DNA of 58,269 nt, taken from the NCBI RefSeq assembly GCF_001194135.2, contig NC_068992.1:61343496-61401764 (forward strand), read 5' to 3'. The position numbers and the translations under genes were made by a program. The DNA comes from Octopus bimaculoides. Lineage: Eukaryota. Shown in pieces: positions 1 through 58,269 of the stretch (within the stretch, counting starts at the first letter, position 1; each line of letters begins with the position of its first letter). Under the pieces are notes generated by a model. It saw only the letters and a program-made list of their open reading frames with translations. It did not search any database and had not been told where the DNA came from.

Positions 1-86
1 AGACATTTTACCCAAGAAATAGAATTATAGAAAGAATTTGGTCAGATGGTAGTGTAACATGAACCTTAATAAATAAAAAAATAAAA

Positions 87-184
87 GCTTTGGCAGTACA
101 TTTACTAAAATTGGAACAATACAGAAAAGATTAGCGTGGTCCTGCACAAAGATGATATGAATATCTGTCAAGTGCTTTATATTT
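87..184 (+). pseudogene. U6 snRNA pseudogene
   Basis: GCTTTGGCAGTACATTTACTAAAATTGGAACAATACAGAAAAGATTAGCGTGGTCCTGCACAAAGATGA... aligns along its length to canonical U6, with many substitutions including ACAGAGA box changed to ACAGAAA. Confidence 0.9.
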
Positions 185-195
185 GTTTTCTATTG

Positions 196-365
196 AGGCA
201 CACATGGCTGTGGGATTAAGAAGCTAGCTTTCAAACTATGTGGTTTCAGGTTCAGTCCTGCTGTGCTGCAACTTGGCCAAATTTCTTCTAAAATGACTAT
301 AGGCTGTCCAATGCTTTATGAGTGGATTTGGAAGAGAGAAACTGTGTGGAAGCTCTTCCTATACA
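196..365 (+). mobile_element. tRNA-derived SINE, family 1 (GGCTGTGTGGTAAGAAGCTTGC...GGTTCAGTCC head)
   Basis: A/B-box-like head plus a body shared with copies at about 4520-4665, 8225-8345 and 23990-24145. Confidence 0.75.
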
Positions 366-664
366 TGTGTATATGTGTAAGTATATATATATGTATGTGT
401 GTGAGTGTGTTGTAGGTATCTGTGCTTTTGTATTTGTGTTTGTTCCCTCACCCACCATGAAACAACTGCTGTTGGTTTGCTTACATCCCCATAACTGAGC
501 AGTTCAGCAAAATAGACCGACAGAATAAGTGCCAAACTTAAAAAATTAAGTACTCAGTTAAGTGTGTTCCACCAAACCATTCACGGCAGTACGCTTGTAT
601 GGCTCTAGTGAAATGAGTGAAACAGGTGAAAGACAAAAGATTATAAAATGCAAGGAATACTTAC

Positions 665-887
665 TGGCACTGGCGCCGGCACCTTCAGGTATGGCACTGG
701 GTTCTGGATAAGAAGTGTTGGGTAAAAGAGACCCATACTGGGTTGCATATCCACCAGCATTATACTGGCTTGGAGCAGGCAGTCCAGCTGAAGGGGCAGG
801 AGGCATGTAAGTTGCTAATGGAATGGTTCCAATAATAATTTCCATTGGTAGTTTTAAAGACACAGCCATCGACGCTGACACAGAAAA
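665..887 (-). CDS. ARRDC: ARRDC-like coding exon 6 (FSVSASMAVSLKLPMEIIIGTIPLATYMPP...GAGASA)
   Basis: Acceptor AG at 889-888, donor GTAAGT from 664; phase 0 in, phase 1 out. End of the arrestin-C domain followed by a Pro-rich tail. Confidence 0.85.
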
Positions 888-972
888 CTTTGGTTTTAAA
901 AATAAATAAAAACAAGAATTAAGAAAAGATAAACACTGAAGAGAGACAAAATTCTCAAAATATTTGTTGCTG

Positions 973-1007
<35 letters not shown>

Positions 1008-4000
1008 GAGTGAGAGAGCACTGAATGCCATCAAAATGACACTGGGGTAAAATATACGAAGCCCATTATACCCATCATGACTACCCGTCTGATAAGGATA
1101 CACCAGGCACATGCATCACAACCATATGTGCACGACATGGTGATCTCATATCAAGATAACCAGCGCATGACCACACAGGTAGGGCCCAGTTAGAATTTTC
1201 TTCGGGTCGAGTAGCCCATCCCGCTCAAAAGGTCCTGAATAAGGTTTGTTTAAGGATGTTGAGCAAAACACCAATGTTTCCAAAGGTGAATTATTCAAAC
1301 TCCAAAGAATTCCTCTCAACACATGGCTATGATGCTCCCCCACTACTTCTGCTCATGATCAGAGATGCACATATCGTCAACCACTAGGGGTCATGCTCAA
1401 CTGGTTAAGGTCAAGCAACTGACAAGCAAATCTGTGGTATTAAGCATAATATTTGCTATAGCCCATCTTTTATACCAAGGCAAAACAATGTACATGATAA
1501 CACTTCCAGTCAATTAAGATCAAAAGCCATGAGAGCCACTGCCTGGTACTGCATTATTATTATTATTATTATTATTATTATGGCACTGAGCTGGTAGAAT
1601 CATTGGCTTGCTGGGCAGATGCTTAGTGGCATTTTACATTCTGAGTTCAAATACTGCTGGGGTTGACTTTTCCTTTCATTCTCTTGAGGTTGATAAAATA
1701 AGTACCATTTGAATACTGGAGTCAATGTAATTGACTTGCCCCAACCCCTGAAATCGCTGGCCTTGTGCCAAAATTTGAAATCATTATTATGCAGGCAAAG
1801 CAATGAAACTATTCTGCATGCACTTGTCCAGTGCCTGAACATCGCTGACTTGTGAGTTTATGTTGAACACCTGCTGTCGAGTGTTGGCTGGATTCAGCTA
1901 TTGGACGAGTCTATCGTGAAGATCATCACAAATGGCTTGAGTGAATGTACCTACTCTAAGCATGCGCTTCTAGATGAATAGATGAATAGGAGAGGGCTCT
2001 TACCCTAGAGGTCAGAGCAATCATTGTTTTTGAGAGGTGTCCATGAGCAGCCCTTGGAAATCTCCCTCTTTTGGGGATTTTAATTGTTATAATTTTCATT
2101 GTTAATTTGTTTTTACATACTCCAGTCCCACTCTCTTTCTATTATATTGTCCTGTACTATCCCCAATCTTTTAGATGAACCTTCAGCTGTTAATAAAGAA
2201 AAAAATATTTTTCTTCTTCTTCTTATTAAGATACTGAGCTGGCAGACTCGTTAGCAAACTGGATAAAATACTGAACAGCATTTCATTCTTCATTACATTC
2301 TGAGTTCCAATTCAGCTTTCATCCTTTCAAAGTCAATAAAATGAGTACCAGCTGATCACTGGGGTCGATGTAATTGACTAGTCCCCTCCCCACAAAATTT
2401 CTTGCCTTATGCCTACTGTAGAAAAGATTATGGAAAACTTCCCAATCGTTTTTGGAATGAACACACTTTTTGTATGGGACAGAAGCACGAATAGATGAAT
2501 AGGAGAGGGCTCTTACCCTAGAGGTCAGAGCAATCATTGTTTTTGAGAGGTGTCCATGAGCAGCCCTTGGAAATCTCCTTCTTTTCGGGATTTTAATTGT
2601 TATAATTTTCATTGTTAATTCGTTTTTACATACTCCAATCCCACTCTCTGATATAGCTGCAGATATTCCTGGACTACTGCATTGATGACAAACATGAACA
2701 GATGTGAAGTCTTCTTGTGTAACATATCTTTTTGCAACATGTTTACTTGATTGAGCTAGAGTTCTGTATCATATACAAACTAAGGCTGGGCATTTTTTAA
2801 CTGGAATGTTGCTGTACACCCACTGGACTCTACCAACTGGACAATGCAGTCAGTGGAAAGTTAACCCTTACTTTTTAAAGAAGGTTAGTGAAGGGTAAGA
2901 GGGTAAATGGCCATGAAACAATACTAGATGTTGAAAACATTCTGAGCAGTCTCTTCTGGAAGGCTTTCAAATTGGGGACTGTAGAGAATTTACAAAAGTC
3001 CTTGGTCTGACACTGTTAAGAATGTAATGGCATTTTTTTGAAGCTCTAACGATTTTGCTAATCTACCACTTTGAGAAAGCTTCTCCTGCTGATGACCTGA
3101 AGTAATGCTAGGTAATGTCTCTCATGGCTTTTGATCTTAACTAATAGGAAGTGTTAACATGTACATGTTTTGTCTTGGTGTAAAAGATGGGCTACAGAAA
3201 ATATTCTGCTTAATACCACAGGTTTGCTTGTCAGTTGTTTGAGCTTAACCAGCTGAGCATGTCCCTTAGTGATTGATGATATGTGCACCCCACATCATGA
3301 GCAGGAGTAGTGGCGAGCATCATGCTCATGCGTTGAGAGAGATTGTTTGGGGTTTGAATAATTCACCCTTGGAAACATCGGTGTTTTGTCCATCACCCTT
3401 AAACAACCTTTATTTGGGGACCTTTTGAGCAAGATAGGATACTTTACCTGAAGAAAATACCAACTTGGGTCTACCTGAATGGTCATGCACTGGGTAGTCA
3501 TGATGAGTGTATTAGGCTTTGTAAATTTGTACCCCAGCATCACTTTGATGGCAAGTGCAAAATAATAATTTTTTATACTGTAGGTACAAGGCCTGAAATT
3601 TTAGGGGAGAGGATTAATTGATAACATCACCCCCAGTATGACAATGACGGTGATGATGGCAGTGGTAGAGGTGATGATGATGGTGGTGACAATGACAATG
3701 ACAGACTTGATGGCCATAAATATAACCAATAAATTAATTGAAATACTTACCGTCAATATATATCTAATGTCAATAATGTTACAGTATATCAGATGGGATG
3801 GTGGCAATGGTGGGATAAGAAGAGCAACTTGGTTCCAATAGTCACTTTCCCCAGGCTGAATACCTCCTTGCATTACAGATGCGACATGTTGATGCACAGT
3901 TTTTGTTTTAGTCGTTGCATGGAAAGAAATAACCTGCAGAGGGTTAGAAAAATACAACATATTTTATAATTAATACTAGCAAGACCTGTGAATATTTCAC

Positions 4001-5522
4001 AGAATTAATGGTAAACTTATTGGGTTATTTCTGAAAACTTTATCCAAAAAATCTGAAAGCATAGCCTGTGTTGTGTCTGTATCAAAAGATAGTCACTCAT
4101 CTGCTAATCACTGAAAAGTGAAGTAAACTGGAATTCAATGATTTAATGATTACTTAATGCACTTTATATACTTCATGCACAATTTTATAGACTTAATACA
4201 CAGCACTCTTCCCATTTCTCTCTCACTCTTCACCTAACCCTCTTGCTCTCTCTCCTTTTTCTTTTGCTCTTTGTCTTTCCCTTCAACTAATCATGTGAAA
4301 GCATTACAGATGGGCTAAGTAACGGAGGAAAACAAAAACCTAGTTAAAAAAAATAATAAAAAATACACATTTCACTCACCACCATCACTATCTCTCTCCT
4401 CCCCTCCCCCTTCAACTAACCATGTGGAAGTATTACAGATGGGCTAAATAATGGGAGGACAAGCAGAATTATAAGATAATAATACAATAATTAATATGTT
4501 AATTATTTGGGATATATCAGGTGCAGGTGTGGTTGTGTGGTAAGAAGTTTGCTTCCCAAGCACATGATTTCAGGCTCAGTCCCACTGTCAGGTACCTTGT
4601 GCAAATGGCTTCTACAGCAGTCCTTGTGAGTGGATTTGGTAAATGGAAACTGAAAGAAGGAATTTTAAGGGAGGAAGGGGCATTGGAGGAGGTGATCTTG
4701 TGTCAGATGATGAAATGTTAGGGGGTGATAGAGAGATAGAGAAGCAGAAACAGGTGTCTTACTATAGAGGAGGTACATGGTTACCCAGCCTCAAAAAGAG
4801 AGAGAGAGGTAACAAGAAAGAGGACAGAAACAGGTGTGCTGATGTAAAGGGGATGCTTGGTTACCTAGCCAGAAGGAAGAACGAGAAAAAGATAGAGTGA
4901 TCAAGAATGAGGGCAGAAACAGGTGTGCTGCTGTAGAGGAGATACAGAGTTACCCAGAGGAATTGTGAGGAAGCAAAAAATGCAGTTTAAAAGAGGAGAT
5001 GTATTTTAGGGTAGGGGGTGTGAAAATTTTATTCTTGCATGTGAGTGGGACACAATGCTTCTAGGACACAGTTTCGCTGATGTGGGTAGATCTTCTCTAG
5101 AACCTCATATTGCCAGACATCATGGACCATTGTCATTTCTTCTGTGAGCTTCGACATCATGAAACCAATCCTCACCATTTCATCCCCCGTCTTCCTGGGT
5201 CTCTGTCTTCCACAAGTATCATCCACTTTCAGTGACCAGCACTTCTTTATACAGCTGCCTTCACTTATATGCATCACATGTCCAAACCAAAGCATTCTCC
5301 TCTCCTGCATGCCAAATTTAATTCCTCTTATGCCCAACTTTTCTCTCACCACAGTTGCATTTGTCATTCATGTACACTGAGGTTGCACATCCAGTGGAGC
5401 ATATGACCTTCATTCCTCTCCAATCTATGTATGTTCTCCGCATTCAGAGCCCATGTCTCACTATCAGAGAGTATAGCCACTCGTACACAAGCATCATACA
5501 ATCTATATTTCATTCTGGGAGT

Positions 5523-5563
<41 letters not shown>

Positions 5564-6445
5564 CACACTCACAAGGCTTTCATCAGCCTAAGGCTGTAGC
5601 AGATGACACTTGCCCAAGGCCCCATGCAGTGGGAATGAACCCAGAACCATGTGGTTGGGAAGTGAACTTCTTTAGCACACAAACACCTTCACCTAGGGGT
5701 AATGTATAATATCATGTGATGTCATTTGATGATCACTTTAACCTGACACAAACACCACACATGCACACATACACACATGCACTGACACATACAGATATAA
5801 AATAAGGTGAAGCTGATAAAACTGTTTACTCACCATGTCTAGTGATGCTTTTGAACTGGTTATATCTCGGTTTGACATGTTACATATCTCAGCATTGATT
5901 AAAATTTTCTCGCCACTTACGTAACCCGTCCGATATAAATTCACGTGAGCACTCAACGGTCCAGACTTGCAGCAACAGCAGCAGAAATGCTTGGTTCCTT
6001 GCTGTTGGATCGGTTGCTTAAAAAAATAAACAAAAAAACAAAGAGAAAGGAGAAAAACAAATAAGTAACTAGATTCAACATGTTTCATTTTTAATCTTCT
6101 ATCTTCTGCTTGTTTCAGTCATTCGACTGCGATCATGCTGGAGCATTAGAAAGTGAGAGAAGTGTCCATAATGTGAGGTAGAGGGAATTACATTGTAATG
6201 CTTTCAGGTGATTAGTTGTAGGGAAAGAAAGAACAAGAGAAAGAAAAAGAAGAATGAAAACGAGGATAAGGCAAAGAGTGAGGCAGAGAGAGAGAGAGAA
6301 AGAGGAAGAGAGAAGCATCCATAACTTGTGGTAGGGGAAACGTAATGTTTAATATGTGGTAAAAAAATTAGTTGAAAGTAGATATAGAGGAGAGTGAGGA
6401 ATATAATTTTAGCAGAGGGGTGATGTTCTGATGGTGAGATTAAAG

Positions 6446-6484
<39 letters not shown>

Positions 6485-9400
6485 GGTGGTGGCGATGGTG
6501 AGTACATAGTGAAAATTAATTTGTTTTAATTGAACTAAGTTTTTTTATATCACATATCACTTAATGCATGCACATCCCAAACTTGCCATCCGCTTTAGAA
6601 AGAAACCAGTTTCCCGTTTGCCTGTCATATGCAATGACTATCAATAAATCATGAGGGCTATTCTTGCCTGAGCCTGTATTCGGCCATGTCAGCTATATGT
6701 TGGATTCTCAAGGGCTCGCAAATTATCTGATGTGAGAGTTAAAGTTATCAACACTGACAAACAAGGGAAAAGAAGAGGGAGAACTTACATGAAGAACATA
6801 GTCTGCAAAGAAGTATTGGATTGAAAGGTGTACGCAAATTGAAATGTGTATTGGCTCTGACTCATTGCCTTGGTTTATAAGTCACCTATGATGTGCTTTT
6901 CAGAGTATGCCATATTGCATTAAATTTTTACCCCCATGAAATTGTGATCCCTATATTTTACATATAAAGTAATTTTTTTTACTATAAAATTTTTGTTTTC
7001 TAGATATGAAATTGTGACCATATAAATTTTAAAATGAGAATTTATTTTCCTTTATGGGTAAAATGGAAAAATAAGAGTGAATATTCATTTTATGAGTGCT
7101 GTGTATTAAGTCTATAAAATTATGCACAAAGCGTATATATAAAGTGTATTAAGTAATCATATTCCAATTTCCTTCACTTTTCAATGAATAGCAGACGAAT
7201 GACTATCTTTTGATACAGACACAACACAGGCTATGCTTTCAGGCTTTTTGGATAAAGTTTTCAAGAATAACCGAATAAGTTTACCATTAATTCTGTGAAA
7301 TATTCACAGATTCCACTAGTTATTATTATTATTAAAAAGGCAAGCTGGTAGAATTGGTAGAGCACTGGAAAAAATATTTTGCAGTATTTCGTGATACTTT
7401 ACATTCTATGTTGAAGGATAAACTTTGCTTTTCATCCATCTTGGGTTAATAAAATGAAGAACTAGCCATCAGAAACTTCTTCACCAGAAATTGCTGATAT
7501 TGTGCCTAAATCAGAAAGCATTATTTTAGGCACTGAACAGACATTGGACAAAATACCTTGTAATGTTTGTTCCAGCTCTTCAAATTCCAGTGATGATGAT
7601 GATGAGGAGGAGAAGGAAGAGGAGAAAGGAAAAATGATGGGAGTAAGAGGAAGGGGAGAAGGAAGGAGAGGAGGCAGAGGAAGAGTAGGCAGCAGTGGCA
7701 GTAGTGGAGGAAGAAGCGGAAACAGAGGAAGAGAAAGATGCAAAGAAGAAGCAGAAGAGGAGGAGGAAATGACAATGAAGACAAAAGTGGTGATGGTGTT
7801 GTTAATGATAATGATGATGATGATGATGAACTGTTGCTGCTAATGATGATGATAGTGATGGTAATGATGTCAATGATGATGGTGATGATGATGATGATGA
7901 TGATGAGTACTTACCAATGCATTTGGTGTCTGGTTGAGATCCAGAACTGTGATTACAGTGAACGGAACTTTGCACTTATGATCAAATTTCCAAGGCTTAT
8001 CCATAATAGCTTTTACGTAGTATCTTACATATCCGGTTCCTCCTTCATATGACGATGGAATATTGTACGGAAGCATAAACTCAAAAGGATAGTGATGCTC
8101 TCCGCCATTCAATATCACTTGATTAGCTCCCATAACTGGACCTACAAGAATATGTGTGCATAATGAAGAAAATATTTATATTGGTACATAAATGTATGTG
8201 GATGTTTATGGTTACATGTTTTTAGGTATAGGCATGACAGTGTGGTTAAAAAGCAGCTTTGCAATCAGATGGCTTGGGGTTCAGTCCCACTGAGTAGCAC
8301 CTTGGGTAAGTGTCTTCAGTGGACAACCAAAGCATTGTGAGTGGGTTATACTGTCAAGGAATAATGCTTAACTACACCAAAATTCCAATTCTTCAGATGT
8401 TAAACAGTTATGTTCACTTTCATGGTTATAACCAAAAACACTTTTTACAGAAAAGCTAAAAAGTATTCTTATATGAGTTAATATGAAACCCTTTATGTGG
8501 ATACTAAAGTTGCTAGAAATGGCAACCAAATCTCATTTAAATCATGCCCTACTGTCTTAAGAAAGGAAAAACATACTGGATAATGTAGATGCAGTCCTGG
8601 ATGTACTATTTCTGGGGGAAAAAATGATGAGACAGTCATGGTTGGAATGCTTTTGCTCATTAATTTGTTTATTGAAGGCTGACCTGTGTCTAAATAACAA
8701 CAAAATATATATTTATAATTAAATAATATGGGAGAGGTTTACAAAAGAGAAAGGTTTGTGTGTGTGTGTGCATGGATGCATGTCTGTGTGAGTGTATTCG
8801 AACACATACAATGGGACCTTACCTGAGCCATAGAGGATGACAGTATAATCAAAATAGTTTTCATGGGCTGAGTAATGTCGTGTTGTGGTGCTTCTGTTTT
8901 TACCACTTCCAGTCGAATGCCTTTCTGTCCAATGGACACGAGATTCCCCTTTTAACTCCAGACGGACACCTAAGGAAGAAATCAGTGCAATATTTAATTA
9001 AAAATATAGTCCCACAAAAAGGTAGTGAGCTGGCAGAACCATTTACATACTTCACAGCATTTTCTAATACTATGTTCTGAGTTCAAATTCTGCCAAGGTT
9101 GACTTTGCTTTCATCCTTTTGGGGTTGATAAAATAAGTGTCAGTTGAACACTGGAGTCAATGTAATCAACTTGTTTCCTCTCCCAAAATTGCTGGCCTTG
9201 TGCCAAAATTTGAAACCTATATAATCCCACAATTACTAACCCACAAACATTCTTTTCCCACACTCTTCGAACAGTCACTGCTTCTCTAAATTTGTTACCT
9301 GTATACCACTCAATGCACTCACCTTTGCTTTTCTTTGTCACTCCTTTCGTTTCATTTGATCTACTAAATTAGGGTTAGGGTTCTACTAAATACTTTACCC

Positions 9401-12400
9401 AATCCTTGTACCCCTGTGCTACATGTATGTAATGTCTCAAACTTTCCTTATTTTATCTCCTACGGAAGTTCAAACTAGACATCAACTGAATTGTTCCCAC
9501 TACTATAGAAAGGTCTACCAGAGATGCAGACATTATCCTTACTCTGCAGACAAAAAAGAAAGAGAAAACAAAAAAGAGTGTGAAAATATTTATAAACTGC
9601 AACTGGGACAATGTATTAACATAGAAATTTAATGCACTTTGATAAAAACAAAATCCTTTTGGGGTTAAAACAACTCATTAACATTTCAAATGTTGAATAC
9701 TAAAATCTGCCTATCAACTCTCAATGGAATGTTGTTTTGTAAACCACCTAATTTTGTAAAATAGAAGTACAATTCACCATTTTATAAGTATGTCAGTACA
9801 TACATACATACATTTGAACATTCATTTCTCCATGCTTCATTGAGGTAAATTTTTCTACACACAGATGTTCTTCCTGTCACTAATCATCACATTTCCAAGC
9901 AACACACACACATAAGCATGAATGTGCATATTGATACAAACAGAAGGTAGGTTTGGTGAGATTGGAGAGATGCTTGAGTAAAAACAAATAGAAGTGTGCT
10001 GTGTGCAAGAGGTACGATGGAAGAGTGCTTCAGCCAGACATTCAGAGCCAAAGAATACACACACATATATATATACTTATATAAGATGTATATGCATATA
10101 TAGATAAACATACATGTACACCAACACACATACATTTGTATATACGTTCATATAGAAAACTTAGGATCCCTACATGCAATCCAATTCTCCCACTTTCTCC
10201 TTTCTCCCTCTCTTTCACACTCATTTATTACTGTTATTCATTCATTTATCTAATTTTGCCACAGTTTGGCTGACTGAATACTGTTGGTTATAGCTCTAGT
10301 TAAGAATGCAAATGTCCAATTCTATCTCTTTATTATTATTATTGTTGTTATTCTTTCACACTAGCAGCCAGAGTGTTTGCTGTTTTGTGTTGTTATTCAC
10401 CAAGCGGTTTGTTATGATGGCAAGTTAAATTCAATTGTTCAATTATGTTACTCTAAATCCTGAAAATTCCATCTCTTCATGTTTTGTCTTTGGTCAGCCT
10501 AACTCTGGACTTCCTCTCTCTCTCCCAGTTCCATTAACCACTTGCTTCTCCCAACATGACAACATGAAACCCCCCGCCATATAAATTAGCTCTATTTGGA
10601 TTCCCCTACCTCATATTTTAATATCTTGCTATATACAGTTAAAGTCAAAGAAGATGTTCAGATAAGCAACTTTGTTTCCAACCTAGCACACATCTAAAAA
10701 ACCTCTTTTCACAGTGCAAGTTAGGATTACTTTATCATTTCATTATCTATCTATGCACCCACAGTTTTGTCTTCCATGCCATATGTTAGAAAAACCTTAA
10801 GATCCCTACGTACAATCCAATTCACCCTCTCTCACACACTCATTTATTACTGTTATTCATTCATTTATCTAATTTTGTCACAGTTTGGCTGACCGAATAC
10901 TGTTGGTTATAGCTCTAGTTAAGAATGCAAATGTTCAATTCTATCTCATCATTATTATTATTGTTCTTGTTCTTGTTATTTTTTCACACCAGCAGCCAGA
11001 GTGTTTGCTGTTTTGTGGTGTGTTCACCCCCACCACCTATACCGGAAGTCTTTGCCGCTGACCTCTATTGGATGACTTTCTCCTAAACACCTCCAATGGC
11101 TTAAATGCTCCCCCATCCCTACTTAGTGTTTATCTTCTATGGAATGTAGCTGGTCTCAAAGTTTCCTGACCCAGGATGAGTGTTAGACTCATCACTTTAA
11201 GCCAGAGACAAAGAGACCATCCATCCAATGGACACATCTCTCTTTACCTGCTCAAAAAAAACAAAAAAAAACAAGGTCATTTCATCTGCAGGAAAGATGA
11301 TGGCCTCGGTTATTTGGTATGCAAAAGGCATTGTACTTATTGACTACCTTCAAAAGGGCCACATCACCAATGGAGAACACTATGCCAACTTGCTGAGGTA
11401 GTTACCAAATGCTCAGGAAGACTGGCAAAAGGGGTCTTCTTTCATCATGACAATGCTCCAACACACATGTTCTTGGTTTCAATGGCTGCTATGCATGACT
11501 GTAGCTTCGATGTAGATGATCACCATCCCTATTCTCCTGATTTGATCCCATCTGATTATCATTTGTTCATGAACATGTAAAACACATGGTTGGGGACCAG
11601 TATTGCAGTGATGATGACATCATATCTTATCTTAATGACTGTTTTGGCCAACAGAATGAAAGCTTCTTCACCAGTGGCATCTAAGCACTGCAACACTGTT
11701 GCTAGAAGTGCGTGGACCGCAAGTGGGGACTAGGTTGAAAAATAAACCTCATTTGGTCACATTCCATGAGAGTATTTTTGTCAGCCTATAAATTTTTCAT
11801 TCAAACCTCATATTTATTGTATGGCCAACCTCAAAAGAAACCTCACACCACTGATATATATATATATATATGTGTATATATATATATATATACACATACA
11901 TTTATATATTTACACACATATACATACATATATATATGTATGTATAAAGGTAAGGTTATTTATTTTATTTTTATACTAACTCAATAATACTAATTCAAGT
12001 ATTATAATTACAACTGTGTTCTGCACAATCTACGTGCATTAGACAATACAGAGCAATTTACCTCCTCAAAGATGAATCAGCTTACAAAAAGAAAGCAAAT
12101 GAAAAAATTAAACAGATATTCATTATGATATGATGATTACATACAAACTTTTGATTTGTCATTTGAAGAATGTTGGTTGTTCCAAAATTCAGACGTTGGT
12201 CTGCAGTCTTGCATATAAAATATGCTATGTTGTAGTCAACTGACCATATACAGAATATGCAAAATAAATCATCATTTATACATTGCAATAATAATAATAA
12301 AGAATTAGGGCACAAGCAAAGCTAACCTTTTATTCAATCCTTCATTGTAGATTACATAAAGCTATTGGTCTAACCTTTAAATCTATCCTATGTTCAGTTT

Positions 12401-13396
12401 CTGATTCAAAGTGGGATAACATTTTATCCATTTTGTAACAGGTTTTGTGTTTTATATCTATTATATCCATATTTATTCCAGTATGACTTTTTGTGTTGTA
12501 TCTATAATTAAGTGTGACTGACATTTATTGAATGGTATAGCATTGTTGCTTTTTTTCCTGGTAGTAGAGTAGTAAAATCCATTTTTATAGTATCCTGTGA
12601 TCCCACGGTTGTCTTACCATAAATATCAATGTTCACACTGGACAGAGAGAGAGAGAAAGAGAGAGAGCCTATTTTTCTTTTCATCTAAAAAATAATTTAT
12701 CATGTCACACATTCAACACTTCAAAGATGTCCACCAGGTAAGCTAGAGTTAGCTGAAAGCCTTCAGACTGGAACTTGTCATGGAAATCTGCCTCCTGCTG
12801 CAAATCTAGAGTTATTGCTGCTATTGTAGTTCATAAAGCCATCTAAGTATGTTCCCCTTTGATAGCCATTGTACATTCGTGTGAAAAAGCAATGATTCAT
12901 GTTCAGATTCCTTATCTATACATAACAGTTTGAAAACACAACTGTTTAAGGCCCTGCCTTGAACAAAGTTGACAACCTTGATAGCCATGTTCAGGACATA
13001 TCTCATTTCAGTAGGTAAGGTTCTGGATGCTGAGGATTCATAATGAAGTATGCAGTGTGTACCTACAACGGATAGATTTCTTTTTCTTTCATCCTAGAAA
13101 TGAATCCAGACTGCAGACCAAGCATGGCTGGGGTTCCATCAGTGCACATCTCTACCAGCAAATCCCACAAAAGTTGTTTTTCTGAAAAAAGTTTGATACC
13201 CCACGAAAAATAGCTGCTGCTGCTGTACAACTATCCATAGGGTGACAGAACAACATTTCCTTTTCTACACAGTTGCCTGACACAAAACAAGTATATACCA
13301 GTAGCTGAGAACACTGAGCGATGTCAGTCGTTTGTGTATGTATCAGGTACATGCATAAAAAAGGGGATGTCCCACTAGACATACTGAGTTGTCTTA

Positions 13397-13448
<52 letters not shown>

Positions 13449-14122
13449 ATACATAGTCTAATATATAAATCTCATTCTGTCCGGTTTTTTTTTGTGCACT
13501 TATAACTTGAGTATTGTTCATCTGATCACGCTGAAATTTTAAACATGGATACATGAGAGAGCGGAGCGTTCCGTAATCTAAAAAGATTTTCAAAATTGTC
13601 AGTTTCAAAGTGAGAATTGCTATTTTTGTAATGCTTGTCTGTCCATTGGATAATTAAAACTTACATTTTTATTTTTATTCGAAACTAATGTTATGTATCC
13701 CATTATTCTTACCATTACATCAGTGAAAATCGAAATAAAATACTTAAAGCAACAGTTATCAAATGCAAAAGCTGAAGAACTGTTAATTGTTTATTTGGAG
13801 ATAAAACAGCTTTCAGTCTGGCATATAGGTGTCAACATGAAGTATGCTTCAGTGCAAAATGTTTAAGGTTATTTATGATTTCTATGGGTGGATGCTCTTC
13901 CTGTTGCCAGCTCTCACTTGTTTCCAAATAATGTAATATTTTGACATGGCTCTGTCATGATTACCTGAAAGACTGGAAATGAAACAAATTGTTTTTATGA
14001 TGGTGATACTTGCTTACAACTATCAAGTGATATCAAGGAGAGAAGACAGTAACATACATACTATGTATGTATGCATCTAACAATCTATATACATATATAT
14101 ACATATATATATATACATATAC

Positions 14123-14162
<40 letters not shown>

Positions 14163-14556
14163 NNNNNNNNNNNNNNNNNNNNNNNNNNNNNNNNNNNNNN
14201 NNNNNNNNNNNNNNNNNNNNNNNNNNNNNNNNNNNNNNNNNNNNNNNNNNNNNNNNNNNNNNNNNNNNNNNNNNNNNNNNNNNNNNNNNNNNNNNNNNNN
14301 NNNNNNNNNNNNNNNNNNNNNNNNNNNNNNNNNNNNNNNNNNNNNNNNNNNNNNNNNNNNNNNNNNNNNNNNNNNNNNNNNNNNNNNNNNNNNNNNNNNN
14401 NNNNNNNNNNNNNNNNNNNNNNNNNNNNNNNNNNNNNNNNNNNNNNNNNNNNNNNNNNNNNNNNNNNNNNNNNNNNNNNNNNNNNNNNNNNNNNNNNNNN
14501 NNNNNNAGCGATGGAGTGCCAACAACAACATATACATATATATATATATATAAGCT

Positions 14557-14601
<45 letters not shown>

Positions 14602-15226
14602 GTCATCCCATAAAAAATGCATTTTTTCAATTGCATGAACTAAAAGTTGGAGGAGGATGGGATAAACTATATAAACTACTTGCTTCAACTTGCTATAAAA
14701 ACAGGTAGTTATTCTACCTTATTCTTAGTGTCAGTTTTGAAGAGTTCAGTTCGATTTTAACAGTTATTTTTCAAAGCTATAATGGAAGTGACAAAGGAGT
14801 ATATTTGGGATATTTTGCTTTATTAGTTCAATAAGGGAAGCAATGCAACGGAAAGTGTAAGGAATATTAATGCAGTATTTGGGGATGGGCAATAAGCATA
14901 GGCCAGTGTCAACGGTGATTCCAGAAATTCTGAGCCAGAAACTACAGCTTAGAAGATGAGTCTCATCCTGGTAGATCTGTAGAGATCGACAGGGACGGTA
15001 TCGATTACAATTATAAAGAAACCGTATAGATTACGATTATAAAGAAATTTGTGGGGAAAATCTTTTCCGAGGGGGTGGGGAGAGAACTTGGGAACATTGA
15101 CAAGATCCGATATTTTTCCCTCGTAACTTTGAGGAAAGTATAATTCCTTTGAAATCACAAATTAGGCTTTTCCTCAGGAACTTAGATGCTAAACATCCCT
15201 TTGACGGGTTCGGGTCCTTACTTCTA

Positions 15227-15268
<42 letters not shown>

Positions 15269-18200
15269 ATAGAAGCAAGGACCCGAATCCTTCAATGGGA
15301 TGTTTAGCATCCAAGTTCCTGAGGATTATATTTTCCACAAAGTTACGAGGGAAAAACATCGGATCTTGTGAATTTTCTGAAGGCCTCTCCCCACCCCTGT
15401 TGCTTTCTGGGCATTTTTATTTCCATATTCGTTTCCTACATCTTTTTTTTTTTTTACACCCGTTGAACTATTTTTTTTTTCTGGATTTTGTTTCCAGGTA
15501 ATAATGTCAACATTAACCCATTTTTTTTTACACTTATACTTTCTTTTTTGTTTTGGTGGCCGGGTGTTAAACTAGATAACCGTTTGTTGTTGATAAGTTT
15601 TGTCCTTTGAACCAGGCTTGTCTTCATAATCCTCCTGGTTCGTGTTAGCAAATGGCTTACGATATATCTTTATGGTGAAGCACTCAACACAGATTTCACA
15701 AATACACACAATAAAATACTAGTTAAGGAAAGACTAAAAGACTATTAATAGACAAAGAAGCAGTCATGTAGAGAGAGAGGGAAGAGTCGTTAGTTATACA
15801 ATTAGATAGATGAATCTATCGATAATAAGCTTCGTTGAACAACGAAACGAGGATTACGATCAGAAGAGAAAGACAGTAGGAAGAATGATATATTTAATCA
15901 TTCCTCCCCACTTTTATTTTAAATATTTTATTCATATCACATATTCTTTTCTGTAACTGAATCTGGAATCTGGCCAAATCAAAACAAACAAATACTGTGC
16001 ATGTTTGCATTTTATTCAACATTTAAATACATATATAAAGTTGGGAGCATATTTTGTTCTCAGTTCATCTCATTTGCTAGTTAATACATTTAATCGGTGT
16101 TACCTTCCTGTTAATAAAACTACAAGAAAATTAGTTGTTTGAGAGCTCTCCAATAATCTCTAAAATATATATATTTTTTAATATCCTACATTGACGAGTG
16201 GCATTCTTTTTGCGAAGTTACCTCGTGACTTCGCCTTAATTAAGAATAATACTAGAAGACATCAAAAAGTAGATGAATACCCGAGCTAATGAGGAAACCT
16301 TCACGTGGTTAGAAGACCTATGAGAAACAACAACCAATTCTCACTCAATTCATATTCTATCGTCTTAATGAAAGCAAAAATATTTGATAATGTAGTCCAA
16401 TATATATATAAGACATAAATGGCTTTTCTGTTTTCGAGTATAGAACTGTTGACACATGCAATAAAGTGCCTTTGTCAGTTAATAGCTGCTAGGACATTTT
16501 AGTGTTTCAAAACTTCAGTGCTTTTCAAAATTCACCAACACTACTCCTGACATGCCTATGCAACCTTTCCTATGTATGGCTCTTTTACTGTTCATTTTTC
16601 TGTCTTTTTGTGTTTTATCTGTGTATCCTGTATGCATTTTTGGCTATCATTGATGCTTTTCTTTGCTTGATTTATTGAGGCTTTCTGTTTCCTCTTTTAC
16701 CCTTTTTCCGACAAGCTGTACCTGAGCATTATATATTATAAGCTCATAATTATTAACACTTTTCAAGGCGGTGAGCTGGCAGATTCGTTAGCATGCCCAG
16801 CAAAATGCTTAGCAGCATTTTGTCCATCTTTTCGATCGGTCCAGCTTGTCTCCTTTTTCTGAGTCGATAAAATAAGTACCAGTCGAGTAATGGCTCGATG
16901 TAATTGATTAGTCCCCTCCCCCCCGACCTTTCAGGCCTTGTACCAAAACCTGAAACCATTATTGTTAACGCTGCCAAGGCAACGAGGTAGGAAAATCATT
17001 TAAACGTCGGTCAAAATACTTAACGATATTTAATCTGGCTTTATGTTCTGAGCTCAAATCCCACCGAGGTTGACTTTGTCTTTCGTGGTCGATAGAATAA
17101 AGTACCAGTGAAGTAATGGAACCGATGTATTTGATTTTTCCGTCTCCCTACAAAACTGCCGGCTTTGTTCCAAAATTAGAAAGAATTATTGTTGACTCCT
17201 CGCAGAACTCGTCTGGCACTCTCCACTCTTTGCAACAAAAAATCGGTTAGCTTATACGACTTCGTCGTAAAGCATTCGCCGATAAAAATATGGAACAGCA
17301 CCAAGTCAGAATACAAACACAAACCCGTCAGCGACAAGATGTATCAAATTTTGAATGACAAAACAGAACAAGTTGTTTCCACTCTCATTTACATGACACC
17401 CATTTTATGCTACGTAGTTTCTTAAGCACAAAATTATTTCAATTAACATATTAATCTTATCAAATTTTAAAATAGGACAAGACAAGAGAATAATAAAATG
17501 GTTAAGACGATACCACAGCGAAAATTTGATACGGTAATGTGTGTATAGGAGCCCATATATCTAGCGCCTACAGGCGATCTTTCGTTTTCCCTACAGGAAG
17601 ATTGCCATTTACATGTTCTTTATGGTACAATGCCAAGACAAACTAAATCAGTTTGTTTAAAAGAGCACTAACCCAATTCAATGAGATAACACCAATAGCA
17701 TAAGACCCTATTTGTAGAAGAGCAAGTACCCACACATTAGATCAGTTTCATACACACGCGTAAATGAGAAAGTACTGCTCAATATTAGTTGTAGAGGATA
17801 TAGTTTTAACTAAAACTGAATCCGAGAATTTGTCTTGTGACTCGAGTTTCACGCCGCTATGATCTTCAGATTAGAGATGGTAGTGGCATGAACCTCGAGA
17901 CGCGAGCCAAAGTTTCAGTGTTGATTAAAAAATAATACTACGTATGAGTGCATTTGTCTGTATGTATATATCAGGTCATCCCATAAGTTCTGTCCGAATT
18001 TTGAATAAAGAAAACACGTGATCAAATGTTATATTTAATTGAAATTTAAACATCAGCGTACTTTCCCTGATTACCTATGACTTCCTTCCATCTATTTACA
18101 AGCTTTTTAATCCCATCAATGTAAAACTCTTTTGGTTTCAAAGCGAAGAACTTTGAAATGTCAGTTTCCACCTCCTCCTGGCTTGCGAAAGTTATGTCCC

Positions 18201-20512
18201 CCAAATGATTCTGTAAACTATGAAACAAATGGTCGTCTGAAGGAACAAGGTTGGAAAAATAAGATGGATGAGGAATTTTTCCCAACCAAGCTNNNNNNNN
18301 NNNNNNNNNNNNNNNNNNNNNNNNNNNNNNTGGGGTGGTGCATTGTCTTGATGAAACATCACTCCGTTTCGATTCACTAAAGCGGATTTTTTTTTTCTTT
18401 AAAGCTCGGTTCAAACGTTCTAATTGCTGACAGTAGACTTGAGCATTGATTGTTGCATTAGGTGGTAACAATTCAAAGTGAATTACTCCTTTGCAATCCC
18501 ACCAGATAGAGAGAAGAACCTTTTCCACATGAAGTTCCCTTCTCGGTTGTGGTTGAGCTTTTTCCTTTTTACCAAGTCACTGTTTACAACGTTTAACATT
18601 TCGATAGAAGATTCATTTTTCGTCACCAGTCAATCCAAAAAGGGTGAAATGAGTTCGCGAGAATGGAGAGAAGAGCAGATGCTAACTCGGGATTTGCGGT
18701 TGCTTTTAGACAATTCATGAGGCACCCATTTTCCAAGTTTAGGAACCTTTCCAAGTTGTTGTATATGACGATGAGAAAGTTCTTTCATTCAAGCATTTTT
18801 TCCCATAAACTAAGTGTATGTTTCGAGTCGCTTCGGCTGCAGAGTTTCCTTTTTTGTACTCATAAAGCATTATGTGCCTTAAATGCTCTTTGGATACTTC
18901 CATGTTAGAAAGGGTTTTAATCAAAGAAATTTTAATTCTATTATTCTGTAAAATAATATTTAATTAGTTTAAATGTACACAAATGCATAAAAATAAATTT
19001 TAATTCCATTAGACTTTCTAAAATACTATTAAATTTCATTCAATTTTAAAAAAGGTAAAATCGGAAAGAACTTATGGGATGAATTGATATGTATATCTAT
19101 GTATGTATATATAAATGTGTGTGTGTAAATTAGGGAATCCTTCATAGAGTAACTGCTGCATTTGTTGAGTATATAAAAAGTTTGGTTGCTTGTTTCTCTG
19201 AAACCGTCAGAATGATGAGAACCCAATCGAAAATCGATTAAGGCTGGTCATCATTTTTTTCAGTCTGCAGAGAAATGGCTAAAATTTGATCTATTTATAA
19301 TTTTACCATATGTTTTATATATATATATATATATATATAAGAATGAAGATCTTTTCTGGAGGATATAGACTAAAAGGGTTGGTTTCTGCAGAGATCTACT
19401 TTTCCTTTTATCCTTTTGGGGTTGATAAAATAAATACCATCTGAGCAGTGGGTGGATGTAATCGACTGGCTCCCGACCCACAAAATTTCAGGCTTGCGCC
19501 TATAGTAGGGAAAAGGGCGATCTTTCGATATGAGAACTGTGTTTATGACTTCTTAAAGCACGTGTATTTGTTTATGTTTCTGAAGAAGATTGTCGCTTTC
19601 AGTAAATTTATTTTTTATTTTTTGACATATGTGGGGTGAGGGGAAAGGGGATCTTTTGAAGTCGGCGTGAAAGCAAAAGAGACTGAGAGAGCGCGATTGG
19701 ATCAGGGAAGTTCTTTTGAAGTGGGCGTGCCGTGTGTGTGTGTGTGTGTGNNNNNNNNNNNNNNNNNNNNNNNNNNNNNNNNNNNNNNNNNNNNNNNNNN
19801 NNNNNNNNNNNNNNNNNNNNNNNNNNNNNNNNNNNNNNNNNNNNNNNNNNNNNNNNNNNNNNNNNNNNNNNNNNNNNNNNNNNNNNNNNNNNNNNNNNNN
19901 NNNNNNNNNNNNNNNNNNNNNNNNNNNNNNNNNNNNNNNNNNNNNNNNNNNNNNNNNNNNNNNNNNNNNNNNNNNNNNNNNNNNNNNNNNNNNNNNNNNN
20001 NNNNNNNNNNNNNNNNNNNNNNNNNNNNNNNNNNNNNNNNNNNNNNNNNNNNNNNNNNNNNNNNNNNNNNNNNNNNNNNNNNNNNNNNNNNNNNNNNNNN
20101 NATTTCATTGAAAGATATACCAATTCCATCTAACGATACTTACCTAGTATTATTACTACAGAAAACTAATGACCTAATCAAAAGAATGAGATGGAAGGCA
20201 TTCTTTTACGATTTTATTCTTTTAACTTTAGGTTTCTTTATATTTTATATTTTAGAATTTATAATATTCATGCTTATTTACACATAAATTTTTATACGCA
20301 TATATATTTAAACATATATTTATCTATTTTTAGATTTTTATATGTATCGATATTTATATTCCGTATTTTTATGTTTTAAACTTTTAAATTTATTATGCTA
20401 CCATGTTATGTTGGATGTATATCTTTTGAAATACTAAATATTGATTTGCTAAATATATTATTGACGAATTAATAATATAAAATCACATATATACACACAC
20501 ACACACACATAT

Positions 20513-20549
<37 letters not shown>

Positions 20550-23500
20550 TACACACACACATCTATGTGTGTATACATACACACATACATATATAGAGAA
20601 CCTCTCTCTCTAACTCACATACACACATACCAGCAACATTACTCTGTGTCTCTTCACATACAAACCACACCTTCTGTCTCGCACACCCCCATCTAACACA
20701 CTCACACAGCACGCCACATATACACCTGACGAAGACATAAAAGAATTAGTTCATACATTAAACTTGATTTGCTTCAAGTTGAACGGAACTAAGAAACATA
20801 CAAAAGAGAGTAAATAGAGCTGGGGGTGACGAGAAGAAATGAAACTCAGCTGTCTATGAATAACTGGTTATATAAAACATTGGGTTAAAAAAACTAACTA
20901 CACAGAAATTAGATATTAGCGGCAGAAAAGAAAAAAACCCAGCAACATAAAATTCGGCAGAATTCTAGTTTCATATAACCGAACGTAACTTTTTTTGTCA
21001 ATTTTCAGTTTTTGCAAATTTGTGTTCTAAACACCGGAATTCATACGATTATCCAGAAATGTTTTTGATAACCCTCCACCCCTTCCCTCATAAATCCTAA
21101 AATTTCCACTCTTTTTCGAATGTTTATAAATCAGAGTATTTAATACGGACATTCCAAATTATTTGCTTAAATCTCACTCTTGGCTGCATCATCATTCCGT
21201 TCAATGTGTTTATGGAGAAGAAAATATTGAAAAACAGCAATACATGTCAGAGAGATAAAGAAACGAGGAAGGTAGTCGTGAGATATACTAAAAATAACAG
21301 CTAAATAACACACATCTTTTTCTTTTTTTTGCATAATTGTACGCATTCCTGTGAAGAACACAAATTCGTAAAAAAAAGATAATTTTTCAGATTAACACCC
21401 GCACGATCTTCGCTGGGGTGTTAGGGTTAGGGTTTTAGGGTCGGGGTTAGGGTTAGGGTTTTAGGGTTAGGGTTTAGGGTTACGGTTACGGTTTTAGGGT
21501 TTGGATTAGGGAATTCTGTCCCTAACCGTAACCCTAACCTTAAACACTAATCCTAACCCTAAAACTCTAACCCTAACACCCTAGTGAAGATCGTGCGGGA
21601 GTAATCTGAAAAATTACCAAAAAAATTCTGAAAATTCCAAAAATGAAAAAAAAAAAAAACTTGTTTGCTATCCAAAATACATCATGCAACAAAACAAACC
21701 GCAGAAGAGCGTCAAGTGAACAAAAAAAAGGCAAAAACAAAAAAGTTCTGTAGCGTAGCTAAAGTTTGATAACGTGAAAGCGACCCACTAAAATTGACAA
21801 TTAAGCTTACAGGCGTCAATGGTTGCAATATTGACTCCGCAATTTCATGTTACACAGTACTTACAAAGAAATGAAATAAAATATATATATATATTGGAAG
21901 TTTTTAAAAATCGATAGAAAAGGAAAGAGAGAGCGGGAGAGAGTGCGTGTTTGAAAGGAGAGAAAAGTGATTACAAGTACAGGAGAGAGAGAGAGAGGAG
22001 TTGGGTGAATAAAATTGCGTGATTAACAGTTGGATGAATAAAAAGAAAAAGAGATGAACGGATGAATTATGCCATGAAAGGGAGACAGGCAATTTGTAGG
22101 AGCGACAAGAAAATAAATAAACGAGAGCCCAGAGTCAGAGAAGAGAGTCAGCTTATGGGAGAAAATAAGAGATAGATGGACCGAATGACACGAAAAGGCT
22201 GTCATCTAAAACTAAAAATAAGGGAAAAGATGCATAAAAACGAGAGAAAGATATAGTTTGTTTAGCTCGGTTCCTAGGAATTCAATAGACATCAGATCCA
22301 CTTAGACGCAAGTGATATCTCTAATAATAATAATAATAATAATAATGGTGGTGGTGACGTTTTCTTCATTAATCGCTAAAGGCTGACAAATACATCGGGA
22401 ACGGTGCTGGACGTTTATACTTTAGAATTAGAGAAGAGTATGTGAAAATGGGAGAAATGAAAAAAATAAATAAATAAATACATAATTCGAACAATAAGTT
22501 ATTTCTTACCCAAATTAAAATAAAGGTAGAGATGGACTATATGTAATCTGAACCTTTCCCCCCCCCCTTATTTATTAATTTTTTTTTACGGAATCCCACG
22601 TTTTAGGCTATGGAGATTCCGATTCTGAAAAAAAAAATTTTGAAAAATTTCAATCCCCCCCCCACCAAGCAGGCTATTTACATGCTAGAAATAACAGCCA
22701 AATCTCACAAAACTAGTGTTAGGGTTAGGTTTAGGGTTAGGGCTAGGGTTAGGGTCAGGGTTAGGGTTAGGGTCAGGGTTACGGTCAGGGTTAGGGTTAG
22801 GGTTAGGGTTTGAGTTAGGGTTAGGTTTACCCTGTGGATCTATATAAAAACCGGGGCGGGGGGATCGAAATTTTGAAATTGAGATTTTTGAAAATTTTTT
22901 TCCACAATCGGATTCTCCATGGTCTGCAACATAGGATTCCGTAAAAAAAAACAAAATTTAAAAGTGGGGGTATACCCAGATTACATATACTCCATCTCCA
23001 CCCAAATAAACTTAATAGTAAATAAGAACGAGGAAGCCTCAAAGTTAGAGGTTGCAAACGTGGCGGTGTTCGCACCTCATAAGGGTGCGACTACCAGAGA
23101 AAGTATACAAAGTTGCTTTCGAAAATAAAATTAACTTTCTCTTTAAAATAATCTTGTTTTTGTGTACGAGTTCTAGAAAATTTTTGTATAAATGCGAAGA
23201 ATGTGGAGCATAGACAATATTGGAAATTACTGATCTACATAATCGTTCGGTCTGCTAAAAATAGTTGCTACATCTCTCTTAAATTATGACTCATGTACTT
23301 TAAGAGGAGACGCAAAATTACATAAGTTCCTCATACCTCAAATGCAAAAAAAAAAAAATGACAGGACGATCACGTTTGGAATAAATTAGGCCAAAGGACA
23401 AACTCGGTAAATATCAACCTGGAGTTAAACAACAGCTCAAAAACTGTTTCTAGCATATAACAGCTTGATAGTAAACAGCAAGACAAAGTAAACTTACATA

Positions 23501-23694
23501 TAGATAAAATTAACAAAATAATAAATTAAAAGGTTTATAAAATATTTTCAAAGTAATTTTTTCCTCTCTAACTTACCTCGCACTTTCATGGGTTCATTCA
23601 GCACAATTTGTACAAATCCATTCAACCTCTGACCACCGTAATAAACTCGCGATGGATTGTTAAAATGGATCGCTAGACTTCTTAGCTTCCCCAT
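665..23694 (-). CDS. ARRDC: Arrestin domain-containing protein (alpha-arrestin, ARRDC/TXNIP family); six coding exons visible, 3' end outside the window
   Basis: Hand-spliced join(23577..23694, 8823..8969, 7915..8141, 5834..6016, 3751..3933, 665..887) gives one open frame of 360 codons +1 nt with GT-AG introns and matching phases. Contains alpha-arrestin motifs: VYYGGQRLNG, VHWTE, HYSAHENYF, YPFEFMLPYNIPSSYEG, GYVRYYVKA, KPWKFDH, SGPLSAHV, RTGYVSGE, IPPLPPS, LPMEIIIGTIPL. Family call only; the exact orthologue is not determined. Confidence 0.95.
1010..1555 (-). repeat. Interspersed ~500 bp repeat; inverted partner at about 3100-3560
   Basis: Reverse complement aligns to 3100-3560 (shared CTCTCATGGCTTTTGATCTTAA, GCTTAATACCACAG, TTTGAATAATTCACC, GGACCTTTTGAGC). 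Confidence 0.8.
1580..1790 (+). mobile_element. SINE family 2 (GAGCTGGCAGAA...CTGAGTTCAAATTC...GGGGTCGATAAAATAAGTACCAG...GATGTAATCGAC)
   Basis: Same sequence recurs more than 12 times, e.g. about 2232-2430, 7335-7520, 9020-9230, 16765-17180, 27760-28320, 36060-36235, 41130-41310(-), 49020-49180(-), 56170-56330(-), 57760-57895(-). Confidence 0.8.
1977..2649 (+). repeat. Local direct duplication of ~160 bp (1977-2136 and 2491-2649)
   Basis: ATAGATGAATAGGAGAGGGCTCTTACCCTAGAGGTCAGAGC...CCACTCTCT occurs twice with few mismatches, separated by a SINE. Confidence 0.85.
3100..3560 (+). repeat. Interspersed repeat, inverted partner of 1010-1555
   Basis: Alignment by eye to the reverse complement of 1010-1555. 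Confidence 0.8.
3751..3933 (-). CDS. ARRDC: ARRDC-like coding exon 5 (VISFHATTKTK...IPPLPPSHLIYCNIIDIRYILT)
   Basis: Acceptor CAG ending at 3934, donor GTAAGT from 3750; 183 nt, phase 0-0; arrestin-C motif IPPLPPS...CNIIDIRY. Confidence 0.93.
3971..4208 (-). mobile_element. Non-autonomous Helitron-like 3' end (hairpin plus CTAG/T)
   Basis: Minus strand ends CTGTGAAATATTCACAG (hairpin)-GTCTTG-CTAG-T, matching the Helitron 3' signature; homologous to 7093-7325. Confidence 0.6.
5029..5520 (-). mobile_element. RTE-clade LINE, 3' ORF remnant
   Basis: REKLGIRGIK..MQERRMLWFGHVMH..GSCIKKC..LKVDDTCGRQRPRKT is the typical RTE C-terminus; paralogous pieces at 50.7-51.3 kb and 53.3-54.7 kb. Confidence 0.85.
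5834..6016 (-). CDS. ARRDC: ARRDC-like coding exon 4 (QPIQQQGTKHFCCCCCKSGPLSAHVNLYRTGYVSGEKILINAEICNMSNRDITSSKASLDM)
   Basis: Acceptor AG at 6018-6017, donor GTGAGT from 5833; 183 nt, phase 0-0. Confidence 0.95.
7093..7325 (+). mobile_element. Non-autonomous Helitron-like 3' end, inverted relative to 3971-4208
   Basis: CTGTGAAATATTCACAG hairpin then ATTCCA-CTAG(7316-7319)-T; about 235 bp alignable to the reverse complement of 3971-4208. Confidence 0.6.
7590..7906. repeat. Purine-rich and (GAT)n low-complexity tract in ARRDC intron 3
   Basis: GAT/GAG/GAA triplet runs; explains the overlapping low-complexity ORFs here. Confidence 0.9.
7915..8141 (-). CDS. ARRDC: ARRDC-like coding exon 3 (PVMGANQVILNGGEHHYPFEFMLPYNIPSSYEGGTGYVRYYVKAIMDKPWKFDHKCKVPFTVITVLDLNQTPNAL)
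   Basis: Acceptor AG at 8143-8142, donor GTAAGT from 7914; 227 nt, phase 1-0; arrestin-N signature LPSSYEG..G.VRY. Confidence 0.97.
8823..8969 (-). CDS. ARRDC: ARRDC-like coding exon 2 (GVRLELKGESRVHWTERHSTGSGKNRSTTTRHYSAHENYFDYTVILYGS)
   Basis: Acceptor TTCTTCCTTAG ending at 8970, donor GTAAGG from 8822; 147 nt, phase 1-1. Not in the ORF track in this frame because it has no start codon. Confidence 0.95.
9323..9543 (-). other. Candidate non-coding/poison cassette exon in ARRDC intron 1
   Basis: Long polypyrimidine tract plus GTCTGCAG acceptor (AG at 9545-9544); AAG|GTGAGT donor at 9323/9322; 221 nt. Splicing after exon 1 gives GAG TAA. No transcript evidence. Confidence 0.4.
10153..11020 (+). 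repeat. Local direct duplication of ~235 bp (10153-10392 and 10787-11020)
   Basis: CTCATTTATTACTGTTATTCATTCATTTATCTAATTTTG...GCAGCCAGAGTGTTTGCTGTTTTGTG occurs twice. Confidence 0.85.
11230..11810 (+). mobile_element. Tc1/mariner transposase remnant (C-terminal half)
   Basis: Degenerate DYLQKGHITNGEHYANLL, GVFFHHDNAPTH and HHPYSPDLIPSDYHLF motifs; related copy at about 42640-43135. Confidence 0.85.
12720..13345 (-). mobile_element. hAT (Charlie/ZBED5-8-like) transposase remnant
   Basis: VLNMAIKVVNFVQGRALNSCVFKLLC..ESEHESLLFHTNVQWLSKG and LFCHPMDSCTAAAAIF match hAT transposase motifs (LL.HT.VRWLS.G). Absent from the duplicated copy. Confidence 0.85.
14163..14506. other. Assembly gap (N run)
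   Basis: Other N runs at 18293-18330, 19751-20100, 24298-24307, 37922-37948, 45488-45667, 49520-49529, 50549-50558, 52494-52503 and 55954-56030. Confidence 1.
14598..15060 (+). mobile_element. mariner 5' remnant (TIR plus N-terminal HTH)
   Basis: GGTCATCCCATAA TIR core shared with the element at 17971; ATG at 14782 gives MEVTKEYIWDILLY*FNKGSNATESVRNINAVFGD. Confidence 0.8.
15100..15369. repeat. Foldback: ~100-125 bp inverted arms around a (TG)n loop
   Basis: 15100-15226 is the reverse complement of 15270-15369 apart from one internal indel. Confidence 0.9.
17971..19087 (-). mobile_element. Near-complete mariner (Tc1/mariner) DNA transposon with TIRs and TA TSD, defective
   Basis: TIRs TCAGGTCATCCCATAAGTTCTGTCCG and TCAATTCATCCCATAAGTTCTTTCCG, flanked by TA on both sides. 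ORF pieces MEVSKEHLRHIMLYEYKKGNSAAEATRNI, KVLLSIWWDCKGVIHFELL, FHQDNA, PSDDHLF and GIKKLVNRWKEVI; frameshifted, 1117 bp. Confidence 0.95.
20101..20900 (+). mobile_element. Penelope-like element remnant (ORF N-terminus and AT-rich terminal region)
   Basis: SLKDIPIPSNDTYLVLLLQKTNDLIKRMRWKAFFY resembles the N-terminus of invertebrate Penelope-like ORFs (recalled pattern, not searched). Confidence 0.55.
21380..21616. mobile_element. Palindromic MITE-like element with head-to-head (TTAGGG)n/(CCCTAA)n
   Basis: Left TAATTTTTCAGATTAACACCCGCACGATCTTCGCTGGGGTGTTAGGG pairs with the right end CCCTAACACCCTAGTGAAGATCGTGCGGGAGTAATCTGAAAAATTA. Confidence 0.85.
21660..22260 (-). repeat. Interspersed CT-rich repeat; diverged inverted copy at about 28400-29050
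   Basis: Shared CCGTCCATCTATCTCTTATTTTCTC, CAACTGTTAATCACGCAATTTTATTCAC and AAGCTTA blocks. Confidence 0.75.
22495..23030. mobile_element. Foldback element with ~165 bp imperfect TIRs and a central (GGGTTA)n array
   Basis: 22495-22660 is the imperfect reverse complement of 22860-23030 (TACGGAATCC...ATGGAGA.TCCGATT...); degenerate TTAGGG array at about 22720-22830. Confidence 0.8.
23577..23694 (-). CDS. ARRDC: ARRDC-like coding exon 1 (MGKLRSLAIHFNNPSRVYYGGQRLNGFVQIVLNEPMKVR)
   Basis: ATG at 23694-23692, donor GAG|GTAAGT at 23577/23576; 118 nt, phase 1 matches exon 2. Typical alpha-arrestin N-terminus. Too short for the ORF track. Confidence 0.93.
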
Positions 23695-24141
23695 ATCCGA
23701 AAAGAAGCGTTACACCCCAACAAGCGTGCAGTTGTGATTGCGACTTGAATTGATTCCCCCCACCGCCTTAGGATGTAGGCGTGAACAAACAATATAGGAC
23801 AACCGGTGTACCACTAGAAGATGGCCTTTTAAACAATAATATTAAATGATAGATAGATAGATAGATGGACGGATAGATAGATAGATAGATAGATGGACGG
23901 ACGGACGGATAGATAGATAGATAGATAGATAGATGTTTGGAGATGCAAACAGGGAAAACAGAACTCAAAACATGAGTATATTTATAGTCGCAGGAGTGGC
24001 TGTGTGGTAAGCTTGCTTCCAAACCACATGGTTCCGGATTCAGTCCCACCGCGTGGCACCTTCAACAAGTGTCTTCTACTATAACCTCGAGCTTTGTGAG
24101 CGGATTTGGCAGACGGAAACTGAAAGAAGCCCATCGTATGC

Positions 24142-24199
<58 letters not shown>

Positions 24200-25031
24200 A
24201 TTTGTTTGTCCTGGCACCAGCGGTTGACAACCGATGTTAGTGTGTTTGCGTCCTCGTAACTTAACGGTTCGGCAAAACACACTGATAGCATAAGTACNNN
24301 NNNNNNNACCGATGTTAGTGTGTTTGCGTCCTCGTAACTTAACGGTTCGGCAAAACACACTGATAGCATAAGTACTGGGCTTACAAAGAATAAGTCCTGG
24401 GGTCGATTTGTTCGACTAAAGGCGGTGCTCCAGCATAGCCGCAGTCAAATGACTGAAACAAATAAAAGAGTGTATATATATATATGTGTGTGTGTGTGTG
24501 TTTGTATGTTTGTATGTATGTAAGAGTAAACGTGTTTTTGCTTTTCAGTTTTTTATGGCATTTTTCTTTGATGTTATTTAGCCCCAGGTCAGCTTCGATT
24601 GAGCTAACTTTCAATCATGGGTATTCCATCTACTACTATCTCCTCTTTCATTTCCATTTTTATTTGTTTTATTTATTTATTTTTCTCTTGTGTGCAACGA
24701 ATGCAGGACCACATTGTCTGCCGTGACCCTTTTTAAGATAAATGGGTGCGCTTTCAGGAAATTTTAGCTCCTATGTCTAGCAGATCAAACAGTTACGTAG
24801 GAACTTCCGCGATAGCATGTGTGACAATTTGTCTTTGTAGTGGTGATCATAACAGGAAAGGCGATAGTGATGGTGGTGATGGTAACAGCGGGGCGGTGAG
24901 CGTGTCAGCGGTGGCGGTGGCGTCGGAGGTGGTGGTGGCGGAAGTGCTGATGGCTGTAGTAGAGATAACGTTGTTGCGTTGTTTTTATTGTAGATATATA
25001 TTTCTCTAGATTTTAACTCAAGACTGTGAGT

Positions 25032-25041
25032 TGCGCATGCG
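25032..25041. promoter_or_regulatory. NRF1-like motif TGCGCATGCG in a CpG-enriched patch
   Basis: Matches the YGCGCATGCG core; about 1.3 kb upstream of the ARRDC ATG. Motif only. Confidence 0.3.
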
Positions 25042-25369
25042 TAGTAAAACTTAAGCAGTTACTTTCAATTTCTCATCGAGTTGCGCAAAGACCTTCTCAT
25101 AACAACACCTCACTCCTCCACGAAGCACTTTTACACTGTTCTCTGGCAGGCATCAAGGAAGCCCTTAACCTTCCAATACCAACTACAATATAATCAGCGG
25201 CTGCTAAGCGGAATGACAGGAATTGTGACACCGAGCATCATCATAAATAAACCTTTTTATTATGTTGTTAATTGTTCTAATGTCTCTTCATTTATAATGC
25301 TGTTGAAAGGTGATAGAGAGACTAAAGTCTACGACAACTATCTAACCTTTACAAGTAAAAGCAGGAACT

Positions 25370-25760
25370 GATCTTGGGAATCCATCACTGAGCAATTGAT
25401 GAACTTGTTGATATGAATGGTGTGTCCTGGATCTCCTGCCAACGAATTTAGAGTGAGGTATTCCAATTGAAAAGTGTTACAGTAAAACTTGTGCCTCATG
25501 GAAGATCAAAAGTGGTCGCAACTGAATGTGTGTTGTGAACTCAAAGAAACTGATCCAGACCTATTTTTGAAGGTCATCACTTGTGACAAAAACTGGTGCC
25601 ATGGAATTTTCAGATGTGGAAGAGGTAAAGAAAAAAATGATGGAGGCGATAAAGAGTTTCAGCACTACTTTGAACAGTGGAAAATGTGTCTGGACTGATG
25701 CATTGCTTCAAATGGAGAATACTTTGAAGGCAATAAAAGAGTAAACGTGTGAAACTAAGT
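25370..25760 (+). mobile_element. Internally deleted mariner remnant
   Basis: Degenerate DPDLFLKVITCDKNWC and FEQWKMCLD*CIASNGEYFEG segments. Confidence 0.7.
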
Positions 25761-26862
25761 AAATAAAATAATACTGGGAAATTCTGGTTTCTTTTGAATA
25801 TTCTGGTTTCATATATATACAGTAGAATAAAAGATAGAAAATATTTGGTATTATATATTTGAAAGAATGAATAGAAATATCTTTTCTGATAATTTTTCTA
25901 CTTTAATAATTAGCTGTTTGTAATTATAAGGTGTTTACTTAATGTCACTCTGACAGGAGTTGCTTACTTAAAAGTGGTTTTCAAACTGATATTTTAGAGT
26001 TTGTTTAAATAGGGAGTGATTAATTACAAACATACACATATACAAATACTAACACCTCCCCTGAACACACACATACATATATCCATACATAAACACGTAC
26101 ATAAACACATACATAGAGAGATGTACACACACATACGTAAACACACATAAACATGTACATACGCAAAAACAGAACCTTACACATACATACATGCAAAAAA
26201 GACACAAACACACATACATATATTCATTCACATATATTCAAATATATATACATACAGACACACACAAAGAAAAATAATTATAGGAGGGGAGAAGGAGAAT
26301 TAAGTTGGTCAAGAATAATGATTTGGAATTTTTTGATGTGGTCGTTTTAGGTACCTCTGTCATTTACAGAGCTTTATAGAACCGTTTCATGCCAAAAAGG
26401 AAAATTTGAATGCACATGCCATACAATTTGTGGTATTCGTGATGTGACCCACTTTAAACACTTCTGTCATATTTACTAATATAAGTAAAAGATCATTGAT
26501 TAATCTATAACTGAATTGCATGGGTACAAGTTGAATAGGGTGATAAAGAAGAATAATAAAAAAGGAAGAGAAGAAGGGGAGGTGTCATTTTGAGAATAAA
26601 ATACTTGGCTACTATTATAAAACTGGATTCCGGTTGATTGAGTCAGTCTGCAGAGGCCATTGGCACAGGGATTTAAATAGTGTTGAGTTGGTGGAATCAT
26701 GAGAGCTTCAGATTAAATGCTTTGCAGAATTCACCCCAGATCTCAGCAATTCAGAATTCAAATCCTGCCAAAGTCAGCATTGTGATCCATCTCTTTGGGG
26801 TTGGTGGATAAATTACCAACCTTTACTGGTGTAGGTACTGCATCTTCTTTCTATCTGGCTGA

Positions 26863-26937
<75 letters not shown>

Positions 26938-27368
26938 ACGGAAGAATCATAGAATTAAATATTAGTTCCAGTTTTTTCACTGATGGAAGTGAATAAAAGT
27001 GAAAGATAAATCTTGATTGTTAATAATTAGCATCACATATAATGAAAGACATCTTTTATCTTTTACTTGTTTCAGTCATTGGACTGCAGCCATGCTAGAG
27101 CACTGCCTTGAATGGCTTTAGTCAAACAAATCAGCTTCATTACTTATTCATTTGAAATTTGGTACATATATGTTACTGGTCTGTTCCCTGCTAATGGGGA
27201 ATATAGTTCATATAATCTTTTATCTCTCATTTACTTGTTTTCAACCATTAGACTGTGGCCATGCTGGGGCACCACCTTGAAGAATTCTAGTCGACTGAAT
27301 CAAACCCAGTATTTTTCTTCTTGAGCTTGTTACTTATTTTATTGGTCACTTTCGCCAGATCACTAGTG

Positions 27369-27740
27369 TTACAAGGACATGAATACACCAGTACTGGTTG
27401 TCAAAAAGTGGTGAGGGACAAACACAGACGCACATACACTGATCCCCTGGCAGTTGATGGAATCTATTTTCTGCACATTTTTAACATTTATTATACCTGT
27501 ACATCTTCCACATACAAAACTTACTTTTCCTGTTAACCTTCTGGTATTGCTGCACTTTTTATATGTCCAAAGCGTACATTGGGTGTATCTTATGGAGTTT
27601 CTACCTACTCTTTTTCTACAGACTGAACAGGGCCATCTGTCTGAAGGGATTTGTGATTTGTCTGCCTTCCTACTTACTAAGACTTTGGTTTTTGCTAGAT
27701 TGATTCTAAGACCCTTTGATTCTAGAATTTCTCCTCTAGT
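27369..27740 (-). mobile_element. RTE-clade LINE remnant
   Basis: LESKGLRINLAKTKVLVS...WPCSVCRKRVGRNSIRYTQCTLWTYKKCS; same region as 39430-39870 and 53900-54100. Confidence 0.85.
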
Positions 27741-28536
27741 TCTTCTGCTGAGGTTGACTTTGCCTTTCATCATTTTGGGTTTGATAAAATAAGTATCGGT
27801 TGAGTACTGGAGTCGATGTGATCGACTGTTCCATTCCCCATAAAATTCAGACCATGTACCTATAGTAGAAAGGATTATTATTATTATTATTCGAAGGCAG
27901 TGAGTGACAGAATTGTCAGCATGCCAGGCAATAGCTGTATTTCACTCATTGCTCTGATTTGAGTTCAAATTCTGCCGAGGTTGACTTTACCTTTCATCCT
28001 TTCAGGGTCGATGAAATAAGTACCAGCTGAAGACTGGGGTTGATGTAATCAACTCATCTCCACCTCCCCCAGGCTGCACCTGTGACAAAAATTTGAAATA
28101 ATAATAAGTATAGTTATTATCATTTTAAGGCAGTGAGCTGGCAGAACTGTTAGTGTGCCGGACAAAATCTCTACATTCTGAGTTCAGATTCTGCCAAGTT
28201 CGATTTTGCCTTTCATCCTTTCAGGGTTGATAAATTAAGTACCAGTCGAGTTCTGGTGTCGATGTAATCGACTTAACCACTCCCCACAAATTTTAGGCCT
28301 CGTGCCTTGAGTACAAAGGATTATTATCATTATTATTCTAAAAGATAGCACTTGTGGACCTGGTGCCTATAAAATTCGTAGAAACTGAGCATTTTTATAT
28401 TTTTTACCTACTTGTTTTTTTATGTGACACCCTTTTTTCGTGTCATTCCGTCCATCTATCTCTTATTTTCTCTCATTGCCTGTCTCTCTATCTCTCTGTC
28501 TTTCTTTCTCTATCTCTCTGTCTTTCTCTCTCTCTT

Positions 28537-28580
<44 letters not shown>

Positions 28581-28701
28581 GTTTTTATTCTCTTGTTGCT
28601 CTTACGAATTGCCTGCCTCTCTTTCACAACCCAATTCATCTGTTCATCTCTTTTTCCTTATTCACCCAACTGTTAATCACGCAATTTTATTCACTAACTT
28701 C

Positions 28702-28753
<52 letters not shown>

Positions 28754-29909
28754 CCTCACTTTTAATCACTTTTCTCATCTTTCAAAACATACACTCTTCC
28801 TCTTCCCCTTTTTCTCTTTCGATTTTTTTAAAACTACCAATATGTATGTTTTTATTATTATTTTTGATTTCTTTGTAAGTATTGTGTAACATGAAATTGT
28901 GGACTTAAACTAAATAGGAAATCAATATTGTTATTATTGATGCCTGTAAGCTTAATAAATATTTTTAATGGGTCACTTTCACTTAGTCAAACTTAAGCTT
29001 AACTGTGGAAGACTTGCCATTGATCTGCAGTTTGTTTGTTACAGAATGTTCTTTGGGAAGCAATCAAGAATTTTGTTGTGTTACTGAATTTTATTTTCTG
29101 TCGTTGATATCTCTTTAATTTTGTGTTGTTAGTCTTTTTAACCCAATATTTTATATGCTATTATTTATAATTTTATCATGTTTTCACCTTAAATAAATTA
29201 TATATATGATTTTCATCTTTGTATTAAATATGTATATCTGTTAATTTCTATTTAAATTTATAGTCATTTTTTGTCATTTACGAAAATAATTTACTTTCAC
29301 TTTTTCATGATGATAAACTGCATTTGAACTGAGTTTATTTGCAAACAACTAGCCGATAGAAGTGCTGCCAGTCGAAAGCTTTGCTTAGTGGGTTCTAGCA
29401 GGTTTATGAGGTTATTGTTAAGTTCACTTTCCTTTGATGGATCTTTTCTGTTTGGCTTCATTTTGAAATTAAGTGAAAATTTCAAATTTGGTATATTGAT
29501 GTAATTTTGTAATTATGGAAGTTTTAATGAATAAAGTCATGTGAAATAATGGAACAGGCATGTAAATATGAAAAATTACCTAAAAAGATGAAAAGTAGAA
29601 ACTTTAGTTGTTGAAGTTGTGTGGCTCTGGCCCTGGTAATATTGTAAATTTCTAGTGATCTTTTTTGTTTGGCTGCTAATTTTCAGTCTCTTTAATTTCT
29701 GTTTGAACTGATTTCATATTCATTGTAATGATATAGCTATGTTATTAACTATTAAAGTTTGGAAATTTTGGGTAACTTTAGCCGATTGTAAGCCACAAAT
29801 ACATTCAAACCTGTTTCCATAATAACAAGCAAAAAAAAAAAAAACATAAGAACTCTTTTGTCTGCGAGAAAGCACGTGTTGACAAATATATTCGAATCAT
29901 ATGGGTGGT

Positions 29910-30700
29910 TGTTTTATGTGCTAAAAACAGCGGCCAAATAGGTCTTAAATGACACATCAGAGGAGGATGTGGTTTTGTACTTGCAAGAAAAGGGTATTAT
30001 ACCCAAAAGAAAATTATGCAGAATGAAGAAGCATTTTATGAGTACAAGAAAATGTGGTGGGAATATGTACAGGATGCATAGAGTCTGTGTCAGTGAGGAA
30101 AGACACATGGTTTGAAGGTAGAACCCTTCCTCTTAAGACTGTAGTGCTTTTCCTTTACTCATGGGTTAAGCAATTGACTTCAGTCCAGTTTTGTGCTGAG
30201 GGGATGAGCCATTTCACAGCTGTTGATTATAACAGCTATGTTAGGGAAGAATTTGCAGAGGCCCTGCTCTGTCATTTAGTTAAAGTTAGTGGTCCTGAGA
30301 AAATCGTCAACATCGATGAAACAATCTTTTCAAGATGATGTGTACAACTGAGGAAGCTACTTGAGCAGGGAGTTTTTCAGAGGAGTGTGTTGCTAGACCA
30401 GACAGGTTTTTCTTTATGCTGTGCCATGTCAGAATCATGTCATACTGGAGGAATGCATACATTACTTGATTCTTCCAGGAACCACAATTTTCAGCGATTT
30501 GTTGAGGGCGTACTTTCACATTCCTGAAATTGATGGTTACAATTTTGAGCATAGAAAGGTGAACCACAGCTTTGGGTTTGTTAACTCGAAAGATGGTACC
30601 CACACTCAACAAGTAGAGAGTACATGGGCCTCTGTAAAACAAGGTAATAAATGATGCTGTAGTACTCACTGTTCTAGGCAGATTCATATTTCTGTGGATT
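29910..30700 (+). mobile_element. Merlin / IS1595-ISXO2-like DDE transposase remnant
   Basis: GPEKIVNIDETIFS, ILPGTTIFSDLLRAY and HRKVNHSFGFVNSKDGTHTQQVESTW match ISXO2-like motifs (V.IDE, TI.SD, VNH..F....G.HTQ.IE..W); stops and frameshifts present. Confidence 0.88.
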
Positions 30701-30884
30701 TATGTGGCTCAGGAGTTATGAAAATGTTCGAATACATTTCTAACTTTCATTTTCAGTAAACCGGTCAATGAAAAGTTTGTTTTCTAAAATTTAGGATAAA
30801 TGTAAACAAGCAATATTTAATTTGTAATGTGCTATTTTGTTTTTGGATAAATCTTGTAAGTCTGTGCTAAAAGTTTCGGTAAAT

Positions 30885-31965
30885 TTTGATCCTTTCACCC
30901 ACACGATTTTCACTAAGGAAAAAAAACTTGAATTTTTGGCATGGAATCAAGTACCCTGACCACCTGATATGCTGCAAACTCATTATTTTTGTTCAGAAAA
31001 TAGTGGGGTGGGAAACCAGACCCCCTTCCATATCCCAGAATCGTTGTAAATTTTTTTTCTTGTAGAATGAATTTCAGTAACCTCCTAACTTGCTACAAAA
31101 CCCTTTTTGGGGTCTGGAAAATGGGGTGGGTGAGGTGGAAGCCTCGGAAATTTCACCTCCACCCCATTGATCTTTTCCGAACAAAAATAAGGGGTTTGTA
31201 GCATATTAGGAGGTCAGAGTACATGATTCCATGCAAAAAATCTGACTTCTTTTTTCTTAGTGAAAATCATGGAAAGCAAATTTAAACAATGATGATGATG
31301 TGTAACAATATATATAATTATGATAGATTGCTACCCATTCAATGTTTAAGTAAACTTCATCACCCATTCACTCACTCTCTCTCTCGTACATATATTATAT
31401 CCAGTGATTTTAAGAGGTAGGGAAAAGATATTTTGTTAATATACTTTTACTTTGTTTCACACATGCATGCAAAAACTCTAACAGGTTTTTTTTTTAGATG
31501 AATTTATCATTTGTTATCTCTCCACACCTTTTGTTACCACTAACTTCTATAACCTCTGCATTTTCACTTATTCATTTCAAACTGCTTTGAATTTTCAATC
31601 TAATGTAATCCACACTCTCTTGAAAACGTATTTCTGCAAAATGTTATCTAAAATTACAGGTAAAGAAAGAAATAGCAAAAAATATTTGAAAATGGGAGTG
31701 GAGGAAAATTTCCAAGGGTTCCACCCCACTCCACCCCATTTTCCGGACCCAGAAAAGGGTTTTGTAGCATATTAGGTCACTGGTATTCAGTCAACAAAAA
31801 AAAAAGATTTCCAATGATTCCAGGATATGGGGGAGGGGTCCGGTTTCCCACCCTGCTTTTTTCCGAACAAAAATAAGTGTTTGCAGCATATTAGGATGTC
31901 AGGTACTTGATTCCACACAAAAAATTCGATTTTTTTTTCTTAGTGAAAATCATGTGTGAAAGAAT
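30885..31965. repeat. Nested inverted repeats: self-inverted MITE (about 30910-31270) plus an inverted partial copy (about 31690-31965)
   Basis: TTTTCACTAAG...CTTAGTGAAAA termini; 31690-31965 is the reverse complement of 30885-31185. Confidence 0.85.
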
Positions 31966-32449
31966 CAAATAATACCTAAGTTTCTTATTTTGAGAAATGT
32001 TTCATTTTTAATGTGCTGTTTATTGCATTAAATGCATTTTGAATGCTTTAAACTACAAAATACATGTTATTTATTTGTTCTTTTTTCTGTCATTGAGGTG
32101 GTTATGAGGTGTGCAAAGATTACAGCGAAATAGGCCTTAAATCATGCATCCCCCAACAATTTTTTCAGCATAATTGTATGAACTCCTGTGAGTAGAATAT
32201 AAATTTGCAAAAACTTTCTGAAAATTCGAAAAGCTTAAAAAGTTTTGAGGGGACATATGTTCTGTGTAATTCATTTGTTTATGGTTTTATGTAAAAATAC
32301 ATGTGCTATTTCCAGGATGTTGACAAAATGTGCAGTCGTGCACAAAATGACAGCTTCCAAATCCTGTTTCCTGACTGGGTGAAAATTATCAAACTTTAAA
32401 CCTCAATAACTTCTTTAAAAAAAAATTTCTGGAAAAAGTGAAATATCTC

Positions 32450-33034
32450 GGATCTTTTTTAAAACGGGGGCCACATTTTTCATTAATGTTTTACGTAGTG
32501 TTTTTGGTACCGAAAGACTTTCAAACTTCGTATACTTATCTATTTTGTGTTATAGAACAGAAAAATATTTTTGTATTCGAATTTATTTCATGTAAAAAAT
32601 TGTCTTATTTCGATAATTTCAACCAATCACTGACAAGTATTCAGTTGTTTATATTTACTCCTTTGGCTGATTAAGCCATAACTTCGTTTTATTTGCTTTT
32701 TTCATTTTCTTTTTTTCTTCTTCGTTTTATTTGCTTTTTTCTTTTTAAATTTGCTGTTTTACCCTAACCCTAACCCTAACCCTATCACCGATAGAATTGT
32801 TTCAGAATCGTTTGTTTATGTAGTCGGCACTTAATGTATATCGGCTGAATGGACATCAGTGATTGGTTGAAATTACAGAAATACGACAACTTTAACATGG
32901 AATAACTTAGGGATTTCTTTTTTTTTTAAGAAGACTAAGAGAAAAAGATGTTTTATATGACACATTCTACCAGTGTTCCAAGTTTCAAAGTGTTTCGTTA
33001 ATGAAAAATGTGGCCCCCGTTTTAAAAAAGATCC
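32450..33034. mobile_element. 585 bp MITE with perfect 37 bp TIRs and an 8 bp TSD
   Basis: TIR GGATCTTTTTTAAAACGGGGGCCACATTTTTCATTAA at 32450-32486 and its exact reverse complement at 32998-33034; AATATCTC at 32442-32449 and 33035-33042; internal (TAACCC)n. Confidence 0.95.
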
Positions 33035-33520
33035 AATATCTCCAGCAATTCAGCTTGGAAAACTACATTAATGAACCAAATTTTAAAATTTTCAATAAAC
33101 TTTGATTTTTTTGAAATCTTGGCAGCCAAACAGGAATGACCCATTTCTGGTTTGAAATGAGTCATGATTAAGAACACAAAGAAATACAAAGGTTTTAATT
33201 GATTGCCACATTTTATTTTGACGCCTAATTAGGGTAGAGTAAGCTGGTACATGAATAATACTGTTAGAAAATATACACTTAGTTTCTCATGCAGTTGGTA
33301 CTTGGCAATGTGTGCTGGATGGAACACAGCGGTGTGTCAATACTCTCTGCTGAATAACTCTCTTCTCTGAGCTAGCTTACAGGAAATTCTTTATTTATAG
33401 CTGTCATGAGGCTCCGGCAAACCAACACAGTTTGCCACACTTTGCTGGTCTGGCAAGTGGTCTGATTGGATAACATAAAGCATCCAATTGCCACAAATGG
33501 GCTTGGTCAATGTGTAAACT

Positions 33521-33530
33521 GTCACGTGAC
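33521..33530. promoter_or_regulatory. Palindromic E-box GTCACGTGAC with nearby CCAAT boxes
   Basis: 10-bp palindrome; ATTGG at 33465-33469 and CCAAT at 33484-33488. Motif only. Confidence 0.3.
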
Positions 33531-34014
33531 CCTATCATATGACCACTTGCAGAAAACAAGTGTGATGAGCCGATATTTACCTATTTAAGTGTAATTGATT
33601 GAATAATAATAGCCATATCTCTGCTACAACTACCCTTGCATCAGTATAGTGCAGTTTTCAATTTCTCTGTCATATACAAAGAGTTACACAAGTTTGCAAG
33701 AGATGGGCAAGCAGTTAACACGACTTGGCATGTTACCATTGAAACAGGCATTAATACGTCCATGGATTTTGATTAGCTAAAATTACCCAAAATTTGCAAA
33801 CTTTAAAAGCTAGTAACTTTTTAGTTATTAATTTAAGATAAAAATGAATTTCATTTCCATAATTAGCATACAAGACTACATGAATACACTAAATTTGAAA
33901 TCAATTGGAACAAAATTGAGAGGAGTTGAAAATTGAAAGCCAAACAGAAAAGATCCTTTTCTTTCCATTGCCTCGTCACTGGCATAATTTGATGACAATA
34001 ATTGAAGATTTCTA

Positions 34015-34190
34015 GCAGATTTAGAGTTGAGCTTGTGGCAGTGGAGACCTCCAGCATTCTTGGCTCCTGGACCGCATCCCTGCTCATTACTATCAAGGTG
34101 GAAATAGCTGTCTGCAAGTGTGAGCCCCGGGATTCAGAGTGGCTGTTTCAGTGCATCTCTCTCATCATCCTCTAGGATAATTCCTTTTCT
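34015..34190 (+). mobile_element. RLE-type (CRE-like) LINE 3' remnant
   Basis: VAVETSSILGSW...CEPRDSEWLFQCISL; homologous to the inverted copy at 36490-36830. Confidence 0.65.
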
Positions 34191-35956
34191 ATTTTGTCTG
34201 CTGGTGCCAGGGAAGTAACCTATGACAATGTTTAACAGCAGATATCATAAATAATCTTTGTATAGTGTATAACAACATGTATTATACTAATAAGAGGGAG
34301 AAAAATATTATAAACACTGAAGTTTCCTTCTTTCTCTCCCCCACTCACTAATTTTACTTTTTTTTGTACGTTCCTTTCTTAGTTACATTCAACTCTAAGC
34401 AAGTCAGTTTCATACACTAACTAATTCTTTTGTCTTTTATGTCAGATGTACTTGTGTCTGCGTGTGTGTGTATATATATTTCTTTATTGATCAGAAAGTC
34501 TACTGTCTTGTTACAGGCTGAATTTAGGACGTGAGTCTTTTGTTATGCTTAGATTCAAATCTATTTTGTTATTCTTCACTATTTGTTGTATATAATATAA
34601 TATAATATAATATAATATAATTTTTCTTACTATAGTCACAATGCCCGATATTTTGTGGATCAGTGCTCAATTGGTACTTATTTTGTCAACCCTAAAAGGA
34701 TAAGAGGAAAAGTAGGCTCCAAAAGAAACCAACCTTTGAGTTTATATCACTCAGAAAAGATCTTTATTCATATTCATATATATACATACATATATACATA
34801 TACATATATATACATATGTACACACATATACATATGTAAATATACATATGTACATACATATACATACATTTATACATACATATACATATATACATACAGA
34901 CATACATACAAACACACACACACACATGTAGTCCTTTTTAAACAGACACTGGATGTTTGTCTCACATTTCAAGGCTCACAAAAGATCACAGTGACATCAA
35001 ATTCATGTCACAAGATAGATTCTCAGCTTCGGTTTTAATCAAAACTATATCCTCTCCAACATGCATTGAGCAGTCCTTTCTCATTCATTCGCAGGTGGGT
35101 ATAAAACTGATCTAATGAGTGGGTATTTGCTCTTCTAAAAATAATCTTATCCTATTGGTGTTATCCCATTGAGTTAAGATTGGGTTAGTGCTCTCCTATG
35201 CAAACTGATTCAGTTTACTTGTCTTGGCATTATGTCATAAAGAATATGTGAGTATGATATGGAGACTTCCACATACATTACGGTATCAAACTTTTGCTGT
35301 GGTATCGTTTTAGCTATTTTATTATTTTCATGACCTGCCCTATTTCAAAATTTAATAATACTAGTGTGTTAATAAAAACATTTTTAATGCTTAAGAAACT
35401 ACGTAGCATAAAATGGGTGTCATGTAAATGAGAGTGGAAACAATTTGTCATTTTATTCAAAATTTTGTACATCTTGTCACTAAAGGGTTCATGTTCCTAT
35501 TCTAACTTGGTATTGCACTATATTTTTTTTATCAAAGATTAGTTTACTATGAAGTCTTATAAACTAACTGATGTTAGTTGCAAAGAGGGTAGAGTACTAG
35601 ATGAGTTTTGAAAGGGGTTGATAATAATACTTTCTAATTTTGAAACATGGCCAGCAATTTTCTAGGAAAGCAAGAAAATCAAATACATCACAACATAATT
35701 CCAAATTAAATGTCACTAAGCATTTTGACCGATGTGCAAATGATTTTCCCACCTCGCTGCCTTGGCAGTGTTAATAATAATGGTTTCAGATTTTGGCAAA
35801 AGACTGGCAGTGGCCACGCTCAAAATAGTGTATTTTACGTGCTACCTGCACAGGAGCCAGTCCAGTGGCACTCGCAATGATCTCGCTCGAATGACATTTC
35901 ACTTGCCACCGGCACAAGTGTCAGGAAGGCGACGCTGGTAACAATCGCGCTATTAC

Positions 35957-35989
<33 letters not shown>

Positions 35990-36009
35990 CATCATCATTA
36001 TCCTTATCA

Positions 36010-36043
<34 letters not shown>

Positions 36044-36489
36044 GAGAGATAGCACTTGCATTTAAGTGGATTTTCGCCTGTCTTTACATTCTGGGTTCAA
36101 ATCCTGCTGAAGTTGACTTTGCTTTCTGTCCTCTCGGGGTTGATAAAACAAGTACCAATTGAGTACTGGGATTGATGTAATTGACTAGCTCCCTACCCTG
36201 AATTTACTGGCCTTGTGCCAAAATTTGAACCCAATATTTAACAATTATTCCTTAGTATAGCATTTATATAACATTTATATAATAAGCAAGAGGTAAAAGC
36301 ATCAAGACTTGATTCCAAAACCGTTTTGTTACAAAACCACTCATCTATTCATTTTGGATAGAGTGGTAACCCATGTCTTTGAAACATGGATTACTGGTTT
36401 AACAGTGTTTGTGTAATAGGCTACGAAATTCTTACATTTTCTGGATTTCCTGTAATTCAGACGCTTCATGATCCCAGCAAACAAAATGG

Positions 36490-36830
36490 AGAAGACATTA
36501 CTCTGGAAGATGGCGATTGAGATGCACTGGAACAGCCATTCTGACTACTAGGGCTTGCACTTGTGGATTGCCATCTCCACCTTGATAGTGGTGAGCAGGG
36601 ATGTTCTCCATGGGCTGAGAATGCCATAGGTTTCCACTATCATAAGCTCAACCATAAACCTGTTAGAGTGTGACTGATACTTTGACTAGCAGCAGTTGCT
36701 GCTAGAGAAGGTGTTGCATCGTTTGGGATTCTGGATGAGGGGCTTACTGCCATGGAACAGGAAAATTGTCATACCATGAGGCCTTTTACCATCCCTTCAG
36801 TTTAGCCTGACGGGCTCCTGCTGGGTTTAG
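36490..36830 (-). mobile_element. RLE-type (CRE-like) LINE 3' remnant
   Basis: RDGKRPHGMTIF...RFMVELMIVETYGILSP resembles the DGKRPDG.T endonuclease motif. Confidence 0.7.
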
Positions 36831-36879
36831 GCTGGGTTAGATTAATTTTATTTATAAAATCTGAGAGACCTTCACCATT

Positions 36880-37310
36880 TGTGTGTGTCGTGCTGATTGA
36901 AGAAATGGGTACAGTTGGCAATTACGAGGGCTTTGCTGCAGAAATTGTGTGACATCATCAATGCAGAGAGCTGTGGCATGCTGACCAAAGGAATCCACCT
37001 CCTCCAAGACAATGCCCAGTCCACAATGTGCATGTTACCCAGATGAAGCACACTCCTGCGACTATGAAATCCTTTCTCATCATCCCCCTTACTCTCCTAA
37101 CCTCACACATCCTACTTCCACCAGTTTTCAACCATGAAGTCTTTTTTGAAAGGGAAGTACTTTTCGGATGATGATAAACTTATTTCTGAGGTAAAGCATA
37201 GGCTCCAGACGCAACCGACCAACATGTACAGACAAGGTTTTCACAGCTGCATAAAATGATAGAAGTGTGTCACCATTGGTGGTGGCTATGTAGAGAAGGA
37301 CTAATAATTA
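36880..37310 (+). mobile_element. mariner C-terminal remnant
   Basis: Degenerate KGIHLLQDNA and HPPYSPNL motifs. Confidence 0.7.
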
Positions 37311-38349
37311 TGCCAAGTTTTATTTATCCCAGTCCTTGGGAAGTAGGTCAGGGGAAATCTTTAATGAACACCCCTTGTATGTATACTGATAGTTGAGTGG
37401 TTGCTGTTATTTCCAGCTGTCAGGAATCTGCCATTGACAAGGCCGTGGAAGGCCAAAATCCTGTGATCTGGAAGTCTTGGTAGCAGCAATTGCTGTGATT
37501 GTGTCCTGCTAGTAATGTAAACGAGAATACTTATTTGCATCATAAACCCATATGAGTGGTTCCCTCATGGTAACTGTCACAGTATTCTGTGTTCCAACAC
37601 AACATCCAGAATAAATATCACAATGCACTTTTCAGATGCTCTAACAATTCTGTCAGCTTGTTACTTTAGACAAGGATGAGAATAATAAAAAGAATATGAG
37701 GGATGGATTATGGTGTTGCATTTCTAGAATAAAGGCATACTCCTAGGAGTAAACATTTTTATATTCTTCTCTTGAAGTAAGATGACATTCTTATCTCTTT
37801 TACCAGTGTGACATGATAAACTTTATTTTTTTTTAGATGAAAAGAAAAGTAGATTCTCTCTCCTTCTCCTCCCTCCCTCTCCCTCCCTCTCTTCCTCAAT
37901 CTCTCTCCTTCTCCTCCCTCCNNNNNNNNNNNNNNNNNNNNNNNNNNNCCCTCCCTCAATCTCTCTCTCCCTCTCTCTCTCTGTCCAGCGTGAACATTGA
38001 TATTTATGGTAAGACAACCTTGGGTTCACAGTATACTATAAAAATGGATTTTACTATTCTACTACCAAACAAAAAAAGCATAAAGAACAATGCTACACCA
38101 TTCAATAAATGTCAGTCACACTTAATTATAGATTCAACACAAAAAATCATACTGGAATAAATATGGATATAATAGATATAAAACACAAAACCTGTTACGA
38201 AATGGATAAAATGTCATCCCGCTTTGAATCAGAAACTGAACATAGGATAGATTTAAAGGTTAGACCAATAGCTTTATGTAATCTACAATGAAGGATTGAA
38301 TAAAAGGTTAGCTCTGCTTGTACCCCAATTCTTTATTATTATTATTATT

Positions 38350-38361
38350 ATTATTATGATT

Positions 38362-38418
<57 letters not shown>

Positions 38419-38837
38419 GATGATGATGTTGTAATAAAACTCACAGCTTATGTTGCTGGGTATGATGGAAAGTGTCAGCTGCCCACAGCCAGCAGACTAA
38501 GGCAACACTTGTTTTACTGGTCATGCTTCAAGAACCTTGCGAAGAATTCTTGCAGTTCCAAGCGATGCTGATCTTTGTAGGTGTTCTACTTTTACACTTG
38601 CTCCAGTCTTTTTCAGCCATGTTGGTAGTTGAGTGCTGACACTTCCAAGTGTACCAATTACTATTGGTATCACGTCCACTCTCTTCATTGACCACAACCT
38701 TCGTATTTCTCACTTCAAATCATCATAGTTGTTTATTTTTTTCTTCTTTCACACTGACCCTGTTGTCACCAGGGCATGCTGTATTAATTATCATACATGT
38801 TCTTTGTTTTTTATTCCCCACAACAATGTCTGGTCTA
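38350..38837 (-). mobile_element. 5'-truncated R4/Dong-like (RLE) LINE inserted in a (TAA)n tract
   Basis: RPDIVVGNKKQRTCMIINTACPGD...EIRRLWSMKRVDVIPIVIGTLG...SLGTARILRKVLEA*, followed by a (CAA)n/(TAA)n tail; the empty site is visible at about 12285-12300. Confidence 0.8.
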
Positions 38838-39150
38838 TTATCATTATTATTCTTGCAATGTATAAATGATGATTTATTTTGCATATTCTGTAGAATTTGG
38901 TCAGTTTACTACAGCATAGCATATTATTGTATATGTAAGAAGTTTGTATGCAATCATTATCTCATAATGATTATTTTTTATTTGCCTTTGTTTTGGTAAG
39001 CTGCTTCTTCTTTGAGGAGGTACCTTGATCTGTATTGTGTAATGCATTTAGATTGTGCAAGAACATAAAAATAATTATAATACTTGAATTGAGAGTCTTA
39101 ATATAACAATAAAATAAATAGCCTTTCCTTATATATACATACATATATAA

Positions 39151-39197
<47 letters not shown>

Positions 39198-39429
39198 TGT
39201 GTGTGTACATGGATGAGTGGATATATGAAAGAAAGTGTTGTAACACATTTTGTTAGTAGTTGGTTCTTAACTCCCTCTTGTTTATCATAGTTCTCCAATC
39301 TATAACTGAGGAATTTAAAACTGGCTGTTCTTGGGAGCTCTTCTTTGCCTTGTTCTTATTGCTGAATTACTACCAGAACTAGAGAAGAAATTTCAGGTGT
39401 GGGAGGAAGGTCTGGAACCAAAGGGCCTT

Positions 39430-40270
39430 AGAGTTAATTTAGCAAGACCATAATATTGATAAGCAGGAAAACTGGCAAATTGTAGATCTCTTTAAGGAGA
39501 TGGCCCTGCATGATATGTAGAAAAGGTGTTGGGAGAAACTTCATAAAGTGTATCTGGTGCAAGCTAGAAACACATAAGGGGTGCATCAGTATCACTGGAT
39601 GACTAACGGAGAAAGTAGCCTTCACATGTGGCAGATGTGCAGGTACATTAAACACCAGGAATGTACAAAAAATAGACTTCCCCATATGACATGGAGGATA
39701 CCTAGAAGTAGGAGACAGTTTGTGTTACTTAGGTAATCAAGTTTGTTGCAGAGGTGGTTGTTCTGAAAGCATAAGAGTAGGCCAGGAGAAATTCAAAGAG
39801 TTACTGCCTCTGTTAGTAACAAAGGGCCTCTCCCTCAGAGTAAAAGGCAAATTGCACAATGCCTCTATACAATTGGATCAACCTTTGACAGACTCTCCTC
39901 CTCCTCCTATTCATTCTCCACATTCAGCAGTCTTTCAAAATGGCTTCTCCAAGCCTCTTTCTTTGCAGAATCATTAAACGCAAGGGTACCATCATCCATA
40001 TGGATACATTTCTCTCCTATGACATCATGGTTTTCTCTCACACATTGTTTTGCAATCTGAAATACTTCAGATCTCTTTTCTGCTACTCCCTTGGCTATAT
40101 ACACCTGTCCCTTAGCTTCCCTTTTGGCTATCTGATACATTTTCCTGCTACCCCCACTCTTCCAGGTTCCAGGCCTGTTCTAATGGCCCTGTCTACAGTA
40201 TTGACATACTTCTTATTTCTTGCATGCACAACATTTCTACTTATTTTCACTCAAATATCTCTATAATCTC
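39430..40270. mobile_element. Two RTE LINE fragments in opposite orientation (39430-39870 +; 39900-40270 -)
   Basis: GQEKFKELLPLLVTKGLSLRVKGKL on plus; VFQIAKQCVRENHDVIGEKCI...KKEAWRSHFERLLNVENE on minus. Confidence 0.8.
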
Positions 40271-40460
40271 ACCAGACCTACTTTCTAATTGTATCAAAAC
40301 ACACACAAACACACACATGTGTATATATTGCCTGAAAACATGTGATGATTAGTGAGATGAAGAACATCAGTGTGTAGAAAAATCTACCTCAGTGAATCCC
40401 CTCTGGTTCATAAAGTATGGAAAAGTGGATGAAAAAATAAGGATAATGACGTATGTATCC

Positions 40461-40492
<32 letters not shown>

Positions 40493-41360
40493 CTGTATGT
40501 ATGTATGTAGGTATGTATGTGCTGACATACTTATAAAATGGGGAATTGTACTTCTATTTTACAAAATTAGATGGTTTACAAAACAACATTCCATTGAGCA
40601 TTTGAAATGCTAATGAGTTGTTTTGACCCCAAAAGGATTTCGTTTTTATCAAAGTGCATTAAATTTCCATGTTAATATATTGTCCAGGCCACAGTTTATA
40701 AATATTTTCACAATGTTTTTTGTTTTATCTTTCAAATTCCGATGTTTTCATTGAGAATATTTCTCTTATTTGTTTTTGTCTGCAGAGTAAGGATAATGTC
40801 TGCATCTCTGGTAGACCTTTCTAGAGTAGTGGGAACAATTCAGTTGATGTCTAGTTTGAACTTTCGTAGGAGACGAAATAAGGAAAGTTTGAGACATTAC
40901 ATACATGTAGCACAGGGGTACAAGGATTAGGTTAAAGTATTTAGTAGAACCCTAACCCTAGTTTAGTAGATCAAACGAAAGAAAAGGAGTGACAAAGAAA
41001 AGCAAAGGTGAGTGCATTGAGTGGTATACAGGTAACAAATTTAGAGAAGCAGTGACTGTTCGAAGAGTGTGGGAAAAGAATGTTTGTGGGTTAGTAATTG
41101 TGGGATTATATAGGTTTCAAATTTTGGCACAAAGCCAGCAATTTTGGGAGAGGAAACAAGTTGATTACATCGACTCCAGTGTTCAACTGACACTTATTTT
41201 ATCAACCCCGAAAGGATGAAAGCAAAGTTAACCTTGGCAGAATTTGAACTCAGAGCATAGACAGACAAAATGCTGCCAAGTGTGTAAATGGTTCTGTGAG
41301 CTCGCCGCCTTTTTGTGGGACTATATTTTTAATTAAACATTTCACTGATTTCTTCCTTAA

Positions 41361-41491
41361 TGAAAAGGGGAAGCTCACGTGCATTGAACTGAAGTGGAGT
41401 CTTCTGACAGTGATGAGAGTATTTTCACCACAAAGCAATATCACAGCTCATGACAATTATTTTAATAATACTGTCAACCTTTATGGCTCAT
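41361..41491 (+). pseudogene. Pseudo-exon 2 of the ARRDC duplicate
   Basis: KGEAHVH*TEVESSDSDESIFTTKQYH(fs)AHDNYFNNTVNLYGS versus KGESRVHWTERHSTGSGKNRSTTTRHYSAHENYFDYTVILYGS. TGG to TGA at 41385-41387, 2-nt deletion, acceptor AG lost with a ~14-nt deletion. Confidence 0.92.
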
Positions 41492-41552
41492 GTAAATTCT
41501 CATTATGTGAAACTAAGTACATGCCTGAATACACCCACACAAACATTCTTCT

Positions 41553-41593
<41 letters not shown>

Positions 41594-42639
41594 AGTTTGC
41601 ACATGCAGACGCACTTAAACCTTTCACTTTTGCAAACCTCTCTCATATTATTTCATCAGGAATATATATTTTGTTGCTATTTATCCACAGATCAGACTTC
41701 AATAAACAAATTTATGATCAAAAGCATTCACATCATTTTTTTTTTTTTTAGAAATAGTACATCTAAGACTACATCTACATTATCAACTACGCCCTTCCTT
41801 CTTTGAGAAAGTAGAGTATGATTTAAATGAAATTTGGTTACCATTTCTAGCAAGTTGACTGATAAAATAGAGGGTTTCTTAGCAACTCATGATAAGAATA
41901 TCTTTTACCTTTACTGTAAAAAGGTGTGTTGGTCATAAGCACTAAAGTGAACATAACTGTGTCTTAACAGCTAATAACCAACAAAAGTACTTTATTGCAG
42001 GCTTCAAAAGTTCTATACACACTTCTCACACTTCTTGTGCACAAAACCTTCTTCATCTATTTCTATCTGCCTCTCTACCTGTCTGCTGCATTTCTTTCTT
42101 TACTACCTTCCATTTCTTCCTCTGTCCATCTCTATTAACTACCTACTGTCTATCTTTATTCACATTTTTCTCTGTACTCTCTCTTTCTTTGTACTTGCTC
42201 TTCCCCAACCTTCACTATTCCACTCTGTCTCCCTTTCTTTGCTTCTAGATGCCAAAAGACCATCCAATTTTTTATCACTCATCTTTTTTCTACTTGACCA
42301 GTGCATAGGTAAGACATGTATTTTGTTTCATCTCCTGCCTAGCACTCGCTTCAGACCCTCAGTCTACCTTTTCACTTTTCATTCTTTTCTTTCCTTCTAT
42401 CTTTCTTCCCTTCTGTCCCATCTTTCTGTCCTTCTTCTGAGCCCTCTCATTGTACCTTTGGAACATAAGCACCACTATTTTCTTCCTTTTTTGTTAATTT
42501 TCGTCATGTAGTGTCCCACATTTTGAAATACTTGCAATTTGTATTTTTACTGTTTATGTTTGCTTCACTTGATATATTTCCAAAATTAAACATTTCAATA
42601 TATAAAATATATTTCATATTATTACATATACTAATTGTC

Positions 42640-43135
42640 AATGCAAAAAATATTGTGTTTATTGACTATCTTCAAAATGATCACACCATCAAGGAAAAGT
42701 TCAATGTCAACTTGCTAAGGCAGTTATGAAAGGCTATTGAGACCAAACACCCAGAAAAACTGATGAATGGGGTCTTGTTTCATTAAGACAATATTTCAGC
42801 ACGCAAGTCCTTGGTTTCAATGGCTGCTGTGTGTGACTGGCTTTGAACTGGTTGATCACCTTCCCTATGTTAGTGATTTGGTTCCGTCTGATCATCATGT
42901 TTCCTAACATGGACAAACACTCAGTTGGACACCAGTATTGCTGTGATGATGACATCTTATCTACTGTTGATGACCATTTTGACCAACAGAATAGCTTCTT
43001 CACCAGTGCAATCCAAACACTGTAACTACTTATGGAAGTGTGTGGACAATAAGAGGAACTATGTTAAAAAATGAACTTCATTTGGTCACATTCCATGAGA
43101 GTGCTTTGCTCAACCTATGAACATTTTAGCCAAGC
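42640..43135 (+). mobile_element. mariner C-terminal remnant
   Basis: FIDYLQNDHTIK, GVLFH*DN and DHLPY...PSDHHVFP; same family as 11230-11810. Confidence 0.8.
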
Positions 43136-46100
43136 TTCATAATAATAAAAATTATCATTATATCTGCATTTGTTTTATTGTGGGCAATGAAAAAAATCCA
43201 CATTTTTCGTAAAAAAATTTGGACATGGGTTTGCACCCACTAAGCAAATTTTGTTCCTGGACCACTGCATGTGTGAGTGGGTGCATGTAACAATAACAAC
43301 ACCCATATATGCACCACATCCACATATGCAATCATGTATGCCTGTGTGATGATATGCTATCATCATCATCATTGTTTAACGTCCATCCTCCATGCTGGCT
43401 GGCCTGCATTAATCACAAAAGGTTTATCAAGGTCAAGATTGCACTCAGTTACCATACTAAACAACATATCAACATTGTTTGCTCACTTCTATCATAAGCG
43501 TGTGTATTTAGCATTGTTGTATGGTTTTAGTTATACATGAATAAACACAATGTGTATTTTATGTGTATTTGTTTGGACATGTATGTACAGAACGGCAAAG
43601 AGATATAGCAGAAAAATCTCCTTTGAACCACATTCTAGATATAGGATTATAGCTGAAATGCCTTTGACATTGAATCAGCTCAATCAGAGAAATAATCTGG
43701 GGATAAGCAACACGACTAATAACAATAAAAAAAAAAAGGGGCATTTCTGTGCTGGGATCTTACCACCTGGGTGTTCACACACTTGGGGGTACAAGATGCT
43801 ACTTAAAGAATAGCAACAAAGAGGAAAAGTAGATACCTTATTAAAATCACTTTTCTGAATAAAGATAATAAACTCATAAAAATGATTTTATTATTCTACA
43901 AATGTAGACAGTAGATTACATCAACTGGTGATCAGTTAAGTGTCACATCATACAAGTTTTGTTTATTAATATCAATGAAAAAAGACTTCCTTCTAAGACT
44001 TTCAAGATACAAATACATTGACAATATGTGATCTTTTACTCAATTTCTCAGTCTTCTGTAGAGTTTCATTGATTGAATATTTTATCCTAAGAATAAAAAT
44101 GGTATGAAAGGTGTTTTGAACATCCTGCTTATGCTCCATATATATAATTTTCCACAACAATTTTTTCTCTGTTTTCATGTACCAAATCTGTAGGAATCAG
44201 TGATCATGGAATTTTATGCCAAAGCGTGAGGATTCATGACTTTTTGTGGCAAAGATGCAGCAGTGGTTTGCACTGCCTTCAGTCAGTTTATTTAGTTTAT
44301 TTATAGTTTACTCAACAAGTCTTCTGCTTCCCTGAACTTACTCTTAACCATTTAGCATTCAAATTATTCTATTAGATATAAAGCTTATTTATGCCTTGAA
44401 TTAATCATGCACTGTCTTTTAGCTCTGAGGTTTTGATGATGTAATTGTTTATTTTTAAAATGACACTGTAGGGTTGGTGTGAGAAGCCAGATCTGGCCAG
44501 TTTGGACATAAAACAGGTAGAATGATTGGCCATGATATTGGCCTATTTCAATTTTAGGGCCAATGTTTCAAGGCCAGTTCTCCTCCTAGTTCTGTATACT
44601 TTAGCCACAGGTCCATCTTTTGCCATTTGATCTATACCTGAAGTAACTAAAAGGTAACTACCAAACCAGGTTAGAACAAACCTGGGAGCAGTGATAGAGT
44701 AAGGAGTAGCACCATATTTGCCGAAACACCTGAATTCCTGAGCCTCATCATAGAATCTGATCCATGGTAAACAATCATCATCATCATTATCATCATCATT
44801 TAGCATCTGTTTTCTATGCTGGTATGGGTTGGACAGTTTGACGAGCTGGCCAACTGAAGAGCTGTTTTGGCCTGGTTTCTACAGTTGGATGAATTTTCTA
44901 ACACTAACCACTTTACACAGCGTACTGGGTATGTTTATGCAGCACTGGCATGGGTGCATTTATGTGGTATTTGTACGGGTGATTTTTACATGGCACCAGC
45001 ACCCACAAGTCTGCAAAATTAGGGATATTCAGGTGAAGAGGGATGCAGGGGACACGCCAGTATGCAAGAACAACCATGCTTTCACTTAGCTTGATGTGTC
45101 TTCTCAAGCACAGAAAGCAGCCAGAAGTCTCAGTCCCTATCATCCTTTCTGAGGCCCAATGTCTGAAGACCCTTTCTCCAGGATTGGATTTAAACGATAG
45201 GGGGACTGGGGTACTTGTATTTAGATAAACATTTAAATATCTGTGTGTGTGTTTGCATTTATCCCCACCTCCACTGCTCTGCATCTGGAGTCTGCTTGCA
45301 TCCCCATAACTTAACAGTTTGACAAAAGACACCAATAAAGTAAGTACCAGACTTTTCAAAAGTAGGTACTGAGGTTGATCTGTTCAATTCATACCTTTTG
45401 AGACAGTGCCCCAGTATGGCCACGGTCCAATGACTGAAACAGGTAAAAGATAAAATGTACTTTCTTTCTTTCTTAATTATTCTTTGANNNNNNNNNNNNN
45501 NNNNNNNNNNNNNNNNNNNNNNNNNNNNNNNNNNNNNNNNNNNNNNNNNNNNNNNNNNNNNNNNNNNNNNNNNNNNNNNNNNNNNNNNNNNNNNNNNNNN
45601 NNNNNNNNNNNNNNNNNNNNNNNNNNNNNNNNNNNNNNNNNNNNNNNNNNNNNNNNNNNNNNNNNNNTGAATGGTATTCTTATCCAAATGCAGATGGTGT
45701 GTGATGAATTCTTTCCATTCGGGTAGACAACATGGTAGTTTGCCAATTTTTAGATCAGTAGGAATAAGAACTGTTTCATATACCCAGGTGTATGCACTTA
45801 AGCATCTTCGTTTTTTTGCTCTTTGGTTATGTTTTGTTGTTCTCAATAACTAGGGAATTGTTCATTTCTGCTGGGTTGGTGGTTTATGTCATTTAACTGT
45901 TTAACATTTCTACTTGAAATCTGAAGAGAGACGATATTTATACATACACAAATACATATATTCATACATACATACGTATGTATATATGTATGTATGTATA
46001 TATGTATGTATGTATATATGTATGTATGTGTATTGTTGAAATATGAAAACACTTACATGTGATTTTGTCTATGTCTCATATACACTTGTATACATATGTA

Positions 46101-46142
46101 GTACATACATATATGTGTGTGTGTGTGTATCAAATATGTGTG

Positions 46143-46174
<32 letters not shown>

Positions 46175-47039
46175 TGAAAGTCTTGTTAGTGCATTTGGTT
46201 GATGGAAACTGAAAGAAGCCCATTGCATATGTGTGTGTGTATGTTTATAGTTTGATCGCAAATGTGTGTGTTTGGATCTCCTTGTCTTGACATCATGTGA
46301 AAGCTGTAAATGAGTGTCACTGTTAAATAAGTGGCACAATTTATTTCCAATATTTCCAACACTGCAAGAATATATCTGGCCATGGGGGTTATATAAACTT
46401 GCTTGGAAACAAGTGAGCATTGCTAACAGGAGGGGCATCGAGAAGAAAATTTGCCTCAATAAAATACCCTTTCCAACCTATGCAAACTGAAAAGTGGATG
46501 TTAAAATGATGATGATATACCTATAAAATATGTGTGTATGTGTAATATATGCATATATTTTCCCTATCAATTGTTTAAAAATATACTAAATGTGCAACAA
46601 GGAATTCCTTACATAGATCCTGCGACTAAAGTGCAGTACCACGGATGACACTTGGTAGATGTAAGAACTGAATGAATGCTCAAGGCACACTACTAGGGAC
46701 ATTTCCAAATAAAAGCTTGGATGCTACATCTTAAAGTCTCCTTTCTAAACTTTAATTTTAAACATAACCTGATATATGCATATATATATATATTTACATG
46801 AAGTTAAACATACATCTGGACATAGAGAGACCAATGCTTTTGCATCCATAAAGCGCTTAGTTTTATAGATGTCTCATCATACCTCAGTGGCTGCAGCCAT
46901 TGAGGTCTGACTAGTCATCATGTAAATATATTACTATTCTAACTTTTAGAGTGTGCTTCTTTTTCAGATATAGGATCCACTGATGATGATCATCATCATC
47001 TTCATTGTCATTTAACATCTGCTTTCCATGCTGGCATGG

Positions 47040-47490
47040 GTTGGACGGTTTGACTGAGGACTGGTGAGCCAGAAGGCTGCACCAAGTTAAATCTCATCTG
47101 GCAAAGTTTCTACAGCTGGATGCCCTTCCTAACGCCAACCACTCTGAGAGTGTAGTGGGTGCTTTTATGTGCCACTGGCATGAGGGTCAGTCAGGCAGTT
47201 CTGGCAACGACCACACTCAAAAGGTATTTTTTACATGTTACCTGCATGGGAGCCAGTCCAGCTGCACTGGCAACGACCACGCTCAAATGTTGTTTTTCAT
47301 GTGCCACAAGCGCATGTGCTGGTAAGGCAACACTGGCAATGATCTCGCTCAAATGGTGCTTTTTACATGCCACCGGCACAGGAGCCAATCTGTGCCCAGC
47401 CCTGGCAAGGATCACGCTTGGATGTGCTTTTAACATTCCACTGACACTAGTGCCAATCAGGCAGTACTGTCATTGGCCATGTCAGCGATT
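47040..47490 (+). repeat. SINE/LINE-tail element with an internal ~70 bp minisatellite
   Basis: About four degenerate units of TTTT.ATGTGCCAC...CTGGCAA.GA.CACGCTCAAA; a related unit is at about 35810-35950. Confidence 0.7.
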
Positions 47491-47685
47491 TTAATTTTGA
47501 TTTTGATTTTACTTGCTTCAATAGGTCTTAGCAATATGCATGCATGCGTGTGTGTGTGTGTGTGTGTGTGTATATAATATATAGATATATATATTGTTAT
47601 ATCCTTACGCCTCTAATATCATAGTATGGTTGACATTATACTGCAAAATAGAAGCAGTGGCAGTAACAAGTACATAACAAACCAA

Positions 47686-48420
47686 TGTTTTACAAGCCAA
47701 CAGTTGATATTTCCAACACACTAACTCAAACTGTAAACTGTACCTGGACTTCGAAGAGCAAACTATGGATTGCCGACTATGTCAGACTGCTACTATTTAT
47801 ATGCAGTGGTCCTGTCTATTGTCGTCAGAGGGTGTTGCACTTTCCCTGTAACATCTCCCCTTTTCAGATTTTGAGTTCCGAAGGAAGAAAGAAATTTTAT
47901 TTATTATTATTATTGAGTATTTTTTTGCTTGGGCCTAATCTCAAGGTATTTGGTCTGCTTCCATTTTCTCATGCTGGTTCAATGGGACCCCATTACTTTT
48001 GGTGCTGGGACATTGAATACATCAAAAAATACTTCCATAGGAATTTCTCTTCATTCTTTGGTATATCTCTTTTTTAGCTGATTTATGTGTCTCTTATGTT
48101 CCCAGCATGGTCTTTTAATTAGATACATCATACTTCCTATTCTTCTACCATTTTTGTAGGTTCTAAAATGCACTTTATCTCCTACTTTGAAATATTTCAT
48201 TGCATCTTTTGTATTTCCTTTACATCTTTTATTCTCAGGCAATAACTTATCAAAAATTGATTTTATTCTTCCCACGAACATCAATTCTGTGGGTGACTTT
48301 CCTGAATTTGTACTTGGATTTGGGGTTACTCTATATACTCTGCAGTATTTTGTTAGTGCTTCGTCATTACTTAATTCATTCCTAGCTTTTCTTAATGCTC
48401 TTTTGAATGTGTCCACAAAT
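47686..48420 (-). mobile_element. Gypsy-type LTR retrotransposon 3' end: integrase C-terminus, PPT and putative 3' LTR
   Basis: MDTFKRALRK...YRVTPNPSTNSGKSPTELMFVGRIKSIFDKLLP (integrase). PPT GAAAAGGGGAGA at 47854-47865 directly precedes TGTTACA at 47853; candidate LTR end ...GTAAAACA at 47686; internal TATAAA. Confidence 0.8.
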
Positions 48421-50605
48421 CTTTCTACCAGACTACCAGACAGGCCAGAGAGAACTAACAGGGCTGCCTATTACTTCCCTCTGGCCTGTCTAGTAGTAGA
48501 GATAAAGCTTGTGAATGAGTTCCATCACAAATGACCTTGATAATTTAATAGGTTGAAGGACTGGTGTCAATTCTTTACAGCCGTTTCTAACAACTCCTTT
48601 AATTGATTAATGAGTAAATTATATCATTATAAAGAAACTGTTTTCCCCTCCCCTTTCAACCAGTCATGTGGAAGCATTACATATGGACTGAGCAGAACAA
48701 GCAGGATTATTATAAGCAGAATCATTATAAGATTTAAATAATTAAATGAAATACAGGTACCTATACACTACTATAAATAATTCAGGTTTATAAATACTGT
48801 TCTGTGCAAACTACTACTGTGAAAGATACCAGTTAATGAGTCTGGCAGCCATGAAATTTGAAGTTTCTATTTGTAAATTAGCATGGATTTTAAGGGCTTT
48901 GAGATAATCAGTGGTGAGAAAGTTGGTGTTGTAGCTGTCACATGCATAGACAAATTCCAACGCTCTGGTTAAAGATGTTTCATTTCAGATTTTGGAATAG
49001 AGTCAGTAGTTTTGGGGCAGATGGTAAGTCAGTTACATCAACCCCAGTGATTAACTGCTGCTTATTTTATTGACCTCCCCAAAAAATGAAAAGCAAAGTC
49101 AACCTCAGCAGAATTCAATCTCAGAATGTAAAGACAGAGAAAATGCTGCTAAGCATTTTGTCCAGCATGTTCTACCAGTTTGCCACTTTCTCTGGTAAAA
49201 GATGTTTTGGAAGATTATGAAGGAGTGGTTGAGCAGCATGAAGGAATGGCCAGAGAGGAAGAAGGTAAAAGACTTGAGGTTTGCTGATGACTAAAAAAGA
49301 TGGAGGGAGGAAGTTGCATGCCTTGTTGCATACCTACAGTTTTGGATCTATGGCTCTATGACTCTTGAGCATGGACACTGAACAAGAGACTTCAAAACAA
49401 GTTTTATGGTACATACATCTGAGTGGTTGGCGTTAGGAAGGGCATCCAGCTGTAGAAACTCTGCCAAATTAGATTGGAGCCTGGTGTAGCCATCCGGTTG
49501 CACCAGTCCTCAGTCAAATNNNNNNNNNNGGTGTAGCCATCCGGTTGCACCAGTCCTCAGTCAAATCGTCCAACCCATGCTAGCATGGAAAGCGGACGTT
49601 AAACGATGATGATGATGATGATGATGATACATAGGAATGCATTGTGTAGTTCTCAATGTTTCTTTGCAGCAATGGTATGACAGTCTTCATGCCATCACTT
49701 TGATAATCAGAGGGAAAAAGAACACATTATGCAAGACAGTGATGGAGAAGAAAGCATGAAGTATTCAGCAATCTCCTCTGGAAAGCCATGTATGGACATG
49801 GTATCAGCAGAGTGAGGAGAGCATATATCGATCAACTTGTGAAAGAGACAACCATCAAGGCATTCACCACCACTGCTGCTAATCTACTGCCACTTGTCCA
49901 CCACAATCTCCAGTGTAACCGCTACAGCACCAGCAACACCATCATTTGGGGAGCTGGTGTTACTAGCACAAACATCAGACTTAAAAGGGGTCACTGCCCA
50001 TCTGGCTATCAAAATGGCAGGATCTACTTAGACACACATTTATTTGAATGTACTCTTCTGAAGATGGACCTTTGTGTCTGAAATATAAAGGTTTTTCAAC
50101 TTTCATTTCTGAATTGTTAGAAGCTTTCCTGGTAGATGGATAGAAATAAATAAAGCAAGCCAAAAAGAAAGAAAGAAAGAAAGGTAGATAAATAGTGTTG
50201 GGCCTCATGGAGGCAATGACCAAGACCTTTGGCATTATGTCTTGCTTGAAAAGAAGACCCATCAAGCTGAGCAGAATCGTAGTCGTGACAGATACCAGTG
50301 TCATGCAAATGGCACCTGTGCCGGTGGCACGTAAAAGCACCCATTACACTTTTGGAGTGGTTGGCATTAGGAAGGGCATCCAGCCATAGAAAACCATGTC
50401 ATCTCAGACTGGATTCTGGTGCAGCCTTCCAGCGAGCCAGCCCAGTGAAGCCATCCAACGCATGTCAGCATGGGCAATGGATGCTAAATGATGATGATAT
50501 ATATGTACGTATGTGTGTATGTATGTGTGTGTGTGTGTGTGTGTGTGTNNNNNNNNNNGGCAATGGATGCTAAATGATGATGATATATATGTACGTATGT
50601 GTGTA

Positions 50606-50644
<39 letters not shown>

Positions 50645-50659
50645 CATAAACACTAGGAA

Positions 50660-51290
50660 TGTACAAAAAATAGACTCCCTCTAATGTCAGGAGGAAACCC
50701 TTATAAGAGTTAGACAGTTTCTGTTACTTAGGCACCCAAGTTAGCAATAGTGGAGGTTGTTCCGAAAGTATAGCTTCTAGAATAGGAATGGGCTGGGCAA
50801 AGTTCAGAGAGCTACTACTTCTGTTAGTAATGAAGGGCCTTTTCCTCAGAGTGAAAGGCAGACTGTTTGATGCCTCTGTATGAACAGCTATACTACATGG
50901 CAATGAGACATGGGCTGTGATGACTGAGGATATGCAAAGGCTTGAAAGAAATGAAGCCAACATATTCTTTTGGATGGGTAACATTGGCATTGTGTAAGTG
51001 ATTTGAGAGAAAAACTGAGTATATGAGGCATCAGAAGTAGTGTGCAAGAGAGATGACTGTGCTGGTATGGCCATGTTATGCATATAAATGAAGACAGTTG
51101 CATCAAGAGGTGCCAATATCTAAATGTGGAAGGAACATGTGAAAGGGCTAGACCCAGGAAGACGTGGGACAAAGTGGTGAGAAATGATCTTCAGATATTG
51201 GGCCATGCAGAGGGGTTGACAAAAGAACGAGACTTCTGGTAGTTTGCTGTGCTTGAAAAGAGACATCAAGGTAAGTGAGATCATGGTTGT
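50660..51290 (+). mobile_element. RTE-clade LINE 3' remnant
   Basis: Reverse ORF of SRIGMGWAKFRELLLLLVMKGLFLRVKGRLFDASV and WYGHVMH..EDSCIK motifs. Confidence 0.85.
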
Positions 51291-51613
51291 CCTTGCATAC
51301 AGGTATGTACCCTTCATCCCTCTTCAGCCACATGATCCTAATCTTGTCGGGCTTGTGGGTGCTGATGCCACGTAAAAGCACCTGTGCCAGTGTTGCACAA
51401 AAGCACCCAGTACACTCAGTAAAGTGGCTGGCATTAGGAAGGGCATCCAACCGTAGAAAACATGCCAATACAGACATGGAGCCTGGGTAGCTCTTCAGTT
51501 GGCCAGCTCCTGTCAAACCATTCAACCTATACCTGTATGGAAAATGATGTTAAAAGATGATGGTGATGATGATAATGATGATGAAGATGATAGATAGATA
51601 GAGTGATAGAGAG

Positions 51614-51660
<47 letters not shown>

Positions 51661-52849
51661 CAAACATGTATATGCACACCACCTTCTGCAATAATATCAG
51701 TGAAACAGTGAACTGAAGACAGTTTACCAATTTAGCTTTATTGAGTGCATCATGTATCATCTCATCAGATGCCAAGATCAACAAAGTCAAAGCATGTGCA
51801 TTTGGCAGAATGTAGAACAGAATCAAGCACAGCAAATATTTGTTGGAAACCACAGAATTTAGTGTGTATAAAACCAGTGTACTGAATAGCCTCCTGTATT
51901 CCTCCACGCCCTGGGTCACTTATTGTCACCACATACAGCTCCTTAAGAGCTTCTACCATTACTCCTCTCCCTTTCTCTTTCTATCTCTGTCTCATTCCTC
52001 GCTCTCTGACCCAACATTATCCATTAAAATTTCATTTGTGATGCCCTGACTCAACTCTAGCCTGCCATTTGCCCTTCCAAACCAAGTTTCCTATATTCCA
52101 GCTTTTTATTTTATGTTGTTTGTTTTGCCATTTTCTTTTCTTTCTTTCATCAAAAGCAGTGCAGTCAATGCCATTGAGGTACCAAAACAATGCTTTCAAA
52201 TAATAGGTTAAATTCTTCTCCAACACATTTGCTCCCAGTCTGTCTCTCAAATTGATATTACATCAGCCACAGTTTACTAAACATATTGCTACATTAAATA
52301 TTTATCTAACAATAAGAATCCTACTTAATTGCCTGTTTAATGAATGTCAAGATTACAAAATTGGCTCTTTCAATCTTTTGTAGATCTGTTTTTTCATTTT
52401 CTGGTTTTTTTTTTTTTTCGCATGTGTGTGTGTGTTTTGGCCAGGGAGTGAGGTGCAGAATGGGGATTGATTATCAAATTTCAAGATTTGTGGNNNNNNN
52501 NNNAACCTAACTTGGTTTATCTGACAATTTCAAAATATGAAAAGGGGAAGAATGGGCATCTGTTTATTAGATAACTGCATACAAGCGCGTGCGCACACAC
52601 ACACACACACACAAGCACGCGTTGTACAAATAATCAGTTGCTGGAACTCAGTATGCTTAGATTTTGCAGTAAACCAGTACAATGTGTAATATCAATTGAT
52701 AAATGAATAGCAGAAGAATTGTAGCTATTGTCTCCCCTGCACTGTTTCTCACTGTTCAGGTGCTATCCTATTGGGACCAGACTATAAAGGATAGCAGACC
52801 AATAGATACACAGACAGGAGGGATACCTAATATAAGTGCCACTAATAGA

Positions 52850-53290
52850 GGTAATAGTAATAAGGATAGAAATCTCTGTAATTGTGGTAAAAATAAAATT
52901 TGTCCCTTAAATACACAATGTTTCAGGAAGAATTTAGTATATTGATGTAGGATTACATCAGAGGGGAATTCTATAGAAGTGGAACTTTGACAAGCTTTAA
53001 ATTGAGACTGGCAAATAATTTAAATTCATTTAAGGACAGAGGTAAGATGAATAACTCTAGCTTGAGCAAGTTCATCTGGCTTCTTGAGGAGAAAAATGCT
53101 AACTTTAGGGAAAAAATTAGGACAGTTATACCTTATAGAACATGTGCATAGAAGAAATGTGCCAGATCTTTACATCAAAACACCAATTGCTTAACAGTAG
53201 ACTAGAACAAGCCTTGAGATGTTTACACCTTCATGAGAAAAGCTTTAAGCATTTTCATACAGGTATCAGATAAGATAATATCTAATACAC
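52850..53290 (+). mobile_element. Penelope-like GIY-YIG endonuclease region remnant
   Basis: CNCGKNKICPLNTQCFRKNLVY*...FKLRLANNLNSFK...SSLSKFIWLLEEK resembles Penelope CNC..CPL..C...Y and S.LSK.IW motifs. Confidence 0.7.
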
Positions 53291-53299
53291 AAAAGAAAG

Positions 53300-54720
53300 G
53301 TGCCAAATGATGGAGATATATGTTAAGATCACTAAGAGCAATCATACCAACATAATCAGCTGCTACAAGGGCAAGGGAGATGCCTTAGAAGTAATTAGAG
53401 AAGCATTGAATTTCTGGAAAGTTGCAAAGAGAGTTATAGCCCAATTAATTAGGAACAGAATTAGACTAGATCAAATACAGTTTGACACAAAGGATGCTAT
53501 TTTCAAAGTCAAGCAACTGCAAGAGAAGTATTTTTTGCTAAAAACAAGCCATTGTACTTGGTATTTGTTAACCTAGAGAAAGCCTTCAGCAGAGTACCTT
53601 GTTCTGTGATATAGTGGTCTCTGAGAAAGCTTGGGATAGACGAATGGCTTGTGAAAGCAGTACAGACTGTTAGTAAGGTAAGAGTTGGCCATAGATACAG
53701 TGACGAATTTAGATACAGATAGGTGTCCAACAAGAATCACTCCTCAGCCCCTTCATATTTATCATCATTTTCCAGGGCATAACAGAGGAATTTAAGACTG
53801 GAAACTCATGGGAACTCCTATATGTTGATGATCTTGCCCTCATAGCAGAATCTGTAACAGAATTAGAAAAGAAATTCCAGGTGTGGAAACAGAACCCAGA
53901 CACAAAGCGTCTTAATGTAAACTTAACAAGAAATTGAACTGGACTCTTCAACCATCAGATAAATGGACTTGCTCGATATATCAGAAGGGTGTAGACAGAA
54001 ACTCCATTCAGTGTACCCAGTGCAAGCTATGGACATACAAGAGGTGCAGTAGAATAATTTGAAGATTAACAGGGAAAGTAGTGTTTGTATGTGGAAGCTA
54101 TAAAGGAGCCATAATGACCACAGATACTGATTTCCTTAAATATTGTGGTGGCTCTCTGGAAGTTGTAGATAGTTTTTGCTACCCAGGTGACCTAATTAGC
54201 AGTGGAGGAGGTTGCACAGAAAGTGTAATTGCTAGAAGAATAGGATTTAGAAAGTTCAGAGAGCTTTTACCTCTGTTGGCAATCAAAGGTCTCTTTCTCT
54301 CTTCAAGTGAAGGGAAGATTGCATGATGCATGTGTACAAATTGTGATACTGCTTGGTAGAGATACATGGGTCCTGAATGTGGAGAACATGCAAAGGCTAG
54401 AAAGGAATGAAGTTGGTATGCTCCATGTGGATGTGTGATGTCAGTGTGCATGTGCAACAGAGCATTGGTGTATTGAGAGAAAAGCTAGGCATAAGGGGAA
54501 TTATATGTAGCATGCAAGAGAGAAAACTGCACTGGTTTGATCAGGTGATGAAGATGAATAAGGGCAGTTGCATAAAGAAATGTCGATTACTTAAAGTGGA
54601 GGGAATCTCTAGAAGAGAGAGCTCCAGGAAGACATGGGACAAAGTATTGAAGGCTGATCTCAGGACACTGAACCTTACAAAGGAAATAACAGAGGACTGA
54701 AATATGCGATGCATTGCTGA
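53300..54720 (+). mobile_element. RTE-clade LINE, RT domain to C-terminus, degenerate
   Basis: FVNLEKAFSRVP, GVQQESLLSP, WELLYVDDLALIAES (YADD-like) and REKLGIRGIICSMQERKLHWF...RKTW. Confidence 0.92.
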
Positions 54721-55214
54721 ACTCAAGAATACCCACCCACAACAAAACTTGAGATCCTAAAATCAAGGTGCAACATAAAAAGCACTACTATGGGTGCTAG
54801 TACCATGTAAAAAATACTGGTGATGGTGTCACATAAAAAGTATCCAGTGAACTCTGTAGCGTGGTTCACATCAGGAAGCGCATCCAGCCATAGAAACCAA
54901 ACCAAAACAGACCATAGAACCTAGTGTAGCCACTGGCCTTGCCCCATTCTTGTCAATATTTCCAACCCATGCCAGCATGGAAAACAGAGGTTAAATGTTG
55001 ATGGCGATGAGTAACTACCTTTTATCTTCCACTGATTTCAGTCATTTAACTGTGGCTATGCTGGAGCTTCCACCTTGCAGAGTTTTAACAAAATAAATCA
55101 ATCCCAGTATTTATTTAAGTCTACTACTTATTCTATCAGTCTCTTTTGCCAAACTGCTAGATTGCAGGGATTTAAACAAACCAGCACCAGTTTTCCAGTG
55201 ATGGGGAGAAAAAC

Positions 55215-55251
<37 letters not shown>

Positions 55252-55897
55252 GGTCAAAGTCATTCTAATAATTTACAATTGATTTGGTATGGCATTGCTT
55301 CCTCTTTCACTTGCCATATATAACTGATTATTGTGAAAGAGGATCTATGATTATTTAGCTTGATCTTGTGTACTCAAACAGTAAAATATTTGGATGCTGC
55401 CCACATGAGCAAAAATTTGTTTTGTCAATGTGGTGAACCCCATTTTTTTTATTAGAGAATGACATACATGTATAATAAACAGGAATGATAAAGTTATGGC
55501 TAACAATCATAGTTGACAACAATACATGGGAAATAACTCTTCAATTCCTCCCTGGAAATGCTATAATTTTTCACTATTTTTCACTGTCCTGTTCCTTTTT
55601 CTTTTTTACTGGCACCGAGTCAAACAAGGTCCATACATACTTCCACCATAAAAGAAGCTACACGCTTCCAGAAATAATGTCTGAAGAGTCATCAATATTA
55701 CCAAGTGCAATACTCAGAGTGCATTGAATGGTAACATTCTGTCCAGCTATGTGCCATAAGTAGTAATACACTGCACCATGGTATAAAATAAAACCATTGT
55801 ATTTTTAATACTGAGTGTGCTTTTTCCTGGCTTATGGACAACTATTTGATAATACACATATATACCTACACACATATGTGTGCGTGTGCGTGCGTGC

Positions 55898-55933
<36 letters not shown>

Positions 55934-56699
55934 CTATATATATATATATATATNNNNNNNNNNNNNNNNNNNNNNNNNNNNNNNNNNNNNNNNNNNNNNN
56001 NNNNNNNNNNNNNNNNNNNNNNNNNNNNNNTACTTAATTCATCTATTATATGATGAAATAACAAAAACAAATATAACTTAATAAATCAAAAAATAAAAAC
56101 AAAAAAAAGAAAATATAACTGATAAAATGATAGTAGATATTTTTTCTTCATTTGATGATCATAATTCAACAACCTTATATCCCAGTGCATAACTGGTACT
56201 TATTTAATCGACCCCAGAAGGTTGAAAGGCAAAGTCGACCTCAGCGGAATTTGTACTCAGAATGTAACGACAGACGAAATGCCACTAAACATTTCGCCTG
56301 GCTTGCTAACGATTCTGCCAGCTCGCCGCCCTTAGACACAACAAATATTGGCTGTCAATTTCACTTTTCATTACCACACGAGGATAAAATTAACTCACAA
56401 ATGGCTGAGTACTCCACGGACATGCATAGCATTAACATAGTTTTCATGGAGATTCAGCCTCACACAAAATATAACAAGGCTGGCCCCTTTGAATTACAGC
56501 TACAACTCGAGACATATTTATATGAATGTATTTGTGTGTGTGTGTATAGTTTAGGTTAGTTAAAACATATTTGCAATAATAAGTGTCATGTGGTGGAAAT
56601 AAACACAATTACCAAACTTTCATTCATAAATCTATTTATTATTTTGTTCTTTTGCATTTCAATTTGTACATTTGTACCCAGAAGTTTTCAACAACTGCA

Positions 56700-57360
56700 T
56701 GCCAGAAGAAATGGAAAAACGAATAATTCTGACTGTCTTGCAATAAATGAAAAAGTTCTTAATATTATACCAGAGGCACTTAAAATGTACTTAAGCACAG
56801 GTTCAGTGTTCTGCATTAATGAAGAGGAGGTTCAGAACTATCCATCTGAATTCATAAACTCACTCAATCCATCCAGTATGCCTCCTCATCGCCTCAAATT
56901 AAAAGTAGGAGCTATTGTAATGCTGCTGAGAAATTTTCTGATCAGTCAAGGATTATGTAATGGAACTCGCATGAAAGTGCAAAGACTTCATGAACATTGT
57001 GTAGAGGCATCATTGGTAACAAGCTCCACCAGAGGTCGTACAGTTCTAATTCCTAGAATTAAACTTAACCCAAGTGATGCAAATATTCCATTCAGTTTCC
57101 ACTTCGACTTGCATATTCAATGATAATTAATAAGGCTCAAGGGCAAACATCTGAAAAAGTTGGAATACATTTATCTCAACCGGTATTTTCTCATGGCCAA
57201 TTATATGTCACATTTTCAAGAGCACGAGTTACGAACAATATCAAAGGAAGAGTTATAACACTCAATTGGGATAATAGACAAGGCCAAAAATGTGGTGTGA
57301 CATACACACAAAATATTGTCTACCATGAAGTACTGTGAGGAAGACCACCGCATCAGCTAG
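56700..57360 (+). mobile_element. Helitron PIF1-like helicase C-terminal remnant
   Basis: YPSEFINSLNPSSMPPHRLKLKVGAIVMLLRN..GLCNGTR, VLIPRIKLNPSD and (fs) IINKAQGQT.EKVGI.L..PVFSHGQLYV.FSRA...NIVYHEVL; CTAG about 20 nt after the stop. Confidence 0.92.
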
Positions 57361-58231
57361 CATCACCACCACACCAGCCAATCCATCATTACACATCCAC
57401 AATACACCTTTAAGATCAAGGAACCAGTTAGGGGCTCGTTGGATCTCTCTCGGCATACCAGCAAACCACAAAATCACACCAGCCAGTATCACCACTACCT
57501 CCGAACCTATCATATATATATCTGTATGTGTGTGTGTGTTTGTGGCCACCATCAAAGGACTGAAACACGTAAAAGAGTAAAAGAATACCAGGAAAAACGT
57601 TCTGTACCACTAAACCAAGAAGGTTCTTTGAATATGATGTATTTTAAGGTTAAGTAGTAATTCTGTTTACGTTTGTGTAACTGAAGCATTTTGGTTGGAT
57701 TATATAGTCATTAGTGTTACCTTACTTTGTATATTCTGTAACTGTCACAGTATAGTTTTCTAGGTCTGAAATTTTTGTGGGGAGGGCCAGTTGATTAGAT
57801 AGACCGCAGTTTACAACTGGTACTTAATTTATCGACTCCGAAAATGAAAGGTAAAGTCGACCTCGGCAGAATTTGAGCTCAGAACACAAAGACAGACGGT
57901 CATAATATACAAACATTTCTCATGGCACCAATACACTGTTTACAGATGCTTATATTTTTTTTGTTGGTCAAACTAAAGCGTTTGACCTGGTGACAAAAAT
58001 TAAAAAAAAAAAAGTCTAATAGGTGTAAAACAACTTGCTGGGAACGAATATGAAGAAAAAAATGCGCGCTCGAAAACGGGGTGTGGGTAGAGGGCTTGGA
58101 ACATTCACATCGTGAATGTTCCGAGACGCCTCACTGGAGTCAAGAAACAAAAGAAAAATAGTGTAATAGATGTAAAACGACTTGCTTTGAAAGAATATCA
58201 AGAACACACACACACACACATATAACATATA

Positions 58232-58267
<36 letters not shown>

Positions 58268-58269
58268 TA

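What the first reader, a model, noticed from the sequence alone, without database searches (positions are those of the whole stretch)
8380..41970. Hidden head-to-head inverted duplicate of the ARRDC gene, now a partial pseudogene
Five homologous blocks occur in mirror order about a centre near 25-26 kb: intron 2, exon 2, proximal intron 1, the 12 kb block and the 17.5 kb block. The copy of exon 2 has a stop, a frameshift and a destroyed acceptor. It also carries many synonymous third-position changes (GTC/GTG, ACA/ACT, TCG/TCT, GCC/GCT, AAC/AAT, CTC/CTT), and its loop changed from basic RHSTGSGKNRS to acidic VESSDSDESIF. This suggests it was a functional, diverging paralogue before it died. 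I found no exon 1 or exon 3+ homologue in the copy. The ORF track does not show this.
Basis: seen in the sequence. Interest (0 to 1): 0.7.

Follow-up and report, generated by a model that had tools for sequence, protein, structure and literature searches.

The report
Inverted partial ARRDC gene duplicate, dead fragment
About 14 kb of an alpha-arrestin (ARRDC) gene, covering most of intron 1, exon 2 and part of intron 2, was copied long ago in inverted orientation just upstream of the gene, leaving a broken exon-2 fragment; this is an ordinary kind of genomic relic.

Summary
Window 8396-22343 and 41972-28320 form a collinear inverted chain of 11 blocks. The chain score is 3523, against 250-371 for control comparisons. 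The arms are mirrored about ~25.3 kb.

The ARRDC gene lies on the minus strand. Its exon 1 (23694-23574) sits in the ~6 kb single-copy spacer between the arms. Only exon 2 has a copy (41359-41491, + strand).

That copy has lost its splice acceptor through a 14-bp deletion. It also carries TGG>TGA, a probable second TGA and a 2-bp frameshift.

- The duplication ends inside intron 2 and holds no exon 1 or exons 3-6.
- dN/dS is 0.43, which is what a constrained parent plus a neutral copy gives.
- 13 of 26 scoreable residues invariant in three outgroup homologues are changed in the copy, against 1 in the parent alone.

New here: arm identity is a mosaic. Most tracts differ by ~20%, but two tracts (9067-9807 and 12290-12666) differ by only ~5% (P 7e-35). 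Patchy arm-to-arm gene conversion is the best explanation.

The gaps do not undermine the homology. Arm adjacency depends on one join inside a SINE.

Ordinary; low interest.

The parts
8396..22343 (.). Arm A of the inverted duplication. It holds 427 bp of ARRDC intron 2, exon 2 and most of intron 1.
   Evidence: Collinear inverted chain of 11 blocks; sharp outer boundary at 8396.
28320..41972 (.). Arm B, the inverted copy of arm A, lying upstream of the ARRDC promoter region.
   Evidence: Its blocks are two-copy in the window.
22344..28319 (.). Single-copy spacer of ~6 kb between the arms. It holds exon 1 and the presumed promoter, plus SINE, LINE-like and microsatellite sequence.
   Evidence: A sensitive comparison of the two halves finds only multi-copy SINE and microsatellite matches.
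23574..23694 (-). ARRDC exon 1 coding part (MGKLRSLAIHFNNPSRVYYGGQRLNGFVQIVLNEPMKVR + G), followed by a gtaagt donor.
   Evidence: tblastn with remembered ARRDC3 and TXNIP N-termini; sequence read. The Pfam Arrestin_N match of the spliced model starts at HMM position 2.
8823..8969 (-). ARRDC exon 2 (147 nt, functional), encoding the conserved HWTERHSTGSGKNR loop.
   Evidence: The loop is identical in homologues P0002-P0004.
7915..8141 (-). ARRDC exon 3, not duplicated.
   Evidence: no copy found.
5834..6016 (-). ARRDC exon 4 (start of Arrestin_C), not duplicated.
3751..3933 (-). ARRDC exon 5, not duplicated.
665..887 (-). ARRDC exon 6. Its 5' boundary is inferred. The gene continues beyond the start of the window.
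41359..41491 (+). Pseudo-exon 2. Lesions: acceptor and first 12 nt deleted (junction 41358|41359); TGA at 41385-41387; probable TGA at 41361-41363; 2-bp deletion near 41443|41444. The loop at 41394-41426 differs at 17 of 33 nt. The donor GT at 41492-41493 is kept.
9067..9807 (.). High-identity tract 1 (partner 41263-40511). Identity is 95.2% and K2P 0.049, against ~0.25 in neighbouring tracts. Proposed gene-conversion tract.
12290..12666 (.). High-identity tract 2 (partner 38343-37960). Identity is 94.4% and K2P 0.058. It is bounded by microsatellites. Proposed gene-conversion tract.
   Evidence: No RNA structure signal and no Rfam hit.
17962..19096 (-). Mariner-like element with terminal inverted repeats, present in arm A only. 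The homology block ends at its repeat, so it inserted after the duplication.
   Evidence: Pfam Transposase_1, E 1.2e-18; terminal repeats 17962-18001 / 19057-19096; block end at 17971.

Best explanation
This is an old inverted segmental duplication of the 5' part of an alpha-arrestin (ARRDC) gene.

A segment of ~14 kb was copied in reverse orientation into the region upstream of the gene. The segment ran from a point inside intron 2, through exon 2, across most of intron 1. The near end of the copy now lies ~4.6 kb beyond the exon 1 start codon. Parent and copy are therefore head-to-head around a ~6 kb single-copy spacer that holds exon 1.

The copy carried one internal coding exon and no promoter-proximal or downstream exons. 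It was therefore a non-functional, unprocessed pseudogene fragment from the start, and it has drifted neutrally. It lost its acceptor, gained stop codons and a frameshift, and replaced half of the invariant residues.

Both arms were later remodelled by transposon insertions (for example a mariner in arm A only) and by microsatellite growth. About 31% of the arm length still aligns.

Two patches, 9067-9807 and 12290-12666, are far more alike than the rest (~5% versus ~20% difference). The most likely cause is later arm-to-arm gene conversion between the nearby inverted repeats.

Shown: the homology, order and orientation; the lesions; the lack of other exon copies; the mosaic of identity. Inferred: dead on arrival; gene conversion; true physical adjacency of the arms.
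For: - Collinearity: inverted chain score 3523 against 250-371 for controls. All main blocks are two-copy in the window.
- Parent gene: the spliced model matches Arrestin_N (E 3.8e-38, HMM positions 2-148) and Arrestin_C (E 2.1e-31). It also matches the ARRDC3 structure 4r7x (E 5.8e-16). Exon 1 is at 23694-23574.
- Extent of the copy: only exon 2 has a copy. The outer boundary is sharp at 8396/41972.
- Lesions in the copy.
- Neutral drift: dN/dS 0.43; 13 of 26 scoreable outgroup-invariant residues are changed in the copy against 1 in the parent alone.
- Divergence: K2P 0.18-0.29 in eight tracts and 0.049-0.058 in two tracts; Fisher P 7e-35.
- Later remodelling: a mariner with terminal inverted repeats sits in arm A only, starting at the block edge.
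- Gaps: the 24298 gap is a 68-bp unmerged overlap, and the 37922 gap is bridged by arm A.
- Precedent: arm-to-arm gene conversion is well documented for large palindromes (PMC8600007, PMC8327919, PMC8981503; found).
Against: - The exon-2 copy is more diverged than the neutral background: 43 of 141 sites against 19.9% (binomial P 0.0018). The excess is concentrated in the loop (17 of 33 nt, uncorrected P 5e-5). Plain neutral drift does not predict this. I found no donor template for it in the window.
- Gene conversion is inferred only from uneven identity. No GC bias is seen in the high-identity tracts, and selective constraint on those tracts was not excluded.
- Arm adjacency depends on a scaffold join at 24298-24307 that lies in a multi-copy SINE.
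- Genome-wide copy number of the blocks could not be checked.
- The inner end of arm B abuts a SINE array (27743-28341). Whether the original duplication reached exon 1 cannot be told.
Confidence: 0.78

Rival explanations
1. One reading: the copy was once part of a functional ARRDC paralogue. It diverged under selection, changing its loop from basic to acidic, and only later became a pseudogene.
For: - Synonymous differences exceed non-synonymous ones per site (pS 0.43 against pN 0.23).
- The loop holds a dense, in-frame, length-preserving cluster of 17 changes in 33 nt that reverses its charge. This is more than the neutral background predicts.
- The donor GT is kept.
Against: - No exon 1 and no exons 3-6 are copied anywhere in 25-58 kb.
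- Homology ends inside intron 2.
- A pairwise dN/dS of 0.43 is what a constrained parent plus a neutral copy gives.
- 13 of 26 scoreable residues invariant in three outgroup homologues are replaced, including the conserved W and the TGSGKNR core.
- One exon of 49 codons cannot encode an arrestin fold.
Confidence: 0.06
2. Scaffolding artefact: arm B is a real paralogous fragment that lies elsewhere in the genome. It was joined next to the ARRDC gene by a misjoin in a repeat, so the head-to-head palindrome does not exist as drawn.
For: - The only join between the contig carrying exon 1 (20102-24297) and the contig carrying most of arm B (24308-37921) is a 10-N gap inside a multi-copy SINE.
- The window is a draft with ten gaps.
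Against: - The two contig ends share an exact 68-bp overlap.
- The arms lie in mirror order with their inner ends facing each other.
- The ~5% tracts suggest continuing exchange, which is favoured by proximity (inference).
- Divergence of 20% excludes a haplotype or collapsed-repeat artefact.
Confidence: 0.1
3. The two high-identity tracts are conserved functional non-coding elements, such as intronic enhancers or an unannotated RNA, kept by selection in both copies. They are not gene-conversion tracts.
For: - Sharp islands of 94-95% identity sit in a ~80% background.
- Tract 1 lies within ~100 bp of the exon 2 acceptor.
- No GC bias is seen.
Against: - Selection on both a gene and a dead upstream fragment is unlikely.
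- Tract 1 begins with an ordinary multi-copy SINE (9075-9215).
- There is no Rfam match and no excess RNA structure (z +0.3 and +0.9).
- Intermediate identity at the tract edges (K 0.10-0.14) fits overlapping conversion events.
Confidence: 0.1
4. There is no duplication at all: the blocks are unrelated copies of dispersed repeats that happen to lie in mirror order.
For: The window is rich in SINEs and other transposons. One SINE does lie inside block 1.
Against: - 11 blocks lie in strict inverted order, with a chain score ten times that of the controls.
- The blocks are two-copy in the window.
- One block contains a unique coding exon together with its flanking introns.
Confidence: 0.01

Closest known systems
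Unprocessed (duplicated) pseudogene fragments from partial segmental duplication
   Same: The copy keeps intron sequence on both sides of the exon. It lies near its parent, lacks most exons, and carries stops, a frameshift and a lost splice site. Its substitution pattern is neutral.
   Different: Nothing essential. It is inverted and head-to-head with the parent around the parent's own first exon, which is a less common geometry.
Large palindromes with arm-to-arm gene conversion, such as those on primate and mouse sex chromosomes (PMC8600007, PMC8327919, PMC8981503)
   Same: Two inverted arms of more than 10 kb surround a unique spacer, and there is evidence of sequence exchange between the arms.
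   Different: Those palindromes keep more than 99% arm identity along their length and carry intact, expressed gene pairs. Here identity is ~80% with only two ~95% patches, about 31% of the arm length still aligns, and the one copied exon is dead.
Alpha-arrestins (ARRDC1-5 and TXNIP), the family of the parent gene
   Same: Arrestin_N plus Arrestin_C domains. The closest solved structure is the human ARRDC3 N-domain.
   Different: The C-terminal tail, where PPxY motifs would lie, is outside the window, so the subfamily cannot be assigned.

Membership tests
Alpha-arrestin (ARRDC/TXNIP) family - parent gene | Arrestin_N domain followed by Arrestin_C domain | tested here: met
   The spliced six-exon model gives PF00339 at E 3.8e-38 (HMM 2-148 of 148) and PF02752 at E 2.1e-31. 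ARRDC3 structures 4r7x and 4r7v match at E 5.8e-16 and 1.9e-15.
Alpha-arrestin (ARRDC/TXNIP) family - parent gene | C-terminal PPxY motifs that bind WW-domain ubiquitin ligases | not testable with these tools
   No PPxY is found in any minus-strand frame of 1-700. The last exons lie beyond the window start.
Unprocessed (duplicated) pseudogene | Homology extends into the flanking introns, so the copy is not a retrocopy | tested here: met
   Intron 2 (8396-8822) and intron 1 (8970 onward) both align with the flanks of the copy.
Unprocessed (duplicated) pseudogene | Disabling lesions in the coding sequence or splice sites | tested here: met
   Acceptor deletion, TGA at 41385-41387, and a 2-bp deletion.
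Unprocessed (duplicated) pseudogene | Loss of purifying selection | tested here: met
   13 of 26 scoreable outgroup-invariant residues are changed in the copy against 1 in the parent alone. Pairwise dN/dS of 0.43 fits a copy-branch omega of about 1. There are only 40 scoreable codons, so power is low.
Unprocessed (duplicated) pseudogene | No transcription or translation of the copy | not testable with these tools
   No RNA-seq or cephalopod data are available. The look-up of encoding contigs returned nothing.
Gene-converting palindrome (sex-chromosome type) | Inverted arms of more than 10 kb around a unique spacer | tested here: met
   Arms are 13.9 and 13.7 kb and the spacer is 6.0 kb.
Gene-converting palindrome (sex-chromosome type) | Arm-to-arm identity above 99% along the arms | tested here: not met
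   76-84% identity in eight intronic tracts and 94-95% in two. Only ~31% of the arm length aligns.
Gene-converting palindrome (sex-chromosome type) | Direct evidence of gene conversion, from phylogenetic discordance or population data | tested here: inconclusive
   Only uneven identity is available (Fisher P 7e-35). There is no outgroup or population sequence, and no GC bias.

The most novel reading that the evidence does not exclude
The inverted arms are not inert. If a transcript starting upstream of 42 kb on the minus strand reads through arm B into the ARRDC gene, the ~740-bp, 95%-identical inverted tracts (41263-40511 and 9807-9067) would pair into long double-stranded RNA next to exon 2. 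In a cephalopod this could act as an ADAR editing or small-RNA substrate that regulates ARRDC, and selection for that pairing would keep the tracts alike. Alternatively, the charge-reversed loop records a short period of adaptive evolution in a once-expressed chimeric transcript.
Probability: 0.04. Interest if true: 0.55.

Novelty: new member of a known kind. Interest (0 to 1): 0.22.

Why it matters
The finding matters mainly for annotation. The exon-2-like sequence at 41359-41491 should be marked as a pseudogene fragment and not used to build a second ARRDC gene model. ARRDC exon 1 should be placed at 23.6 kb, between the arms.

It is also a small, clear example of how an old inverted duplication decays unevenly. 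Transposons and microsatellites break it up, while patches stay alike, probably through gene conversion.

It does not bear on any open question unless the arms turn out to be co-transcribed.

Tried and rejected
- Looked for a copy of exon 1 or of exons 3-6 in 25-58 kb by tblastn with the window's own exon peptides. Only exon 2 matched.
- Tried to extend the arms into the centre with a sensitive blastn. Only SINE and microsatellite matches appeared.
- Looked for a donor template for the copy's divergent loop, to test a templated-insertion or micro-inversion origin. None was found in the window.
- Tested the 12290-12670 high-identity tract for RNA structure on both strands (z +0.30 and +0.89). 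Ran Rfam over the whole window; the only hit was a U6 at 85-186. There are no tRNAs.
- Tested for GC-biased conversion. GC content does not differ between the ~5% and ~20% tracts.
- Looked for independent assemblies or relatives:
  - Exact-protein look-ups of two window ORFs found nothing.
  - The protein database holds only four fragmentary arrestin homologues.
  - The contig carrying one of them (L001) has no nucleotide similarity to the window.
- A literature search for arrestin-domain genes in octopus found nothing.
- Rejected the haplotype or collapsed-repeat artefact, because the arms differ by 5-30%.
Full report
**Setting.** The window is AT-rich (36% GC), repeat-rich eukaryotic sequence with ten assembly gaps. 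I could not verify the organism, because none of the available collections holds cephalopod genomes.

**The gene.** An alpha-arrestin gene lies on the minus strand. I located its exons by tblastn with human ARRDC3, ARRDC4 and TXNIP sequences written from memory, used only as probes. I then set the boundaries by reading splice sites.
- Exon 1: 23694-23574
- Exon 2: 8969-8823
- Exon 3: 8141-7915
- Exon 4: 6016-5834
- Exon 5: 3933-3751
- Exon 6: 887-665

The gene continues beyond the window start, and no PPxY motif is seen. The spliced 360-residue model matches Pfam Arrestin_N (E 3.8e-38, HMM positions 2-148 of 148) and Arrestin_C (E 2.1e-31). This validates the exon 1 assignment. The exon 2-3 peptide matches the solved human ARRDC3 N-domain (4r7x, E 5.8e-16).

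**Is the mirror arrangement real?** Yes. A self-comparison gives an inverted, strictly collinear chain of 11 blocks between 8396-22343 (arm A) and 41972-28320 (arm B). The summed chain score is 3523 over 4.3 kb.
- Arm A against the same region in direct orientation scores 260.
- Arm A against 42-58 kb scores 250-371.
- Each main block has exactly two copies in the window.
- One block contains a unique coding exon with both flanking introns.

Matches between 24.2-24.5 kb and 27.0-27.4 kb belong to a SINE with further copies at 45.3, 55.1 and 6.1 kb. They are not part of the arms. The arms are therefore separated by a ~6 kb single-copy spacer (22344-28319).

**Gaps, tested first as requested.**
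- The 10-N gap at 24298-24307 is flanked by an exact 68-bp direct duplicate. This is the signature of two overlapping contig ends that were not merged, so the sequence is continuous there. The caveat is that the overlap lies in the multi-copy SINE.
- The gap at 37922-37948 lies in a GA-rich microsatellite of arm B. Homologous blocks lie on both sides of it, and the arm A homologue is uninterrupted there.
- The gap at 18293-18330 lies inside one mariner transposase reading frame that continues on both sides.
- The gaps at 14163-14506 and 19751-20101 lie in microsatellites between blocks and cannot be tested.
- No gap touches exon 2 or its copy.

**The exon-2 copy (41359-41491, + strand).** All lesions are.
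- A 14-bp deletion at 41358|41359 removes the acceptor AG and the first 12 nt of the exon.
- The conserved Trp codon is TGA (41385-41387).
- The codon aligned to TTA is also TGA (41361-41363). The alignment next to the deletion is uncertain.
- 2 bp are missing near 41443|41444.
- The donor GT survives.

The loop RHSTGSGKNRS reads VESSDSDESIF in the copy. No copy of exon 1 or of exons 3-6 exists in 25-58 kb. The outer edge of homology is sharp at 8396/41972, inside intron 2 and 255 bp before exon 3.

**Was the copy ever functional?** The evidence says no, or at least gives no reason to think so.
- Nei-Gojobori counts over 40 scoreable codons give Sd 11 of 25.5 sites and Nd 22 of 94.5 sites, so dN/dS is 0.43.
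- Three arrestin homologues from the protein database (P0002-P0004) carry the identical HWTERHSTGSGKNR...TRHYSA core. The parent exon therefore holds the ancestral state.
- Of 28 sites invariant in these outgroups, 26 can be scored. The copy alone differs at 13, the parent alone at 1, and both differ at 1.
- Nearly all non-synonymous change thus falls on the copy branch, while synonymous change is shared by both branches. This gives a copy-branch omega of about 1 (inference). A pairwise value near 0.5 is what a dead-on-arrival copy of a constrained gene produces.
- The copied segment holds a single internal exon of 49 codons. The simplest reading is therefore a non-functional fragment from birth.

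**An unexplained detail.** The exon copy is more diverged than the neutral introns around it: 43 of 141 sites against 19.9% (P 0.0018). The excess is concentrated in the loop, at 17 of 33 nt (uncorrected P 5e-5). I found no donor sequence for a templated replacement. A complex multi-nucleotide mutation, or chance after multiple testing, seems more likely than selection, but this is not resolved.

**A mosaic of identity (new).** Sliding-window and per-tract distances show two classes.

| Class | Tracts | K2P |
|---|---|---|
| ~20% different | 8396-8822, 9836-10017, 11912-12289, 16937-17051, 17124-17971, 19308-19450, 20987-21059, 21757-22343 | 0.18-0.29 |
| ~5% different | 9067-9807 <-> 41263-40511 | 0.049 |
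| ~5% different | 12290-12666 <-> 38343-37960 | 0.058 |

- The tract edges have intermediate values (0.10-0.14).
- The difference between classes is 55 of 1091 sites against 509 of 2560 (Fisher P 7e-35).
- The ~5% tracts show no RNA-structure signal, no Rfam hit and no GC bias.
- Tract 1 starts with an ordinary SINE.

I interpret these tracts as later arm-to-arm gene conversion. Their lengths of 0.4-0.75 kb are typical for conversion tracts (established knowledge). The process is well documented between inverted arms of large palindromes (PMC8600007, PMC8327919, PMC8981503). This is an inference; constraint is the rival. The first tract stops ~100 bp from the exon 2 acceptor. That would fit selection against conversions carrying the copy's lesions into the working exon, but this is speculation.

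**Later remodelling.** About 31% of the arm length still aligns.
- A mariner-like element lies in arm A only (Transposase_1, E 1.2e-18). Its terminal inverted repeats are at 17962-18001 and 19057-19096, and the homology block ends at its repeat. It therefore inserted after the duplication.
- Arm B carries its own inserts at 29-32 kb, with nested inverted repeats, and expanded microsatellites.
- A K2P of ~0.2-0.29 implies an old event. Without a calibrated cephalopod mutation rate I give no date.

**Mechanism (inferred).** The segment running from intron 2 into intron 1 was copied in inverted orientation into the upstream region of the same gene. A replication template switch or fold-back event could do this. 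The inner end of arm B abuts a SINE array (27743-28341). Whether the original copy reached exon 1 and later lost it cannot be decided.

**Caveat.** The physical adjacency of the arms rests on the scaffold join at 24298-24307. The homology itself does not.

**Verdict.** This is a new member of a well-known kind, an unprocessed pseudogene fragment in an inverted segmental duplication, with a modestly interesting mosaic of identity. Interest is low.

Noticed in passing
window 85-186 (+): Full-length match to U6 spliceosomal RNA (68 bits against a gathering score of 44, E 4.2e-15). It lies on the strand opposite the ARRDC gene, near or within the gene's 3' part. I did not assess whether it is a working gene or a pseudogene.
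   Followed up: no
window 22714-22829 (+), 21418-21584, 32761-32788 (-): Interstitial telomere-like (TTAGGG)n arrays. The one at 22.7 kb is flanked by a 130-nt inverted repeat (22525-22654 / 23002-22878) and lies in intron 1, ~750 bp from exon 1. The one at 21.4-21.6 kb is a head-to-head pair of arrays. They may belong to a transposon family that carries telomeric repeats.
   Followed up: partly
window 17962-19096: Mariner-like element of ~1.1 kb with 40-nt terminal inverted repeats and a decayed transposase ORF that spans the 38-N gap. It is present in arm A only.
   Followed up: yes
window 56590-57123 (+): ORF with a Pif1 helicase 2B domain (E 6.2e-20), probably a Helitron-type transposon fragment.
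   Followed up: no
window 24230-24375 and 50473-50634: The 10-N gaps at 24298-24307 and 50549-50558 are each flanked by exact direct duplicates of 68 and 76 bp. These are unmerged contig overlaps, not real gaps.
   Followed up: yes
window 27743-28341: About three tandem copies of a ~150-bp SINE-like unit directly abut the inner end of arm B. Other copies of the unit lie at 1640-1780, 9075-9215, 36072-36237, 41115-41270 and 57789-57897.
   Followed up: partly
window 41394-41426 (+) versus 8890-8922 (-): The loop of the pseudo-exon differs at 17 of 33 nt with no length change. This is far above the ~20% background, and no donor sequence for it was found in the window. The cause is unexplained.
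   Followed up: partly

What the first reader, a model, noticed from the sequence alone, without database searches (positions are those of the whole stretch)
8970..9560. Inverted conservation: intron-1 segment nearly identical between paralogues while exon 2 is about 70% identical
9111-9341 and 40989-41219 differ at only about 2-3 of 231 nt (the two ORF-track translations differ by one residue), and near-identity extends to about 9555/40775. The adjacent exon 2 matches at about 92 of 130 nt by hand count, and other intronic blocks look about 70-90% by eye. This needs either recent gene conversion between the inverted arms, with a boundary near the broken acceptor, or strong selection on a non-coding element kept in both copies.
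Basis: partly seen in the sequence, partly recalled or inferred. Interest (0 to 1): 0.7.

Follow-up and report, generated by a model that had tools for sequence, protein, structure and literature searches.

The report
Gene-conversion tract between octopus arrestin-gene copies
A 585-base stretch of an octopus arrestin-family gene's first intron was recently copied over a decayed partial duplicate 32 kb away, which is ordinary gene conversion and not a conserved functional element.

Summary
Window 9111-9341 and 41219-40989 match at 228/231 nt. The core 9072-9556 is 97.1% identical between arms, with a 150-nt perfect run. Exon 2 matches at 93/129 (72%), and sequence outside 8972-9817 at 78.6%.

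The window is Octopus bimaculoides. Gene g1 is an arrestin-domain (ARRDC) gene on the minus strand, and the segment lies at the 3' end of its 14.6-kb intron 1. The partner arm is not a full paralogue. It is an intergenic partial copy holding only a dead exon 2. The true head-to-head paralogue g2 starts just past the window end.

In the flanks, informative sites group sequences by copy type (52 against 6). In the core they group the two O. bimaculoides copies together (11 against 0; P = 7e-9). Both copies also share a derived 20-bp deletion. Between species the core is 92.3% identical, which equals the intronic baseline (92.4%, 39th percentile). Strong selection is therefore rejected.

The tract carries g1-type states, so g1 was the donor. 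It ends at two indels, one of which removes the acceptor of the dead exon. A second tract lies at 12293-12545. This is an ordinary process and of low interest.

The parts
8972..9556 (.). Copy of the conversion tract in arm 1, the inferred donor. It is the 3'-most 585 bp of intron 1 of gene g1.
   Evidence: Alignments and identity. Species-grouping sites and g1-type states.
40773..41358 (.). Copy of the conversion tract in arm 2, the inferred acceptor. It carries g1-type sequence set inside g2-type flanks.
   Evidence: Over 8972-9556 arm 2 is 92-94% identical to O. sinensis g1 and 56-88% to O. sinensis g2. In the left flank these figures are 74% and 87%.
9072..9556 (.). Core of the tract. It is 97.1% identical between arms and holds a 150-nt perfect run at 9198-9347.
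   Evidence: Informative sites: 11 species-type, 0 copy-type.
9022..9071 (.). Dip in identity (74%). It is a cluster of 13 changes private to O. bimaculoides g1. Arm 2 still matches O. sinensis g1 here at 94%.
8958..8971 (.). Left edge of the tract. These 14 bp (the AG acceptor and the first bases of exon 2) are present in g1 and in all O. sinensis and O. vulgaris copies, and are deleted only in arm 2.
40735..40772 (.). Right edge of the tract. These 38 bp are present in arm 2 (in g2-type form), in O. sinensis g1 and g2 and in O. vulgaris g1. They are deleted only in O. bimaculoides g1, between 9556 and 9557.
9019..9225 (+). Old, decayed SINE-like dispersed repeat that lies inside the tract. 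It predates the duplication and has at least 12 other copies in the window.
8825..8969 (-). Functional exon 2 of g1, part of the Arrestin_N domain.
   Evidence: The exon model matches P0003 at 100%.
41361..41490 (+). Dead copy of exon 2 in arm 2. It has no AG acceptor, a TGA at the Trp codon and frameshifts.
   Evidence: It carries 20 private changes in 129 nt.
23575..23694 (-). Coding part of exon 1 of g1. Intron 1 runs from 8970 to 23574.
8395..22343 (.). Arm 1 of the old inverted duplication. It covers a little of intron 2, exon 2 and most of intron 1 of g1.
   Evidence: Collinear inverted BLAST chain.
28320..41972 (.). Arm 2, an intergenic partial copy upstream of g1. It has no copy of exon 1 or of exons 3-6.
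12293..12545 (.). Second conversion island, arm 1 copy. It is 96.1% identical to arm 2 and only 90.6% to O. sinensis g1 (92.5% to O. vulgaris g1).
38088..38340 (.). Second conversion island, arm 2 copy. It is bounded by a microsatellite and by a 7-bp indel, and an N gap lies close by at 37922-37948.
51591..57942 (+). Upstream flank of the true head-to-head paralogue g2. The first exon of g2 should lie just beyond the window end.
   Evidence: Collinear 85-95% matches to L003 2338-9386.

Best explanation
The near-identical segment is an interlocus (non-allelic) gene-conversion tract.

The window comes from Octopus bimaculoides. It holds g1, an arrestin-domain (ARRDC) gene on the minus strand. 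Upstream of g1 lies an old inverted partial copy (arm 2) of its intron 1 and exon 2. Outside the tract, arm 2 resembles the neighbouring paralogue g2.

After O. bimaculoides split from the O. sinensis/O. vulgaris lineage, a 585-bp piece of g1 intron 1 (8972-9556) was copied non-reciprocally over the matching piece of arm 2 (41358-40773). The most likely route is repair of a break in arm 2 using g1 as the template. This mechanism is inferred, not shown.

The tract stops at two small indels that interrupt homology. One is the 14-bp deletion that removed the acceptor of the dead exon in arm 2. The other is a 38-bp indel on the other side. Since the event each copy has gained a few private substitutions, mostly transitions and many at CpG sites. 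Counting those changes places the event at roughly 40% of the time back to the species split. This date is an inference.

The segment evolves at the neutral rate between species, so nothing indicates a function. The same gene cluster shows other tracts in this and in related species, so this is one episode of continuing mosaic concerted evolution.
For: 1. Local identity is 97.1% in the core against 78.6% outside 8972-9817, with a 150-nt perfect run. No column shuffle out of 10,000 reached that run.

2. The species and the gene are identified. The exon 1-6 model matches UniRef protein P0003 of O. bimaculoides at 100%, and that protein carries Arrestin_N and Arrestin_C domains.

3. Tree discordance is sharp. 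Using O. bimaculoides g1, arm 2, O. sinensis g1 and O. sinensis g2, informative sites support copy type: species grouping as follows. Region 8400-8755 gives 27:2, 8757-8824 gives 5:0, exon 2 gives 6:1, 9558-9640 gives 10:0 and 9641-9770 gives 4:3. The core 9072-9556 gives 0:11. Fisher's exact test gives P = 6.8e-9.

4. Both O. bimaculoides copies share derived states that are absent from O. sinensis g1, O. sinensis g2 and O. vulgaris g1. These include an identical 20-bp deletion after 9269.

5. There is no constraint. O. bimaculoides g1 against O. sinensis g1 is 92.3% identical in the core, against a non-exonic baseline of 92.4%. Windows of 485 columns average 92.3% with sd 1.9, which puts the core at the 39th percentile. 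Three indels of 20, 6 and 14 bp separate the species inside the core.

6. Donor polarity can be read. In the core the O. bimaculoides copies match O. sinensis g1 at 32 diagnostic sites and O. sinensis g2 at 10. The flanks of arm 2 are g2-type.

7. The process recurs. A second island at 12293-12545 shows the same pattern. O. vulgaris g1 carries a g2-type 7-bp insertion there. O. sinensis g1 and g2 are themselves a mosaic, 97.7% identical over 2.9 kb and 78-82% elsewhere.

8. The non-SINE part of the tract occurs once per copy in about 210 kb of sampled sequence, so it is not a dispersed repeat.
Against: No reads were available, so a chimeric assembly of arm 2 cannot be formally excluded. The scaffold contains N gaps, although none lies within 8300-10100 or 40100-42100.

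The arm 2 region of O. sinensis falls in an unsampled 22.9-kb gap, and O. bimaculoides g2 lies outside the window. Both the date and the assumption that arm 2 was g2-type in the tract before the event therefore rest on its flanks.

O. sinensis g1 and g2 are also unusually similar in this segment (90% against 74-76% in the flanks). I read this as an older conversion, but it could hint at a locally lower mutation rate.

I found no GC-biased signature.

The 74% dip needs a separate later event in g1, and that event is unexplained.
Confidence: 0.86

Rival explanations
1. The segment is a functional non-coding element kept nearly identical in both copies by strong purifying selection. Candidates are an enhancer, a non-coding RNA, or a cryptic or poison exon.
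For: On the minus strand a polypyrimidine tract plus CAG lies at about 9545-9575, and an AAG|GTGAGT donor-like site lies at about 9322-9330. Both are retained in all five sequences. O. sinensis g1 and g2 are also more alike here than in their flanks.
Against: Orthologue identity in the core (92.3%) equals the neutral intronic baseline, at the 39th percentile. Three indels of 20, 6 and 14 bp separate the species inside it. No site groups the sequences by copy type, which long-term constraint since the duplication would produce. Rfam gives no match. Predicted folds are less stable than shuffled sequence, z = +1.4 and +0.9. About 150 nt of the core is a SINE fragment that is 14.5% diverged from its consensus, like the other copies in the window. 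The candidate exon would bring in an immediate in-frame stop, and no annotated isoform uses it.
Confidence: 0.03
2. The near-identity is an assembly artefact. Reads from g1 intron 1 were used to build or gap-fill the arm 2 copy in a short-read scaffold.
For: The window contains ten runs of N. One of them, at 37922-37948, lies next to the second high-identity island.
Against: No N run lies within either copy of the tract. The copies differ at 14 substitutions and one 1-bp indel in the core. Judged against the O. sinensis outgroup, both carry private changes (4 in g1, 8 in arm 2), which a chimera would not produce. The tract edges coincide with real lineage-specific indels. Similar mosaic tracts occur in independently assembled chromosome-level genomes of O. 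sinensis and O. vulgaris.
Confidence: 0.05
3. Arm 2 was chimeric from the start. It was built by template switching from g2-type and g1-type pieces, and was not converted later.
For: Arm 2 is a mosaic of g2-type flanks and a g1-type tract.
Against: The tract differs from O. bimaculoides g1 by only 2.9%. The flanks differ from O. sinensis g2 by 13% or more, and the dead exon carries 15% private changes. The g1-type piece is therefore much younger than the rest of arm 2. The tract also carries substitutions that arose on the O. bimaculoides g1 lineage after the species split.
Confidence: 0.04
4. The tract is a young transposable element that inserted independently into both arms.
For: Positions 9019-9225 belong to a SINE-like family with at least 12 other copies in the window.
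Against: The SINE fragment is old: it has 19 shared derived changes and a shared internal deletion, and it is present in every O. sinensis and O. vulgaris copy. The remaining 331 bp occur only once per gene copy. Both flanks align in register, with no displaced target sequence.
Confidence: 0.01

Closest known systems
Interlocus (non-allelic) gene conversion causing mosaic concerted evolution of duplicated genes, as in primate globin genes, CYP21A2/CYP21A1P, and the arms of sex-chromosome palindromes (my own knowledge)
   Same: A short non-reciprocal tract of 585 bp lies between diverged duplicates on one chromosome. Paralogues group by species inside the tract and by copy type outside it. The tract ends at breaks in homology. 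A functional gene exchanges sequence with a pseudogene-like copy. The arms are inverted, as in palindromes.
   Different: The transfer runs from the functional gene's intron into a dead intergenic copy, so no phenotypic effect is expected. The surrounding arms are only about 70-80% identical, whereas actively homogenised palindromes exceed 99%. Conversion survives here only in islands. No GC bias was detected.
Conserved or ultraconserved non-coding elements
   Same: A long non-coding stretch, including a 150-nt perfect run, is almost identical between two copies although the neighbouring exon has diverged.
   Different: Conserved elements are defined by conservation between orthologues. Here the orthologue identity equals the neutral baseline, and indels are tolerated.
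Walsh-type model of escape from conversion, in which sequence divergence and indels progressively shut down conversion between duplicates (my own knowledge)
   Same: Islands that are still similar keep converting, while the flanks, broken up by indels and transposable-element insertions, have diverged to 70-80%. O. sinensis g1 and g2 are also unusually similar in the same segment.
   Different: The model was not tested quantitatively here. That the islands reinforce themselves is an inference.

Membership tests
Interlocus gene-conversion tract | Paralogue identity rises locally and abruptly, well beyond chance relative to the flanks | tested here: met
   97.1% in the core against 78.6% outside 8972-9817. 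The 150-nt perfect run was reached by 0 of 10,000 shuffles.
Interlocus gene-conversion tract | Tree discordance: paralogues cluster by species inside the tract and by copy type in the flanks | tested here: met
   Core: 11 species-type sites, 0 copy-type. Flanks: 52 copy-type, 6 species-type. Fisher P = 6.8e-9. Both copies share a derived 20-bp deletion.
Interlocus gene-conversion tract | The similarity is not explained by constraint, because orthologues evolve at the neutral rate in the tract | tested here: met
   Core 92.3% against an intronic baseline of 92.4%, at the 39th percentile.
Interlocus gene-conversion tract | Non-reciprocal transfer with an identifiable donor and acceptor | tested here: met
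   The tract matches O. sinensis g1 at 32 diagnostic sites and g2 at 10, while the flanks of arm 2 are g2-type. This rests on the flanks, because the pre-conversion state of arm 2 was not observed.
Interlocus gene-conversion tract | Tract length within the usual range for ectopic conversion, from tens of bp to a few kb | tested here: met
   585 bp, and about 250 bp for the second island. The usual range is from my own knowledge.
Interlocus gene-conversion tract | Both copies confirmed as separate loci by independent reads | not testable with these tools
   No read data were available. Indirect support comes from private changes in both copies.
Interlocus gene-conversion tract | GC-biased substitution pattern (a frequent but not defining feature) | tested here: inconclusive
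   In the SINE part, GC-to-AT against AT-to-GC changes are 12:6, similar to the other SINE copies. The tract is 37.7% GC against 27-35% in the intronic flanks.
Conserved non-coding element | Orthologue conservation above the neutral level and intolerance of indels | tested here: not met
   Identity is at baseline. Indels of 20, 6 and 14 bp separate the species.
Structured non-coding RNA | A match to a known RNA family, or a fold more stable than shuffled sequence | tested here: not met
   Rfam gives nothing in the tract at E <= 1. There is no tRNA. Fold z-scores are +1.43 and +0.87.
Independently inserted transposable element | Many dispersed copies of the whole unit, with insertion sites that differ between the arms | tested here: not met
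   Only 9019-9225 is dispersed. Positions 9226-9556 occur once per copy. The flanks are in register.
Arrestin-domain (ARRDC) gene (host gene g1) | Arrestin_N and Arrestin_C domains in the encoded protein | tested here: met
   P0003 scores Arrestin_N at 5e-38 and Arrestin_C at 3.7e-31. It matches the exon 1-6 model at 100%.

The most novel reading that the evidence does not exclude
The two islands (8972-9556 and 12293-12545) may be recurrent conversion hot spots shared by several Octopus species. They could be kept similar either because they hold a recombination-initiating sequence, or because a weakly selected element benefits from repeated homogenisation. One candidate element is the minus-strand cryptic exon, whose acceptor-like and donor-like sites are retained in all five sequences.
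Probability: 0.06. Interest if true: 0.4.

Novelty: new member of a known kind. Interest (0 to 1): 0.18.

Why it matters
The result explains the apparent paradox of an intron more conserved than its exon. The exon copy is dead and decaying, and the intron copy was recently overwritten. This stops the segment from being mistaken for a conserved regulatory element or an RNA gene.

It is a clean, datable example of intrachromosomal gene conversion in a cephalopod, with tract ends at indels. It also shows that the head-to-head ARRDC pair in Octopus evolves in a mosaic, concerted way in three species. Anyone building trees or calling orthologues for this family should keep that in mind.

A crossover between these inverted tracts would invert the first exon and promoter of g1. 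Only non-crossover outcomes are therefore expected to persist. This last point is an inference.

Tried and rejected
**RNA and structure**
- Rfam scan of 8300-10100 at E <= 1 gave only a sub-threshold SCARNA7 match at 8642-8853, outside the tract.
- ARAGORN found no tRNA.
- RNA folds of the core on both strands were less stable than shuffled sequence.
- The promoter and terminator scan uses bacterial consensus sequences and is not informative for a eukaryote.

**Searches for related sequence**
- The 76-aa ORF at 9111-9341 has no homologue in the protein collection, so it is a chance ORF.
- The exon 2 peptide alone found only two distant fragments. Their contig (L001) shares no intron sequence with the window.
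- An exact search of metagenome contigs for a 26-mer from the core found nothing.
- A literature search found no paper on this locus.

**Tests that could not decide**
- I used a SINE consensus built from 12 copies in the window as an outgroup, to separate constraint from conversion and to look for GC bias. The tract's SINE part is 14.5% from the consensus and the other copies are 14-34%. The GC-to-AT against AT-to-GC ratio was unremarkable. The test was uninformative.
- I tried to find arm 2 in O. sinensis. The 10-kb upstream flanks of L002 and L003 stop short of it, leaving 22.9 kb unsampled.

**Ideas rejected**
- Independent transposable-element insertion.
- A cassette exon in the tract. It would bring an in-frame stop, and O. 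vulgaris isoform X3 differs only in exon 3.
Full report
**1. The observation**

I aligned 8300-10100 with the reverse complement of 40100-42100.
- Window 9111-9341 matches 41219-40989 at 228/231 nt. The differences are at 9120, 9159 and 9197.
- The two ORF translations differ by one residue.
- Near-identity runs to 9556/40773.
- Exon 2 matches at 93/129 (72%).

The profile is a mosaic:

| Segment | Identity between arms |
|---|---|
| 8400-8755 | 81% |
| Exon 2 (8825-8969) | 72% |
| 8972-9021 | 96% |
| 9022-9071 | 74% |
| Core 9072-9556 | 97.1% (471/485) |
| 9558-9817 | 91% |
| 9818-10017 | 79% |

The longest perfect run is 150 nt (9198-9347). No column shuffle out of 10,000 reached it, and identity outside 8972-9817 is 78.6%. 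The 14 core substitutions are 11 transitions (6 at CpG sites) and 3 transversions. That is what young, neutral divergence looks like.

**2. What surrounds it**

The window is a eukaryotic scaffold. It is about 36% GC, has ten runs of N, and is rich in microsatellites and transposable elements.

A minus-strand gene, g1, has these exons:

| Exon | Coordinates |
|---|---|
| 1 | 23694-23575 |
| 2 | 8969-8825 |
| 3 | 8142-7915 |
| 4 | 6016-5831 |
| 5 | 3933-3751 |
| 6 | from 887 downwards |

Its exon 1-6 model matches UniRef protein P0003 of Octopus bimaculoides at 100%. That protein has Arrestin_N and Arrestin_C domains. The finding therefore lies at the 3' end of the 14.6-kb intron 1, right next to the exon 2 acceptor.

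Self-BLAST shows a collinear inverted duplication, 8395-22343 against 41972-28320, at a background of 68-82%.

Arm 2 holds only a dead exon 2 at 41361-41490. It has no AG acceptor, a TGA at the Trp codon and frameshifts. It has no copy of exon 1 or of exons 3-6.

Positions 9019-9225 are an old SINE-like repeat with at least 12 other copies in the window. The other 331 bp of the core occur only once per gene copy.

**3. Related loci**

The protein search returned three useful relatives, and I fetched the DNA around each.
- P0004 is the O. sinensis orthologue (92% identical). Its locus is L002.
- P0005 is an O. sinensis paralogue, g2 (82% identical). Its locus is L003.
- P0006 is an O. vulgaris isoform of g1. 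Its locus is L004.

In O. sinensis, g1 and g2 lie head to head, with their first exons 42.9 kb apart. Window 51.6-57.9 kb is collinear with the upstream flank of g2. The g2 gene of O. bimaculoides should therefore start just beyond the window end. Arm 2 is thus a third, intergenic, partial copy.

In its flanks arm 2 is g2-type. Over the equivalent of 8400-8755 it is 86.9% identical to O. sinensis g2 and 73.6% to O. sinensis g1. It also shares a 12-bp insertion with g2.

**4. The decisive test**

A five-way alignment gives these core identities:

| Pair | Core identity |
|---|---|
| O. bimaculoides g1 vs arm 2 | 97.1% |
| O. bimaculoides g1 vs O. sinensis g1 | 93.9% |
| Arm 2 vs O. sinensis g1 | 92.8% |
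| O. bimaculoides g1 vs O. sinensis g2 | 89.1% |
| Arm 2 vs O. sinensis g2 | 88.0% |

Four-taxon informative sites switch sharply at the tract edges:

| Region | Copy-type sites | Species-type sites |
|---|---|---|
| 8400-8755 | 27 | 2 |
| 8757-8824 | 5 | 0 |
| Exon 2 | 6 | 1 |
| Core 9072-9556 | 0 | 11 |
| 9558-9640 | 10 | 0 |
| 9641-9770 | 4 | 3 (one 3-nt cluster) |

Fisher's exact test for core against flanks gives P = 6.8e-9. Both O. bimaculoides copies share an identical 20-bp deletion and several substitutions that are absent from O. sinensis g1, O. sinensis g2 and O. vulgaris g1.

Across 12,395 aligned non-exonic columns, O. bimaculoides g1 against O. sinensis g1 is 92.4% identical. Windows of 485 columns average 92.3% (sd 1.9). 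On that BLAST-based alignment the core scores 92.3%, the 39th percentile; the MAFFT alignment gives 93.9%. Three indels of 20, 6 and 14 bp separate the species inside the core.

The segment is therefore not conserved between species. It was homogenised within O. bimaculoides after the split. That is gene conversion, not selection.

**5. Anatomy of the event**
- **Donor.** In the core the O. bimaculoides copies match O. sinensis g1 at 32 diagnostic sites and O. sinensis g2 at 10. The tract is g1-type, so g1 was the donor.
- **Extent.** Arm 2 is also g1-type across 8972-9071. The tract in arm 2 is therefore continuous, 41358-40773, or 585 bp.
- **Left edge.** This is a 14-bp deletion private to arm 2. 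It removes the acceptor and the first bases of the dead exon.
- **Right edge.** This is a 38-bp stretch deleted only in O. bimaculoides g1. Arm 2 keeps it, in g2-type form.
- **Shoulder.** The 91% stretch at 9558-9817 is not converted, because every informative difference in 9558-9640 is copy-type.
- **Dip.** The 74% stretch at 9022-9071 is a cluster of 13 changes private to O. bimaculoides g1. It postdates the conversion, and its cause is unknown.
- **Date.** Private changes number 4 in g1 and 8 in arm 2. Changes on the O. bimaculoides branch since the split number 15. This puts the event at roughly 40% of the time back to the split, which is an inference that assumes a clock.

**6. The process recurs**

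A second island at 12293-12545 is 96.1% identical between the arms. The g1 copy is 90.6% identical to O. sinensis g1 and the arm 2 copy 91.7% (92.5-92.6% to O. vulgaris g1). It has 10 species-type sites, and copy-type sites resume at a 7-bp indel.

In that island O. vulgaris g1 carries the g2-type insertion, and it is only 95% identical to O. sinensis g1, against about 99% elsewhere.

O. sinensis g1 and g2 are themselves a mosaic: 97.7% over 2.9 kb at the 3' end, blocks of 96%, and 78-82% elsewhere. Their exon 4 peptides are identical to each other but differ from O. bimaculoides g1 at 4 of 61 residues.

O. sinensis g1 and g2 are also 90% identical in the core segment, against 74-76% in its flanks. 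I read this as an older conversion at the same place.

**7. Rivals**
- **Selection on a non-coding element** is contradicted by sections 4 and 5. It also has no support from Rfam, tRNA or fold stability.
- **Assembly chimera** is unlikely. Both copies carry private changes when judged against the outgroup, and the tract edges are real lineage-specific indels. Without reads it cannot be excluded.
- **Independent transposable-element insertion** is excluded.
- **Chimeric origin of arm 2** does not fit. The tract is far younger than its flanks.

**8. Verdict**

This is a newly described instance of a well-known process, with no sign of function. Interest is low.

Noticed in passing
window 9022-9071: O. 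bimaculoides g1 carries a cluster of 13 changes in 47 bp (6 transitions, 7 transversions). Arm 2, O. sinensis g1 and O. vulgaris g1 all agree with one another here. The cluster lies in the head of the SINE. Four of the changed sites match O. sinensis g2, and several match the SINE consensus. It could be a short templated patch from g2 or from another SINE copy. The cause is unexplained.
   Followed up: partly
window 12293-12545 and 38088-38340: A second conversion island is 96.1% identical between the arms. It is bounded by a microsatellite and a 7-bp indel, and a 27-N gap lies next to it at 37922-37948. In this island O. vulgaris g1 carries the g2-type 7-bp insertion that O. sinensis g1 lacks.
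   Followed up: yes
window 51591-57942, and beyond the window end: This stretch is collinear with the upstream flank of the O. sinensis paralogue g2 (P0005). The true head-to-head ARRDC paralogue of O. bimaculoides should therefore start a few hundred bp past the window end. No O. bimaculoides g2 protein appeared in the protein search.
   Followed up: partly
L002 42044-44938 against L003 34065-36958 (O. sinensis): O. sinensis g1 and g2 are 97.7% identical over 2.9 kb at their 3' ends. Their exon 4 peptides are identical to each other but differ from O. bimaculoides g1. This looks like large-scale concerted evolution of coding sequence in that species.
   Followed up: partly
window 9322-9330 and 9545-9575, minus strand: A donor-like AAG|GTGAGT site and a strong polypyrimidine tract plus CAG bracket about 215 nt. 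Both are retained in all five aligned sequences. Spliced after exon 1, this stretch would give an immediate in-frame stop (GAG TAA). No annotated isoform uses it.
   Followed up: partly
window 9373-9386: A telomere-like TTAGGGTTAGGGTT lies inside the tract. It is present in the g1 copies of all three species and is degenerate in O. sinensis g2.
   Followed up: no
L003 about 21450-22030 (O. sinensis g2): O. sinensis g2 has a local tandem duplication of about 110 bp in the SINE-derived part of the segment. It also has a nested SINE insertion near the exon 2 acceptor.
   Followed up: no
window 18046-18528 (-), 56590-57123 (+), 27369-27773 (-), 48051-48416 (-): These are transposable-element remnants. 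One is a mariner-type transposase fragment (Pfam Transposase_1, 1.8e-19) interrupted by an N gap. One is a Pif1 2B-domain helicase fragment (6.2e-20), probably from a Helitron. Two further ORFs look like LINE and integrase fragments by eye but have no Pfam hit.
   Followed up: partly
window 27743-28340: Three tandem SINE copies and a LINE-like fragment sit where an exon 1 copy of arm 2 would be expected. They may have destroyed or replaced it.
   Followed up: no
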